NCBI GenBank assembly: GCA_963847185.1
Contig: CAWJYV010000001.1
Coordinates: 192,001-256,000, forward strand
Direction: 5' to 3'
From: an uncultured Methanosarcinaceae archaeon
GTDB lineage: Archaea; Halobacteriota; Methanosarcinia; Methanosarcinales; Methanosarcinaceae
Length of the DNA stretch: 64,000 nt
Every line of letters starts with the position of its first letter. The stretch's first letter is position 1. A program made the translations under genes and the position numbers. Positions 1-64,000 of the stretch are shown one piece after another. Under the pieces are notes generated by a model. That model did not search any database and had not been told where the DNA came from. It worked only from the letters and a program-made list of their open reading frames with translations.

Positions 1-1
1 G

Positions 2-196
2 TCCACAATTAACCCACTCACGCATTTGATTAACGGAATCAGGTATTTTGCAATAGGGAGTGATTTTTCATCAATAGGAATCCGTTACACTTACACTCGG
101 GGAGAAGCTCTCATTTCTTTCCTATACCTTCTAGCTTTTGCGGGAATAATGTTACTCATAGCAAGGTGGAGATTTAGCAAAGTTAAGGTCACATAA
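2..196 (+). CDS. 3' end of ABC-2 type transporter permease (partial, runs in from window edge)
   Basis: Frame 2 reads STINPLTHLINGIRYFAIG...LISFLYLLAFAGIMLLIARWRFSKVKVT* (TAA 194-196); NPLT-x-x-x-x-G-x-R motif followed by a terminal TM helix is typical of ABC-2 permeases. Confidence 0.75.
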   Translation, partial: STINPLTHLINGIRYFAIGSDFSSIGIRYTYTRGEALISFLYLLAFAGIMLLIARWRFSKVKVT

Positions 197-730
197 TTAG
201 CCTATACAAAAAAGAATACTAGTAAGAGGTTCTATGGTATTCCATTCACATATACCTAGAAGCTACGTACAAAGGCCAGATATATTGCTCGGGTAAAATG
301 GACCAAATATATCCTGGAAGGCTCACAAGTAATTAAAACGAGTACTTACGGGCTAAGCTTCTGGGATATATGGAAGGCTGGCGCGAACATCGTACTCGCT
401 GATCGCAGTGGGTGCGCCAGTGCAGCTTTGATTTTTCTGTTTTTTAGGAGGAAGTTCGGCTACTCTTACTCTTTCACACTCTCAAATAAAAAGTGTGTAA
501 ATGATTCAAAAGTTACGAGTTGAACTGAGAAATCAATTCCATTAAACATTTAAATGTTTAAGAATGAATTTAACCAATTTCAATAACTTGATCTAGTGCC
601 TTATATATAAATTAAATTATATATAATAAGTCAAAATAATTAGCAATATATCAATTAGAACACTAGTTTATTCTGACTGCTTATTGAAAGTAGGTATATT
701 GCCGTTAAAGAAAGGAGTCTGAAAGGGAAA

Positions 731-3700
731 ATGAAAATGAAAATGGAGCAATTTCCGGCAAAGAACCCGAACCCTGTGCTCCGTGCGGAAAAGGATGGGA
801 CAGTTCTTTATTCAAATGTGGCGGGTGAGCCTTTATTGCATGAGTGGGGCGTGGAAGTTGGAGAAAAACTTCCTTCTTATATCGTAGAGTTTGTGAAAAG
901 GGTAATTTCCCAGAATAGCCCGAAAAAAATGGAAGTTAATGTGGGAAAAAGAGTATATCTTGTCGCTTTTCATCCCATATCCGAAGAAGATTGCGTAAAC
1001 ATTTATGGATTCGATATAAGTGACCAGAAAGAGCTTGAAGAAAAATATCATAATATTGTAGAGAAGTCCATGCCTTGTCAGGTACTGTTAGATGAAAACC
1101 ATGCCTTAAGAGACGAGATACAGAGACTTAGAGCATGTCTAGAAGAGCCTGAAGAACTCCGGCGTGCTATCAGTGAAGGAGACCTGGATGCCTTGGTCAT
1201 GCCTGTATCAGAAGAAGATATTATGGTCTTTACTCTAAGTAGTGCCGATCAAGCATATCGCACCCTAATGGAAACAGCAAATGAAGATGTGTTAATAGTT
1301 GACGCTGAATTCAAGGTCACTTATGCCGGTAAGAGACTTATTGACAAATTAGGATTAGGATACAGTCAGGAAGAAATAATTGGCAGGTCGTGGTTGGATT
1401 TCGTTGATGAAGAAAGTAAAGTTTATTCTGACCTGAGAATGAAAAAAAGGCGGCAAGGTAGCGATGAGAATTACGAATTAAAATTAATATGTCAGGACGG
1501 CTCCCCATTATGGATACTTGCAAGTTCTAATCCTCTTTTTGACGAAAATGGTAAGTTTAGAGGCGCTCTGGCTATGCTCACTGATATCACTGAGCGCAAA
1601 CGGATTGAAGAGACATTGCGGAAGAGCGAGGCTCAGCTAAGAGAGGCTCAACGGCTGTCAAAAGTAGGAGACTGGGAGTGGGTCATCGAGGGCGATATTG
1701 TAACTTGGTCCGACGAATTGTACAATATTGCGGGACTAAGCAAGGAAAGGCCCGCTCCTAGCTATCAAGAGCAAACCAATCTTTACGCAAGAGAAAGCTG
1801 GTCTCTTCTTGATAAAGCTGTCGAGAATGCACTTGAGACTGGTGAACCATACGAGCTTATGCTCGAGCTGATCCGTGTGGACGGCACGCACCGCTGGGTC
1901 AATGCTCATGGTGAAACAATGCGGGATCTCAGCGGACTCATTGTAGGACTTCGCGGCACTGTCCAGGACCTCACAGAGCGTAAACAGACCGAGGAGAAGT
2001 TGGCCGCAGCCTACAGCCAGATCCAGAGCATAATCGACAACACGCCGGACATCATCTATGCCTTTGATCTGGAGGAGCGTTTTGTGCTGGCAAACAAAGC
2101 AGTCGCAAACGTGCTAAACTCCACGCCGGATCGAATGATCGGAAAGAGACGTCACGAGTTCATGCCCAAAATGGACGCAGACTGGCATGAGGCAAACGAT
2201 CGGCAAGTGTTCGAGGCGGGCAGGGTGCTGGAGTTCGAGGAGTACAGCCACCTCGAGGGTCGCTCGATTACCTGGCTTACCAAGAAATTCCCTCTTCGCG
2301 ACGCTCAGGAAAGAATCTACGCGGTAGCTGGAATCTCCGCGGACATCACCGAGCGCAAGCGGAGGGAGGAAATCCAGGAGGCAATTAACTCCATCAACCG
2401 GACCATCCATTCGACCCTCGACTTCGACGACATTATGCAGAAGACTGTTTCAGAGGCATCCAAGGCAATTGGGAGTGATACGGCTGCAGTCTCCCTTAGA
2501 AAAGGTGACCGTTGGATAATCAGCCATGTTTATGGTTTTCCTGAGAGTGTGATCGGAAATGAGATGAATGATGAAGAAGAGCCACATGCTCTTCTTGCCA
2601 TCAAAACGAGAAAGCCCGTAGCCATTAACAATGCCTTCAACGATGAGAGAGTGAATCGTAATCACATGAAGAAATGGGGAATTCGCTCCGTACTGGTCGT
2701 TCCTCTTGTCGCCAAGGATGAAGTTATCGGGGTAATCTTTTTCAACTGTTATAAGTCTGTTTCTGAATTTGGTGATATCCAAGTTGATTTTGCAACCCGG
2801 CTTGCATCATCGATATCGCTGGCTTTGGAAAACTCTCGCCTTTTCGAAAATCTTAAAATTGAACTCACCGAACGCAAGAAGGCAGATAGTGAACTGCGAA
2901 AGATGTACGAGAAGCTCCAGAGTCAATCCGAAGAGTTGCAGGTATTCAACGAAGAGCTACAGGTTCAATCAGAGGAACTCCATGAAGCAAATGAGGCACT
3001 CCATGAAAGCGAAAAACGTTACCGTACATTAGCTGAAAATTCCCCTGATATAGTTATTCGCTTTGACAGACAAAATCGGTATATGTATGCTAATCCAGCG
3101 GCTTCGGAAGCTTACGGCTTTTCTCAAGAAGAAATTATTGGAAAAACTCAAGATGAACTGGGAATGAACCCTGAATTAGTTAAGTTTTTGGAGACATACC
3201 AGGAAATTGTTTTTACTACGGGAAAACCCGAAACAATGGAATTCCAATATAAATTCCCTCAAGGAAAAGAACGCTATTTTAACACAAAAATAGTACCAGA
3301 GTTTGCTAATGGCAAAGTGACCTCTATTCTTGCTATTTCCCATGACATTACGGATATTAAGGAATCAGAAGCTAAGTTGAGAGAAGCACTCGACAATTTA
3401 GAAGAACTAGTTAAAGAACGAACTGCAGAGCTTGAAAAAGCTTATATCTCGTTAAAAGAGGGTGAAAGAGGCCTTGCTGAAGCCCAGGAAATGGCTCACC
3501 TTGGAAATTGGGTTCACAATATTATAACTGACGAAATACGCTGGTCCGATGAAGCTTACCGTATTTTTGGATTTAAGCCTCAAGAATTTGGAGTAACCTA
3601 TGATGGATTTTTGAGCTATGTACATACAGATGATCGAGATTTTGTAGTTAACGCAGTCAGACAAACTTTAAACGGAAAGGTCCTTGACATCGAACATAGA

Positions 3701-4556
3701 ATAGTCTTAGCTAACGGAGGAGAACGCATAGTCCATGAGCGAGGTGAAGTCGTTTTCGATGACAAAAATAATCCTGTTCTAAGAGGAATAGTTCAGGATA
3801 TTACTGAGCGCAAAAAAGCAGAAGAAAGTTTGGCGAACATTGAGATTGCCCGTAAACAGGAAATCCATCATCGCATTAAGAATAATCTTCAGGTAATTTC
3901 CTCCCTGCTTGATCTTCAGGCTGAACAGTTTAGAAACCGAGAAAATATTAAGGATTCGGAAGTTCTGGGCGCCTTCAGGGAAAGCCAGGATAGAGTGATA
4001 TCTATGGCTCTGATTCATGAAGAACTGTACAAAGGTGGAGGGTTCGATACACTTGACTTTTCGCCTTACATTGAGGAACTAGCTCACAATCTTTTCCTGA
4101 CGTATCGTCTTGGAAATATCGATATAAGCTTAAACATGGATCTGGAAGAAAACCTTTTCTTTGACATGGATACTGCAGTTCCGTTAGGAATGATTGTTAA
4201 TGAACTCATTTCCAACTCCCTCAAACATGCATTTATAGGGAGGGATAAAGGAGAAATCCGAATCAAACTTCACAAGGGAAGAGCCTACAGAACTTGACGG
4301 GGAAGGCTACGAGAGTACCAGTACCAGTACCAGTTTCACTCTGAGCATTTCAGACAATGGTGTGGGCATTCCTGAAAATCTTGATATTGAAGATCTCGAT
4401 AGTCTCGGGTTTCAGCTGGTAACTTCCCTTGTAGACCAGTTAGATGGGGAATTTGAACTGAAACGGAATAATGGGACAGAATTCATTATAAGGTTCACAG
4501 TAGTAGAAATAATTAATCAGGAGTCAGCGCCAGCCTCACAACAATTAGTTGAATAA
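731..4556 (+). pseudogene. Multi-PAS/GAF sensor histidine kinase (HisKA_2 + HATPase_c), frameshifted near 4274
   Basis: Several PAS/PAC modules ending DITERK, a GAF domain, H-box EIHHRIKNNLQ, N-box NELISNSLKHAF. The G1/G2 part (SDNGVGIP, LGFQLV...GTEF) lies in another frame ending at 4556. Removing one A at 4274-4275 restores LHREEPTELDGEGYESTSTSTSFTLSISDNGVG. Confidence 0.85.
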
Positions 4557-4778
4557 TGCTTAGAACCTGTCCAGCCAGTTTAACATGGTGGAAAATCTCT
4601 ATCGAGTCTGGGATAGCTATTTTTACAAGCCTATCCAGAGTCTTCTACGTGCGTATATCCAGTAACCATGCTGAAGGTATACAGCCTCCGTAAACACTAT
4701 TCAGGTATAGAGCCCCTGTTTGCTAACACCCGAAAACGATCAAATAAAGTAAACTTAATTATAATAAACTGATATTAA

Positions 4779-5015
4779 GTGGGTGAAATAATGAGAAAAG
4801 AGCTGATTATATTATTAGTACTGTTCAGTGTATTCTTAGCTATCGGCTGTGCAGAAACTAAAAAGCCAAATGAAACAACAAATCCAGCTAAAGAGGCAAC
4901 TCCAGTTACTATGGGTAATAAGACAGAAATGATGGAAAACAGAACTGGAATGATGAACAATACAACCGGAATGATGAACAATACAACCGGAATGATGGGC
5001 AATAGGAACATATGA
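4779..5015 (+). CDS. Small Met/Asn/Thr-rich lipoprotein
   Basis: Hydrophobic N-terminus ending in lipobox-like LAIGC; MMNNTTG repeats (21-nt tandem units); likely ATG at 4791. Confidence 0.7.
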   Translation: MGEIMRKELIILLVLFSVFLAIGCAETKKPNETTNPAKEATPVTMGNKTEMMENRTGMMNNTTGMMNNTTGMMGNRNI

Positions 5016-5120
5016 CCTGTCAAGTCTCGACTGTTTCTTTCTACATATGATCCGGGAGAGAGTCTACTATTGCCTATTAACGACCCCAAAAAATACATAA
5101 TGGTTGCTCTAGAATGTAAT

Positions 5121-5270
5121 TATAGGCTTTTAGCTCGTGGTTGCCCTTATGGATCTCAACCGTTTGATGCCATAATATTAACAGGACAACCACTCCTATC
5201 TCCTTTCTATCCTCTCGGACCTTTATCCTACATACTTATTACCACAACCCACGCAGCCAAGCGTATAGAC
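5121..5270. repeat. Dispersed structured repeat, copy 1 (copy 2 at ~42240-42372)
   Basis: CTTTTAGCTCGTGGTTGCCCTTAT (5127-5150) vs CTTTTAGCTCGTAGTTGCCCTTAT (42244-42267); shared CGTTTGAYGCC and pyrimidine-rich tail; internal inverted repeat in both copies. Confidence 0.65.
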
Positions 5271-5481
5271 TTTTCTAGGGTAATTTATATCTCCCAATTC
5301 TGGGAAGTCCTGTAATTAAGTAGATTTACCGGGATAAATGTAAAGTCGAAACTTGCTTTATCTTATCCTGAAAATAGTGTTTGAGTTACCCTATTAATAT
5401 GTATTGTGCCTGGCGATAGCGGAAACAAACAAACCCTTATTATCGAGGCATCAGATATTGGTTTATATCTAATATGTTTAG

Positions 5482-5736
5482 GTGGTCCATATAGTCACAC
5501 TTGGATATTCTCACAAATTTAATGCATTGAAGTTTCGCATTTTAGAAGCCCTATACAAGTCCAATAAACCAATGACTGTACGCGACATTGAATATGAAAC
5601 AGGTATTCATTATACTAACATTTCTAGTGCAATGTCGCATTATCAGAGGCTACAAAAAAGAAGCCAGATTCAGAGTCTAGTCTTGTGGGAGTTCGTGTGT
5701 TCGAGGTGGACATTTCATACTAAATTTTTTAGTTGA
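5482..5736 (+). pseudogene. Winged-helix DNA-binding protein fragment
   Basis: LKFRILEALYKSNKPMTVRDIEYETGIHYTNISSAMSHY is a wHTH pattern; the sequence after ~residue 58 looks out of frame or unrelated. Confidence 0.5.
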
Positions 5737-6118
5737 CTCCTTTTTGCTTTATTTAATTTACATTTAACCTCCTCTGATTTTATCAGTATCAAAGGAAACT
5801 TGTAGATAAGGCATGGAGATTAATATAGATATACTTCTTTCAGTTTTTGTTTTCATTCTTGAGCTTCTCAAACAAAATCAGCGTTCTTTCTTTTATAGTT
5901 TCTATTTTATTGTTAAGCTTACTTGAGCATGTATTTTTTCATGTCAGTAAACTCTTTTATTATAATTTTAAATCCATCTTATCAGGCAATTAAGTTTTTA
6001 AAAAGAGGAACATCTAACTTCCAGTTGAAAGTCAAGAAGTGAGTGAATTTACTTACAAATCTTAAGTACTTAAAGAAAAAGATGGAGGTGGAGAGATGTC
6101 TCCCTTCCAGAGAAAAAG

Positions 6119-6535
6119 TTAAGCTCCACCGCTGGAACCTCCACTGGAACCTCCACTGGAATCTGTGCCACCTGCACTAGAACCTGCACCTGTAGCTGGA
6201 CCCGCACCCGTATCGGAACCTGTGTTGCCTGCACTGGAACCTGTACCGGTATTTGCACTGGCATCTGCACTGGTAGCTGGGTTGGAGACTCTACCGGAAC
6301 CTGTGTCACCTGCATTGGTAGCTACACCGACAGTACCTGTAGCTGCACTAGGATTTATATCGGGTACACCTGTATTACAAGCATCTGATGGAATTATCAA
6401 GATGCGTTTATTACTTTCAGAAATGCATTGATCTGAGCACGCACTTACTGCAGCAACTGTAACTGACAAAACAAAAAAGGCTACCATAAAAAAACACAAC
6501 ACCTTCTTTATTTTATCAAGCTTTTGACTTTCCAT
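6119..6535 (-). CDS. Secreted Gly/Ser/Ala/Thr-rich small protein
   Basis: Signal peptide MESQKLDKIKKVLCFFMVAFFVLSVTVAAVSA, three Cys in the early mature part, low-complexity tail; SD-like GAGGGAG upstream. Confidence 0.7.
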   Translation of the reverse strand: MESQKLDKIKKVLCFFMVAFFVLSVTVAAVSACSDQCISESNKRILIIPSDACNTGVPDINPSAATGTVGVATNAGDTGSGRVSNPATSADASANTGTGSSAGNTGSDTGAGPATGAGSSAGGTDSSGGSSGGSSGGA

Positions 6536-7246
6536 TTAATCGCTCCCTCATATCTTTACATGGACACAATTTGAGAATGTTAGTTTTTTACTTAATCCAG
6601 TTAGCAAATTCAATAAGTTAGTAATTTACAATTTAAAAATGAGACTTGTTTCTGAGAATGTTTTATTATATTATGCTTTCTCTTATTATTATGGCGAGCA
6701 TTTGCGTTTACGTTAAATGATTTCAAATTGTATCAGTAAGCTATATTTATTTGATAAATATAGTAATTAACGAAATATAAATAAGAAACTATTTTAAATA
6801 AATGCTATTGTTATCTAGTCCAGATTCTGCATGACATCTGAAAAGGGTTGAAATATAAGATGTAGATTCAAAAAAAATCATTCTAAAGGATAAAAGCATT
6901 GACTTTTATCCATTTAGTTCATTATTGTATTAAAAGCAAGAGATTATTTTTCATAGTTTGTAAGACAAATTTCTATTGACAGGCTATTTATCATTAAATC
7001 AGATACAACCTCTATTTTGTTAAGATAAGTGGAGCCTATTTGTTGAATCTCTCAATATCATAGATTAAGTAAATCTACTGAAAGAAGTCGCCAAGAGATG
7101 AAAATCAGGCTATAGTGGTTAATCCAAAATTGGCAAATCTTCCTAATTATTTTCGACGAAAAACGCTCTAGATCCCGCTATTGCAACATTTATAGCGTTT
7201 TTTCTCTCTTTTTTATTAATTTAAAGACTTGACTAAATTTTCGGTG

Positions 7247-8404
7247 GATGCTGCCTCATTAATTAGTTGATATTTTTCTATTTCTATAATTTAACAAATC
7301 TGTTAATGTCCATTTATTTTTAGTAATCCCATATTTTTCTGCTGGTGTTTTCTTTCCCAAAACTCCATTTTCTTTTTCTTTTTTTAATCCTCTATGGTCT
7401 CTACAAAAGTTAAAATGAGTGCAATAAAGTCTCATTTGGTTGTACAATCCCTCAATTTTCTTCGAAAACCCTATTGTCTTCCTTGAAACTCTATTGTTAT
7501 CCTGTCTAAATGTTAGATTTTGTCTTTCAAGCAAACTTGTTGAAATTTCACTTTGATCTATATTTTGACCAAAGATTACTCTTTTTTCAATTTTCTGAAG
7601 CTTCTTTCCCAGTTTGTTTTTGATAACCTGAGCATATTTCAGATTTTCATTAGGTATTATTGCTGGTTTTCTGGGTCTTCCTCTCTTTCCAGTTTTAGAA
7701 AAATCTACCAAATCACCATATTTTTTCAAAAGAGCTTCAGCATAGAATCCATCTGTAACAAAAAGAGGTTTTAAAGTTGAAAGATGTTTATCTGTAATAT
7801 TTACAAATTCGTCTGCCACATACTGTTTTCTTGGCCCCAGTATAAAATCAATTATTAATCTGGACTCAGGTGCAAAGCTCACCCACATCCATGCTCCATC
7901 ATCTTCAACTTCTGTTCTTGGAGCAACTTTTTTTCAATTATTACCCATAGTTCATCCATCTCAACTTTGGAAATATTAAGATCTTTCATCAAGTCTTCAT
8001 TTACCTTCTCACATTGTTTCGCGCAGCGAAACAACCAGTTACTTACTGTTGCAGGTTGAACTTCCAATACATCAGAAATAGCTTGTATTGACATTCCTTT
8101 AATAGCCATCTTCAAGGCTAATTTGACAACAGATTCGTCTTTTCTCACATTATCAAAAAAAGTACCTGTTCGATCATTGAATACTCTGCCGCATTCGCGG
8201 CAGATATATTTTCGAACTCGCTTATTCTTGATTTGATAGGTACCATTGCCTATGATGTTTTCTTTTCCAGTAACACCATAAAGTTTACAATCCGGATTAG
8301 GACAAGAAACGTCAGTGAACTTTGGCTTTGCTCCTCTTTTTCCCATTAGGAGAATATGATATCTTTCCTACTATATAATGTCAACTAAATACAAATGAAG
8401 TACC
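7247..8404 (-). mobile_element. IS1-family insertion sequence (long type, ~1.16 kb)
   Basis: Imperfect terminal IRs GATGCTGCCTCATTAATTAGTTGA (7247) and GGTACTTCATTTGTATTTAGTTGA (rc of right end); two overlapping transposase ORFs; no target duplication found. Confidence 0.8.
7259..8346 (-). CDS. IS1-family transposase (InsA Zn-ribbon/HTH + InsB DDE, joined by -1 frameshift)
   Basis: CPNPDC...CREC zinc ribbon, HTH, EMDELW; A7 run (T7 at ~7928-7934 on +) at the junction; InsB motifs FVTDG and LERQNLTFR. Confidence 0.85.
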
Positions 8405-9342
8405 AAAATATTAAAGTATTAAAAAAAGAACTGCATGAGTTTTGGGAGAGACATACATTTACACATAAAATGTCGCATTATTTAAAATGATGACTATATT
8501 TTGGAGATATCAGAAACTAGCAGGTCAATTTTAGAGTAGTCTATAGGCTCCGCTGGTTCTCTATCCAGGCAATTATAAGTTCAGTTCGGCCCTGTTGCTT
8601 CCGTTTTCTGTGCCAATGATTCAGCGCTTCTCCTTGTTTGCACAGAAAGTGACATATCTTTACTACTCCTTACTCATATAGCCCGGAGCTCCTCGAGTTT
8701 TGCCATTTTTCATTTTCCAAGTCTCCGGTTTTAAGTGTAACTTCAGGTGTTTCCAAAAAAAAATATTGTAATGGGATTATTTGCTATTCAAAGGGATAAA
8801 AAATTTTAATTTTTGGTTTCAAATATCTTTAATTTTATTTTGGATTTTTTATTTAGTATACTAAATAAAAAAGCTGGATGCCTTAATTGAAAATAATTAT
8901 AATTTGTCAATATATTAAGGTTTTATTCAACTTTATTACTCCTTTTAACGATTAATAAAATTTATTTTTCCGCATATCTGCCTATTATTATCTATTTTGA
9001 TATAAAAGATTGCTTTATTAGCTTATTGTCAAAATAAACAATTTGAATCCTTTATTTTATACTCTCTTTTTAAAGAAACCTATTATTGCATCTTTATAAA
9101 CATTTATTTTTACTTTTCATATTTTGATTATCAACACACTATTAATATTTATTTTAGCTGTAAGTAGCTATATATCTTTAACTTAACATGATATTATCTA
9201 ATGAATGTTCTTTCAATAGTAAAAAAGAATATTCATAGTAAAACTAGAACTTAAAAAATCAATCTATGTAAGGGAATCAAATTGAGAGTACACCAGCTTA
9301 AGAATTGTATTAAATCTGGAGAATAGTGGGGAATCAAGACAA

Positions 9343-10980
9343 ATGCCAAAACAAGTCTTTGACGTCATAAAAAAGGCAGGTTATCTTTTCATGGTAACCT
9401 TAATGTTATTAACACCTGCAGCTGCAGAGAGCAACGCAGGAAGCAAAAGCATTACATATAACAATGGGACGAGTTCAGGAAACTCATTTGAAGATGTCTC
9501 ATTGGAAAATGTCGAATTTAACAATGTGACATTTATCAATGTTACATTTATCAATGTTTCAATTAACACTCTCACAATTAACAATCTCACAACAGTTAGC
9601 AATGGACTGGATGCAAATGGGCAGGATGCAGGAAGTGCCGAAAATAGCGCCGAAAATAGCGCCGAAAATTGCACCGATACCAAAGTTGTCCGTAAATTAT
9701 CGGGTTCCAAGCACTCTAGTCACAGTAATGCGGCCACAGCAGCAAGTACCGCAGCAGCGAGTGCTACAGCAGCAAGTACCGCAGCAGCAAGTACCGCAGC
9801 AGCGAGTACTACACCAAGCAGTACCATAAATAGTGGAGATTACGCAGGAAGTAGATCATATAATGGAACTGATGCAGGAAATACCGTAAATAATGGTACT
9901 TATGCAGCAGCAACCTTTAATAATGGTACGTATGCAGGAGCAATCTTCAACTATGGAGTATACGCAGGCTCCAGATTTTATGGTGATGAGGCAGGAAACA
10001 CTGAAAATAGTGGGGAATCTGCAGCAAGCACCTATAATGATGCAGATGGGTCAGGAAGCACCTATAATGATGGTGAGAATGCAGGCTCCAGAGCTTACGA
10101 GGGGTCAGGAGCAGGAAGCACCATAAATAACGGTGATGATGCAGGCGCCTACCACAATATTGGGGATGAATCATACGCCTACGTCAATTACGGGGATGAA
10201 TCAGGTGCCAAAAATTATGTTGGGGATGAAGCAGGAAACTTCGAAAATAACGGTGAAAATGCAGGAAGCAGCTATAATGAGGGTGGTGTAGCAGGTGGCT
10301 ACCTCAATAACGGTGAGGAATCAGGCTCCAGAAATTATGCTGAGGATTCAGGAAACACCATTAATAATGGGGGAGCTGCAGGAAGCACCTATAACAGTGG
10401 TGGTGTAGCAGGCGGTAACCTTAATAACGGGGATGGATCAGGTTCCAGAAATTATGCTGGATCAGGAGCAGGAAGCACTGTAAATAATGGTGATGAAGCA
10501 GGAAGCACCATTAATAATGGGGGAGCTGCAGGAAGCACAGTAAACAATGGAGCAATAGCAGGTTCCAGAAATTATGGTGATGACTCAGGAAACACCTATA
10601 ATAATGGAGTTGTAGCAGGAAGCACTGTAAATAACGGAGTTGTAGCAGGAAGCACCGTAAATAATGCTGAGGATGCAGGCTCCAGAAATTATGAGGAGAA
10701 TGGAGGAAACACCGTAAATATTGGTGAGAATTCTGGAAGCACCATCAATAATGGTGATAATGCAGGAAGCACCGTAAATAATGCTGAGGATGCAGGCTCC
10801 AGAAATTATGAGGAGAATGGAGGAAACATCGAAAATAATGGTGAGAATGCAGGAAGCACCAACAATAATGGTGAGAATGCAGGAAAAACCGAAAATGAAG
10901 GTGAGAATTCAGGAAGCAGAACATATAATGGGGATAATTCAGGAAATACCATAACCAATAATTATAACACAACCGTATAA
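9343..10980 (+). CDS. Secreted Asn/Gly-rich tandem-repeat protein (predicted beta-solenoid)
   Basis: Signal peptide ending PAAA; NVTFI pentapeptide block; Ala/Ser/Thr linker; roughly 38 copies of a 9-10 aa unit (A/S)G(S/N)TxNNGxx to the C-terminus; no anchor seen. Confidence 0.85.
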   Translation: MPKQVFDVIKKAGYLFMVTLMLLTPAAAESNAGSKSITYNNGTSSGNSFEDVSLENVEFNNVTFINVTFINVSINTLTINNLTTVSNGLDANGQDAGSAENSAENSAENCTDTKVVRKLSGSKHSSHSNAATAASTAAASATAASTAAASTAAASTTPSSTINSGDYAGSRSYNGTDAGNTVNNGTYAAATFNNGTYAGAIFNYGVYAGSRFYGDEAGNTENSGESAASTYNDADGSGSTYNDGENAGSRAYEGSGAGSTINNGDDAGAYHNIGDESYAYVNYGDESGAKNYVGDEAGNFENNGENAGSSYNEGGVAGGYLNNGEESGSRNYAEDSGNTINNGGAAGSTYNSGGVAGGNLNNGDGSGSRNYAGSGAGSTVNNGDEAGSTINNGGAAGSTVNNGAIAGSRNYGDDSGNTYNNGVVAGSTVNNGVVAGSTVNNAEDAGSRNYEENGGNTVNIGENSGSTINNGDNAGSTVNNAEDAGSRNYEENGGNIENNGENAGSTNNNGENAGKTENEGENSGSRTYNGDNSGNTITNNYNTTV

Positions 10981-11275
10981 TGAGCAGAACTAAATACAAA
11001 ACGTAAGTATTCAACCTGAGAAAAACGAGATCAATAGCAATCTAAATTAAGATGCAATCAGCAAATTTCAGTGGGCTGGTTCTCTTTAATTATGAGCTAT
11101 TGATCTTTTTTTTGGTTTTTGATTATTTTCTCTTTTTTCTCTGGAATACTATGAACCAAACTAACAATACAAACTCTGTTAGCTTCCTTCTCTGTAAATT
11201 TTCAAGAACCATCCAAGAGAGCAACAAAACATCAAAAAATGTTGTTGTTTCTTGTTTGGCAAGACGTCGCTACAT

Positions 11276-12538
11276 CTAGTGCATCGATTCCTAATTAATT
11301 CCTCTTTTTATACTATAATTTTTCCAGGCATTTCATCTCTTTCTTCCATTTTATATTTCCATGTAAAAATGACTGGCTTTTCGTTAATCTGATCTATATA
11401 TTGACTAATTCTTTCCCTTGATTCCTTTATCGATTCTACTCTTATTCCTCTCTTATTCCTCTCAGCAAGCTTCTTACCATTTTACTGAAAAAACTTTCAA
11501 TAATGTTTAACCACGAAGCATGTTTGGGTGTGAATATAAATTCAAATTTATCAGGAACAGTTTTCAGGTATTCTCAAGTTTCTATTGATGTATGTACTTT
11601 GTAATTATCCATCAGAATTTTGATTTTTTCTTTTGGATAAATTAACTCCAGTTCTTTAAGGAATTGTATGAATTCCCAGCTTTTATGTTTCTCAAATACT
11701 TTATAATGAATTTTTCCTGATATCAAATCAATTCCAGCTAATAGTGAAATAGTTCCATGTCTTTTGTATTCATAATCTCTTGCTATTGTGGAATAACGCC
11801 CTTCTACTGGCATAAGATCTGGATAAACATTGCCAATTGCTTGAATACCTGGTTTTTCATCGTAGGAATTAACCACTGTATTAATTTCTTCTTTTTCTCA
11901 TTTTTCCACTTAATTTTTTAGCCTCTCTATATGTGGCTAAGACATTGGCTGCTTTTTGATCAAACTCTGGATCAACTTTAGCAATATAAGAGCCAATTTT
12001 ATGCGGTTTTATATTACTTGCATTGAGAATCTTTGAAACTGTTCCTTGATTTATCTTCGATAAATCAGGATGCCTCTTCTTTAATACAATTTTCCCGGAT
12101 ATGTTTTACAAGAAGTCGCTGCGTCCATATTTCATGAGGATAACCAAAATCCTTTGGTTTCATACATGAAAGTGAGACTAAAAAAGCTCGTGATTCTGCA
12201 CTAATATCTTGAGGTCTTCCACTCCTGGATTTATCTACTAAGCCTTCTTTAACTCCAAGATCTAAGACTCTTTTTATCCATTTTCTCACAGTTTTGTAAT
12301 CTACTTTCAACTCTCTGGAGATTTCAGTATCGTTTTTTCCCTGATAGCTGAAAAGTACGATCTTGGATCTGTCAACAATGCTTGCAGCTTGGTTTCTAGA
12401 ACGACTTAACTTGGTTAGATAATCTAACTCTTTTTGAATGAGTAATAATTTGGGACGACGACTGATACGAGGCACAAAATAAGTTATAGATTAATTAAGA
12501 TATGTATTTATGGATTTAGATCAGAATCCAAGCACTAG
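11276..12538 (-). mobile_element. IS630-family element with degraded transposase
   Basis: IRs CTAGTGCATCGATTCCTAA (11276) and CTAGTGCTTGGATTCTGA (rc of right end); HTH ORF 12065-12475; DDE motifs YDEKPG, MDNYKVH, SWLNIIE spread over frames with two frameshifts and an in-frame TGA at 11574. Confidence 0.85.
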
Positions 12539-12901
12539 CTAATACTGGTAAACTTAATATATTTGTTAAAATTATTTTTATTTAGCTTCTTTTATAAAAG
12601 TACAATTTGTTTCTGGAGCGAATAATTTAGCTCTCATTTTGCTCGAATCTGTCCTATGCAAAGTTCACCAGGGAATATATAAAAGAGTAAAGATTTTTAC
12701 TGAGCTACAAAAAAGAAAGAGTTTAAATTCATAAGAACTTTCAGATTTTTAACAGGTGAATCTCGAAAATTAACTTTTCTTTTTCCTATTTAGATCGAAC
12801 CAGATTCCTCAAAAAAGGAAAATAAAGCTGGTTTTTCGTAAAAGAGACAAGATCCGATTTTCACATGTTTACTACAATGTCCTTCAGGAGAGGCGTGGAA
12901 T

Positions 12902-14251
12902 ATGATGGGTAAGTCAATAATTGCAGTATCGGATGTACATCTTGGAATGATTATTGGGGATAACAAACCTGAGAGCGAAAAACAGAGAGAATCCCAATTC
13001 ATGGATTTTCTTAATACCTTAGATTTCAGTAAAATCAGTGATTTCGTTCTCCTTGGAGATATACTGGATTTTTGGAGACATGACTACTTGAACGTAATTG
13101 ACGAGGAGAGTCGTTATGTGGACAAGTTAAGGGAACTAAAGAATAAGTATACTGAGACAAATTTTCATTATATTGCCGGGAATCACGATTATCACTTAAT
13201 CTGGCTTAAAGAAAATGGGGCTGATTATCCAACTGATATAAAAAAATCAGTTGTAATAAAGAGCAAAGATAGGGAATTCTATTTCACTCATGGATATCAA
13301 CTTGAAGTTCTAAGCTGGAAATTATATAAATCGATTCCTTTGTACGAAGAATTTTGTGAAAATATGTGTCTCGTCGGCGAAGACGGTAGCCAGATTGCAG
13401 ATAATCTGTGGAAACACTTTTTTGAAAAAATGAGTAACCCAAGAGAGTTAAGCACAGATAAGATAGGAACTCGTAAAGCTGTAGAACCTGAGCGCCTCTT
13501 TGAATTTTATGAGTCTGTATCTGATGTGACACCAAAAAGAACACTAGAAGAAATAGCGTGCAAATCAGAAGAGCTTTTAGCCCAAATCGAATCTTCGCAG
13601 ATTGAATTAGGAGAAGAGGTGCAAAAGATAGGGGAAAAAAAAGAAACAACTCGAGGCGGGGTCTCACGTGGTATAACAGCCACTCTACTGGATATAAAAG
13701 AACAGGCTAAAGATCTAAATGGAAAAGCAATAGATCTTAACGAAAAAATTGAACAATTAGACCTTCAAATTAGTCCTTTTGATCCTCCTGAAAAAAGGAT
13801 GAAAGAAAGGGAGGAAAAAATGAAAGATTTAAAAAAGAGTATAGAGGAGTTATCTGAACAAAAGGAGGAAAAAGTCGAGAGCTTAAAGAGGAGTATGGAA
13901 GGGTTATCTAAACAAAGGGAAGAGACATGTCGTGATCTGAAAGAAAAATGTAACTTGAATTCTCTTTTTGGACCTCTTCGTGATCTTTATGAATTGCTTC
14001 GTGATCTAGTAATTCCAAAACATGTTGATTACTTTACTATTAAAGAAATAGCTGAATCTAATTCTCGACATAATATGTTCGGAATTAAAAAAGATCAATA
14101 TCTCATATATGGCCATACTCACAAAGCATATGTTAACGAGGATAGAAAAGTTGCAAACACTGGCTGCTGGGGTATCCAGAATTCTGAAAAAAGAAACTTG
14201 TATATAGAAATAATTGATGACAACGTTACGATAATGAACTTTAATAAGTAA
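12902..14251 (+). CDS. Calcineurin-like metallophosphoesterase (LpxH-like) with large helical/coiled-coil insertion
   Basis: Motifs SDVHLG, GDILD, GNHD, HGY, GHTH, NTGCW; about 200 E/K/L-rich residues between the fourth and fifth motifs. Confidence 0.8.
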   Translation: MMGKSIIAVSDVHLGMIIGDNKPESEKQRESQFMDFLNTLDFSKISDFVLLGDILDFWRHDYLNVIDEESRYVDKLRELKNKYTETNFHYIAGNHDYHLIWLKENGADYPTDIKKSVVIKSKDREFYFTHGYQLEVLSWKLYKSIPLYEEFCENMCLVGEDGSQIADNLWKHFFEKMSNPRELSTDKIGTRKAVEPERLFEFYESVSDVTPKRTLEEIACKSEELLAQIESSQIELGEEVQKIGEKKETTRGGVSRGITATLLDIKEQAKDLNGKAIDLNEKIEQLDLQISPFDPPEKRMKEREEKMKDLKKSIEELSEQKEEKVESLKRSMEGLSKQREETCRDLKEKCNLNSLFGPLRDLYELLRDLVIPKHVDYFTIKEIAESNSRHNMFGIKKDQYLIYGHTHKAYVNEDRKVANTGCWGIQNSEKRNLYIEIIDDNVTIMNFNK

Positions 14252-14508
14252 GGCTCAGAAGAGTAGAAGTCTTAAAGTTCATAAGTTCGTTAGTTTAACT
14301 TAATTACAGCTCCGAATCTCATATATCCATCTATTTTTTTGAGTGATTCGTAATGTCCCGGTTTAACAGTTTCAGCTTCAATAGGCTCTCCTTTTTTAGA
14401 TTAAAAAGTTAGACCTAACGATTTCACATAGTTATCATTTTTGGCTATGATACAAAAAAGAGACACAGCAATAATTTAATAGATCAGCATGAATATATTA
14501 TAGAGAAA

Positions 14509-15654
14509 ATGCAACATTTCAAAAGTCTTGACTATCTTAAAAACTCGTATAATACTCGGATTTGCCAGCTCGTAGATGAAAGAAAAGCTGGAAAGAAATT
14601 AGTCGGCACTTTTTGTCTTTTTGTGCCTGACGAGATTATTTTTGCGGCTGACGCTGACCGTATAATACTTTGCGGGGGCAAAAATGACACTATATCCATA
14701 GCTGAGCAATATTTACCCAGGAATATCTGCCCCCTTGTCAAATCTTCCTTTGGTTCAATTGTCAATAACGGTTGCTCGGGAATAAAATCCTGCTCTCACT
14801 TTGGCATGGTAGATCTGATAGTTGCCGAGAATACCTGTGATAGTAAAAAGAAGATGTATGAATTATTGGGAGATTATATCCCAACCTATGTGATCGACCT
14901 TCCACAGAGACCGGACAGCCCTGAAGCTCTAAACTATTTTTTAGGAGAACTTAATAAATTTAAAGGTACTATAGAAGAGCTGACAGGCAATGAAATCACC
15001 TCTGAACGGTTAAAGAAGGAGATAAAGTCCTCGAACGAGACGAGACAGCTGCTTCACAGGCTCTTCGAGCTTCGAAAAATGGATCTGCCTCCCATCAGCG
15101 GCGTTGATATACTGAAAGTCATGCAAAAGCAGTATTTCCTGTCAGTGGAAGAGTTTAAAAAATTCCTTCGCATGCTGATTAACGAAGTAGAGAGGGTTAA
15201 GGTTGACTGGACACGCAAACCCAGAATAATGATCTCTGGTTGTCCTATGTCGAGCGGCAACACCAAGGTACCTGAGATAATAGAGAACAGAGGCGGCGTT
15301 ATTGTCGCTGAGGAAAGCTGCACTGGTACGAGGTCTTTCTGGGATCCAGTTGATGAGAGCAAAGACCCGATGCTTGCGCTGGCTGAACGTTATATTAAAA
15401 TACCCTGCTCCTGTATGAGTCCGAACGACAGACGTATAGACAATATTTTAGAACTTGTTAGAGAATTTAAAGTCGACGGGGTCGTATACTATACTCTGCA
15501 GTTCTGCCACGGATACAATATCGAGAAATATAAGGTACAGCAGGCTTTGAAGAAAGCCGGGATACCTATGCTTTTTATTGAGACGGATTACAGTAGTTCG
15601 GATATCGAGCAGATAGAGCTCAGAGTTGATGCATTTATGGAGATGCTTTCATGA
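14509..15654 (+). CDS. 2-hydroxyacyl-CoA dehydratase-family protein, double-cubane cluster reductase (DCCP)-like
   Basis: GTFCLFVPDEII, LPRNICPLVKS, ENTCDSKKK, ISGCP, EESCTG, PCSC, LQFCH, IETDY motifs; overlaps the activator gene (ATGA). Confidence 0.8.
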   Translation: MQHFKSLDYLKNSYNTRICQLVDERKAGKKLVGTFCLFVPDEIIFAADADRIILCGGKNDTISIAEQYLPRNICPLVKSSFGSIVNNGCSGIKSCSHFGMVDLIVAENTCDSKKKMYELLGDYIPTYVIDLPQRPDSPEALNYFLGELNKFKGTIEELTGNEITSERLKKEIKSSNETRQLLHRLFELRKMDLPPISGVDILKVMQKQYFLSVEEFKKFLRMLINEVERVKVDWTRKPRIMISGCPMSSGNTKVPEIIENRGGVIVAEESCTGTRSFWDPVDESKDPMLALAERYIKIPCSCMSPNDRRIDNILELVREFKVDGVVYYTLQFCHGYNIEKYKVQQALKKAGIPMLFIETDYSSSDIEQIELRVDAFMEMLS

Positions 15655-16412
15655 TCTCAGTTGGAATAGATGCGGGTTCGGCCACGACAAAGGCAGTCCT
15701 TGTCAACGGCGGCAAGAGAGTTATCCACTCAATATTGCCTACGGCATTCGATTTTATCTCAGCGGCAGAAAAGGCATATAAGGACGTGCTTGCCCGTGCA
15801 GGAGTTGACAAAAAAAATGTTGACTATGTATATGCAACCGGATACGGCAGAAATAGTATAAAGTTTGCCGACAAAGCTATAAGTGAGATCACTGCCCATG
15901 CCATGGGTGTATATCACCTGTATCCGGATGTTAATGGGATAATCGACATAGGAGGCCAGGACAGCAAGGTTATCTCTGTAATCAACGGCAGGGTAACCGA
16001 TTTCTTAATGAATGACAAATGCGCAGCTGGCACGGGCAAATTCTTAGAGTACACGGCAAGAGCTCTTGAAGTGCCAATAGAGGAACTGGGGAGTCTGGCG
16101 CTTGCTTCAAAAACACCTGCAGGTATAACAAGTATGTGTACTGTTTTTGCAGAATCCGAGGTTATATCTCTCCGTGCGAGAGGATTTACGAAAGAAGATA
16201 TCGCAGCTGGACTAGTTGAAAGTATTGCAAGGAGAGTTGCTGTCATGGCCCGACAATTAGGGCTAAAACGAAATGTTGCCTTTGTGGGAGGCGTGGCAAA
16301 AAATATTGGAATTAAAGCAGCGCTGGAAAAAGAGCTGGGTATATCGCTTTATGTACCTCCTGAACCTCAGATCACGGGAGCACTGGGGGCAGCACTTTAT
16401 GGCAGTAATTAA
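15651..16412 (+). CDS. ATP-dependent [4Fe-4S] activator (HgdC/BadFG family ASKHA ATPase)
   Basis: GIDAGSATTK, ATGYGR, IDIGGQDSK, MNDKCAAGTG, CTVFAESE, GGVAKN, GALGAA. Confidence 0.93.
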   Translation: MISVGIDAGSATTKAVLVNGGKRVIHSILPTAFDFISAAEKAYKDVLARAGVDKKNVDYVYATGYGRNSIKFADKAISEITAHAMGVYHLYPDVNGIIDIGGQDSKVISVINGRVTDFLMNDKCAAGTGKFLEYTARALEVPIEELGSLALASKTPAGITSMCTVFAESEVISLRARGFTKEDIAAGLVESIARRVAVMARQLGLKRNVAFVGGVAKNIGIKAALEKELGISLYVPPEPQITGALGAALYGSN

Positions 16413-16440
16413 AACAACACTCTAAAAGGGAGTAAATAAT

Positions 16441-16742
16441 GAGCCTATCCCAAAACCCATTTTTGTTCCCATATCCAATAGGAGTTTCATAACTACTTTA
16501 TAGATCGGTAGCTCGAGTGATTATTTTGAAACCGAGATTCAAAGAAGTGGTTCTCGATTTTTGGTGTCAGCCCAATATGAAAAAAGAATCCAAGGATATT
16601 ATTGAGACAGAAAACGGTGTGGATAAAAGTATCATTAATGAGCAGTAGCCTTACTGAGAGAAAGTATTAGAAAGTACTTTAAGTTATCGCAGATATATTC
16701 TATTTTTAGAAAGTTTATTCTGAATTTCTGGTTTTCGGGATT
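16441..16742. mobile_element. Degenerate non-autonomous element with GAGCYTATCCCAAAA-type end
   Basis: Left end GAGCCTATCCCAAAACC, decayed right end GGTTTTCGGGAT; same terminus seen at 42950-42964, 44605 and 45767. Confidence 0.45.
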
Positions 16743-17073
16743 AAAAACAGAGAAATTTTAAAACTTTATTTCTGCATACGTACTAAAATAATTTTCGATC
16801 ACTGATACAGTTACAGCCGCACATGGCAAGAATTAGATTGAAGTAAGTAATGAATTTAAAGGCTCGCTTCTCAAAGGCCTGTACAAACCCCCTTAATTAA
16901 ATCATAAAATCCAGTCTCTGAGGTAATGAGCTCAGGTACATATTCTGACAGTACGAAAAGAACTCTTTTGGTGGCGTAATCATATATTATTACATAGTAT
17001 ATTTTCATATATTATATATTACAAATGTATATATGATATAAATACATATACCCCGAAGTAACAGGAGAGATAC

Positions 17074-17499
17074 ATGACAGTGAAAATTGATAAGGAGTTG
17101 TACAAGTTTTACCATACTAATGGCCACAGTGTGCTTAGCATCTCCAAAATTATGGATGTAAAATATCAAACATTATGTGGTTGGGCTAGGCGAAACGGGT
17201 TTGTGTCTAATCCTGTGATGTTTGCGCGGGCCTGCTCGCGAATGTACGATAAAGGAGCAACAGACAGGGAAATCGCAGATGACACTCAGCATGACATAGT
17301 AAACGTGGTGATGTGGAGACGCAGAAGACATCTGCCGGCGAATGGGCAACTCAGGCTGCTTGATATATACTCGAAAATGCAAGAGCTATATGCTAGAGGA
17401 TATACCGATGAGCAGATCGCGAAATTTCTTGGGAAAAAGAGATATAATGTGGAGTATTGGCGGAGAAAACGTGGTCTTGAATCAAACAGAAACTGGTAA
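17074..17499 (+). CDS. Protein with three tandem HTH-like repeats
   Basis: Three units of pattern Y-x-x-G-x-(S/T)-(V/D)-x-x-I...W-x-R-(R/K); SD-like AGGAG upstream. Confidence 0.7.
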   Translation: MTVKIDKELYKFYHTNGHSVLSISKIMDVKYQTLCGWARRNGFVSNPVMFARACSRMYDKGATDREIADDTQHDIVNVVMWRRRRHLPANGQLRLLDIYSKMQELYARGYTDEQIAKFLGKKRYNVEYWRRKRGLESNRNW

Positions 17500-18176
17500 A
17501 CAGGTTGTTTTTAATCAAAAGTCGAGACGGTAAACAACAAACACGATTTTTGATTTCTATACTGACCTTCTGACAGTATATATTTTAAGAGGAAAATCTT
17601 GTAAATCCCGGAATTATGGTTTATCTCATGTACGAAACTTTTGAGGTTTTGTAGTTATACATATCACTTGCTTACTATTTATGGCTTTTTTGGTTGCTTA
17701 TATTCATTAATACACAACAATGTCTATATATAACTATAGATCGATAAATGCGCACGGATTTTTGAAAATATTGACTTGTGCCCTAGCAACAATAGGTCTT
17801 GCTTGTGTTTGTAACACATATGCATACCATGCATTGTAAAGAAGGTTGCTGTTTGTGTGGCCGGAATAGAAATAAAGAAGAAGAGAAAAAAAGAACTTGT
17901 TCAAGGTATGTCTCTAATCCTGTAAATATTAATCGAATATTAAATTTGACAAATGCTCATCATGTTTCATTGGCAACGTAAAATCGACCGACACCAGTGT
18001 TTATAAAGGAAATTTGGTGAAATTATCTTCACCAATCTGATATTTTCAGTAATTCTGGATCGATACTTTTCAGAGCCTTTTCAAAAAATTCATCCATTTT
18101 TTCCATACGCTCAGCCAATCTTTCCTCGACCATCTGATCTACCACTTACTCCATATATTGACTCATTAAAATAAAC

Positions 18177-18294
18177 TAGGACTTACGCGGTTGAACTGAA
18201 TAATCAACTGCGTTAAACCTTCAACTGTCCAAAATTTGGCTTTAACAGCAATGTTTAGTGCTCTTGATTTTGAACCTCAAGTGCGTAAGTCCTA
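18177..18294. mobile_element. MITE with TAGGACTTACGC terminal inverted repeats
   Basis: Perfect 12-bp IR TAGGACTTACGC / GCGTAAGTCCTA; decayed relatives sharing GTTGRACTGA..AATCAA at ~512-560 and ~18562-18615. Confidence 0.8.
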
Positions 18295-18770
18295 TAAACT
18301 ATTTGAAGAAAAACAATTCATGTAGCTTTCAGAAGAAAGTATTAACTACTTCTCAGGCTCTCTGTTAAAAGTAAGAATTAAAGGTACTTTGTTTATTTGT
18401 GCATGTTATCAAAGAATTTCACATTCATTTTGAAACTGAGTCTATTTTTTGTGTAATTAATTTAATGTAATTACGGGAACAATGGTATTTTACAGCAGAG
18501 CATTAGATTTTGTGGACTTTGTGATATAATGAGTTTACAATTAAGAGGCTGACATTACAAATAGAATCTACGCAGTTGGACTGAATAATCAATCGTACTA
18601 AAAGCCTAACTGTATGAAACGCGAAATTGATTACAACGTCTACTATATTTATTTTGTATTTCTGATGTCTATTTTCTGTTTCATTAAATTAGGATTTCTG
18701 CAGAGCTCAGATAAGTAGCTTTTTAAGCTGCAATGTAAGAGGCTCCTAGAATCAGGAGGGGTTAAGGGGG

Positions 18771-20855
18771 ATGAAGAGGAAGGGAGTAATATCAATATTC
18801 GCTTTGGGCATCGCACTAGTTAACGCTTTAACACTTGTAACTTTTGCTTCTTCTGAAACCTCAACGGGTAACACAAGCACTTCAGGATATGAGAAAGCTT
18901 TCGATCCAGATAGCATGAACCTCTCAGTAAAACCTGGAGAGGATTTTTATGAGTATGCTGAGGGAGCCTGGATAGAGAGCCATCCTGTGCCTGCGGACAA
19001 ATCCCGATACGGAGAGTTCGCAATAGTAAAGGACAGAAACTATAACTATGTCAAAGAAATAGTAGAAAGCGCAGCTAACAATACCTTTGCTCCTGAGGGA
19101 AGCCTCGAGCAGAAGATTGGCGAATTCTACCGCGTGGGAATGGATAATATTACTCTTGAAAAGCAGCATCTGGATCCTATCAAAGATGAGCTGGCGATGA
19201 TAGACAATATCTCCAACAACTCTAATCTCCAGGCCGTATCAACGCAAATGATGGATTACGGGATGGATCCCTTTTTCTCCATATACGCTGCGCCTGACAA
19301 GAAGAACAGCAAAGTCATGATCGCTACCCTTACCCAGGGAGGTCTAGGTCTTCCAGATAGAGATTTTTATCTTAGAAAGGACGAAGAGTCTATCAAGATC
19401 AGAGAACTGTACCTAACCCACGTTGCCAGGATGTTCATCTTTCTTGGAGATAGCCCAGAGATCGCTGACAATAATGCGAGAACCGTAATGAGGCTAGAAA
19501 CCAGGCTGGCCAACGCATCTTTCACCAATGTAGATGATCGTGACGAGGTCAAAACATATAATAAGATGAGCCTCGAAGAACTCCAGGCCTTTGCGCCGGG
19601 AATGAACTGGTCCTGCCTTTTCAGCGTTCTGGGCTGCCAGGACGTAACCGAGGCCAATGTCAGAAATCCATCCTTCTTCAAAGAGCTGAGCACTGCCCTT
19701 CAGGATGAGAGCATAGCTGACTGGAAGACCTTCCTTCGCTGGAAGCTGATCTTAGCCGCGTCTCCCTATCTTAGCTCTGACATAGATGAGGAGCACTTTG
19801 ATTTTTATGAGAGGAAACTCAATGGCCAGCAGGAGATGGAGCCCCGCTGGAAAAGGGTCATCGATGCAGAAAACAGGGCTATAGGTGAGGTCATAGGCCG
19901 TGTTTATGTGGATAGATATTTTAACTCGAGCTCCAGGGCCAGAACGGAAGAGATGGTATCCAACCTGAAGAAAGCCTTCAGGGAAAGAATTCAAAACCTT
20001 GTATGGATGGAGCCTGAAACCAAGAAGAAAGCCCTCATAAAACTTGAGGCTGTGGACGTCCAGGTAGGTTATCCTGAAGAGTGGCTGAATTATTCGGAGC
20101 TCGAAGTGAAGAACGATTCATATGTCAGGAATGTCCTCAGGGCCTATAAATTCAGATTCCACTACGGCCCCTATGGTCTGGACAAAATAGGGAAGCCTGT
20201 AAATCGCAAACTCTGGGAAATGAACCCCCAGGAAACTAACGCCTATGCGGACTATAGTAAGAACATTATAGTCTTCCCGGCGGGAATTCTTCAGCCTCCC
20301 TTCTTCAACAAGGACGCCGATGACGCAGTCAACTACGGTGCAATAGGCTCCATTATAGGACACGAGATGATCCATCTCTTCGACAGCCAGGGCAGGAAAT
20401 TCGATGCAAGTGGAAATTTGACGGACTGGTGGACACCAAAAGATGCCGATAACTTCGACAAAAGTACTGGCGTTCTGGTGGAAGAGTACAATAGGTTTGA
20501 GGTTCTGCCGGGTCTGAACATCAACGGCGACCTGACCCTGCCTGAGAACGTAGCAGACTTTGGCGGATTGACCATGGCTTACCACGCCTATAAGCTCTCA
20601 TCTAAAGGAGATCCGGGGCCGATTGATGGATTCACCGGAGATCAGAGGTTCTTCTTAAGCTTCACCCAGATATGGAGGGAATCGCAAACGAGTCAATTTC
20701 TGAGGACACAAACACTAACCGATACCCATTCGCCCGCCAGGTTCAGGGTTAATGGCGCAGTCTTCAACGTGCCTGAGTTTTACGAGGTGTTCCCGAGCGT
20801 AAAAACAGAGGATAAACTCTACAGACCAGAGATCAAGAGACCGGTGATATGGTAA
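18771..20855 (+). CDS. Secreted M13-family (neprilysin/PepO-like) zinc metallopeptidase
   Basis: Signal peptide; PGEDFYEYA, NAY, FPAGILQPPFF, GHEMIHLFD (HExxH), ENVADFGG, HSP..FRVNG. Confidence 0.95.
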   Translation: MKRKGVISIFALGIALVNALTLVTFASSETSTGNTSTSGYEKAFDPDSMNLSVKPGEDFYEYAEGAWIESHPVPADKSRYGEFAIVKDRNYNYVKEIVESAANNTFAPEGSLEQKIGEFYRVGMDNITLEKQHLDPIKDELAMIDNISNNSNLQAVSTQMMDYGMDPFFSIYAAPDKKNSKVMIATLTQGGLGLPDRDFYLRKDEESIKIRELYLTHVARMFIFLGDSPEIADNNARTVMRLETRLANASFTNVDDRDEVKTYNKMSLEELQAFAPGMNWSCLFSVLGCQDVTEANVRNPSFFKELSTALQDESIADWKTFLRWKLILAASPYLSSDIDEEHFDFYERKLNGQQEMEPRWKRVIDAENRAIGEVIGRVYVDRYFNSSSRARTEEMVSNLKKAFRERIQNLVWMEPETKKKALIKLEAVDVQVGYPEEWLNYSELEVKNDSYVRNVLRAYKFRFHYGPYGLDKIGKPVNRKLWEMNPQETNAYADYSKNIIVFPAGILQPPFFNKDADDAVNYGAIGSIIGHEMIHLFDSQGRKFDASGNLTDWWTPKDADNFDKSTGVLVEEYNRFEVLPGLNINGDLTLPENVADFGGLTMAYHAYKLSSKGDPGPIDGFTGDQRFFLSFTQIWRESQTSQFLRTQTLTDTHSPARFRVNGAVFNVPEFYEVFPSVKTEDKLYRPEIKRPVIW

Positions 20856-21022
20856 GAGTGATCATCGGCACCCATTTTTGAAAATAGTGAGCACAGGACT
20901 CTCTGATATCTCATTAAATTTCACATGAATTTTAAAAATCATAGATATGTAATACCTGATGAACTTACATATCAGCATTTTTACAGTCAATAAAAAGTAT
21001 TTATGCATAAGCATTTTTGCAG

Positions 21023-21607
21023 TCAGTAATAATATTTGCCAGAATTTTTTTTAGAAAGGTCTTTGTAATAATCAAAAAGTTCTTTGCCCCACTCAATAGC
21101 ATTACTTTCGGAACTCATCAGGAGTCTATAGTCAAGTTTTCCTTTTTTATCCCTGAGCAGGAGAGCCATAAATCTCTCTGTTACCGTAAGCGAAACAATG
21201 GACGAATTTCCATTATACACATAAAAATCCAGGTTTTCTGTTAATTGGGAGCCTCTTTGCTTCTTCGAAAACAAGCTGAAGACTTTTTCGGAAATATTTT
21301 TTGCGATAACAAAAGTGACGTTCTTATTCTTCTCCAAAAGATTAGGGTGAAGTCCTGAAAAAACAGGCTGGAAAAATGAGGAAAAATGCATAATCTCTCT
21401 GGATTTTGCGAGGTTATTTATGAATTCTTCAGGAGGCTCAAAAATCCAGTTAGGTTCAGGATCAATAACCTTACAGGAAGCTAATTTCCCAAGTTTTAAG
21501 CGCAAAGAAAAGGGGATTTCGGTCCAATTTTTCTGTGCCCGGTAATCAAAGATATATCCAAACGTTTTAATGGCTTCTGTAAGGGAATTTATTATTTTCA
21601 GCACCAT
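21023..21607 (-). pseudogene. 5'-truncated methanogen winged-helix regulator (DUF1724/FilR1-middle type)
   Basis: C-terminal signature LTVTERFMALLL...D.....S.ESNAIEWGKELFDYY; N-terminal HTH missing; in-frame TGA immediately upstream of the ATG. Confidence 0.65.
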
Positions 21608-21740
21608 TCACCCCATTATGAAAGATTTGTTTTGTATATTCATTCTTGACTGATTTATAGTCATTTTAAAACTTGCTTGTTTAAACATGTTTATTATTTA
21701 TTAGCTTTCCTATTTCTTCAAAGAAATTTTTTTGACGTAA

Positions 21741-22748
21741 TTAGAGAGAGGAAGTAGCAGTCTTCCTCTCTCCATGTGCAGGATGCCAGCGTAGAAAATG
21801 ATTCTGAACGCGTTCAAAGACAGCCATTATCCCTATAACAACCCCTGTCATCAGAATCATTCCAGCAATTACCTTGTCATAATTTGCAAATTGGTGATAA
21901 TACTGGATATACCAGCCAAGTCCTGATGTCGCAGCAATCATTTCAGCAACTGTTAAAGTGATAAATGAAAGTATCAATGCTATCATTGCACCCGAAAATA
22001 TAGAAGGCAATGCAGCAGGCAGGAGAATTTTCCTGATCATCTGGTAGTCCGAAAGACCCAGTGTGCGTGCAGAGTTGATGAGGCGGGAATCCGCTGAGAA
22101 AACCCCGTAAACCGCGCCAACAAGGATAGGCCAGAATGCTCCAATGAAAATTAAAAAAATTGAGGATGCCCTGAAAGTCGGTAGAAGAACGATAGAATAT
22201 GGTAAATACACAGTTGCCGGGATAGGAGATACCGTTTTTGCAATGGGGTATGCTACATTATACAGCCTTTTTTTCCAGCCTGCATAAAGTCCTATTGGAA
22301 TAGCAAGGGCAAGAGCAAGGAAATATCCTGTAAGAAGGATGCCAAGAGAACTGATTACCCCCTCTGTCATTTGCCCTGTGTCGGTTTGGAACACCAGGAA
22401 GACTTTTGCTGGACCTGGAAAGATGAAAGAATCGAGAAGCGCAAGTTTTCCAAGAAGCAGCTCCCAGAGAAACAATCCCAGGGATATGATTAGAAATATA
22501 TCAGTGGTTGAAACAATATTTTCATAATTTAAGTACAACTTTGCTCCGTATATGACCGTAATCAGAAGAAGAAAGGCAACAAATGCCCTATTGTCGTTTA
22601 CCGCCTGTTCGGGTGAATCCGGAAATCCAACTGTCATAATAAGAGTAGCAAATAAAATGGTAAAAACAGCGACTGACCTGAGAATATTGTTGGATATTAT
22701 GCTGCCCCTTCCGGCTACAGTGCCTAATCTAAAGCTATTTTCTGACAT
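21741..22748 (-). CDS. ABC transporter permease, SsuC/TauC/NrtB type
   Basis: Multiple TM helices, EAA-like loop LINSARTLG, AEM...GLG motif; extra N-terminal TM segments. Confidence 0.9.
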   Translation of the reverse strand: MSENSFRLGTVAGRGSIISNNILRSVAVFTILFATLIMTVGFPDSPEQAVNDNRAFVAFLLLITVIYGAKLYLNYENIVSTTDIFLIISLGLFLWELLLGKLALLDSFIFPGPAKVFLVFQTDTGQMTEGVISSLGILLTGYFLALALAIPIGLYAGWKKRLYNVAYPIAKTVSPIPATVYLPYSIVLLPTFRASSIFLIFIGAFWPILVGAVYGVFSADSRLINSARTLGLSDYQMIRKILLPAALPSIFSGAMIALILSFITLTVAEMIAATSGLGWYIQYYHQFANYDKVIAGMILMTGVVIGIMAVFERVQNHFLRWHPAHGERKTATSSL

Positions 22749-23566
22749 TATACAAACTCCTTCAGTTCTTTTTCCTGCTTTTTGAGCTCTTCTATCATCT
22801 CCCCATACAATATCGAAAGAAGATGCGATTTTAGAGCAAGATAATTTGGATCAATACTAAGATCTTTACGGTGCCTTGGGCGGGAGAACGGCACTTCAAT
22901 CACTTCTTTTACACTCCCGGGCGAGGGAGTCATGATAGCAATTTTATCTGAAAGCAAAAGTGCTTCGTCCACATCATGGGTAACAAAAAGTACAGTCTTA
23001 CGCTGCTCTCCTTCTGACCACAGATGCAAAAGAAGGTCCTGCATGTATATTCTATTAAGGGAGTCAAGAGCCCCAAAGGGTTCGTCCATAAGGAAAACTT
23101 TAGGGTCCATAGAGAACATTCTGGCAATTGAGGCACGCTGACGCATTCCACCTGAAAGTGTACCTGGATATACATCCTTAAATTTCCCAAGCCCTACCAG
23201 ATCAATAAACTTCTGCGCCAGTTCCTCTATATTCCTTCGGCCTCCAATTTTGTTCGAATGTTCAATCGCAAAGCAGATATTTTCGAAAGTTGTCATCCAG
23301 GGAAAAAGTGAATAATCCTGAAATACGGTACCACGATCGGTTCCTGGTCCCTTTACCTGGATATCATCTATTAGAACTGAGCCATCTGAAGGGGGAAGCA
23401 AACCCGATACTATATCAACTATTGTACTTTTCCCACAACCTGAAGGGCCAATGAGGGAAATGAACTCTCCATTTCCTATATTCAGATTAACGTTTGAGAG
23501 CGCTTTATAGCCCGTACCGTTATTTCCATAGGATAATGAAATGTTCTTCAAATCAATCGTTGCCGT
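22748..23566 (-). CDS. ABC transporter ATP-binding protein, SsuB/TauB type
   Basis: GPSGCGKS, LSGGMRQR, LMDEPFGALD, FVTHD; the SD-positioned start is an ACG at 23564-23566 (TTG at 23551 is the next candidate). Confidence 0.92.
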   Translation of the reverse strand, partial: TATIDLKNISLSYGNNGTGYKALSNVNLNIGNGEFISLIGPSGCGKSTIVDIVSGLLPPSDGSVLIDDIQVKGPGTDRGTVFQDYSLFPWMTTFENICFAIEHSNKIGGRRNIEELAQKFIDLVGLGKFKDVYPGTLSGGMRQRASIARMFSMDPKVFLMDEPFGALDSLNRIYMQDLLLHLWSEGEQRKTVLFVTHDVDEALLLSDKIAIMTPSPGSVKEVIEVPFSRPRHRKDLSIDPNYLALKSHLLSILYGEMIEELKKQEKELKEFV

Positions 23567-24126
23567 TTTTATCCCTCCATAAAAATTTAAAACCGGAACG
23601 GGATGAAGTATGATATTGATTTTTTTCCGAATATAGATTTGATTTATAATTCATAAGATACACCAGTAATAGCTCACAGGTCATAGATTAAGGAGTAATC
23701 TTGCCTGGATTATTCGATTCTTGTCTCTTTTGACCTCAAATTCCTTTCTTAATTCATTTTAAAACCTAAAATTAATACACAGTTTCATTCAGTATCCAAA
23801 AACTTGAAACTATTTGGAAGTGAATGCTATAACAACCCTTCATTAACCGAAGACTCAATAATGTAACACGAAAACAAGAGATTTATACGCTGAGAAGTAA
23901 GCAATTATTGGCAGAGTAATTATGATTTTGAACTTTTTGCGGCAAAAAAGCTTCAATAAAGCAGAAAAAATCGAAAGAATGAGGCAAAATTGCCTCAATT
24001 AAACGGTTTGCGTACAAATGAAGGCTATTTTTACTCAAATATCGACGTATAAATTTCTCATTATCCTATGGACACCTCAGCAACGGTTTTTTTTGAGATT
24101 AATCAAAAAATTTGAAAGAGGTACTT

Positions 24127-25263
24127 ATGGATAAAAAACACATATTAGGGATATTTATTGCTCTTATTGTGCTTGCAGGTATTGGTGTTATTCTACTAAA
24201 TCCAAGTGATTCTTCGGATTCGAGTGGTTCAAAGAAAGTTAATACTCCTCCTGTTCAGCAGAGTGGCAATACTTCAGCACCTGTTCAGCAGAACGCATCG
24301 AGCTCCGGAGCTAAGACTGTAAGGCATGGATATCTTCCCTCAAATGGAGATGCTTTGATCTTTATAGCAAAGGAAGAGGGCTTCTGGGACCAGGAAGGTT
24401 TAAACGTGGAGTTGTATCAGTTTACAAAAGGTACAGAAGGTTACAATGCATTATTTGGCAATAAGCTTGATACAGTAGGAGCTGGAACGTCAGATCCTGC
24501 CACTTACATTGCACAGGGAGCAGATATAACAATTATCGGCGGGCTGATGAGTGAAGGTCAGTTTCTGGTAACTGCCCCTGAAGATGCAAAGGATCTTGCA
24601 GACCTCAATAATTGGCAGGGTAAAAAAATTGCCACAATTACCATGTCCAACGGAGACCTTATCTATAAGGCTGCACTGAAAAAAGCAGGTATAGACTGGA
24701 AAAAGGAAGTAATATTCCTTGAGTTAGGGTCACCCAATGCGGTGCTGGAAGCGGTCAAGACTGGAAAAGCCGACGGGGGAATAATATGGATTCCTTATGA
24801 GATACTTGCACAAAATCAGGGTCTGTCCATAGCATCTTACTCTTATCAATACTATGATAACCACCCCTGCTGCCGGATTGCGCTGAAGACTGAAACCCTG
24901 AATGAAGATAGGGATACCTATGTGAAGTTTGAAAAAGGCCTTATTAAGGCTTACAAGTTCTTCAGCGAAAATCAAAATGAATCCGTCGATGATATCCAGA
25001 AATATGTTAATGTTGATAAAGAGGCAATCCGCCAATCAACCTGGAGTAATTATTTCTTTGCGTCCCCTGATCCCAATACAAACGGAGTAAAGGAATATTA
25101 CCAGATGATGAAGGACAGCGGGTACATCGATACGGATGTCAAGATAGAGAACCACATCGACAGTACAGTATACAAACAGGCTCTCGAAGAATTGATCAAA
25201 GAAAATCCTGATGACCAGTTCTATCAGAAGCTGCTCTCTGAACATAAAGAAATGAACGAGTGA
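24127..25263 (+). CDS. ABC transporter substrate-binding protein, SsuA/NrtA type, N-terminally anchored
   Basis: TM anchor, Ser/Gln linker, GYLP..GD...IAKEEGF, HPCC motif; GAGGT SD before ATG 24127; divergent from the ATPase/permease genes. Confidence 0.88.
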   Translation: MDKKHILGIFIALIVLAGIGVILLNPSDSSDSSGSKKVNTPPVQQSGNTSAPVQQNASSSGAKTVRHGYLPSNGDALIFIAKEEGFWDQEGLNVELYQFTKGTEGYNALFGNKLDTVGAGTSDPATYIAQGADITIIGGLMSEGQFLVTAPEDAKDLADLNNWQGKKIATITMSNGDLIYKAALKKAGIDWKKEVIFLELGSPNAVLEAVKTGKADGGIIWIPYEILAQNQGLSIASYSYQYYDNHPCCRIALKTETLNEDRDTYVKFEKGLIKAYKFFSENQNESVDDIQKYVNVDKEAIRQSTWSNYFFASPDPNTNGVKEYYQMMKDSGYIDTDVKIENHIDSTVYKQALEELIKENPDDQFYQKLLSEHKEMNE

Positions 25264-25439
25264 TCGTAAGCATCGGGTAAATTCAGAAGAAGTATTGTCT
25301 AAAGAAAAATCGGAAAAATCAATCATATAGTCATAAGCATGGAGAGCATTATACTCTTCAGTTTATGATATCTTATTTTTCGTATCAAGCTTAAAATAAA
25401 TGTTGATTTTGTTCCGATTTATACTACCCGAGAATATCA

Positions 25440-25703
25440 ATGAAGGAACTTATGGACAAAAAATATCTGCTTATCGGGGGTTTATGTGCTATTTTTGTGC
25501 TTGCGGGCATCTTTTCAATTTTACTAAAACCCAGCAGCTCTTCGGATTCGAGGAGATTACAGGACTTGTATACCCCACCTATTGTTGAGTGCTGCAGTGG
25601 TTTTGATAATGTCTCCATGAATATCTCGGATGACACAAATAATTCTACATGTAAGCCTGAAACTCTCAGAAACGTAGCTAACTCTCAAAAGGTTATTAAA
25701 TGA
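25440..25703 (+). CDS. Small membrane-anchored protein duplicating the N-terminus of the upstream binding protein (possible relic)
   Basis: MDKKYLLIGG..IFVLAGIFSILLKPSSSSDS...TPP parallels MDKKHILG..LIVLAGIGVILLNPSDSSDS...TPP. Confidence 0.5.
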   Translation: MKELMDKKYLLIGGLCAIFVLAGIFSILLKPSSSSDSRRLQDLYTPPIVECCSGFDNVSMNISDDTNNSTCKPETLRNVANSQKVIK

Positions 25704-26091
25704 TTTGGAGTTGAAGACAGAGATTTCTTAAAAAGAAAGCTTAAATATAAAAACCTAATCGATCCACAATTCATTTCTTGTTTTTCCTCTTTTTCAACCT
25801 GTAAATTTTTTGATATTAATCATCATAAAATGATGACTCTCTGATCATATTCTCTCAAAATGAAGGAGTTGCTTTTATATGGTCTTTTTTGTTTACTATT
25901 TCTACTTTTGATAAGATTTTATGTATTGATAAAGTAAACAGAAAAACCTATTTGTGTCTCAATTTTGTGAGCAAAATTGAGCTTTCAGAATAATGTTGAG
26001 ATCAAGTTAATAGTTTGCATGGAGGTGATTTAGGCACTTTTTGCCGTAAAAAAGGGTTTTTAATACCAATAATGAGTATTATATTTTGTTA

Positions 26092-26107
26092 GTTCACAAT
26101 TGAGAAT
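26092..26107. promoter_or_regulatory. Copy of palindromic operator candidate (14/16)
   Basis: GTTCACAATTGAGAAT vs consensus GTTCACAATTGTGAAC. Confidence 0.4.
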
Positions 26108-26649
26108 TAGTGTTTGTAGAATGATAAAAGGCTACGATTGTGGACAATTTAACTCTGCAACCTGAATACTCTGGGAAGTGGCTTAAGAGTTTTCTAAGAA
26201 TACAGAGAAAACCGGATCCAAGATATATAAACAGAAAAATAAGGGAGGTGATATTTACCTTTAAAAGAGGTTTTAATCTAGGTAGATGTATAATAAATTA
26301 TTAACTTAAAACTGTAAAAGTGTTTGGCAATTTCTACTCTGGATTGGCTAAATATGGAAACCTCAATTGTTATAATGGACACAAAATTGTTTGCACAACC
26401 CACAACACACTAAGTGTAGAATTCCAGTACATATCGAACAGGCATAAAATCATTTGTACAATCCACATCCACAAAAATTCACAAAAATATCAATTTTAAT
26501 ATTTTCTTTAATAGTAATGAAAAAAACCCATATCTAACTCTTTAGCGGAAAATATTGGAGATACCGGAATAGATGCTATAATTGTAAATTTTTGCTGGAT
26601 GTAAGTACAAATTAAAGACTCGAAAAGTAAAAAGAACTTAAGAAAGACT

Positions 26650-26720
26650 GCTGAGATGATGGGAAGGTCACGCAGTGGACTGCAGATCCATTAATCCCGG
26701 TTCGAGTCAGGGTCTTAGCT
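26650..26720 (+). tRNA. tRNA-Cys(GCA), degenerate / probable pseudogene
   Basis: Acceptor GCTGAGA/TCTTAGC + discriminator T; anticodon arm GTGGA-CTGCAGA-TCCAT; T arm CCCGG-TTCGAGT-CAGGG with one G.A mismatch; D stem ATG/CGC poorly paired; no encoded CCA. Confidence 0.8.
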
Positions 26721-27130
26721 TAAAGAGTTTACTGCAAAGCTGAGCATTACATACGCCTCATGTTTTTCTTTTCTCAGTTCATTTTCGAAGATCACTCTAA
26801 AAGTCTAAGTAAAAGTCTAAGCCTCAGTGATTGAAATTCCTCTCCTGTTGTGATGTATCCCGTTCCGAACCTACCTGCTCAGCTGCGAAAGTAGCGGATT
26901 ATTTAGGCTGCTGCACAAAAAAGAGTGAATCTCAAGCGAGCCGGGGTGAGAAAGTGTAAATTCAAATATCGTACCTTCTGCTTCTGTCTTTTTAGTTATA
27001 TGCATATTTTATCCACTTATTCTCTTATGTATGTCCGGTCCTGCAAGCACTTGGTTAACATCGTTAACATTATAAATTTGTAAAGCAATTTAAGTGTAAG
27101 ACAAGAAAAGAAATTACATGAAGAGGAAAT

Positions 27131-27410
27131 ATGCAAACCGATAACCTCGAACCTGAAAAGCGCATAAATTTTCCTGCCGTGAAAGTCTACTAAAAACCAA
27201 TTCTGAATTAATTGCTATCCTTCAGGAATAAGTCAATATAAATCGGTTCAGAGCACAGAAGGAGATTCAATCAAAATTGGATACATAAGAGCCTTGATAC
27301 AGGCTTTACAGGCTCAGAACTCTATTCTCAACGATATTTGAGCTTGTTGCTACTAAATGGAGCTTGAAGAGATAGGGAACTGGCAAAAGATCAGTCACAC
27401 AATTAAGACT
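27131..27410 (+). pseudogene. Decayed small helical protein gene
   Basis: SD-like GAGG then ATG 27131; pieces in different frames read ...SLLKTNSELIAILQE, EGDSIKIGYIRALIQALQAQNSILND; interrupted by stops and shifts; family not established. Confidence 0.3.
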
Positions 27411-27434
27411 GGGAACTGAATCTATTGGCCCTTA

Positions 27435-28946
27435 ATGGAGGTACTGGATATGGACGAGATGACAGTAAATGCAGCAAAAAAACGATTTGATAATAGCAAG
27501 AAGAAAAGCTTTGCTTTCGATGTGCTGACACTTACAGGCGGGGCAACTCTTGCCCAAATTCTTACTATTCTATCAATTCCTGTTTTAACACGTTTATACC
27601 AGCCTGAAAATTTTGGGGTATGGGCTCTATACAGTTCTATTACCAGCATTATCAGCGTTATAATATGCATGCGATATGAGTACTCCATTATGTTACCTGA
27701 ATCGGACGAGGATGCCGTAAATCTCTTAGGAGTGAGTTTTCTTTCAATAGGGGTTGTAACCATCCTAACCCTGGCAATAATATGGTTCTTTAAAGAGCTT
27801 ATAATTAATATTTTGAATTCTCCTCAAATAGGAAACTACCTCTGGCTTGTACCCCCATTTATTCTTGTAAATGGAGCATTTCTTGCCTTAAATAGCTGGA
27901 ATTCAAGGACTAAACTTTTCAAGAGATTGTCCCTTTCAAGAATATCAAGTTCTCTTTCGACTATTGCAACACAGATAATTATAGGAATTCTTGATAAAAA
28001 GAGCCCAACTGGCCTAATAACCGGCAGTCTTACTGGGCAATCTGTGGCAACATTTATACTTGCGGGGCTGATTTGGAGAGATGATAGAAACCTGATCAGA
28101 AAAAGCCTCAACTGGAAGAAAATGTATGAAGTATTTAAAAGGTACAGTAAATTTCCACTGGTAGACTCATTTTCCGCCCTTATGAATTCGATCTCCTGGC
28201 AACTTCCAGCTTTCCTTCTTGCGGCCTTTTTTTCTCCTACAATCGTCGGTTTTTATTCCCTTGGATTTAGACTTATTCAGATGCCAATGAGTTTAATTGG
28301 CAGTTCGATTTCACAGGTATTTTTCCAGAGGGCATCAAGAGCCTCATCTCAGGGAACTCTACCCACACTTGTAGAAAATGTATTCAAAATTCTTGTAATA
28401 ATAGGCATGTTTCCGATATTAGTCCTGACAATTGTAGGAAGCGATGTTTTTACTGTGATTTTCGGAAACGCTTGGGCAGAAGCAGGAGTTTATACCCAAA
28501 TCCTTGGGCTTTGGGCTTTCGTCTGGTTCATATCATCTCCCCTGGATGGAATATATCTTATAGCTGAAGAGTATGATTTTGGTTTTTATTTCAATTTTAT
28601 TAACCTAGCTACACGCTTTCTTTCACTTATTATCGGCGGTTTGTTCGGAAGCGCACGTATAGCACTTATTCTTTTTTCAATATCAGGAATTGTGGTATAT
28701 GGCTACCTTTGCCTGAAGATGATGTCCTATTCCGGAGTAAAAATTTCAAGAGCCCTAAAAATCGTATTCTCAAATTTTATGCTTTTTGTTCCTGCAGGGA
28801 TTATCCTTGTTGCTCTGAAAATCAGAGAAACAAACCCGATTCTGCTTGTTGTCTTTTCCGGCGTGATTATCGGCATTTATTACATGTATATTTTGAAAAC
28901 CGATACTAATGTGAAAAAAATACTGAAAGAATTTCGAGCCGGATGA
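27435..28946 (+). CDS. Oligosaccharide/polysaccharide flippase (Wzx/MOP superfamily)
   Basis: About 12-14 TM segments, IPVLTRLYQPENFG, RYEYSIMLP, VGFYSLGFR motifs; no glycosyltransferases nearby. Confidence 0.88.
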   Translation: MEVLDMDEMTVNAAKKRFDNSKKKSFAFDVLTLTGGATLAQILTILSIPVLTRLYQPENFGVWALYSSITSIISVIICMRYEYSIMLPESDEDAVNLLGVSFLSIGVVTILTLAIIWFFKELIINILNSPQIGNYLWLVPPFILVNGAFLALNSWNSRTKLFKRLSLSRISSSLSTIATQIIIGILDKKSPTGLITGSLTGQSVATFILAGLIWRDDRNLIRKSLNWKKMYEVFKRYSKFPLVDSFSALMNSISWQLPAFLLAAFFSPTIVGFYSLGFRLIQMPMSLIGSSISQVFFQRASRASSQGTLPTLVENVFKILVIIGMFPILVLTIVGSDVFTVIFGNAWAEAGVYTQILGLWAFVWFISSPLDGIYLIAEEYDFGFYFNFINLATRFLSLIIGGLFGSARIALILFSISGIVVYGYLCLKMMSYSGVKISRALKIVFSNFMLFVPAGIILVALKIRETNPILLVVFSGVIIGIYYMYILKTDTNVKKILKEFRAG

Positions 28947-29648
28947 TATGACTTAAAAAATCAAAGCTGTGCTGGTACACTCCTTAATAAGCTGCGAAGT
29001 ATTAGAATGGAATAAAAAGAATGGAATAAAAATATCTTTATTGTTGCGAATCGATGCATTATCATTTTTATTTTTCAAAATATATTAAAATATATGGAAG
29101 TGAATTTACCTGAAATTTTACAAGAGCTGATTTTTTCGGGTTTCTGTCAGATCCTTATCCTGATTTTATATTTCTCGATTTTGATTGATTTTCAGTTTCC
29201 TGAATATGCATCATAAGTATGCATTTTTGTTTTTTATCGTTCTCTTTAAATTGTGGCTAACGATTGATTATATAATGCAAGATTCCAAAAAATCTAGATG
29301 TATTACACAAAAACAGTAATCTCGAGGACCTACAGATTAAGGGCTTTTAACAAAGGCGGGAAGTCCTAGATTCTGTGACCTGCTCCTCATACTGCAAGGT
29401 TAATAATTGGATTTCTAATCTATTTTGAACAGGATCTATTTACAGACTTTCTGAAATGTGCTTTTATACTCTCAAAACCCTTGTATGAGCTTTTTCTACC
29501 CAGGGTATCTAAAAGGCACATAAACAGGATAAAGGTACCATTAATCCGACTCTAATAAACCAAAGTGCAAGTCTTTTTGGCTCTACATGGTACTTCTTTG
29601 CCGGTACATAAGAGAGAAGTTCAGTTAGCGAAAGAAAGATTAAAATTT

Positions 29649-30388
29649 GACATTGGTATCTAAATACTGATATATATTATGAGAACTTATATCTCTTGAT
29701 GAACTGCCCAAGATGTAAGAGTCTCGATCATAATAAGAATGGTAAAGTTAATGGCCGTCAACGCTACAAATGCTCTGATTGTGGATATAATTATTCAGTA
29801 GAGCTAAAATCAACTGCTAGTTCCGCATCTGTTAAGAGACAGGCTTTACAACTCTATCTTGAAGGATTAGGATTTCGGTCAATAGGGCGTTTTTTGGGAG
29901 TAAGTCATGTTTCCGTCCAAAAATGGATAAAGAAATTTGGTCAGGAGCTAGAGGAACTAAAAAGCGAAAATGAGATATCTATTGTTGAAATGGATGAGAT
30001 GCACACTTACATCGGTAACAAAAAAAATATTGCTGGATCTGGATTGCTGTTGATAGATTTGGGAAAAAGTTCATCAACTGCTCTTTTGGCAGCAGAGGAA
30101 CAGAAACTGGACAAAAACTCTGGGAAAAATTAAAGGAAAAAAAGATTGAAAAAGTGATGACTGATCACTGGAGGGCATATGCAGAGTTCGTCCCAGATAA
30201 AATTCATACTCAATCCAAAGCAGAAACGTATACTGTTGAAGGATATAACAGCATACTTAGGCACTTTCTGGCAAGATTGAGAAGAAAGACAAAGTGTTAT
30301 ACTAAGAGTCTTGAAATGCTAAAGTACTCAGTTCTTCTCTTAATGAAATACAGAAATAATGAGTTAACTATATTTAGGTAACAATGCC
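29649..30388 (+). mobile_element. IS1-family insertion sequence (740 bp), apparently intact
   Basis: IRs GACATTGGTATCTAAATA / GGCATTGTTACCTAAATA (rc); 8-bp target duplication TAAAATTT at 29641-29648 and 30389-30396. Confidence 0.92.
29699..30381 (+). CDS. IS1 transposase InsAB (programmed -1 frameshift)
   Basis: CPRC...CSDC zinc ribbon, HTH, EMDEMH; A8 run at 30020-30027; the -1 frame reads KYCWIWIAVDR...MTDHW...VEGYN without a stop to 30381. Confidence 0.9.
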
Positions 30389-30442
30389 TAAAATTTTTGT
30401 AAATCAAAAAAGATAATAATTAATAAAAACAAAAACATTATG

Positions 30443-30559
30443 TCACTTGCCAGAAATAAGCATCGTGCTCAGTTCTTCGGCCAGCATGACGGCGCCTCTA
30501 TATCCTGAGTAACCTTTTGAGAGTACTACCTGATCATGTAATGGGAACGTGAGAGGAAA
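30443..30559 (-). pseudogene. C-terminal relic of a nitrogenase component-1-like (NifK/NifN/MarK-like) subunit
   Basis: Minus strand reads FPLTFPLHDQVVLSKGYSGYRGAVMLAEELSTMLISGK*, matching the FP..D.......Y.GY.GA..L.E terminal motif of component-1 subunits; no start codon. Confidence 0.7.
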
Positions 30560-30626
30560 GATCCGTTAACAGCAGAAACTCAGTAAGAAATGGAAGAGAG
30601 CAGTATAATGTTGAAGAAACCTCTCA

Positions 30627-31871
30627 TTAGAGAGGTTCCAGCATCTTTGTTGGTACGAATTCCTGTTTTATAATCCGGTTCTTAAGCATAGTACAGAGTC
30701 TTTCTGCTCTGGCCCTATCTGACTGCCTCAGGGATACAGGAATAGTCCCTTCAGCCAGCTCTATTGATCCGAGTCTTGCACGGAATACCCCTTCGGAGCA
30801 CTGAAGTGTACAGGTGCCACAATTGATACAGAGATCTCTGTTGATGATACAGTCATTTGAGATTGCCTCCGTGGGACAGGTGCGCATTGCGGCACAATCA
30901 GGATGGTGCAGGCATCTGTCTTTTTCGACACGGATCAATTTGTCTGTATCTCTCCAGATATGTCCATAGTTTACTTTTGAGTGTGCAGTACGCCCGTTCA
31001 CATCTGATACTGGAAGTGGAACATTCTGGTCCAGAATTTTTAATCCTGTGAGTATTTCATCGTCAAGAACAGGTATTGGAACGGCAAGTGAAGTCAGACA
31101 CTCAGGCCCGTGCGCAGTTTTCATTCCGCCCATCATAGTGGGGTCCATTCCCTTCATGTCTGCAAAGGCAGAGACATTCGGTTTATCCGGACTGGCTCTG
31201 GTTCCTTTTCCTATAATATAACCAGGTGCCCCATTTAACAGGACCCGAGTACCTACACCTATTGACCTGTGCGAGGGGTCATTCTGCAGTGGGTTTATTT
31301 CACCGCACCCTGATACGGTTGTTTCTGTAAAAGGACCTGTCAGGCCTGTAACTGAGAAAATAGTGCTAATCGTGGATGAAGTAGGATTTATAAGTGCATG
31401 GTAATTTTTAAATGCAAGTCTTGTGGTAATGATTCTGGCATAGTCGATATCGTCAAGGGTAACTCTATTCTCATAACGCCTGCCATGTGCCTCTACAAGA
31501 ACATCGATTTCTTTTCCTTTTACCAGGTCCCGGAAAAGATGGCCTCCTCCATAATGATCATCTGCATGTGAAGTTCCGTTGATAACCAGATCCACGACTC
31601 CGAGGCGCTCATTAGGACAGGGACCGGGTTGAGCAGGTACACCATTTAGCCAGATAGCATCTGCCCTTTCAAAGCTGCATTTTCCTGCAACCGGTACCAT
31701 CATAACTGCCATAGTGCCTGACATCACGCCAAATGTTCCGGTCGTGACTACATCCACATCGTCAACAGTCACATTTTTACCTTCACGCACCATGGACTTG
31801 AGCTCGGCAGCTGTAAGAATTATGGCTTCTTTGTTTGTAATCTTCTCATTAATTTGTTCAATCGTTTTCAT
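30627..31871 (-). CDS. DUF39 / homocysteine-biosynthesis-family protein with C-terminal ferredoxin domain (methanogenesis marker 16-like)
   Basis: TIEQINEKI, DVDVVTTGTFG, GPCPNERLG, YGGGHLF, SGCGEINPLQNDP; Fe-S motifs CxxxxxCxxxxxCP and CINCGTCxxxC. Confidence 0.85.
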   Translation of the reverse strand: MKTIEQINEKITNKEAIILTAAELKSMVREGKNVTVDDVDVVTTGTFGVMSGTMAVMMVPVAGKCSFERADAIWLNGVPAQPGPCPNERLGVVDLVINGTSHADDHYGGGHLFRDLVKGKEIDVLVEAHGRRYENRVTLDDIDYARIITTRLAFKNYHALINPTSSTISTIFSVTGLTGPFTETTVSGCGEINPLQNDPSHRSIGVGTRVLLNGAPGYIIGKGTRASPDKPNVSAFADMKGMDPTMMGGMKTAHGPECLTSLAVPIPVLDDEILTGLKILDQNVPLPVSDVNGRTAHSKVNYGHIWRDTDKLIRVEKDRCLHHPDCAAMRTCPTEAISNDCIINRDLCINCGTCTLQCSEGVFRARLGSIELAEGTIPVSLRQSDRARAERLCTMLKNRIIKQEFVPTKMLEPL

Positions 31872-31891
31872 ATTACCGATCTCTTCAATAT

Positions 31892-32551
31892 TTACAATAT
31901 CCTGATGTCCTCAAGCCTGACATGAAGTCCCGATGGCTTTTGAAAGCACATATTTACCAGAGCCGTATGTGCAAGCCCTATCATACAGTTACCAGGCAGG
32001 AAATACTGGCGGGTTCCAAAGATGGGAGGTTTCTTTACAGTACTGGCAATTCCTTCGAAGGCATGCACATGGTATGCCTGAACATCATGGGCATCTTCTT
32101 TTCTGGCAGCCATGGGACCTACGGTATGGCATTCAATTACGCCTGTGATCGGGTTTGTACTGAGAACTCTCAAAGCGTGATATACAGGACATCCAGGGCC
32201 TGCGGGACGGCCGGTTACTAGATCTCCTTTTTTAATATCCCATTTTTCTACAAGGTCTGCTCTGAAAGGCACTATGAATTTACGTGCTGAAGGCTCATTA
32301 GGGAATGGAAGGAGGACAAAATCATACTCTTTCCCGGTAACGTCTGTGCCTGAGAAAGTGGGATTTCTCACCTGAAGCGATATTTTTTCTCGATTTGCAA
32401 TTTTCTCCGGATACACGGTTTTCTCTATGCTGTAGAAAGGACACATATCTATCTCTATTAATCCAGCTTCGAGCCTGGAAACGAAGTCAGAACATGTCTG
32501 AGAGCCGCAAGCCCCACAGTCTTTACCCGGAGGATTCCATACACCCACCAT
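31892..32551 (-). CDS. (Fe-S)-binding protein
   Basis: N-terminal PGKDCGACGSQTC...CPF putative Fe-S domain; GRPAGPGCP and C-terminal C..H motifs. Confidence 0.8.
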   Translation of the reverse strand: MVGVWNPPGKDCGACGSQTCSDFVSRLEAGLIEIDMCPFYSIEKTVYPEKIANREKISLQVRNPTFSGTDVTGKEYDFVLLPFPNEPSARKFIVPFRADLVEKWDIKKGDLVTGRPAGPGCPVYHALRVLSTNPITGVIECHTVGPMAARKEDAHDVQAYHVHAFEGIASTVKKPPIFGTRQYFLPGNCMIGLAHTALVNMCFQKPSGLHVRLEDIRIL

Positions 32552-33255
32552 CAGTCACCTCTGTATAAGGGATCTGGCATATTCAGTGGTCTGATAACTC
32601 CAAAATGGTTCTTCCATCCGATCTCTTTTTTCCCTATACATACAGTACATACACCAAGTGGAGGGGCACCTCTAAGCATGATCTGGTCAGGCCCTATATC
32701 CGGATGCTCGGTAATCCGTCGCATCAGATATCTCAATCCTGTCCCCTGAATTGCATTTGTTTCTACAATGTCAATATTAGAGACAACTTTTCGGATACTT
32801 TCCCTGAAAACCTCTTTTTCTGCCTGGGATACCAGGTCAGTCTTGGTTACAACTGCCACATCTGCAAGAGCAAGTAAAGGTGCCATTTTCAATGGGGAGT
32901 TTGTTCCTGAGATTGCACTGACGACTGCAATTCCAAGAGATTGTGTAGTGTAAGGAGTACATCTGAGACAGAGGCCTGCACTCTCAATTATAAGGATGTT
33001 TCTTGAAAGACTCTCAGCCCAGCGTAATGCGTCGTCAAGGACCAGAATTCCCATATGGTCAGGACACACATCTCCGGAATAGATCTTTTTGACAGGAATC
33101 TCGAACTCTTCTGCAAGTTCTTGGTCCTCTGTTGCATGTACAACGTCAATTTTCAGGAAGGCAGGAAGTGATCCTTCAGGGAGATTTTTTATAACCTGAC
33201 GAATGACAGCTGTTTTTCCTCCGCTTGGAGGACCTGCGATAATGAGCAGCTTCAT
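32551..33255 (-). CDS. HypB/UreG-like (G3E) GTP-binding protein
   Basis: GPPSGGKT, CPDH, ESAGLCLRC, TKTD, C-terminal CTVC. Confidence 0.88.
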   Translation of the reverse strand: MKLLIIAGPPSGGKTAVIRQVIKNLPEGSLPAFLKIDVVHATEDQELAEEFEIPVKKIYSGDVCPDHMGILVLDDALRWAESLSRNILIIESAGLCLRCTPYTTQSLGIAVVSAISGTNSPLKMAPLLALADVAVVTKTDLVSQAEKEVFRESIRKVVSNIDIVETNAIQGTGLRYLMRRITEHPDIGPDQIMLRGAPPLGVCTVCIGKKEIGWKNHFGVIRPLNMPDPLYRGD

Positions 33256-33261
33256 TTAAAT

Positions 33262-34080
33262 TCACACCCTATTCAGCTGCATTTTCTGTCCGGCTGGAGT
33301 CATCAAAATCTTTGAAGAAACTGATGAAAAAGCAGCTCCCTGTCTGAGTTTTTCTCTGATATGATGGAGCTTGTCTTCGATTAAAGCAAGATCTTCAATA
33401 AGATGCTGCTCTTCTCCAGTCGATTCTATTACAGACGCAACTCCCCCATGTCTCATCACTATGCGTCTGTCTGCCGTAAGAGCAAGATAAGGATCGTGTG
33501 TTACAAGGATGACTGCTTTGTTTCCTCCTTGAAGAGACTGGATGACACGGTCTTTAAAAATACCTGCATTTTCGATTTCATCAAGCAGAAGGATCGGGGT
33601 ATCACCGATTACAAGTGCGTCCGCGATCATAAGGGAACGAGTCTGCCCTCCGGATAAACCGCTCATTCGGCTTTTAAGGCTAATCGCTTCACCTGTAAAT
33701 GTATTTGCAAGATTTACGGTTTCATTAAGCAAGTCTTTCCTGCCTGGTTTCCGTGCCCTGATATGCATAAGCAGGAATTCTTCGACTGAAAGATCTGCCA
33801 GACAGCGTGTATTCTGGGTTATCAGAGCAATCGGTTTGAAGGCTGGTTCTCTTACATAAGATTCGGGAGGTTCCTGACCATCGATAAGGATTCGTCTGCC
33901 TGTAATACTGTCTCCCTGCGCAAGAGTTTCAATATCATTAATTAAAGCTGACTTTCCTGAGCCAGTTGGGCCTACAATCGCGAGAGTATCTCCTGGTCTT
34001 ATTTCTATGGTTTCAAATCCTTCCTTTTCTCCAAATCTGTTTTTCCCAGATTGAACCGTAAGAGTGAATTGCTTTGTCAT
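33262..34080 (-). CDS. ABC-type ATPase without cognate permease
   Basis: GPTGSGKS, LSGGQ, LLLDEIENAG, LVTHD; first gene of an apparent four-gene operon. Confidence 0.85.
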   Translation of the reverse strand: MTKQFTLTVQSGKNRFGEKEGFETIEIRPGDTLAIVGPTGSGKSALINDIETLAQGDSITGRRILIDGQEPPESYVREPAFKPIALITQNTRCLADLSVEEFLLMHIRARKPGRKDLLNETVNLANTFTGEAISLKSRMSGLSGGQTRSLMIADALVIGDTPILLLDEIENAGIFKDRVIQSLQGGNKAVILVTHDPYLALTADRRIVMRHGGVASVIESTGEEQHLIEDLALIEDKLHHIREKLRQGAAFSSVSSKILMTPAGQKMQLNRV

Positions 34081-34120
34081 GTACACAATTGTTAAGATTT
34101 GGTATTTATAAGTTTTTCCA
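34081..34120 (-). promoter_or_regulatory. Promoter (BRE/TATA) with operator-like palindrome at the start codon
   Basis: Minus strand GGAAAAACTTATAAATA about 25 nt before the ATG; GTACACAATTGTTAAG (34081-34096, 13/16 to consensus) abuts the ATG. Confidence 0.55.
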
Positions 34121-34322
34121 CAAAATAGAAGAATTTGTCCTTTAAAGTCAATATCTGAGTAAATCGTTTCCCAAATAGGAAATAAAATATGATAAAATGG
34201 AAAGAATGGATTAATTCAAAGCTATAATTTTTCCTCGGCGACAGTTTGAGGAAATTAATACAAAAATTAGATTGAAAACAGCTATCTGCTTCTTAAGATT
34301 GTGTGAAATTAATCACATATAC

Positions 34323-35315
34323 TCAAATATCTTTACCAGGTGTCAGGTCACATCCAGTACATTGAAGACACATTGTGCGAGATTCACATACACTCAGTGA
34401 CTGACAGTCAAGCATATTCTTGAGCATACCTCCAAGCTTTAGTAGCCTTGCAGCGTCTGGTCTATTGATCTTCACATTTTTTCTAAGAGGATGAGGAGAT
34501 ATAGGTCTGAGAATTGGAATTATGCATCTGCCCGTAAGAAGCTTGATACCCTTCTTGACTGTTTCGTCGCTTTCCCCAAGGCCGATAATGAAGTTTGAAG
34601 AGACCCGATTTCTACCAAATATATTCACTGCATTGTCGAGTGAATCAAGGACATTATAGAGTGAGAGGTCAGGACAAACACGACGGAAAAGCTCGGGGTC
34701 CATAGTTTCTACATTATATTTTATTTCGCATGCGCCTGCAGAGTACAGTTCTTCTGACGAATCATTTGTCGGATAAACAGAAACACCTACTGGAAGATTA
34801 TAATCCTTTGTAAGCTGCTTTACAACCTCTGCCATTCTCTGGACTTCTTTTTTTGGCGAAACAGCTACACCGCTTGTAAGAGAAATTGCCTTCAATTCAC
34901 CTGTCGAATAGGCCTCCCCAACCATCTGAAGAACTTTACTGATGTCTTTTATTCCACCCTGCATCTTCGGAACAGGACAGAACTGGCAGTCGTATATACA
35001 TTTTTCAGATAGCGTGATGTAGGCCTGTTCCGGACAGTGGCAAAGCGGACGCTCAAGCACTCCCCTGGCAATTACCTCATCACCCTTCAAGACGACAACA
35101 TGTTCATCTTCTGGCTCTATATGCAAAGGAGATAGGTTATTGATTGTGAGCCTGACCCTTCTCTTTCCCGATTTGAGGAAGATTGAAGTGCCACCTGCTC
35201 CGGGGCCAGCTGTAGCTTTGCTTTCAAGTTGATCAGGAAAAAGGGAATCATCTACCTGAACACTTCCTATGCTTATAAGATATGCCTTAATATTTGCATC
35301 AAGTTCTTTGTCCAT
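34323..35315 (-). CDS. Radical SAM protein (biotin-synthase-related archaeal family)
   Basis: CIYDCQFC motif, HCPEQA, IIGLGE, C-terminal CxxCxxC (CLQCTGCD). Confidence 0.9.
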   Translation of the reverse strand: MDKELDANIKAYLISIGSVQVDDSLFPDQLESKATAGPGAGGTSIFLKSGKRRVRLTINNLSPLHIEPEDEHVVVLKGDEVIARGVLERPLCHCPEQAYITLSEKCIYDCQFCPVPKMQGGIKDISKVLQMVGEAYSTGELKAISLTSGVAVSPKKEVQRMAEVVKQLTKDYNLPVGVSVYPTNDSSEELYSAGACEIKYNVETMDPELFRRVCPDLSLYNVLDSLDNAVNIFGRNRVSSNFIIGLGESDETVKKGIKLLTGRCIIPILRPISPHPLRKNVKINRPDAARLLKLGGMLKNMLDCQSLSVCESRTMCLQCTGCDLTPGKDI

Positions 35316-35385
35316 AATTATGCACTTCAGAAAGCAAAATATGAAGTGTATTTGCTCAGTACACTTGTCGCGTATTTATTATATT

Positions 35386-35425
35386 GTTTACAATTGTGAA
35401 CCAAATAATATTAACAATTGTGAAC
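35386..35425. promoter_or_regulatory. Two copies of palindromic operator candidate upstream of the radical SAM gene
   Basis: GTTTACAATTGTGAAC (35386-35401) and TTAACAATTGTGAAC (35411-35425), next to an AT-rich TATA-like stretch at 35374-35385. Confidence 0.65.
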
Positions 35426-35863
35426 TTAAAAAGGTTATGACTAGAATTTAATTTTTTTAGTAAGTTGAGTATGAACCGAAAACTAAAGAAGTTCTATTTT
35501 TAACAACTGACGAAGGTTCAAGCCTTTTGAATATCTCAAAATAAGCTCTTTTCGGTGTCTGGAATTTTAATCCAATTTCGATCTTGCGGATTCCACTGCA
35601 TTCCTACTAACGATCTTTTCTGCAAAACTGTCAGCAAGGAATTCAAGTCTGTCTTCCGAACGATTTTTCGTAAATTGATAATAGAGAGCTGTTTCTCTTA
35701 CTTCCCCGTTTTCCACTGATCTTTTGAATTCTCTGAGAGCCCCCTAAACCTTGCCTGCACTTAACAAAAGCAGTGGCTTACCCTCGGATCTTGGGATTTG
35801 TAGCAGTAGACAAATACAAAAGGCAAAAAAGAAATGGAATATGATGTGTTCATGAATTTTTGA

Positions 35864-36694
35864 TCACGTCTGAGAAACGAGCACATCAGAAGCTCGATAC
35901 TGAATTGGAAGTTTTGACTTAGATTGATGGTATTTTGTTTTATTAATAGATCTCAGATCAAATTCTCTAAATACCTCATCGCGTATCGCCAGAAAATCAG
36001 CACTTGTTCTATCCCTTTTTCTTGCTAAGGTTACATCAATTATTTTCTTCACTTTACCTGGACCAGCTGTCATAACAACAATCTTATCCGCCAGAAACAC
36101 TGCTTCTTCAATATCATGCGTAACAAACACTACTGTTTTTTTCTTCTCCTGCCAGATTTTTTCAATCTCCTCCTGCATGCTCATTCGTGTCATTGCATCA
36201 AGGGCTCCGAAAGGCTCATCCATAAAAAGAATCTCCGGATCAACTGCGAGAGCTCTTGCGATTGCAATTCTTTGCTGCATACCTCCAGAAAGCTGGTTTG
36301 GATGATGTTTTTTGTAATCCGACAAACCGACCAATTCGAGATATTCTTCAGCTATCTCACAACGTTTCTTCTCATCAAACCCTTTAGACTCCAGCCCCAG
36401 CTCTATATTTTTGATTACCGTTCTCCAAGGGAGCAGTCCAAAATTCTGGAATATAGCAACTCTATCAATTGAAGGTTGGATAACATCATCTCCGTTAATC
36501 TTAATAGTTCCAGTGGAAGGCCTGTCAAAGCCTGCTATCATATTCAGGAGCGTTGTTTTCCCACATCCACTCGGGCCAAGCAGGCAGATGAATTTTCCTT
36601 CTTCAATCGATAAATCGACTTTTTCAAGAGCTATAGATCTACTTTTGTCCTTCAGCTCGTATACTTTTGATACTCCTTCAACGGAAATAAACAT
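35864..36694 (-). CDS. ABC transporter ATP-binding protein, SsuB/TauB type
   Basis: GPSGCGKT, LSGGMQQR, FMDEPFGALD, FVTHD. Confidence 0.93.
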   Translation of the reverse strand: MFISVEGVSKVYELKDKSRSIALEKVDLSIEEGKFICLLGPSGCGKTTLLNMIAGFDRPSTGTIKINGDDVIQPSIDRVAIFQNFGLLPWRTVIKNIELGLESKGFDEKKRCEIAEEYLELVGLSDYKKHHPNQLSGGMQQRIAIARALAVDPEILFMDEPFGALDAMTRMSMQEEIEKIWQEKKKTVVFVTHDIEEAVFLADKIVVMTAGPGKVKKIIDVTLARKRDRTSADFLAIRDEVFREFDLRSINKTKYHQSKSKLPIQYRASDVLVSQT

Positions 36695-36695
36695 A

Positions 36696-37469
36696 TTAAT
36701 TCACCCTTTCTAAGGACATTCCCCATTGCTTTTGAACCCAGTTTTCCAGAAGCCTGATGGTCTTATCCAATAAAAGCCCTGTTATACCTATGCAAATGAT
36801 ACCAGCAAGTACGAGGTCTGATCGAATAGAATTTCTTGCGTCAATTATTAAGTACCCCAATCCTGATTGAGCTCCAACCATTTCTCCTGCAACCAGAAAT
36901 ACCCAGGCTGATCCCAATGCCATATACAGTCCGTTTGTTATCATTGGAAAAGCTGCTGGAAAGATAATTTTTGACAATAAATATGGTTGTTTGATACCAA
37001 AATTCTGAGCTACTTTAAGGTATACAGGATCTACTTTTTTAACTCCGGAGATAGTTGATAGAAGAACTGGATAAAAAGCCGCTATAAAAATTATCACGAC
37101 AGCAGGCAAATCACCTATTCCAAACCAAAGCACTATAAACGGAAACCATGCAATAGGAGAAATAGGTCTTAAAACCTGCACCACAGGGTCGATAAAAGCC
37201 CACAATTTTCCATAAGATCCAAGAATTAGGCCTAAGATAATTCCTGCAACTGATGCCGTCAAATAGCCAGCTAGGAACCTTAATAAGCTAACTTGGAAAT
37301 GAGTCGTAAGACTGCCATCATTAATTAGTTCAACTATTCCTTCGAGAACTTTAAATGGAGAAGGAAGAAGAGAAGATTCATATCTTCCTGTAAGAACTAC
37401 CATTTCCCAGATCAGAATCAGCAAAGTGAGACTTACAATCGCAGTACCTAATTTTCTTATTTTTACCAT
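36696..37469 (-). CDS. ABC transporter permease, SsuC/TauC type
   Basis: LLPSP, LRPISPIAWFP, GEMVGAQSGLGY, six TM helices. Confidence 0.92.
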   Translation of the reverse strand: MVKIRKLGTAIVSLTLLILIWEMVVLTGRYESSLLPSPFKVLEGIVELINDGSLTTHFQVSLLRFLAGYLTASVAGIILGLILGSYGKLWAFIDPVVQVLRPISPIAWFPFIVLWFGIGDLPAVVIIFIAAFYPVLLSTISGVKKVDPVYLKVAQNFGIKQPYLLSKIIFPAAFPMITNGLYMALGSAWVFLVAGEMVGAQSGLGYLIIDARNSIRSDLVLAGIICIGITGLLLDKTIRLLENWVQKQWGMSLERVN

Positions 37470-37474
37470 TGTTC

Positions 37475-38452
37475 TCACTCTGCCGCTTCAATAAATGAGT
37501 TATCCACAAATTCTGAGTATTTAGGAGGATTCTTTAATTGCCCCATTTCCACAAGATATTGAGATAGTTCATTGTAATCTTTCTCTTCCAGCTTCAGGTT
37601 ATTGTAGGAAATCCATTGGAGTGACATGTCAAGTACATCAGGTTTGATTTTCATATATTTGGTAGCTGTATCTAATACCTCGGGGTCTTTAGACTCAGCT
37701 TTTTCGCCTGCCTTAACGTATTCCTTTATAAATTCTGCTGCAACTGTCGGATTGTTTTTGATGAAGTCGCCTCTAAGCACAAGCCCACAGCATACGGAAT
37801 CTTTCCATAAATCCTGTGATTCAAATAGTACCTTCCCGTTGCCACTTGCTATCGATATTGCTCCAAAAGGCTCGGCTACTATATATCCGGAAATTCTGCC
37901 TTCAGATAAAGCAGCTGGCATTTCAGGTGGCGGGAGCTCTACAATATTCAAATCATTGGATGTAAGATCATTTTCCTTTAACATTTTGTATAAAAGAACG
38001 TTATGAGTTGAAAGCCTGTGAGGAATTGCAAAAGTTTTTCCTTTCAAATCAGCAACCTGTGTAATATCCTTAGATACTATCACCACATTACCATCTCTAT
38101 GCCCCAGGGCAACAGTCTTCAGATCAATTCCTTGCTCCTTTGATTTCATAGCAAGCTCAATTAACATAGAAGCCCCGTCAACCTGACCTGTATTTACCGC
38201 ATCACTAAGTTCAGTCCAGGAGCCAAACTTTATCAATTCCACTTTAAAGTTCTTTGACTCATTTGCCGAAAGATCATTCTCAACATATAGAGGAAGGGCA
38301 TGGGTGAGCGGAAGATAACCAATTTTCACAGTCTTGACTTCAGTTTGCTCAGAGCCTTCTTCTTTATTACCCCAACTGGCAAGACTGAACACCAGGGACA
38401 TTAGTATGACAGCCAGAATAGCTATAGCAATTTTTTTCTTCATCATATCCAC
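37475..38452 (-). CDS. ABC transporter substrate-binding protein, SsuA/NrtA type
   Basis: Signal/anchor peptide, KIGYLPLTHALP, FAIPH..STH, VAEPFG, VCCGLV. Confidence 0.9.
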   Translation of the reverse strand: MDMMKKKIAIAILAVILMSLVFSLASWGNKEEGSEQTEVKTVKIGYLPLTHALPLYVENDLSANESKNFKVELIKFGSWTELSDAVNTGQVDGASMLIELAMKSKEQGIDLKTVALGHRDGNVVIVSKDITQVADLKGKTFAIPHRLSTHNVLLYKMLKENDLTSNDLNIVELPPPEMPAALSEGRISGYIVAEPFGAISIASGNGKVLFESQDLWKDSVCCGLVLRGDFIKNNPTVAAEFIKEYVKAGEKAESKDPEVLDTATKYMKIKPDVLDMSLQWISYNNLKLEEKDYNELSQYLVEMGQLKNPPKYSEFVDNSFIEAAE

Positions 38453-38493
38453 TTCAATTTAAATTTCATTCTTTTTATACTCAATTCGAGTTT

Positions 38494-40509
38494 TTACTTC
38501 CATCCAAGAACCTTTCTTTTCTCCTGAATGTCCGATACAATCCTGTTTGCAAGCTTTGCAGAATCTATTTCAACCACCATTACTGAACCCAGGGTCTTTT
38601 TGGTATCTTCATACAGGAATTTCGTGACTTTTTCCGAACCCTGTACAGGAGGGTGCACACAATGGTACGAATTTATTCCCAGTAATCTGAAACCAAGGGC
38701 AGCTCCCAAGCCCTTTTCATTTGACCATTCGGGGCTTGCAAGTGCAAATGGCATGTCTTTGATATCTTTACCTGAAGCATCAGATAAGGCTCTGAATAAA
38801 GCAGAAGCTCTGGCATTGTCAATACACTCTCCCATATGCCATACTGGTGGAAGGTCAGGCTCTAAAAATTCTCTTAGCTCTCTTCCGGTTTTTTCAAAAG
38901 CTGTTTGGTTGCAGAAACCCAGTTTCATTAAGGGGAACGAAGCGCAGCCATTGGTTAGGACCAGAATGTTATTCTCTATCAGTTTAGCTGCCACATCAGC
39001 AACTGCTTTTTCATAAATAACCCTTGTATTGTTGCATCCTACCAAATTTACTACACCGGCAATCCTGCCTTCTTTCAACGCATCTGCAATAACATTTATA
39101 CTTCCAAAGCGGTTTACAATATATTCCAGTGAAAAGCCTATTTCTGCTTTAACTTCATAATTGGGAATGAAGACCGGGACGTCTCTTCTCGATGCGAAAC
39201 TTTCAACTGCTCTTTCGACTATTCTTTTCGCCAAATTTTCTGTTTCTTTTAAATTTGAGTGAGTATGGTCATAACCATAATGCTCTGCACCTGGCAGCCT
39301 CGTTGAATCACTGGTTGTAATTACTGTTGTTTTAAAGCATTTTGCCACGTCCATGATTGTCGGGAAGATATCCTGAACGTCGGCCACCCAGAGGTCAATT
39401 GCACCGGTTCCGAGTATAAGCTCCGCTCCAATCGCATTTGATAGAGGTATTACCCCTCCATACCGATACATTGCAGAAAGTCCCGAGCAACATATACCAT
39501 AAAACTGAATTCCTTCTGCACCATTTTCTTTTGCAAGACTTACAAATTCCTCACTTCTCCCCTGCTTTATAATCTCACTTACGAGAAGAGGAGAATGCCC
39601 GTGAATTGCGATATTCACATAGCCTTTTTTTAAAGCTCCAATATTTGCCATAACAGTGCTTCTCTCCGGCAGACCGAAAAGACTGTCCATGGCTATTGAA
39701 GACCCGAGGGCGCTAGTCCATGCAAAAGCAAGACCACATCGCAGGAACTGCTGCATAACGTTCTTCCAATCTCCATCGGTTCCTGTGGTTGTTCTATGAA
39801 GAGCTTCAAATACTTCATGATAAGCGCCAACCGGAAGGATGTCTAGATCTTTCCATACCTCTATTCGCTCCGGCGTCGCAAAGGAATTTAATGTTTTATG
39901 TTTGTCAGGTACTGTTCTGGATAAATCCTCAAGAAGAGCATCGACTACCTTCAAAGCGATTTCTTCTATTGTTTTTCCTTCAGTATCGATGCCTAATTGA
40001 TCAGCAGATTTTCTTAATTTTTCCTCGCCTGCGATCGGTAATTTCAGGCTGCCTTCGGCGGAAGCTTTTAAGGCAAGCATTATTTCTCGTCCTCTGGCAC
40101 CATGCGCAGCCACTCCCGCAGCAACCCATCTTAGCAGGTTTCTGGCAACAATAAGGTCTGCGTCTGCTCCACATACCCCCCTGGGGCTTTTCCTGGTGAC
40201 CCTGCATGGTCCGTTATTACAATTGCGGCAGCATATACCCGCCATACCGAAGTTACAATGTGGCTTCTGCTGATCAAAACGATCAAAAGGAGTTTCACAG
40301 CCAACCTTCTCCATATGCAATAGCATACTTTTAACCGCTGGATCGGGAGTTTGTTTTAATACATCTTCCTTTGTTGGAAAGCTTTTTTTGTATTCAGATA
40401 CAGCTTCCGTATAATCAGTGAAGTCTTCCCCACCATGGTGATTGTGACGATCGTGCTTATCTTTGTGAAAATGATCATAAGGATGGGGGTGATTTTCAGG
40501 CAGCTTCAT
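38494..40509 (-). CDS. cooS: Anaerobic CO dehydrogenase catalytic subunit homolog (CooS/HCP superfamily), non-canonical
   Basis: D/B-cluster motif CNFG..GICCRNCNNGPC...CG; C-cluster region HGH, GICC, VGCNN, NGCA, GECID, EK; DVQD in place of DxQC; His-rich N-terminus. Confidence 0.9.
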   Translation of the reverse strand: MKLPENHPHPYDHFHKDKHDRHNHHGGEDFTDYTEAVSEYKKSFPTKEDVLKQTPDPAVKSMLLHMEKVGCETPFDRFDQQKPHCNFGMAGICCRNCNNGPCRVTRKSPRGVCGADADLIVARNLLRWVAAGVAAHGARGREIMLALKASAEGSLKLPIAGEEKLRKSADQLGIDTEGKTIEEIALKVVDALLEDLSRTVPDKHKTLNSFATPERIEVWKDLDILPVGAYHEVFEALHRTTTGTDGDWKNVMQQFLRCGLAFAWTSALGSSIAMDSLFGLPERSTVMANIGALKKGYVNIAIHGHSPLLVSEIIKQGRSEEFVSLAKENGAEGIQFYGICCSGLSAMYRYGGVIPLSNAIGAELILGTGAIDLWVADVQDIFPTIMDVAKCFKTTVITTSDSTRLPGAEHYGYDHTHSNLKETENLAKRIVERAVESFASRRDVPVFIPNYEVKAEIGFSLEYIVNRFGSINVIADALKEGRIAGVVNLVGCNNTRVIYEKAVADVAAKLIENNILVLTNGCASFPLMKLGFCNQTAFEKTGRELREFLEPDLPPVWHMGECIDNARASALFRALSDASGKDIKDMPFALASPEWSNEKGLGAALGFRLLGINSYHCVHPPVQGSEKVTKFLYEDTKKTLGSVMVVEIDSAKLANRIVSDIQEKRKVLGWK

Positions 40510-40614
40510 TGTTCAAAGACCTCTATAAGTTTTACTGAATCCAACAAGGACATCTTCATTCCTGGGTAGTTTTTATCAAGTATCTAAGGGACTACGAGCT
40601 TTCAAGCTCACATC

Positions 40615-40657
40615 TGCCTTATATAATAGCTTTAGAGTTTTGTTCACAATTGTGAAC
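40615..40657 (-). promoter_or_regulatory. cooS promoter with perfect 16-bp palindrome
   Basis: GTTCACAATTGTGAAC at 40642-40657; TATA-like TTATATAA at 40619-40626. Confidence 0.7.
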
Positions 40658-41080
40658 TGGCAAAATACCAAACTCACTGCTGATATTTAAATGTTGATTT
40701 TAAGGCAAAAATCTCCTGGAAAATTCAGTACAGAGCACAAAGACTACAGAGAATATACAGAAAACCAAGAACCACAGCATGTAAAAGGCTATAGAGCAAA
40801 GGTTTCCATCAAATTAGTAAATAGTATCAGTTATATTGACTTATCAAATGTCAGTTCAATAAATGACTTACTTTCTTTTTTATTTATCTTACTATCTTCC
40901 TAATTTGCTTCTGCAGCAATAAGAATGTCAGATCGGTCTCTCTGGCAAATAAATTAAACAGAATTGGTAATAAAAATCGTTTAAGGCAGAAATTGCCTAA
41001 AAATGCCATTTTTTATATTAAGACTAATTCTAACTTCAAGCAGAAGAACTAGATATTAAACAAAAAATTCAGGTACGAGC

Positions 41081-41656
41081 ATGAAAGTTAGAGAGAGTGG
41101 TATGCCCAATGAAAAAAACTGGGCAGAATTCTTTGAGCCCGAAAAAATCTTGCATATTCTGGAGCTTGACCGCAAGGTAGAGGATGTTGTGGAATTTGGT
41201 TGCGGTTATGGCACTTTTACTATACCAGCAGCAAAAAAAGTAAAGGGGATAGTGCATGCTATTGACATTGAAGAAGAAATGGTAAAGAGAGTTGCTGAAA
41301 GAGCAAATGCAGAAAAATTAAACAATATAATGACGCTTCTTCTCGATTTTGTTAATGAAGGGTCTGGACTTGAAGATAAAAGTGTGGATTATGCAATGCT
41401 TTTCAACATTCTTCATGCAGAAAATCCAGAAGAAATACTGAAAGAAGCATATAGAGTCCTAAAACTAGAGGGGAAATTAGGTGTAATACACTGGAACTAT
41501 GATCCTGAAACACCTCGAGGTCCACCAATGACAATAAGGCCCAGACCAGAGCAATGCATCAAATGGGCTATTGAGAGTGGATTTAAGCTTGATAACAGGC
41601 ATGATCTGAAACCGTACCATTATGGTTTTGTCTTCTCAAAGCCTGGCAAGGAATGA
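41081..41656 (+). CDS. Class I SAM-dependent methyltransferase
   Basis: VEFGCGYG, AIDI, SVDYAML..ILH, EAYRVLK..G. Confidence 0.9.
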   Translation: MKVRESGMPNEKNWAEFFEPEKILHILELDRKVEDVVEFGCGYGTFTIPAAKKVKGIVHAIDIEEEMVKRVAERANAEKLNNIMTLLLDFVNEGSGLEDKSVDYAMLFNILHAENPEEILKEAYRVLKLEGKLGVIHWNYDPETPRGPPMTIRPRPEQCIKWAIESGFKLDNRHDLKPYHYGFVFSKPGKE

Positions 41657-41680
41657 AATAGAGTGTTTTGCGTGATTAAG

Positions 41681-42091
41681 ATGAAGTTATTGATGTTCGA
41701 TGCCAATGATTTCTGGTATAAAACGTTCAGCAAGACTGTAGAATCTGCTGATACATATGATGTGGAAGAATCAATGACAGACTCCCTCATAATTTTCATT
41801 AATGTTGAGAAAGAAGATGAGGCCCAGAAAGATAAGGTTGTCAAGAAAGCTGTTAACAATATTAGCTGGCTGGCTAAAAAAACAGATAGAAAAAAAGTAG
41901 TGCTTCATTCTTTTGGACATCTATCAGATAGTAAATCTAGTATCGAGTTCGCGGAGAATGCCATTAAAGCTATCAAAGATAAACTAACTTCGAAAGGATT
42001 CGAAACTTCAATGACACCGTTTGGATATTTTTTTGAATTCAAAATTCACGTGAAAGGCGAATCACTGGCAAAGGTCTGGAAATCGCTGTAA
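41681..42091 (+). CDS. Free-standing archaeal-type threonyl-tRNA synthetase editing-domain protein
   Basis: MKLLMF...F.Y, VEKEDE, HSFGHLS, TPFGY.....I..KG; no catalytic ThrRS domain. Confidence 0.8.
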   Translation: MKLLMFDANDFWYKTFSKTVESADTYDVEESMTDSLIIFINVEKEDEAQKDKVVKKAVNNISWLAKKTDRKKVVLHSFGHLSDSKSSIEFAENAIKAIKDKLTSKGFETSMTPFGYFFEFKIHVKGESLAKVWKSL

Positions 42092-42239
42092 TCTCACTTT
42101 CATTGTTTACTTTCAGAACTCACACACTTGAAATATGAAGTTGTGGGATGAATATTATTTGATGCAAAAATAATAAACGTCTACTGTCACTACTAACAGC
42201 TCCAGAAAATATAAAATGGTCGCACCTGAATCTAATTAA

Positions 42240-42372
42240 TAGACTTTTAGCTCGTAGTTGCCCTTATTTCAACTCCAAACGTTTGACGCCTCTTTAATAC
42301 CTGAAAGCTTGATACATATTAAAGGGCAACTACTTATCTTCTCTCTTACTTTATCCCTAGACCTTATTACTT
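42240..42372. repeat. Dispersed structured repeat, copy 2
   Basis: Perfect 11-bp IR TAGTTGCCCTT (42255-42265) / AAGGGCAACTA (42322-42332); homologous to 5121-5270. Confidence 0.65.
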
Positions 42373-42438
42373 AAAAATCAAGCCCGGAAAATGCTCTACT
42401 ATCCTCTTAGCCAAGTTTTGAGCCTATTCTTGAGTAAT

Positions 42439-42860
42439 TTATTCTTCTTCCCCTATTTTCTGCCACAAACCCAGTGAGAACGCGGTGTTTGGGTCTTCAA
42501 TAGACATCTTAACTTTTTTCTTATCTTCTTGCAGGTAGTAGTCAGACTGGATCATTAGTTGCTTGTGCTCTCCAGCTTCTTCCCTGAGCAGCTGGTTATT
42601 GCATTTTACCGCCATTTCATCGCAAGCATTTGAAACCAGGTTGTAGATCCTGTATGTCATCCTTTGCGTGAACAATTTCGTAATCTTATCATGAAAACCG
42701 TTTTCCTCCCCCTTCTCAGCATAATATTCCTCTGCACTTTTCATGACCTTATTGCAGTACCTTCCTAGAAGGAAGAATGCCTTTTATGCGTTCGAATCGC
42801 CGTCACCAAAGAATTTCTTATTTTTTGCAAAATAGTCTTCGAGCTCATCCCTAAACTCAA
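42439..42860 (-). pseudogene. Cas8b/Csh1 C-terminal (Cas11-like) domain relic
   Basis: In-frame extension upstream of the ORF gives EFRDELEDYFAKNKKFFGDGDSNA*KAFFLLGRYCNKVM...SIEDPNTAFSLGLW; internal TAA at 42784-42786; 5' end abuts a MITE. Confidence 0.5.
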
Positions 42861-42964
42861 AATCTATCCCCAAAATCTCGAATTTTGAACGATTAATCAA
42901 GTTTCTTATATATAGTTCAAAACATTTATTAATTCAAGAAGAAGCTTGGTTTTGGGATAAGCTC
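42860..42964. mobile_element. MITE with (GAG)CTATCCCAAAA-type ends
   Basis: Left CTATCCCCAAAA, right TTTTGGGATAAGCTC. Confidence 0.6.
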
Positions 42965-43072
42965 ATATACTAAAAAATTAAGAAAAATTAATGAAAAATG
43001 TACTTTCCGTTTTTCACAGTACTTCCCACCCTCTCTCAAAACATACTTCCCTAGGAACTTATCCCAAGGTCA

Positions 43073-43687
43073 TTATTGTTTATACTTGTCAGTATTGTTT
43101 ACACTTTCGTTTAATTTCGCTTCGAAATAACCGGCAGTTACCTCATCTTTATGTGCTGCGAAGGCAGCTAAGACTTCTTCTTTTTCTCGTTCTGGAACAC
43201 CGTAGTAATCGAGTGATTCTTTGAGATCTGCTGCGACCGCATCAAACTCCTCGGGTGAGATCCTCAAGTCGCGATGAGCTTCTTTGAGGCTTTTGCCTGT
43301 ATAGTTGAAAGGTCCACCTGCCACTGCGGCTACCCATAAAGTCCTCATGAATTTGAGGCCTGGCAATCTATCTAATTTATTGTTGCTCCATTCCCTCAGG
43401 GCAGGATTTTTTGAGTTTTTGCCAGCAATCGGATCGTTCACAACAGTATCGCTGAAACGATTCACTACCTTAGAAATGGCGTAGATCCCACCAAGGCGTT
43501 CATACAAAGATTTATCTTCATTCTGAGCCTTTTTCTCTTCCTTACACGTCTCGTTTACTACCTTATCTTCCGGATCATCAAGTTCTCCTCCAGAAGCATA
43601 TACTGCATTTACTGCCATAGCAGTTAGTGACACTAAAAAACAGACTGACAGTAAAATGGCTATTGACTTTTTGATTTGACTTTTCAT
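43073..43687 (-). CDS. Group I truncated hemoglobin with N-terminal signal peptide
   Basis: SLYERLGG..AI..VV..F, GGP..YTG, proximal AH.DL.IS.EEFD; leader MKSQIKKSIAILLSVCFLVSLTAMAVNA; SD-like AGGGGTG. Confidence 0.88.
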   Translation of the reverse strand: MKSQIKKSIAILLSVCFLVSLTAMAVNAVYASGGELDDPEDKVVNETCKEEKKAQNEDKSLYERLGGIYAISKVVNRFSDTVVNDPIAGKNSKNPALREWSNNKLDRLPGLKFMRTLWVAAVAGGPFNYTGKSLKEAHRDLRISPEEFDAVAADLKESLDYYGVPEREKEEVLAAFAAHKDEVTAGYFEAKLNESVNNTDKYKQ

Positions 43688-43871
43688 ATCTACACCCCTT
43701 ATTTTCCACTGTCTTTTTATGTGGCTAGTTACAGTAGCCAATTCAATAAAAAAGACTACATATGATTTCCCTAAATTGAATAAATAGAGTAATATTTATA
43801 TTGGCATATAATTTTTCACATTCTTCATAACATCAGCATGTATTCGATTAATAATAAATATAGAAAGTATA

Positions 43872-43979
43872 CTAGTACTGCGATTCCGAAGTATGTTCAT
43901 AAAACCTGACTTTTGAATCTACCCATTAATCACGAATTTCCTATTAAATAAGGAATTTATTTTGGAATCGAAGCACTAG
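43872..43979. mobile_element. MITE with IS630-like ends
   Basis: CTAGTACTGCGATTCCGAA ... TTTGGAATCGAAGCACTAG; ends match those of the IS630 at 11276-12538. Confidence 0.8.
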
Positions 43980-44063
43980 TGTCGCGTCAGCGATAAAATG
44001 TCGTATAAATTCGATTACAATCATTTAGAATTTTTCAATCCTTGGTGATCGACGCGACACTAG
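43976..44063. mobile_element. MITE with CTAGTGTCGCGTC ends, sharing a CTAG with the previous MITE
   Basis: Perfect 13-bp IR CTAGTGTCGCGTC / GACGCGACACTAG. Confidence 0.8.
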
Positions 44064-44229
44064 AAATATTGTTAAGAGATTATATCGTCCAAAATAAGAC
44101 AAACATTATCGAGAAAAGCGGTGATAAATAAACTATATATTTCTCACATATTTTGCATAGTGATAACTACATCCTCTTTTACAGCCAATTATAGGATTTC
44201 AAGTGAAATCCGCCAATTAAATTTTAGTT

Positions 44230-44362
44230 CATTTGGATTCGGTTAAGGAACAAAAAGTCAAAAAATGCTATTTTTTATACAATATCTAAGAGAATTCTCT
44301 TGGAAAATCACTATACGTGGTATTCGAAGTTGTGCATAAAATTCCTTAACCGAATCCAAATG
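44230..44362. mobile_element. MITE with CAT...ATG ends and 10-bp target duplication (IS4/ISH8-like)
   Basis: Perfect 21-bp IR CATTTGGATTCGGTTAAGGAA; flanks AATTTTAGTT (44220-44229) and AATTTTAGCT (44363-44372). Confidence 0.85.
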
Positions 44363-44465
44363 AATTTTAGCTAAATTCATTTTTTCACATATTCAAGGGC
44401 TATAATCTTTAGATCCAATTTTGAGTTTTTTATACTGATCGAGGATAGGAAACAAGAGTTTAGAC

Positions 44466-44560
44466 TTTACAAACTGGCAAGCCTATATAAAGGAAACCTG
44501 TACCCACCAAAATAACCTCGAATATTGGCTCATATTTCTCTGAGCCAAGACTTTTTCTAA
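44466..44560. repeat. Dispersed ~100-bp repeat (second copy ~48438-48540)
   Basis: Identical 25-mer CCAAAATAACCTCGAATATTGGCTC at 44507-44531 and 48480-48504, with similar flanks. Confidence 0.7.
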
Positions 44561-44604
44561 GTCAGATAAATAGAATACCCTTCAAATAAAATAGTAAATA
44601 TAAT

Positions 44605-44661
44605 GAGCTTACCCCAAAACCAATATTTTTATCCAAAAGTTCTTGATTTTCAGGATAGCTC
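44605..44661. mobile_element. Very short decayed MITE (GAGCTTACCCCAAAA-type ends)
   Basis: GAGCTTACCCCAAAA ... TTTTCAGGATAGCTC. Confidence 0.5.
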
Positions 44662-44681
44662 AAAAAGAAATTTTAATTTAA

Positions 44682-45011
44682 TTAACGCGGGATATAAAAC
44701 ATAATAAAAACACCTATAAGAGCAATTAACGCCCCTATAATTTCAAATTTGTCTGGTTTTTTCTTATCAACAATTGCTCCCCATATCAGGGATGAGACAA
44801 TAAATATTCCCCCATATGCAGCATAGACTCTGCCAAAATGAGCTGTCTGCAAGGTTGGAATGATCCCATAAATTGCCAGTATTATCGCACCCATAAGTCC
44901 AAAAAATATTCCTTTATTTTCCCTGAGCCACAACCAGACAAGATAGCCTCCTCCTATCTCAAAAAGTGCGGCAAGGAAGAACAGAGCAAGGGAAATTCCT
45001 ATTTCTATCAT
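44682..45011 (-). CDS. YnfA/UPF0060 family small membrane protein
   Basis: AALFEIGGGYLVWLWLRE, FGRVYAAYGGIFI, four TM helices. Confidence 0.92.
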   Translation of the reverse strand: MIEIGISLALFFLAALFEIGGGYLVWLWLRENKGIFFGLMGAIILAIYGIIPTLQTAHFGRVYAAYGGIFIVSSLIWGAIVDKKKPDKFEIIGALIALIGVFIMFYIPR

Positions 45012-45361
45012 ATGGATTCCTCTTTTCTAGGCCAGTAATAGATAATCGAAACGCCAATTAAGATAATTAAAGCCCCAATCAGATCATAAGTATCAGGGAG
45101 AGTTTTATCAAAAATCCAACCCCATAAAAGGGACATCACAACAAAAATGCCCCCATAGGTTGCATATATTCTATGGAAATATGAAGGTTGAAAAGTAGGC
45201 ACAATTCCATACAAAAACAAAATTATTGCTCCTGAAAACGCAAAAATCAAATTTCCACCTTCACGAAGCCATAACCATATCAGATATCCTCCTCCGATTT
45301 CAAAAATACCAGCAAGGATAAAAAGAAGAATTGTATACACAAAGCACTTTTTTCGAGACAT
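45008..45361 (-). CDS. YnfA/UPF0060 family small membrane protein (tandem paralog)
   Basis: AGIFEIGGGYLIWLWLRE, FHRIYATYGGIFV; stop overlaps the next start (ATGA). Confidence 0.9.
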   Translation of the reverse strand: MSRKKCFVYTILLFILAGIFEIGGGYLIWLWLREGGNLIFAFSGAIILFLYGIVPTFQPSYFHRIYATYGGIFVVMSLLWGWIFDKTLPDTYDLIGALIILIGVSIIYYWPRKEESI

Positions 45362-45844
45362 GCAACTGGAATCAATATTAATTTTCATATAGGTAAGGTA
45401 CTGATTATGACATATATCTCTAATTATATAATCACATGTCCATAATAAGAATGTTCTCATTTATTCTTGTTTTGCTTCGCCTCAATAGGCTCCTTCTTTA
45501 TCCATATAACCTCGAATCTTGGCTCTAATACTCGAAGCCAAAATTGTGAAAATAACTGTAATATGATTACTCTTTAAATCGTATTTTACGCTTCGAATTC
45601 ATTCTCATTCTATCAGTTCCGTTGCAATTTCAATCATCTACTCAAATAAATTGATTATTATGCTAGTATTTAAATAATAATAAATCCCTTTGAAAAAGGG
45701 GAAGTTGGGCATATGGAATACTGAATATACGCTCAATTGTAAGTTTCAAAGTGACATCTAAAAATGGAGCTTACCGAAAACTAAAATTATTATTTTGGAT
45801 TTTGTAAGACTTTGTTTTGTAGCTGGATTTCATATAATGTTACA

Positions 45845-45951
45845 CTAGTGTCTCGAAAATTTAGTTCTGAGTCCTCATAATTAAAAAAGGGACTACGGAT
45901 AAGGTATTGTCTAAGTATTAATGCCCAGTAATTAAATTGCTATGACACTAG
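45845..45951. mobile_element. MITE with CTAGTGTC...GACACTAG ends (copy 1 of 3)
   Basis: 107 bp; internal AAATTTAGTTCTGAGTCCT..TAATTAAAAAAGGGACTACG also found at 52389-52487. Confidence 0.8.
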
Positions 45952-46115
45952 GCATAGAATTATTACTTACTCTGAGTGATGCTACCATCAGTATGTCCAT
46001 TAGTAACCTATAAGGAAAAATGCCGGGATCATACTATCTTTGAAAAGTATAATCTTTTAAAATAAAAATTAAGATGCTGGACTTAAAAGCCAAGAACGGG
46101 GGAAGTGATTATACT

Positions 46116-48248
46116 ATGGACAAAAAGAAGACGATTGATGAAAAAAGCAAAGACGACCAATTAGAAATATTTCATGAAGATCCAGAACGTGAGTTTCTGA
46201 CAACAAATCAGGGAGTTAGAGTCAGTAATACCGATATCTCACTTAAGGCGGGGGAAAGGGGACCAACTTTACTTGAAGACTTTCATTTTAGAGAGAAAAT
46301 AACCCATTTTGATCACGAAAGGATTCCTGAAAGAATTGTTCATGCCCGTGGATCAGGAGCACATGGGTATTTTCAGGTCTATGAGCCTATGAAGAAATAC
46401 ACAAGTGCAAAATTCCTGCAGGATCCTGATAAGAAAACACCAGTTTTCGTGCGATTTTCTACTGTTGTAGGATTTAGAGGTTCTGCAGATACTGTCAGAG
46501 ATGTAAGGGGTTTTGCAGTCAAGTTCTATACTGAGGATGGAAACTATGATCTTGTCGGCAACAACATTCCGGTTTTTTTTATTCAGGATGCAATTAAGTT
46601 TCCCGATCTTGTCCACGCAATTAAACCCGAACAGGATAATCAGATACCACAGGCATCGGCAGCTCACGACACTTTCTGGGATTTTGTGGCCTGCCATCCT
46701 GAAAATGCACACATGATCATGTGGGTTCTTTCAGACCGTGCACTTCCTAGGAGTTATCGAATGATGCAGGGTTTTGGAGTTAACACATTCCGTTTCGTTA
46801 ATGCAGAAGGAAAGGGTAGATTTGTGAAGTTCCACTGGAAACCTGTGCTTGGCATTCACTCACTTGTCTGGGACGAAACTCAGAAAATAGCGGGAAAAGA
46901 TCCTGATTTTAACCGTCGTGATCTCTGGGAAGCAATTGAGAATGGAGACTATCCTGAATACGAATTTGGTGTGCAGATCCTTGGGGAAGAGGATGAATTT
47001 AAATTTGATTTTGATATTCTAGACCCCACAAAGATCTGGCCTGAAGAGGATATTCCGGTTAAATGGATAGGAAAAATGACGCTGAATCGTAATCCTGATA
47101 ATTTCTTTGCTGAGACCGAACAGGTTGCGTTCTGTCCTGCAAATGTGATTCCAGGAATTGATTTTTCTAATGATCCACTCCTTCAGGGACGCCTTTTCTC
47201 ATACCTCGACACACAGTTAATCCGTCTTGGGGGTCCAAACTTCCATGAGATTCCCATTAACCAGCCTCTGGCACCAATAGCCAATAATCAGAGAGAAGGG
47301 TATCACCGTACAACAATAAACAAAGGCAAAACAAGTTATTTCCCTAATACCGTAGGGGAAAACCTTCCGCGTCCAGCCTATGCAGAAGAAGGGGGATATG
47401 TTCACTATATGGAAAAGGTGGAAGGTAAAAAAATCCGAGCCCGAAGTGAAAAGTTCAAAGATTTCTTCAGTCAAGCTAAATTGTTCTGGAACAGCATGTC
47501 GGAGCCGGAAAAGAAACACATCATAGAAGCATTCCATTTTGAAGTTGGAAAAGTCAATAATAAGAGCATAAGGAAGGCAATTGTTGAGTTGTTCAATAAC
47601 GTGGACGGAGATCTTGCAGTTGAGATTGCAAAAGGGGTAGGTGTCCCCGCTCCTGAACAGAGAGGCGGGTCTCCGATAACAAAAGAGTCTCAAAATGTCA
47701 GTCAGGAGCGTTCAGAGCATACGGCGAAGAATACAATTAAGACCAGAAAGATTGCCATTCTTGCTGCAGACGGGTACGATTACAAAGACTTCAGCACTGT
47801 AATGAAGGCTTTAGAAGCTGGTGGGGCAAGAGCTCACATAATCTCAAAACACCAGGGAATGCTAAAGAGCTCAAGTGGAGAAGAAATCGAGGTTGATAAC
47901 AGCTACGTTACCACTGCATCAGTATTGTATGATGCTATATACATCCCGGGAGGTAAAGAAAACGTAGACATTTTGAAGATGCAGGGAGATGCAATCCATT
48001 TCGTTAACGAGGCATTTAGGCACTGTAAACCTCTGGGTGCTACAGGTGAAGGGATTGAATTACTTAGGGCTGCAAATCTTCCTGATATCAAATTTGCAGG
48101 GAAAAAATCCACTGACATAGTGATTTCTGACAAAGGTGTTGTAACTGCCATGAAAAGTGATAATGATTCTTTCAATGATTACTTTATTGATTCAATTGCA
48201 AAACACCGTCACTGGGATAGAGAAAAGAAGGAACAGGTTCCAGCCTGA
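46116..48248 (+). CDS. katE: Large-subunit monofunctional catalase (HPII type) with C-terminal DJ-1/PfpI-like domain
   Basis: FDHERIPERIVHARG, VRFSTV, GNNIPVFFIQDA, QGRLFSYLDTQ, C-terminal YDAIYIPGG...EAFRHCK. Confidence 0.96.
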   Translation: MDKKKTIDEKSKDDQLEIFHEDPEREFLTTNQGVRVSNTDISLKAGERGPTLLEDFHFREKITHFDHERIPERIVHARGSGAHGYFQVYEPMKKYTSAKFLQDPDKKTPVFVRFSTVVGFRGSADTVRDVRGFAVKFYTEDGNYDLVGNNIPVFFIQDAIKFPDLVHAIKPEQDNQIPQASAAHDTFWDFVACHPENAHMIMWVLSDRALPRSYRMMQGFGVNTFRFVNAEGKGRFVKFHWKPVLGIHSLVWDETQKIAGKDPDFNRRDLWEAIENGDYPEYEFGVQILGEEDEFKFDFDILDPTKIWPEEDIPVKWIGKMTLNRNPDNFFAETEQVAFCPANVIPGIDFSNDPLLQGRLFSYLDTQLIRLGGPNFHEIPINQPLAPIANNQREGYHRTTINKGKTSYFPNTVGENLPRPAYAEEGGYVHYMEKVEGKKIRARSEKFKDFFSQAKLFWNSMSEPEKKHIIEAFHFEVGKVNNKSIRKAIVELFNNVDGDLAVEIAKGVGVPAPEQRGGSPITKESQNVSQERSEHTAKNTIKTRKIAILAADGYDYKDFSTVMKALEAGGARAHIISKHQGMLKSSSGEEIEVDNSYVTTASVLYDAIYIPGGKENVDILKMQGDAIHFVNEAFRHCKPLGATGEGIELLRAANLPDIKFAGKKSTDIVISDKGVVTAMKSDNDSFNDYFIDSIAKHRHWDREKKEQVPA

Positions 48249-48994
48249 AGGTTTCTGAGAATGAATAACTCATTTTTTATTTTTAATTGTGAGAACTCGG
48301 TTAAGGGATTATTTCCTGCTTGCATACTCTTAGCCAAGAGTTATATTAATTCTAGAGCAATTTTTTCTCCTTCCCTGTTATTTTAGAAAAAGGATAATAT
48401 AGTGGCACAGGAAATAAATGTCTGATCATATTTACTTTTTTACAAGCTGGCAACGCCCACATAGACAGACATGTACCTTCCAAAATAACCTCGAATATTG
48501 GCTCTGTATTCCTCTTAACCAGAATTTTTCTTGGGTCAGGTGTAATATGATTACCTTTGGATTTCCTACCCTTAAAAGAAGGCCTATTGCCTAAGTTTTC
48601 ATTCAAGCCGGGGGATTCATATCAAGGCGTAAACTTCCTTAAAGAAGGCAATTATTTCAGACCAAAGAAATTTCAACATTCCTGAATTTAGTTATTACTT
48701 CACCATCCTCATGACTGCACGTGCGTAAATTACCTTATAATTATACGGGAGCGCCGTCCGACTCTTCCTCTTTTACTTATTTCAAAATTATATTTTCAAT
48801 TTCAGTTCCCAACTTTCTCTGTCTTCTTTATGAATTCCTTCAAAAACTCGTATTTTTGCAAATAGAAAGTAAAGAAGCTGTTTTAACTATATGCAGAGGC
48901 TTTTACTCTTTTCTACTTCGTTCATGCCGAAGTTTACCCCGGGGAAAAGTAAGGCAGTTTATCTAATTTCATGGCAATTAACTGGTTGAGCAAG

Positions 48995-49849
48995 ATGTCA
49001 GTAGATCAAATTCCAATTGGTAAGTTTTCCTTCATGACCCGCCTCTCGCAAAAAGCTCTCAGGCTCTATGACAGGAAAGGGTTGCTTGTTCCGGAAGCAA
49101 AAGACCCTTTTACTGGATACCGTTATTATACCGTTCCTCAGCTGGAAAAAGGGATGAAAATTAAAACCTTAAGCTTCTTGGGTTTCTCCCTGGAGGAGAT
49201 TTCCATGCTTCTGGATGTGGAAAGTAAGGGGGAGTACGAGCAGATGGGGGCGTGCTTCAGGAAGAAACTTGAGGAAACACGAGCCGAAGTTGGGAAACTG
49301 CAAAGGATTGAAGGCATCTTGCAGGGCGCCTGCAAACATAATGGAAAAATCGTGGAGTTATTCAAGATGTCTGTTACAGAACCCGTTATTAAAGAAATCC
49401 CTGAGATTAGAGTAGTGAGCAAACGTGAGAAAGGAACATTTGAAATAACTATTGGAAAACTCATAGGTGAGATATGTGCATGCATCAGCGGTCCTGAAAA
49501 CCAGAGGAACAGGGTAAAGGTCACAGGTCCTATTATGTTCCTGTGTCATGATGAGGAATATAAAGAAACTGATGCCGATATTGAGATTGCCCTTCCGGTT
49601 TCAGGCAGAATTTCTATAGAAGATTCAAAAATGGAGATTAAGACTATACCGGCTGCAAGAGTAGTTTCCGTCATCTATCGGGGTCCGTATCCCGGAGTTG
49701 AAGCCGGTTACAACCGGATTTTCTCATATGTCAAAGAAAATAATCTGGAAACTTTCGGCCCCAGCAGGGAACTCTACTTTAATGATCCTGCAGAGGTTCC
49801 AGAAGAAGAACTGATGACTGAGGTCCAGGTTCAGGTCAGAGAGAGGTAA
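48995..49849 (+). CDS. MerR-family regulator with GyrI-like effector domain (BmrR/BltR-like)
   Basis: IGKFS...KALRLYD..GLL.P......GYRYY, LGFSLEEI; C-terminal YRGPY...RELYFNDP. Confidence 0.92.
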   Translation: MSVDQIPIGKFSFMTRLSQKALRLYDRKGLLVPEAKDPFTGYRYYTVPQLEKGMKIKTLSFLGFSLEEISMLLDVESKGEYEQMGACFRKKLEETRAEVGKLQRIEGILQGACKHNGKIVELFKMSVTEPVIKEIPEIRVVSKREKGTFEITIGKLIGEICACISGPENQRNRVKVTGPIMFLCHDEEYKETDADIEIALPVSGRISIEDSKMEIKTIPAARVVSVIYRGPYPGVEAGYNRIFSYVKENNLETFGPSRELYFNDPAEVPEEELMTEVQVQVRER

Positions 49850-49857
49850 TTTATTCA

Positions 49858-49891
49858 TTGCTCCAGAAACCTGGAGCAGTTCTCTTTTTTT
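49858..49891 (+). terminator. Hairpin plus T-tract after merR (also a duplicate of the NAS gene 3' end)
   Basis: TGCTCCAG-AAAC-CTGGAGCA followed by GTTCTCTTTTTTT. Confidence 0.5.
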
Positions 49892-50592
49892 CTCCGAAGT
49901 ACGGATAGAATGTTATTTCTGATTTTAATATGATATAACTTCTAATGTTTTTAATTTCCAATCTCTTTAACTTCTACTGTCTATTCAAAGTATGGCTGTT
50001 AAAGCAAAAATTAGGCGATATCATCAATAATCGACTAAAATGGCAAGAAGTATTTTCATTCTTTTTCTAATTTAATAAATATATTATTAATACCAAATTT
50101 AGGGAGGAGATTATCATCTCAACCATCTGTACATATGATTATAGAATCTACTTGCCGATTTGTCCAATATACTTCGTTCAAGAACATATGAACTTTCAAC
50201 TATTATTAGATTGAGCAAATAGGCACTATTTTTGTTGATTCTTGTATAAAATGGAAAGAATTATAGGAAATTTCATTGCTCGACAGATATCTGCATCAAC
50301 TCCGCTAGATAATTTCGAACTTTTATTATTATTGACTCCTAAATTATAGTTCTCTAAGTATTATATTATCTGAAAATTAATACTTTGTTGATACAATTTG
50401 AAACAACTTTCACTGGTACATACAGTAAGGACAGAATTTACCACCGTTATACTCTCTCGGAAATTAACGTGGAAAAATAAGTTAAGTTGGACTATTATTA
50501 GTAAATTAATATTTACATAGTTCATAAATTGAGAATAATAGGAAATCTAAGTCAAATTGTATCAAATTGAGACTAAATATGGGGTCATAAAG

Positions 50593-52251
50593 ATGAGAAA
50601 ACAAATATTTGACAGAACGAAGAAAATACTATGTTTCTTCACAGTAATTTTTTTCATGATATCATCGACAGCTTCGTCAGTCAGCGCAACGAACGGAGAA
50701 ATACCAGATGAAACTCCACCAATAGACAATGCAACAGAGCCTACTGTGATCGGACCTCCTGTAACACAACTTCCTATCACAGAACCGACAGTAATAGTAC
50801 CTAATGTAACAGAATCTATTGTAACAGTGCCTAATATGACAGAATCTACTGTAGTAGTACCCAATATGACAGAACCTGGAGGATCAATACCTGGCGCAGC
50901 AGAACCTACTGTAGTAGTGCCTAATATCACAGAACCTGTTGCAATAGTACCTAATATCACGGAACCTACTGTAATAGTGCCTAATATAACAGGACCCGCC
51001 GAGATAGAACCTAACGGAGCGGAACCTGACGTAACCGGGCCTCCAGAAGTACCTTCGGAAATAGAATCTATAGCAATCGAGCCTAACATAACAGCGCCTA
51101 GCGCAACAGTTCCTGAAGGACCTGAAGGAACAATGCCAGTTCTCTTGATACCACCAACAACCGAAGCCACTAATAATATCTCTGTAATTAATGAAACTAC
51201 AAACACTACAACCTCTGTGAATATAGGAAATAACTCCGGAGGAATTGCAGTGAATCCGCAGGGAACAAACGTATATGTAACTAATATTACCAACAATACT
51301 GTTTCTGTAATTAATACAGTTACAAACAACGTTACATCCGTAATTAATGTTGGAAATTACCCTGCTGGAATTGCAATCAATCCTTCAGGAACCAGGCTAT
51401 ATGTGACGAATGTCTACAGCAACACTGTTTCTGTAATTGATACATCCACAAACAGGGTTATAACCACAGTCAATGTTGGAAACTATCCTACTGGAGTTGC
51501 GGTTGCAGGAACAAACGTGTATGTAACGAATGCTTACAGCAACACTGTTTCTGTAATTAATACAGTTACAAACAACGTTACATCCATAATTAATGTAGGG
51601 AGCTATCCTGCTGGAATCGCAGTCGTGGGAAATAATGTATATGTAACCAACGTTTACAGCAACACTGTTTCTGTAATTGATATAACTACGAACACTGTGA
51701 TATCCACAATTAATGTTGGAAACTATCCTGCTGGAATCGTCGCCGTGGGGACAAAAATATGTGTAACGAACACTTTCAGTAACAATGTCTCTATAATCGA
51801 CACAGTCACAAACACCGTTACATCTACAGTGAATGTAGGAAGGTATCCTGCTGGAATCGCCGCTGTGGGAAATAATGTGTATGTAATGAACGTTTACAGC
51901 AAAACGGTCTCTATAATTAACATAACCACAAACATTGTTACAGCCACAGTGCCTGCAAGAAGTATTCCTATTACCTTTGGGCAATGCATATGTCCTCTTC
52001 CAGTAATACGTCCAGTACTTCCTGTTGCAAACTTCCGCAGCAATATCATTCTGCTGGTTAAGTTTACAGACCTTTCAAAGAATGCAACCAAATGGTACTG
52101 GGACTTTGGAGACGGAACAAATTCAACTGAGCAGAATCCTCTACACATATACAGTAAACCTGGAAATTACACAGTTAAGCTGACTGCAAGCAATAAAAAT
52201 GGCACAGCTTCAAAAGTTTCTGTAATCAATGTCTGTAACGGTACTAAATAA
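50593..52251 (+). CDS. Cell-surface protein: Pro/Thr-rich repeats + YVTN beta-propeller + PKD domain
   Basis: Signal peptide; EPTVVVPNIT decapeptide repeats; YVTN..SNTVSVI repeats; WDFGDG PKD motif. Confidence 0.92.
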   Translation: MRKQIFDRTKKILCFFTVIFFMISSTASSVSATNGEIPDETPPIDNATEPTVIGPPVTQLPITEPTVIVPNVTESIVTVPNMTESTVVVPNMTEPGGSIPGAAEPTVVVPNITEPVAIVPNITEPTVIVPNITGPAEIEPNGAEPDVTGPPEVPSEIESIAIEPNITAPSATVPEGPEGTMPVLLIPPTTEATNNISVINETTNTTTSVNIGNNSGGIAVNPQGTNVYVTNITNNTVSVINTVTNNVTSVINVGNYPAGIAINPSGTRLYVTNVYSNTVSVIDTSTNRVITTVNVGNYPTGVAVAGTNVYVTNAYSNTVSVINTVTNNVTSIINVGSYPAGIAVVGNNVYVTNVYSNTVSVIDITTNTVISTINVGNYPAGIVAVGTKICVTNTFSNNVSIIDTVTNTVTSTVNVGRYPAGIAAVGNNVYVMNVYSKTVSIINITTNIVTATVPARSIPITFGQCICPLPVIRPVLPVANFRSNIILLVKFTDLSKNATKWYWDFGDGTNSTEQNPLHIYSKPGNYTVKLTASNKNGTASKVSVINVCNGTK

Positions 52252-52273
52252 CGGAACAGTACTGTAATGTAAC

Positions 52274-52487
52274 CTAGTGTCTAGGAAATTTAGTTATGAG
52301 TCATTATAATTAGGAAAGGGACATGAATGAGGAGTTGTCTATGCATTAACACCTCATAATTAAGTTGCTTTGACATAGCACCTACACACTAGTGTCTAGG
52401 AAATTTAGTTCTGAGTCCTTATAATTAAAAAAGGGACTACGTAGAAGCATTGTTAAGTATTAACGCCCAATAATTAAATCACACTAG
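52274..52487. mobile_element. Two tandem MITE copies (CTAGTGTC family)
   Basis: Copies at 52274-52378 and 52389-52487, each starting CTAGTGTCTAGGAAATTTAGTT; homologous to 45845-45951. Confidence 0.8.
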
Positions 52488-52580
52488 GTAATATAACTAG
52501 AAACCGATAATAAAGCCAATAATAGACATGGAAGAAGAACTGGTAACTGATATCCTGATTCGGTATGAGAAAGTAGCCTT

Positions 52581-53528
52581 TTAATGCTCCAGAACCCTGG
52601 AGCAGTCAGTTTTTTTCTCCAAAAATACAACTGTGTTATATGCAGGAGGCTCGGGCTGTACTCTCTGTTCTTCAAAGCCTTGATGAAAATCAAAGAGAAT
52701 ATTTCTGCTTAGCAGTCTCATTAGCCCTTTCTCATAGATTCTGTAAGAAATCCTGCATCCAGCTGGCACTATCTTCAAAAGGTAATCAAGAATTTCTTTT
52801 TTAGGCTCGGCTTGCGCAGCTATCATAATGGCTTTGGCACCTGAATCAGAATTTATTAGATCAGCCGAACTAAGTGAAAAATGGTTTCCATTTATTATAT
52901 TGATATCTTCCGAAAGCCCCAGCCTATAAAGTACCTTTCTTGAGAAGTCTGCACTTGTAAAGTTCTTTTCTAACCCTATGCTTCTTATTCCGTACTGCTT
53001 AAGAAAAACAATGAGAGTCAAAGGAAGAGGTCCACTACCAAGAAATAAAACTCTGTCCCCGGGTTTTAGTCTAAAACCTTCGTATTCTGTCCTAACCAAC
53101 CTGAGATAGTTCTTGTAAAAGGGAAATCTCTCAAGGATGTCCCATGGTGATTGACTAGCAAGAATTTGATTTGCATACTGGGTTTCGAGCCTCACAGTAT
53201 ACAGGCTCCTGAACCTGTTTATTTCATCAAAAGCTGGCTCTAATTCCTGCTTTCTAAGAAGATTTAATGTTATATCATTTCCTAAATCCAGAGTGATTAA
53301 AGAATCCAGCTTATGGAACAGTTTCTCAATTTGATCCGAAGGACCATATAAGATATCTCCATCAGACAAAGGTCTAATATCTATATCTAAATTCAAAATT
53401 TCTTCAAGGATTGATTCTTGAAGCTCCAGGCCCTCGCTAACCTTAGTAACCCCGCTAACCTTAATAATTATACAAATCCCCTTATAATACAATGACACCC
53501 CTGGATATATTCCTATTGAGATTTCCAA
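52581..53528 (-). CDS. Nicotianamine synthase-family protein (start uncertain)
   Basis: FPFYKNYLRLVRTE, FLGSGPLPLT, IAAQAEPKK, YEKGL, NTVV motifs. Confidence 0.85.
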   Translation of the reverse strand: MEISIGIYPGVSLYYKGICIIIKVSGVTKVSEGLELQESILEEILNLDIDIRPLSDGDILYGPSDQIEKLFHKLDSLITLDLGNDITLNLLRKQELEPAFDEINRFRSLYTVRLETQYANQILASQSPWDILERFPFYKNYLRLVRTEYEGFRLKPGDRVLFLGSGPLPLTLIVFLKQYGIRSIGLEKNFTSADFSRKVLYRLGLSEDINIINGNHFSLSSADLINSDSGAKAIMIAAQAEPKKEILDYLLKIVPAGCRISYRIYEKGLMRLLSRNILFDFHQGFEEQRVQPEPPAYNTVVFLEKKTDCSRVLEH

Positions 53529-53683
53529 AGTCTGAGAGCTAAAAAATAGATTTTAGTTATTATGATATAGAAGTCCAGAAAAACCCTGCCAAAAGCCCTA
53601 AAAATATAACCTGGCAGAGTATGGTTGATTAGTTCTGAGAAATGCATATTAACTGGCTTGCCAGATAATATCCTGGAGAGTAT

Positions 53684-54499
53684 ATGAGCGTTTACGAGTG
53701 CAAGACTATTGACATTGCCCCTACGATTTCAAGGCTGTTGAGAGTTCCTATGGTTCCGCCTACAGGCAGGCCGATTCCCGAGATGGAGAACTACGCAAAG
53801 GAAAAAGGCTGCAAAAGAGCTGTGATCATTGTAGTTGACAGTCTTGGATATTCCCTTTACAAGCACTTTTCTCTAATAATGAGGAATTTGACCGGATTTG
53901 CTGAGAAAGGACTTCTCTTTAAATGCAAGTCTCAAGCAACTATAACATCTCCTGCGATTGCGTCAATCTTTACAGGGTACCTGCCAGAAGAACATAAAGT
54001 CTATTCAACAAAGGACATTTATCTCGAAACAGCAAAAGATCCTGAAAATCCCAAACTTAAGAGTATTATGGAATGGGCTTATAGGGCAGGCTTGAAAGCT
54101 TCAGTAGTTATCGAATCTGAAGGTGCAGAAGTTTTCAGGGGGAGGGTAAAAAAATATTACGGAGTTCCGGATTCCGAGGATATCCTGGACTATGACAGCC
54201 AGATAACTGAGTATGCTCTATGTGCTCTCAGGGAAAAAACAGATATTTTGGCCCTGCATCTCAGAACTCTTGACCGTTTTTCCCACAGAGCCGAAAGCTG
54301 GGAGGAAATGAAACAGGCTGCAAAAGCAGTGGATAAAAATTTAGGTGAGATTTTCCGCAGCGCAGAAAAGGGGACAATTTTTTTCATATGTGGAGATCAT
54401 TCAGTTCATGGGGGGAAAAAATGGTTGAAAAATGCAACAGAAGAAGAGGTCAAAAACCACACGGAAAACCTTGTAGCTCTGATAGTGGGTTGTAATTAA
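53684..54499 (+). CDS. Alkaline phosphatase-superfamily protein
   Basis: VVDSLG, ITSPAIASIFTG..P.EH, LDRFSH, GDH; DIAPT motif located at the N-terminus. Confidence 0.8.
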   Translation: MSVYECKTIDIAPTISRLLRVPMVPPTGRPIPEMENYAKEKGCKRAVIIVVDSLGYSLYKHFSLIMRNLTGFAEKGLLFKCKSQATITSPAIASIFTGYLPEEHKVYSTKDIYLETAKDPENPKLKSIMEWAYRAGLKASVVIESEGAEVFRGRVKKYYGVPDSEDILDYDSQITEYALCALREKTDILALHLRTLDRFSHRAESWEEMKQAAKAVDKNLGEIFRSAEKGTIFFICGDHSVHGGKKWLKNATEEEVKNHTENLVALIVGCN

Positions 54500-54536
54500 G
54501 AAGCCACTTTTGCCGCATTTTTTCTCTTCTTCTAAT

Positions 54537-56405
54537 TTATTTTTTCTTGCTTCTCTTGAGCACAAAAATGATGGAAACGATTCCAAGCATTTCCAGGGCC
54601 AGTGTAAACCAGAGAAGATTTTTTATATCAGTTTTAAATGCTGAGCTCTCTATGAAATTTTTAGCATTTTCTCCATTTCTGAGAACTTCATGCTCTATTG
54701 CAGATTTCAATTCTGCAGGAGGTCTGGTGCCAACAACAGATAAAGCAAAGTTCTCCGCAGACTCAAGATGTTCTTTGCTGAGAATTTTTGTACTTTTATC
54801 CTCTTCTCCACTTTTTGAGTTTGAGTTTTCCTCATCTGCTGCATTAGTTACCGCATCATTAGTATTATAATTATCTTGAGAATAAAAAACACTATCTGTA
54901 CCAGAGGTGCTATTGGCGTCTTCAACCTTAACTAAATTCATAATTTCCTTTAAATCGTTACCATATTCATTACTGACTTTCAGGCTCACAGTGTAATTTC
55001 CTGGAGTTGTGTAAGTGTGTACAGGACTTTTTTTAGTGGACTGATTTCCATCCCCAAAGTCCCATGTCCAGTCAATGGCATTTTCTGAAAGATCAACAAA
55101 GTCAACCGTAAGAGGAGCCTTTCCTGTGGTTACACTGGCACTGAATTTGGCCTCAGGAACTGATGTCGGAGTAGGTTTTAAAACAGTTATAACAGTACAT
55201 GTGGAAGAACTACCATTAGGATTCTTTACTCTCAGAGATACTGTATAGTTTCCTGGACAACAAAAGGTATGTCTTGGAGTTAAACAGGAGGAACTCTTCC
55301 CATCCCCAAAACTCCAATCCAGAGAATCCGCGTTTTCTGAAAAATCAACAAACTGAACAGTAAGAGGAACGTACCCACTTGTGACATTGACACTGAATTT
55401 GGCTTCAGGGAGTGCTGGAACGGACGGATCCTGGGCTTTCAAAACAATTATCGTTACATTTGTAGAGTCACTACCGTTTTCATTTGTAACATTCAGGGTA
55501 ACTGTATAAGTACCCTCTTTGATAAATGTATGAAGAATATCAGACCTATTAAAGAGATCAGATGAGTTTGAGACTGCCATGTCTCCAAAACTCCACGCTA
55601 AAGATGTAGCGTCCTCTGAAAAGTCTGTAAATTCTACTGTAAGAGGAGAATATCCGACTGTCACGTTGGAAGTGAAGATAGCCTCAGGAAATACAGGAGA
55701 TTTTGGAGTAAAATTAATTAGTGGCCTGTAATCCATACTATCTATCTGGTGATTAATGATATACAGCGTATCTCCGATGCCGTCTCCGTCTTTGTCCTTG
55801 CCTGTATAGTCGCTCCAGTAATTTCCTTCGGTAAGATTCCAGCTGTTAAGTTTATCGTCTACGACATTATTCGTATTGTTAAAACAGTTTTTATAGATTG
55901 TATTGCCTGTAGAACTCACCAACTTGATCCCACAGTTTATGTTAGAATACACAGTATTATCGTGCAGCGTATTATTGTTTGACTTATAAAGGCAGACTCC
56001 GATCTCGTTTTCTGATACATTATTGTTGTTAATCACGCAATTTTGAACACTATTGAGATAAATCCCGCAGTGTCCGCCAGTTATTGAGAACCCGTTAATT
56101 GTTACATTGACAGCAGTTATCTCGAATGCTTTGCTTTCGATTTCCTCACTTCTAATTAGAGTATTATCTGGATTTTGTGATTCAGACGTTATTGTCAGGT
56201 TATCCTGATTGATTTGAATACTCTCATTGTATACCCCTGGCTTCACAAAGATGGTATCTCCCGAAGATGCCACATTTACTGCAGCCTGGATGGACTCTCC
56301 TGGTGAAACATAAATGAATTCTGCGGCTCCGGTTTCTTGGATAGTGACCGGAGCCAAAAATATTAAGAATAGGCAGACCCATCTGAAAGTTCGAATTTTT
56401 GTCAT
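54537..56405 (-). CDS. Cell-surface protein with NosD-like beta-helix and three PKD domains
   Basis: SIQAAVN...GDTI.V.PG.Y, GNYWSDY.G.D.DGDGIGD, three W.FGD motifs, C-terminal TM plus basic tail. Confidence 0.92.
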   Translation of the reverse strand: MTKIRTFRWVCLFLIFLAPVTIQETGAAEFIYVSPGESIQAAVNVASSGDTIFVKPGVYNESIQINQDNLTITSESQNPDNTLIRSEEIESKAFEITAVNVTINGFSITGGHCGIYLNSVQNCVINNNNVSENEIGVCLYKSNNNTLHDNTVYSNINCGIKLVSSTGNTIYKNCFNNTNNVVDDKLNSWNLTEGNYWSDYTGKDKDGDGIGDTLYIINHQIDSMDYRPLINFTPKSPVFPEAIFTSNVTVGYSPLTVEFTDFSEDATSLAWSFGDMAVSNSSDLFNRSDILHTFIKEGTYTVTLNVTNENGSDSTNVTIIVLKAQDPSVPALPEAKFSVNVTSGYVPLTVQFVDFSENADSLDWSFGDGKSSSCLTPRHTFCCPGNYTVSLRVKNPNGSSSTCTVITVLKPTPTSVPEAKFSASVTTGKAPLTVDFVDLSENAIDWTWDFGDGNQSTKKSPVHTYTTPGNYTVSLKVSNEYGNDLKEIMNLVKVEDANSTSGTDSVFYSQDNYNTNDAVTNAADEENSNSKSGEEDKSTKILSKEHLESAENFALSVVGTRPPAELKSAIEHEVLRNGENAKNFIESSAFKTDIKNLLWFTLALEMLGIVSIIFVLKRSKKK

Positions 56406-56683
56406 TTCAACCCGCACATTTATCCAGAAATTCATGAATAATTTTTATAGGATTAGATATAAAATTATTGATTTAAAGAAATATTAGGCGAAAGAAATTA
56501 AAATTAATGTATTTAAAAATGTTTACTGAATAAATCTAAATTTCCTTTTTGTTGCTTCGTGAGATTATTATATAAAAAGGAGCTTATTAATAAATAAGAC
56601 ATTTATCCTAAATAAGGCATTTTATCCTGTGAACAGAGTTTAATTGTCAGAGTAAAGTAGCGGCTCCTGGGGTAAAGTAATGA

Positions 56684-56773
56684 ATTTAAGGGCCAAGGAT
56701 TTAAGGGCCAATGGATTTAAGAGCCAATAGATTTAAGAGCCAATAGATTTAAGAGCCAATAGATTTAAGAGCC
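56684..56773. repeat. Tandem repeat, ~6 x 16 bp (ATTTAAGAGCCAATAG)
   Basis: Directly visible head-to-tail copies without spacers. Confidence 0.9.
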
Positions 56774-56817
56774 CCCTGTGGGTACATAATATTTTTCAAA
56801 TGCATCTTGACCGCTTG

Positions 56818-56864
56818 AAACTCTGTTTCCCTTTAAACTCTGTTTCCCTTTAAACTCTGTTTCC
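56818..56864. repeat. Tandem repeat, ~3 x 17 bp (AAACTCTGTTTCCCTTT)
   Basis: Directly visible. Confidence 0.9.
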
Positions 56865-57126
56865 ATGTGTCTATTTTTCGGTTTAATCTTTCCTGATATT
56901 CAGGCGTTTTCCTTGTATGCAGGCTCAGTTGTAAGTGTCCTGAATAAGTTTTCAATTAATCAAGGAAAATTAAGTAAGCTTGTCAATGATAATATATATT
57001 AATTATAATTCTCAATGTTTCTGGAAGAAATTTACTTACAAAAAGTGTTAAAGCCTGGGTTGAGCACAAAGATTTTTAAGCAAACCTCAAGTTAATTCTT
57101 GAAAATTCAGCTGGAGAAGATGAATA

Positions 57127-57681
57127 ATGCAGGAAAAAATAAAGGAAATTGCAGCTCGAGTCCGTGAAATGAGAGAAATCTCTGAAATCCCGGTAAAAGA
57201 AATGGCAGAGTATTTGCAAGTATCTGATGAAACTTACCAGAATTTCGAAAGTGGAAATGAAGATATTCCGGCAAGTATACTGTTCGAACTTGCACATAAG
57301 CTGAACGTGGACATGGCTACTCTCCTTACAGGAGAAGAACCACGTATGAATATCTTTACGGTCACACGGAATGGAAAAGGCGTCAGTGTAGAGAGAAGAA
57401 AACAGTATAAATATCAGAATCTCGTCGAGAAATTCGTCCACAAAAAAGCCGAATTTTTCATCGTTTCAGTCGAGCCCAAACTTTCTGGGGCAAAGCCGGA
57501 CACAAATTCCCATCCTGGACAGGAATTTAACTACGTGCTCGAGGGAAGTTTGAAGGTATATATTCACAATAATGAAATTATTCTGAATGAAGGAGACTCA
57601 ATTTACTTTGATTCCAATTACGAACATGCTATGGAAGCCATGGAAGGAGAACCCGCTAAGTTCCTGGCAGTGATATTGTGA
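57127..57681 (+). CDS. XRE-family HTH regulator with cupin domain
   Basis: N-terminal HTH_3 pattern; [12 protein letters not shown]...GDSIYFDS...H cupin motif. Confidence 0.92.
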
Positions 57682-57812
57682 ATCTATCTGATATCTAACA
57701 AATTCGACATGAATCATAAATCCACTAAATACTATTGAAATCCAAAACGGGCCCTAAAGCCTTCTAAACTACACAAACATAAAAATAAAGGTAAATAAAA
57801 CGGGTGTCCACA

Positions 57813-59486
57813 ATGACTTCCTTGCTGAGCCAATTTGTTTCCAAAACCGATTTTGAATCTTATGAGGATTTCCAGGAAAATCTCAAAATCCTGGTTCCTG
57901 AAAACTTCAACTTTGCTTATGATATCGTCGATGCCTACGCAAGAGACGATCCTGAAAAAATTGCTATGATCTGGTGTGACGATAACGGGGAAGAAAGAAC
58001 CTTCACTTTCAGAGACCTCAAGTACTACAGTGATAAAGCTGCAAATTACTTTTTGAAGCATGGGATAGGCAAAGGCGACTATGTAATGCTCACCTTAAAG
58101 AGCCGCTATGAGTTCTGGTACTGTATCCTGGGACTGCACAAGCTGGGAGCTATTGCCGTGCCTGCAACCCACATGCTCAAAACACGAGATATCGTGTACA
58201 GGATTGAAAAAGCCGGCCTGAAAATGATTGTCTGCATTTCAGAGGACGGAGTTCCTGAACAGATGGACGAAGCTCATTCCCAGTGCGAAGATGTCCCGCT
58301 TAAAAAAGCAGTTATTGGAGGAAAACTCAGGGAAGGCTGGATTGATTTCAAAAAAGAGCTTGAGGAAGCTTCTCCAGATTTCGAGCGGCCTACAGGAGAG
58401 AATGCTACTAAAAATGAGGACATTTCTCTGGTCTATTTCTCTTCAGGAACGGCTGGCTTCCCTAAAATGGTAGAGCACGACTTTACCTATCCTCTTGGAC
58501 ATATTCTTACCGCAAAATACTGGCAGAATGTTGAGGATAACGGGCTGCATTATACAGTTGCAGACAGCGGCTGGGGAAAATGCGTATGGGGCAAAATCTA
58601 TGGCCAGTGGATAGCAGGCTGTGCGGTCTTTGTCTATGATTACGACCGGTTTGAAGCCAAAAATATGCTTGAAAAAGCCTCAAAATTCGGAGTCACAACT
58701 TTCTGTGCCCCTCCAACAATCTACCGCTTCCTGATTAAGGAAGACCTTAGCAAGTATGAATTCGGTACTCTGAAATATGCAGTCGTTGCAGGTGAACCTC
58801 TCAACCCTGAAGTGTTTAACCGTTTCCTTGAATACACAGGCATAAAGCTTATGGAAGGGTTTGGGCAGACTGAAACTGTTGTCACTATTGCAACTTTCCC
58901 CTGGATGGAACCAAAACCCGGATCTATCGGAAAACCGACTCCCGGATATAAGGTTGAACTTATGGACAGGGACGGCAGGCTCTGTGAGGTAGGGGAAGAA
59001 GGAGAAATAGTTATCAACACAAAGGAAGAAAAGCCTGTTGGACTCTTTGTACATTATGGAAAGGATCCTGAAAAGACTGAAGAAACCTGGCATGATGGCT
59101 ACTATCATACAGGAGACATGGCCTGGATGGACGAAGACGGCTATCTCTGGTTTGTGGGAAGAGCTGACGATATTATCAAGACTTCAGGATACAAGGTAGG
59201 ACCTTTTGAAGTTGAAAGTGCCCTCATCCAGCACCCTGCAGTACTTGAATGTGCAATTACAGGAGTTCCAGATGCTGTAAGAGGTCAGGTTATTAAGGCG
59301 ACTGTCGTGCTCACCAAAAATTACACTGCAGGAGAAGCACTTAAAAAAGAGTTGCAAGAGCACGTAAAAAAGGTTACAGCTCCCTACAAGTACCCTCGTA
59401 TCATAGAGTTTGTGGATGAACTTCCAAAGACGATCAGCGGTAAAATCCGAAGGGTTGAAATTAGGGAAAATGATCAGGTTCAATAA
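57813..59486 (+). CDS. AMP-forming acyl-CoA synthetase (medium/branched-chain type)
   Basis: [41 protein letters not shown]. Confidence 0.93.
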
Positions 59487-59978
59487 ATAAGAGCTAATAG
59501 TAGTATAGTTCGGAACAGTTCAGTTCGGAACAGTTTAAAGCTTCTGAAGAATCCGAAAGGGCTTCTGAAGAATCAGACCGAGCTTTAGAAATCCAGATGC
59601 CTTTCCTCAAGAAGGAAAGGCAATATAAAATCAGGGAAAAGCTTTAGATTATATTATAAAGAGCGAAAAGAAAGGAAAGAATTAAGTACCTTTAACTTTT
59701 TCTGAAACGTTTGCTCTGAAAACCTACAGTTCTGGACTTACTTTACGTCTTAATCTTAGTTTTACCTTAATTCACGGAAATAAACAATTATACGGTTTGA
59801 AAAAACCACTTTAAACGACAGGTTTTCTTTCTGTCACACAAAATTTGTTCGAAAAAAAGAACTGGAAGGTCCGGTAAAATGATTGAAAGAATAGATCCGG
59901 ATAGTCCTTAAGCCCAGGGACAAACCTGAAACCGAAAGAGTCCTGAAGGCGACTAAATTAACAAACTGAGGCTCCGAT

Positions 59979-60227
59979 ATGACAAAGAGCGATAAAAAAG
60001 AACCATATCCTATTATCAATACTCTGGAATGCAAAGCCTGCGGGCGCTGCCTCCTCGCCTGCCCGAAAGACGTACTTTTCATGAGTGAGAGCCTGAATGC
60101 TCGAGGCTACCATTACATCGAATATAAAGGAGAGGGCTGTTCAGGATGTTTGAGCTGTTATTACACTTGCCCTGAGCCTCTTGCAATAGAAATTCACATT
60201 CCACTGAAAGGTGAGGAAGCCAGGTAA
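59979..60227 (+). CDS. vorC: 2x[4Fe-4S] ferredoxin subunit of 2-oxoisovalerate oxidoreductase
   Basis: [12 protein letters not shown] and [12 protein letters not shown]; first gene of the vor cluster. Confidence 0.85.
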
Positions 60228-60247
60228 GGCAGAAAAGGAGGAAAAAG

Positions 60248-61303
60248 ATGGCAACACAACTCGTAAAAGGTAATTCTGCAATAGTCGTCGGAGCACTTTA
60301 TGCTGGATGTGACTGTTTTTTCGGATATCCCATCACCCCGGCAAGTGAGATTCTTCACGATGCATCCAACTACTTCCCAAAAATTGGGAGAAAATTCGTC
60401 CAGGCCGAATCCGAAGAAGCAGCTATTAATATGGTCTACGGAGGAGCATCTGCAGGGCACAGAGTCATGACATCCTCTTCCGGCCCCGGAATCAGCCTGA
60501 TGCAGGAAGGACTCTCCTACCTTGCAGGTGCAGAGCTTCCCTGCGTACTTATAGATATCATGAGGGCAGGGCCCGGTCTTGGGAACATAGGGCCTGAGCA
60601 GGCAGACTACAACCAGGTGGTAAAAGGCGGAGGGCATGGGAACTACAAAAATATCGTGCTTGCTCCAAATTCCGTACAGGAGATGTGCGACTTTACAATG
60701 AAGGCTTTTGAGCTTGCCTTCAAATATAGAAACCCTGCTGTAGTACTCGCAGACGGGGTGCTAGGCCAGATGATCGAGTCTCTTGAGTTTCCGGAAGAAG
60801 CTACTATCCCTGAGATTGATACTACCTGGGCGGTTAACGGAACGGCCGAAACAAGGCTTAACTTGATAACTTCAATCTTTCTGGACTTTAGTGAACTTGA
60901 GAGCTTTAATGAGAGGCTACAGGCAAAATACGAGCTGATCAGGCAGAATGAAGTGGATTATGAAGAATACCTTACTGGAGATGCCTCAATTGTCCTTGTT
61001 TCCTACGGAATCAGCAGTAGAATTTGCAGGTCAGCCGTGGATCTTGCCAGGAAGGAAGGCATTAAAGTAGGGCTTTTCAGGCCGAAAACTCTCTTCCCAT
61101 TCCCTGAAGCACAGTTGAAAGCTCATGCAAATAAAGGATGCTCTTTCATAGCCGTGGAAATGAGCAATGGGCAGATGAGAGACGATATCAAGCTTGCAAT
61201 CGGTTGTTCACAACCTGTAGAGCTGGTAAACCGTATGGGAGGAAACCTGATAACTCTTGATCAGATAATGGATAAAATCCGAAAAGCCGCAGGGGAGGTA
61301 TGA
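60248..61303 (+). CDS. vorB: 2-oxoisovalerate:ferredoxin oxidoreductase alpha-type subunit
   Basis: [28 protein letters not shown]. Confidence 0.88.
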
Positions 61304-62751
61304 AAATGGGATCAGAAATAATTAACGGTGAAAAAGTTATCGGAAGGCCGAAAGCCCTCTACGCGGAATATCCACGTAAAGGAGGGGCAGCCCCGACAGC
61401 CACTCACTACTGCCCTGGCTGCGGGCATGGGGTTCTGCACAAACTTATTGCCGAGGCAATTGATGATCTGGGAATTCAGAACAGGACAGTTACAATCAGC
61501 CCTGTGGGCTGTGCAGTTTTTGCTTACTATTATTTTGACACAGGTAATATCCAGGTAGCTCATGGGCGTGCTCCTGCTGTAGGGACAGGGGTTTCAAGAG
61601 CAGAAGAAAATGCTGTGGTTATTTCTTATCAGGGGGATGGAGATCTTGCCTCTATCGGCCTGAATGAGACTCTTCAGGCGGCAAACAGAGGGGAAAAGCT
61701 TGCAGTCTTTTTCGTAAACAACACGGTTTACGGAATGACAGGCGGACAGATGGCTCCCACAACCCTTGTTGGAGAAAAGACTACCACATGCCCTGAGGGC
61801 CGAGATCCCCGTTTTGCAGGCTATCCTATTCATATGTGCGAGCTTCTGGACAATCTGAAAGCTCCTGTCTTTATCGAGAGAGTCTCGGTCTCTGACATTT
61901 CTCACATTAGAAAAGCCAGAAAAGCTGTGCGAAAAGCTCTTGAAATCCAGCGTGACGGTAAAGGATATACTTTTGTCGAAGTCCTTGCAGCCTGCCCGAC
62001 TAACCTCAAAATGGATGCACAGCAAGCTATCGATTTCATTAATGAGGAAATGGAAAAGGAATTCCCTCTTAAGAACTTCAGAGATAAATCCGAAGAAGCC
62101 GAGTTTCTGTGCCGTGGCGTAAGTGACTTCACAACTGAAACTCTGAATAAACTTTACGGTCTTGAGACAGATATCGAAGAGAAACCTGTAAGAACCGATT
62201 TTGCCCCTATCCAGACCAAGATTGCAGGATTTGGTGGGCAGGGAGTTCTTAGCATGGGTATAATCCTGGCCCAGGCCGGAGTAAAGGCAAACCTGAATGC
62301 TTCCTGGTTCCCGTCTTACGGTCCTGAACAGCGTGGAGGTACCTCTAACTGTTCGGTTGTGATTTCAGGCCAGTCCATAGGTTCTCCTACGGTTTATACC
62401 CCTGATATCCTTATAGCCATGAACCGTCCATCTCTTGAAAGGTTTGAAGGAGCAGTTAGAGAAGGAGGCTTTATCCTCTACGACTCATCCATTGGTGAAG
62501 CCGAAACACCTGCAGGTGTCAAGGCCATTCCAGTCCCTGCCACTGAAAAAGCTAAGGAAGCAGGAGATGAAAGGGCTGCCAATTCCTTCATGCTCGGAGT
62601 CCTTATGGGTATCAATGCAACGGGCCTGGAGGAAGAAGCCTTTAAGGGAGCTCTTGCTGAAAACTTTGCTGGCAAACCCAAGGTTATCGAGTTTAATCAG
62701 ATGGTGCTTGAAGAGGGCGCAAAGTGGGCAAGAAAATACGTTAAGTTCTAA
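61300..62751 (+). CDS. vorA: 2-oxoisovalerate:ferredoxin oxidoreductase fused beta/gamma subunit
   Basis: YCPGCGH, TPP motif GDGD...NN..YGMTGGQ; gamma domain [15 protein letters not shown]. Confidence 0.88.
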
Positions 62752-63806
62752 GAAACGTTCTGAGTTACAAGAAAAGCTAAGTGTTTGCAAAGGCAGCAAA
62801 TTTTCCAAACAGGTGGAGGTATATTTTTCTCCGCCTTCGTTCTTTTTCAGAGTTTTTGCACTACCCACTCATATAATTTAACTTTCTATCCTTCCAGCTA
62901 AAATATAGTATCTAATCTTTTTATTGAAGAATAGATTCAGCTTTTTAGAAGGCATCCGTATATTTTTTCGATTTTTTCGGATTGTTTTAGTGATCAAATC
63001 AAAAGCTTTGCATTTAAATTTTTTCTTGCACCAAGGTTTGAAACTTGTACTTAAAGTCGGGACAATATGGCACTCTAAATTCAAATTCGATGTAAAAAAG
63101 TGTCGTTTGTATAATTCACCTATAAAATTTACCCATTTTCAAAAAAGGTATTTCTGTGTTAATCGGTTGATATTATTCTGAATCCACAACGGGAATCTTT
63201 TTTTCTACTCTACTCTTTGCAGGGTTGAACTTTTCTCGTCTGCAACGTAAAAAAGTAGCAGCTGAATTCATACTGTTATCAGAATAAACTGAATTCAAAA
63301 CTCTCTTCCCTGTCCGAAGAATACTTTTCTTAATCTCTGGAACTTCATAAAATTCATAGATAAATATAAGCGCCCCCGCCAGCTTGTCTGGCGGCCCTGA
63401 AAAAAGCAGAAAAAGGAAAAAAAGCAGAAAGTTATTAGTTTTCCCTGTCAATTTTATATGTTAGTTCTTTGAAGGGGGTACAGGTCGTTTTTTACTTGCG
63501 GGGTTATTTATATTCTTTTTTTCTTTCTGGGGATGCCCGCTCTCCTGCGTCGAGCGTGACAAGAACGACGCAGTAGGGAGAATAGGGATGTAAGGGTAAA
63601 AATTCAAGAATGTGAGTAAGAATTGTTTTTTCCAAAAATATAAACCATGTAAAGGTGGACGACCTAATAGAAAAGCTTTTTAATATACACTGAAGTGCAT
63701 TTTGAAATCTTATGTAAGTCGAAAAGAAATGAATTTTTACTTAACTATATGTGGAATCCGTAAGGTCATTCCCAAAAACGTATTCACCGAAAACGTACTC
63801 ATTTTG

Positions 63807-64000
63807 TCAGTTAACTGCTTCGGTTACAACTGCTTCGGTTATCGTGTTATCCAGTTCTTGGATTTCCTTTTCTAAGTTATCCAGCTTCACCTTCAGTTCA
63901 TTTACCCTATTTCTCATTTCCGCTTTTTTTAATCTGGATTTATCGCTGTTTTCCCTGAATATTATTCCCAATTCCGATCGAGTCTCCCAATCCATTGAAC
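63807..64000 (-). CDS. 3' end of a hypothetical protein with coiled-coil tail (partial)
   Basis: Frame stays open to the window edge; heptad-like VNELKVKLDNLEKEIQELDNTI. Confidence 0.55.
   Translation of the reverse strand, partial: SMDWETRSELGIIFRENSDKSRLKKAEMRNRVNELKVKLDNLEKEIQELDNTITEAVVTEAVN

Follow-up and report, generated by a model that had tools for sequence, protein, structure and literature searches.

Does the archaeal locus studied here, in which an atypical carbon monoxide dehydrogenase (CODH), two ABC transporters and a DUF39 gene lie close together, encode one system, and what does that system supply? The window, i.e. the whole analysed stretch of 64,000 nucleotides from an uncultured Methanosarcinaceae archaeon, had been read in an earlier note as a single, partly decayed sulfur-scavenging module. 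The ORF listing, together with Pfam and NCBIfam searches, placed all the genes named in that note on the minus strand between 40509 and 30443, with the second transporter and a tRNA-Cys to the left (Table 1). The label "degenerate" given to this tRNA is fair, because it has only 71 nt and a weak D arm.

Table 1. Features of the locus, from right to left in window coordinates
Feature	Coordinates	Strand	Basis or remark
Operator, perfect 16-nt palindrome	40642..40657	.	cooS promoter
cooS, clade B Ni-CODH (CooS paralogue), 671 aa	38494..40509	-	TIGR01702 531 bits, cut-off 478
Substrate-binding protein, NitT/TauT type, CC motif	37475..38452	-	Pfam, NCBIfam; closest solved structure 3UN6 (236 bits)
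ABC permease (BPD_transp_1)	36696..37478	-	SaoP/TauC-like, below both cut-offs
ABC transporter ATPase of cooS operon	35864..36694	-	Pfam, NCBIfam
Two tandem palindrome copies (35386-35401 and 35410-35425)	35386..35425	.	5' of radical SAM gene
Radical SAM protein	34323..35315	-	weakly like BioB/LipA/LipS2 and MSMEG_0568; below all cut-offs
Weak palindrome copy, 3 mismatches	34081..34096	.	overlaps ATPase gene start
Soluble ABC-type ATPase without membrane partner	33262..34086	-	first gene of MMP16 accessory set
CobW/HypB/UreG-family GTPase, HypB-like	32551..33255	-	single-copy in genome
Fe-S protein, PF04060 N-terminal cluster motif	31892..32551	-	single-copy in genome
MMP16b, second methanogenesis marker 16 copy (DUF39/HcyBio)	30627..31871	-	TIGR03287 503 bits, above cut-off
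MarK-like nitrogenase-family relic, last 40 codons, open frame	30443..30565	-	ORF and protein comparison
IS1-like element: InsA-type zinc ribbon/HTH ORF and second frame	29696..30381	+
tRNA-Cys(GCA), diverged, 71 nt, weak D arm	26650..26720	+
Decayed tRNA-Cys promoter/operator module, then tRNA-Cys remnant	26038..26107	+	palindrome 26092-26107, 2 mismatches
Second NitT/TauT-type binding protein, divergent, CC motif (HPCC)	24112..25263	+
Second ABC ATPase (22748-23551) and permease (21741-22748)	21741..23551	-
FilR1/Msr-family regulator domain protein, adjoins second transporter	21023..21607	-	Pfam

Alignment of the window CODH revealed that Asp380 stands at the position of the C-cluster ligand Cys333 of ChCODH-II. 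Over 79 sequences this column holds Asp in 75, Glu in 4 and Cys in none, and the remaining cluster ligands are invariant. A Cys333-type substitution and neighbouring NitT/TauT-type ABC genes are described for the clade B CODHs (PMC6344411). The order of the four genes, cooS, binding protein, permease and ATPase, is kept in four relatives. These findings support the earlier view of the CODH as atypical and tie it to its transporter. The scores of the transporters fall below the curated SsuA, SsuC and TauC cut-offs, therefore the designation "Ssu-like" holds for the superfamily only. The CC motif of the binding proteins, named in the note, occupies the same aligned column in the two of them. Papers of 2019 to 2026 still ask what the clade B CODHs do. 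RfCODH, the only characterised member, oxidises CO weakly, at 13 mU/mg, and has blocked gas channels, and its substrate was proposed to be imported (PMC13592312).

The second group of genes comprises a radical SAM protein, which has a 51% paralogue on contig C7, and the four-gene block ending in MMP16b. In PMC12068725 the PF04060 Fe-S protein goes under the name "COG2000". MMP16b, in which a 4Fe-4S ferredoxin motif is inserted into the DUF39 domain, had been linked through its family with the homocysteine-forming sulfurtransferase; it is not that enzyme, its TIGR03287 score assigns it to MMP16, and the L-ASST of the genome is located apart from the window on contig C8. MMP16b shares 46% identity with the canonical copy, which adjoins comDE and cs on contig C5. 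MMP16 was shown in M. acetivorans to be the coenzyme M (CoM) synthase, is essential without exogenous sulfide and is often co-localised with an ATPase, a Ni-binding GTPase and the COG2000 Fe-S protein (PMC12068725). As CoM synthases, MMP16 proteins count among the aldehyde-to-thiol sulfurtransferases. The neighbours of the block in relatives are ThiI, a cysteine desulfurase with FdhD, or SepCysS2 with nifH/nflD-like genes.

A full-length cooS orthologue occurs in five genomes, and the locus was fetched for four of them (G006, G016, G013 and G058). In all four loci cooS-ABC is separate from the radical SAM-MMP16 block, and the block stands without cooS in G004, G005 and G013. Therefore, the two modules do not make up one physically linked system, contrary to the earlier proposal.

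The locus is indeed partly decayed, as seen from the MarK-like relic, the IS1-like element and the tRNA-Cys remnant. The 40 codons of the relic match the C-terminus of nitrogenase-like proteins of 429-430 aa from five same-genus genomes at 84-92% identity. The fragment derives from a Mar-type protein, and in G009 MMP16b is followed by this relic as well. A Mar-type C-S reductase operon, present at this site in relatives, has been lost here except for these codons. The tRNA-Cys at 26650-26720 is a member of an operator-associated tRNA-Cys paralogue family, and the decayed module at 26038-26107 is the inverted-repeat partner (I1) of 40643-40711. No copy of the palindrome discussed below was found in the divergent promoter (23551-24112) of the left transporter, and the site at 26092 belongs to the plus-strand tRNA-Cys promoter module. 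The FilR1/Msr-family protein beside this transporter has paralogues in the genome, the family numbering at least 18.

The palindrome GTTCACAATTGTGAAC matches the window five times at up to 3 mismatches (26092, 34081, 35386, 35410 and 40642), compared with an expected count of 0.34, and none of 100 shuffles reached five. Its claimed presence at three minus-strand units is thus real, although the site of the ATPase unit has 3 mismatches; comparably weak sites lie at the matching place in G004 and G005. Over the whole genome, 11 sites were found at up to 2 mismatches versus 0-3 for eight shuffled palindromes of unchanged half-site composition, and 7 sites are perfect. Among 59 same-genus genomes, 250 perfect copies of the 14-mer are present in 51, and the reversed control pattern gave 0 copies in every genome. 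One genomic site adjoins a helicase/transposase and may be due to chance. In the cooS promoter, where the palindrome occupies 40642-40657, the cooS ATG lies about 133 nt downstream and the minus strand has the TATA-like TTTAAATA at 40684-40691. An identical perfect site is found about 150 nt 5' of cooS in 4/4 other Methanosarcina loci fetched (G006, G016, G013 and G058). Two or three tandem copies precede the radical SAM gene in all three loci compared (G004, G013 and G005). The palindrome begins about 20-27 nt past the TATA-like boxes of the cooS, tRNA-Cys, cysK, iscS and metY promoters, so that the operator stands ahead of the gene start but past the box. The one candidate regulator tested, a small HTH-like ORF located between iscS and cysK, is without a close orthologue here despite the 7 perfect sites.

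In the window's own genome, a SepCysS paralogue and an O-acetylhomoserine sulfhydrylase carry 4 sites, MetX and a nifH-like neighbour carry 2 each, and three tRNA-Cys genes begin 8-11 nt after a site. In relatives, read at loci of G004, G006, G014 and G046, the operator lies 5' of cysK (479 bits, TIGR01139) with cysE, of iscS (with an iscU-like NifU_N gene at one such locus scanned, L107), of metY (followed at one locus, L119, by a MetX-like gene), of SepCysS2 with metY, and of a cysteine desulfurase with FdhD. Extra tRNA-Cys genes of the genus also stand behind it. Therefore, the palindrome is a mark of the Methanosarcina sulfur (Cys/Met/Fe-S) regulon, and judging from this content the units that bear it probably respond to sulfur. 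The idea of co-regulation thus stands on a common operator shared with sulfur-assimilation genes across the genus, whereas that of one pathway gives way to two modules.

Outside the archaea, the cooS-ABC operon was found at 77 bacterial loci, and the Methanosarcina operon was acquired from Clostridia, so the suspected link to anaerobic Firmicutes is real. The riboswitch scan took in 45 of these 77 loci. Five of the 45 have a SAM riboswitch (68-90 bits) as the 5' leader of their clade B operon and one more has it near the operon, and at one locus a T-box leads the adjacent metY. SAM riboswitches are known as regulators of methionine and SAM genes and not of metal uptake. All S-box leaders are within loci titled Clostridium, and none was found in 20 scanned loci of Lachnospiraceae, Selenomonadaceae, Proteobacteria and others. 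Unbiased clustering of neighbours at 80 loci placed LysR (15 loci), cysK (13) and metY (11) in rank immediately below the transporter genes. Genes for cysK, metY, metIQ or nitrogenase-like (Mar-like) proteins, or sulfur riboswitches, lie within 10 kb at 26/77 loci and no sulfur gene does at 51/77, with 20 of the 77 loci shorter than 15 kb; these counts overstate independent events because many loci with cysK/metY come from close relatives (Butyrivibrio, Pseudobutyrivibrio).

We therefore favour, as reasonably probable, two independent accessory modules that are both wired into the Methanosarcina sulfur regulon by the operator TTCACAATTGTGAA. From the regulon content we infer a sulfur-limitation response; an imported substrate and reductive sulfur release by the CODH are proposed as well. 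A dimeric repressor, bound to the operator, would cover the transcription start and would come off in times of sulfur shortage, signalled by cysteine or something related. In that state the ABC system would import a small sulfur-containing compound, which the Asp-variant C-cluster might process to sulfide or a thiol for cysK/metY. MMP16b and its three helpers may sustain the synthesis of thiol cofactors of the CoM type at low sulfide.

It is rather unlikely that the locus serves a CoM economy instead, in which CoM (2-mercaptoethanesulfonate) or related sulfonates enter through the Ssu-like transporters, MMP16b makes CoM, the operator senses CoM and not general sulfur status, and the CODH only supplies electrons. 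Consistent with this, MMP16b exceeds the MMP16 cut-off, and in M. acetivorans ssuA and ssuC, described as an ABC transporter specific for CoM, go up when the MMP16 mutant is starved of CoM (PMC12068725). However, the operator precedes Cys/Met/Fe-S genes and not cs/comDE, no site being found in the canonical cs-comDE-MMP16 locus L005, and the clostridial origin and bacterial occurrence of cooS-ABC also speak against it. Bacteria with cooS-ABC are not known to have CoM metabolism.

Metal supply is an unlikely reading as well. Here the ABC system would import nickel, zinc, another metal or an organometallic compound, the N-terminus of the CODH and the HypB-like GTPase would handle the metal, and the sulfur link would come only from Fe-S/Ni enzymes being made together with cysteine. 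Inoue et al. proposed the clade B transporters as Ni importers and noted His-rich extensions (PMC6344411), and in the AlphaFold model of the RfCODH binding protein two Cys and one or two His form a metal site (PMC13592312). The window binding protein resembles 3UN6 and retains the CC motif, the nearest NCBIfam models of the transporter subunits are the SAO-system families SaoA and SaoP, and FeoB lies near cooS in 7/80 loci. On the other hand, the curated SaoA, SaoP and SaoX cut-offs are not reached, and the clade B binding proteins are argued to be much smaller than known Ni-binding proteins (PMC13592312). The SAM riboswitches at clade B operons also argue against metal supply, as does an operator that precedes cysK, cysE, metY, metX and SepCysS2, with no metal transporter seen at any operator site examined. 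For the Cys/His metal site of the binding protein, the His-rich N-terminus of the window CODH and the HypB-like GTPase, a metal-handling role fits equally well.

Quite unlikely, too, is a reading in which the palindrome is not the operator of a sulfur sensor but belongs to a tRNA-Cys promoter cassette that duplicates, or forms a hairpin in leader RNA, and was spread by recombination; cooS and the radical SAM gene would then have captured the cassette without being under joint physiological control. The Methanosarcina cooS does sit behind a promoter/operator cassette of the extra-tRNA-Cys type: its promoter and the 26038-26107 module share the entire tRNA-Cys promoter architecture, beyond the palindrome. 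In addition, sites are grouped in islands of 40-80 kb in G004, G006 and G046. However, the promoters of cysK, iscS, metY, MetX and the radical SAM gene have nothing but the palindrome in common and differ in their flanks, the distance to the TATA-like boxes is fixed, and the tandem spacing of about 24 nt at the radical SAM, MetX and metY promoters fits cooperative protein binding.

Ordinary CO metabolism or redox defence, with a CODH oxidising CO or reducing CO2 for energy or detoxification beside unrelated neighbours, is very improbable: the TIGR01702 score, the active CODHs 6T7J and 6ELQ as best solved relatives, and the retention of five of six C-cluster ligands and all catalytic acid-base residues are outweighed by the Asp/Glu replacement in 79/79 sequences, the properties of RfCODH, a canonical CooS elsewhere in the genome, and the absence of CooC, CooF and hydrogenase genes from the 29 largest neighbour clusters (clusters 0-28).

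Returning to the two modules of the sulfur regulon, a clade B CODH and a spare CoM-synthase block stand under the same switch as cysteine and methionine genes. For the clade B CODHs, a puzzling enzyme class, this operator link suggests a role in sulfur supply.

The gene list of the earlier note, running from a CODH and its transporters through a radical SAM gene to a nitrogenase-like relic and a tRNA-Cys, is borne out by the ORF listing and family scans of the window, which is C1:192001-256000 of a 4.04 Mb, 99.8% complete genome (table below). A gap of about 550 nt separates the cooS-ABC unit, in which the CODH gene cooS is followed by a NitT/TauT-type importer, from the radical SAM gene that opens the second unit, ending in the DUF39 gene. 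A polysaccharide-transporter gene also lies in the left part of the window. Divergent from cooS are a SAM-dependent methyltransferase gene (41081-41656) and a gene for a stand-alone archaeal ThrRS editing domain protein (PF08915, 41663-42091, plus strand). The FilR1-like regulator gene is one of at least 18 paralogues, so nothing specific can be said of it.

Features of the window (positions in nucleotides)
Feature	Position	Strand	Remark
FilR1-family regulator gene	21023-21607		beside second ATPase/permease pair
Second ATPase/permease pair	21741-23551		left part of window
Second binding protein	24112-25263		left part of window
Palindrome	26092		within decayed tRNA-Cys cassette 26038-26107
tRNA-Cys	26650-26720		left of relic and IS1
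IS1-like element	29696-30381		after nitrogenase-family relic
Nitrogenase-family relic	30443-30565		40-codon frame, 60 nt past DUF39 gene
DUF39 protein with ferredoxin insert (MMP16b)	30627-31871	-	family scans
PF04060 Fe-S protein	31892-32551	-	family scans
CobW/HypB-family GTPase	32551-33255	-	family scans
Soluble ABC-type ATPase	33262-34086	-	family scans
Weak palindrome at ATPase start	34081		3 mismatches
Radical SAM gene	34323-35315	-	family scans
Palindromes upstream of radical SAM gene	35386, 35410		two copies
ABC ATPase of cooS unit	35864-36694	-	family scans
Permease of cooS unit	36696-37478	-	family scans
NitT/TauT-type binding protein	37475-38452	-	family scans
CooS-type CODH	38494-40509	-	TIGR01702 531 bits, cut-off 478; PF03063 499 bits
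Palindrome upstream of cooS	40642		perfect

Comparison of the window CooS with solved CODHs revealed that all cluster ligands and acid-base residues are kept except one. Asp380 aligns with Cys353 of 7ERR_A, which is Cys333 of ChCODH-II after a 20-residue tag offset. Across the window CooS and 78 relatives (n = 79), this column holds Asp in 75 sequences, Glu in 4 and Cys in none, and the other eight checked positions are invariant. The N-terminus is His-rich, with 8 His within the first 26 residues; over the 79 sequences, the first 45 residues contain a median of 9 His. In the available part of its text, Inoue et al. 2019 (PMC6344411) defined clade B by the Asp substitution, a His-rich extension and NitT/TauT ABC neighbours, and described a single archaeal case, Methanosarcina horonobensis, more than 70% identical to Clostridia and likely acquired by transfer. 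Judged by these sequence features and by that case, the window CODH is a clade B enzyme (group B-1). It resembles group B-1 and RfCODH of Ruminococcus flavefaciens in the Asp at the Cys333 site, the otherwise complete ligands, the His-rich N-terminus and the operon with a ~320-aa 3UN6-like binding protein, a permease and an ATPase. In the accessible text of Bohm et al. 2026 (PMC13592312), RfCODH carries Asp415 at the Cys333-equivalent site, oxidizes CO at 13 mU/mg and has blocked channels, and an imported substrate was proposed; the low CO oxidation and blocked gas channels are shown there for RfCODH only. RfCODH was absent from the window CooS matches among solved structures.

Close orthologues of the window CooS (81-90% identity) occur in 5 of 58 other Methanosarcina genomes, with a partial copy in G067, and canonical CooS (36-38% identity) is found in nearly all genomes of the genus, this one included. 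All four same-genus loci fetched have their genes in the order cooS, binding protein, permease, ATPase, and each has a perfect palindrome about 150 nt upstream of cooS. A scan with one genome per species gave 80 clade B loci, of which 3 are from Methanosarcina (88-89%) and the rest bacterial, headed by Herbinix, Acetivibrio and Clostridium at 76-79% identity. The nearest relatives are in Bacillota (60-79%). Unlike the bacterial clade B operons, the window operon has an archaeal promoter and a palindromic operator common to Cys, Met and Fe-S genes, and neither of the two "conserved hypothetical proteins" encoded in the bacterial operons was identified in the window. In one Burkholderiales MAG locus (L056), the clade B cooS is directly preceded by a tRNA-Sec gene (9418-9508), and the start of the contig has a SECIS element.

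Transporters described earlier as SsuABC-like are present, but they do not reach the curated SsuABC/TauABC cut-offs. The first binding protein scored 129.9 against the SsuA_fam cut-off of 163.5 and the second transporter set 98.5, and the window permease scored 122.5 against 347 for SsuC and 149 against 342 for TauC. The cut-offs of the SAO (selenocysteine-assisted organometallic) system were also missed (SaoA 266 vs 360, SaoP 161 vs 295, SaoX 74 vs 300), and the family scan revealed no MerB-like gene in the window. Staphylococcus aureus ssuABC is controlled by CymR and induced by sulfur starvation (PMC13689551), and may be taken as a lead to the source of 3UN6. Next to the second binding protein, an 87-aa ORF (25440-25703, plus strand) repeats the signal-peptide region of its neighbour and has an ECC motif. 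In two congeners, G004 (L007 3619-3906) and G046 (L018 3947-4306), a similar short ORF comes after the binding-protein gene.

Clustering without prior labels covered every ORF of 80 aa or longer in the 80 clade B loci. CooS was recovered in 78 loci and the three transporter genes in 65-68, followed by LysR (15 loci), cysteine synthase (13; representative 448 bits to TIGR01139) and O-acetylhomoserine sulfhydrylase (11; 630 bits to TIGR01326). The next families were two-component systems and FeoB (7 loci each), metIQ (6) and nitrogenase-like genes (4-6). Rfam scans, which took in 45 of the 77 bacterial loci, showed that in five loci from Clostridium, with two gene orders (cooS-first and binding-protein-first), the clade B operon has a SAM riboswitch as its direct 5' leader. 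A further SAM riboswitch belongs to metNIQ, located 5 kb upstream of the operon, and one T-box to a divergent metY, whereas the 20 scanned loci outside Clostridium had neither element. The clade B operon is thus literally an S-box member in some Clostridium genomes. At least one sulfur feature (cysK, metY, metIQ, nitrogenase-like genes or riboswitches) lies within 10 kb in 26 of 77 bacterial loci, a count that is inflated and not independent because many positive loci are close kin. The main texts of the three clade B CODH papers searched make no mention of cysteine synthase, sulfhydrylase, methionine, LysR, sulfide or S-box leaders, literature listings and abstracts gave nothing relevant on a SAM riboswitch together with cooS, and a paper on the Clostridium perfringens cysteine regulon (PMC2940859) does not mention CODH.

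The palindrome that the earlier note saw before the minus-strand units proved to be real at the level of the window, the genome and the genus. The 16-nt site GTTCACAATTGTGAAC occurs in 5 copies in the window at up to 3 mismatches, against 0.34 expected, and none of 100 shuffles reached 5. With up to 2 mismatches allowed, the whole genome has 11 sites, whereas eight shuffled palindromes gave 0-3. The 14-nt core has 250 perfect copies across 59 Methanosarcina genomes, 51 of which have one or more; the reversed core has none in any of the 59. In the cooS, tRNA-Cys, cysK, iscS and metY promoters, the palindrome starts about 20-27 nt after a TATA-like box, and its place between TATA box and gene start is conserved in orthologous promoters. 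This is where an archaeal repressor would block initiation, and we infer that the palindrome is a putative operator. A 108-144-aa ORF between iscS and cysK was considered as the regulator, with sites flanking it in 5 loci and weak Cro/HTH_3 matches (E ~1e-3). It is not established as such, because the present genome, with 7 perfect sites, has only a 37% paralogue and no close orthologue, and because the orthologue is present in G007, G047 and G048, three congeners without any perfect site. Literature listings and abstracts gave nothing relevant on the palindrome as text or on a Methanosarcina cysK/cysE regulon.

Outside the window, the genome has 4 palindromes before a SepCysS paralogue followed by O-acetylhomoserine sulfhydrylase, 2 before MetX, 2 before a 95-aa ORF beside a nifH-like gene, and 1, possibly a chance match, beside a helicase/transposase. 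In four congeners (G004, G006, G014 and G046), the genes adjoining perfect sites were annotated as well. They comprise cysK (479 bits) with cysE; iscS, with an iscU-like NifU_N gene adjoining at the one locus scanned (L107); metY, followed at one locus (L119) by a MetX-like alpha/beta hydrolase; SepCysS2 with metY; a cysteine desulfurase with FdhD; and a nifH-like neighbour. By gene content, the set marked by the palindrome is a cysteine/methionine/Fe-S regulon. Similar to the bacterial S-box, Cys T-box and CymR/CysB-type regulons, one signal marks cysK-cysE, iscSU, metY-metX and uptake systems. Unlike those systems, the signal is an archaeal promoter-proximal palindrome with a putative binding protein, and it also fronts extra tRNA-Cys genes and a SepCysS paralogue.

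Several smaller genes accompany these sites. A 156-158-aa protein without any Pfam hit, even at E 0.05, is encoded among the palindromes beside SepCysS2 (L001 7315-7791, L007 18315-18791, L110 2883-3353); it recurs in G004 and G046, and the copy in the present genome (158 aa) ends in a CC motif. The 95-aa ORF, without family match, starts 41-81 nt after paired palindromes beside the nifH-like gene in three genomes (L003 7256-7543, L111 6208-6495, L118 2886-3173). On another contig (C9:23818-26717), the nflD-like partner of the nifH-like gene is split, with residues 1-107 and 91-415 about 1.6 kb apart. The PdxS (SOR_SNZ) gene downstream of metY (L001 11662-12568) is read as two ORFs (105 and 195 aa), suggestive of a frameshift or a stop.

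ARAGORN found 10 tRNA-Cys genes among the 64 tRNAs of the genome, five of which form a diverged family located in sulfur islands. The window gene is the most aberrant, with 71 nt and a weak D arm. A decayed copy of the tRNA-Cys promoter/operator cassette occupies 26038-26107, with a tRNA remnant behind it. Outside the window, extra tRNA-Cys(GCA) genes form an array just upstream of the second SepCysS (C1:147019-148817; L001 7019-8820); three of the array's four genes start 8-11 nt after a perfect palindrome. Other extra copies were found at L007 15707-15799, L007 19692-19783 and L010 1548-3023. The available portion of a SepCysS survey (PMC5424206) makes no mention of operator-controlled spare tRNA-Cys/SepCysS sets. 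The architecture of the tRNA-Cys cassette is also present in the cooS promoter of all five Methanosarcina genomes, which suggests that such a cassette may have been the route by which the imported bacterial operon joined the host regulon.

The DUF39 gene had been linked to homocysteine formation, an assignment we reject. The protein is MMP16 (TIGR03287, 503 bits against a cut-off of 364), and it lacks both the CBS domain and the adjacent NIL-ferredoxin partner of L-ASST, the L-aspartate semialdehyde sulfurtransferase (COG1900a). Among the three DUF39 genes of the genome, L-ASST with its ferredoxin partner is on contig C8, canonical MMP16 (587 bits) is on C5 beside comDE and cysteate synthase (cs), and the window copy, MMP16b, is 46% identical to the canonical one and does not cluster with cs or comDE. 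Chadwick et al. 2025 (PMC12068725, as far as available) report MMP16 as the main CoM synthase in M. acetivorans, essential without exogenous sulfide, and as often accompanied by three neighbours whose role is left unexplained there, namely an ATPase, a Ni-binding GTPase and a COG2000 Fe-S protein. The genetic evidence for conversion of sulfoacetaldehyde to CoM concerns MA3299 only. MMP16b resembles MMP16/ComF MA3299 in its TIGR03287 score, its DUF39 domain with ferredoxin insert and the preceding ATPase, Ni-type GTPase and COG2000 Fe-S protein genes; in this genome the HypB-like GTPase and the COG2000 protein occur only here. MMP16b differs from the MA3299 type in being a second copy that adjoins a radical SAM gene and stands under the sulfur operator.

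About 10 of the 24 congeners sampled have MMP16b, at 88-97% identity. G004, G005 and G013 retain the block in the order radical SAM, ATPase, GTPase, Fe-S protein, MMP16, with no cooS in it, and two or three palindromes stand in tandem upstream of its radical SAM gene. Neighbours in these genomes include ThiI and a cysteine desulfurase with FdhD, ThiM and ThiE, and in G005 SepCysS2, three tRNA-Cys genes and a nifH-like/nflD-like pair. Under the sulfur operator, MMP16b and its helpers would fit a low-sulfide back-up for thiol-cofactor synthesis. This block is not adjacent to cooS-ABC in the four same-genus cooS loci fetched, and the whole region is rejected as one conserved cluster. The single linked system of the earlier note thus fails as a physical unit in related genomes, but the shared operator still joins its parts.

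The nitrogenase-family frame of the window is a remnant of a gene with intact 429-430-aa orthologues in five congeners; a full-length K subunit in an H-D-K operon was not found in the window. In G046, the orthologue is the last gene of an H-D-K operon (301, 486 and 429 aa) after the polysaccharide-transporter gene, the place that holds the MMP16b block in G000 (the present genome) and G004. Against solved structures, the G046 D protein scored 238 bits with MarD and 116 with nitrogenase, and the K protein 296 bits with MarK and 88 with nitrogenase; the structures matched were 9FMG, which is MarDK2H2 (PMC12552129), and 9D9U. This intact operon resembles the bacterial MarBHDK (methylthio-alkane reductase) and IsrBHDK (isethionate reductase) systems, which are induced by sulfur limitation and cleave C-S bonds by a nitrogenase-like enzyme. 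Unlike in those systems, only 40 codons remain in the window, and the archaeal activity is putative. The Mar pathway passes methanethiol to O-acetylhomoserine sulfhydrylase (PMC13474568), which belongs to the palindrome regulon; no palindrome at up to 1 mismatch lies before the G046 operon. Truncation by the IS1 element is not supported: it predates or is independent of the window IS1 copy, as G009, another congener, has the same 40-codon relic right after MMP16b.

As far as their texts are available, papers of 2019, April 2026 and July 2026 (including PMC6344411 and PMC13592312) could not deduce the function of clade B. We put forward a joint reading, tentatively and as an unlikely one, in which the clade B "CODHs" would be importer-fed reductive C-S (or S-X) desulfurases rather than CO enzymes, captured by Methanosarcina and controlled by a sulfur repressor. 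The ABC importer would bring in a small sulfur-containing anion, for example thiocyanate, a thiocarbonate/COS-type species or thiosulfate, a choice guided by chemistry. COS is a CODH substrate, and beta-carbonic-anhydrase-like COS/CS2 hydrolases exist. The anion would be held by a Cys2-His metal site of the binding protein, the Asp-variant C-cluster would free sulfide, and cysK and metY would fix it. One sulfur repressor would then govern the captured operon, the low-sulfide CoM-synthase set and the extra tRNA-Cys/SepCysS genes. Alternatively, the CODH/transporter operon may serve metal handling.

Clade B CODHs are widespread in gut, rumen and sediment. Two unrelated regulatory systems now set the CODH and its importer among sulfur amino-acid genes, namely an archaeal operator common to cysK, metY, iscS and SepCysS, and a bacterial SAM riboswitch. 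For Methanosarcina, the operator apparently defines a first outline of its sulfur regulon, which would take in a second CoM-synthase set, used conditionally, as well as spare tRNA-Cys genes under the operator's control.
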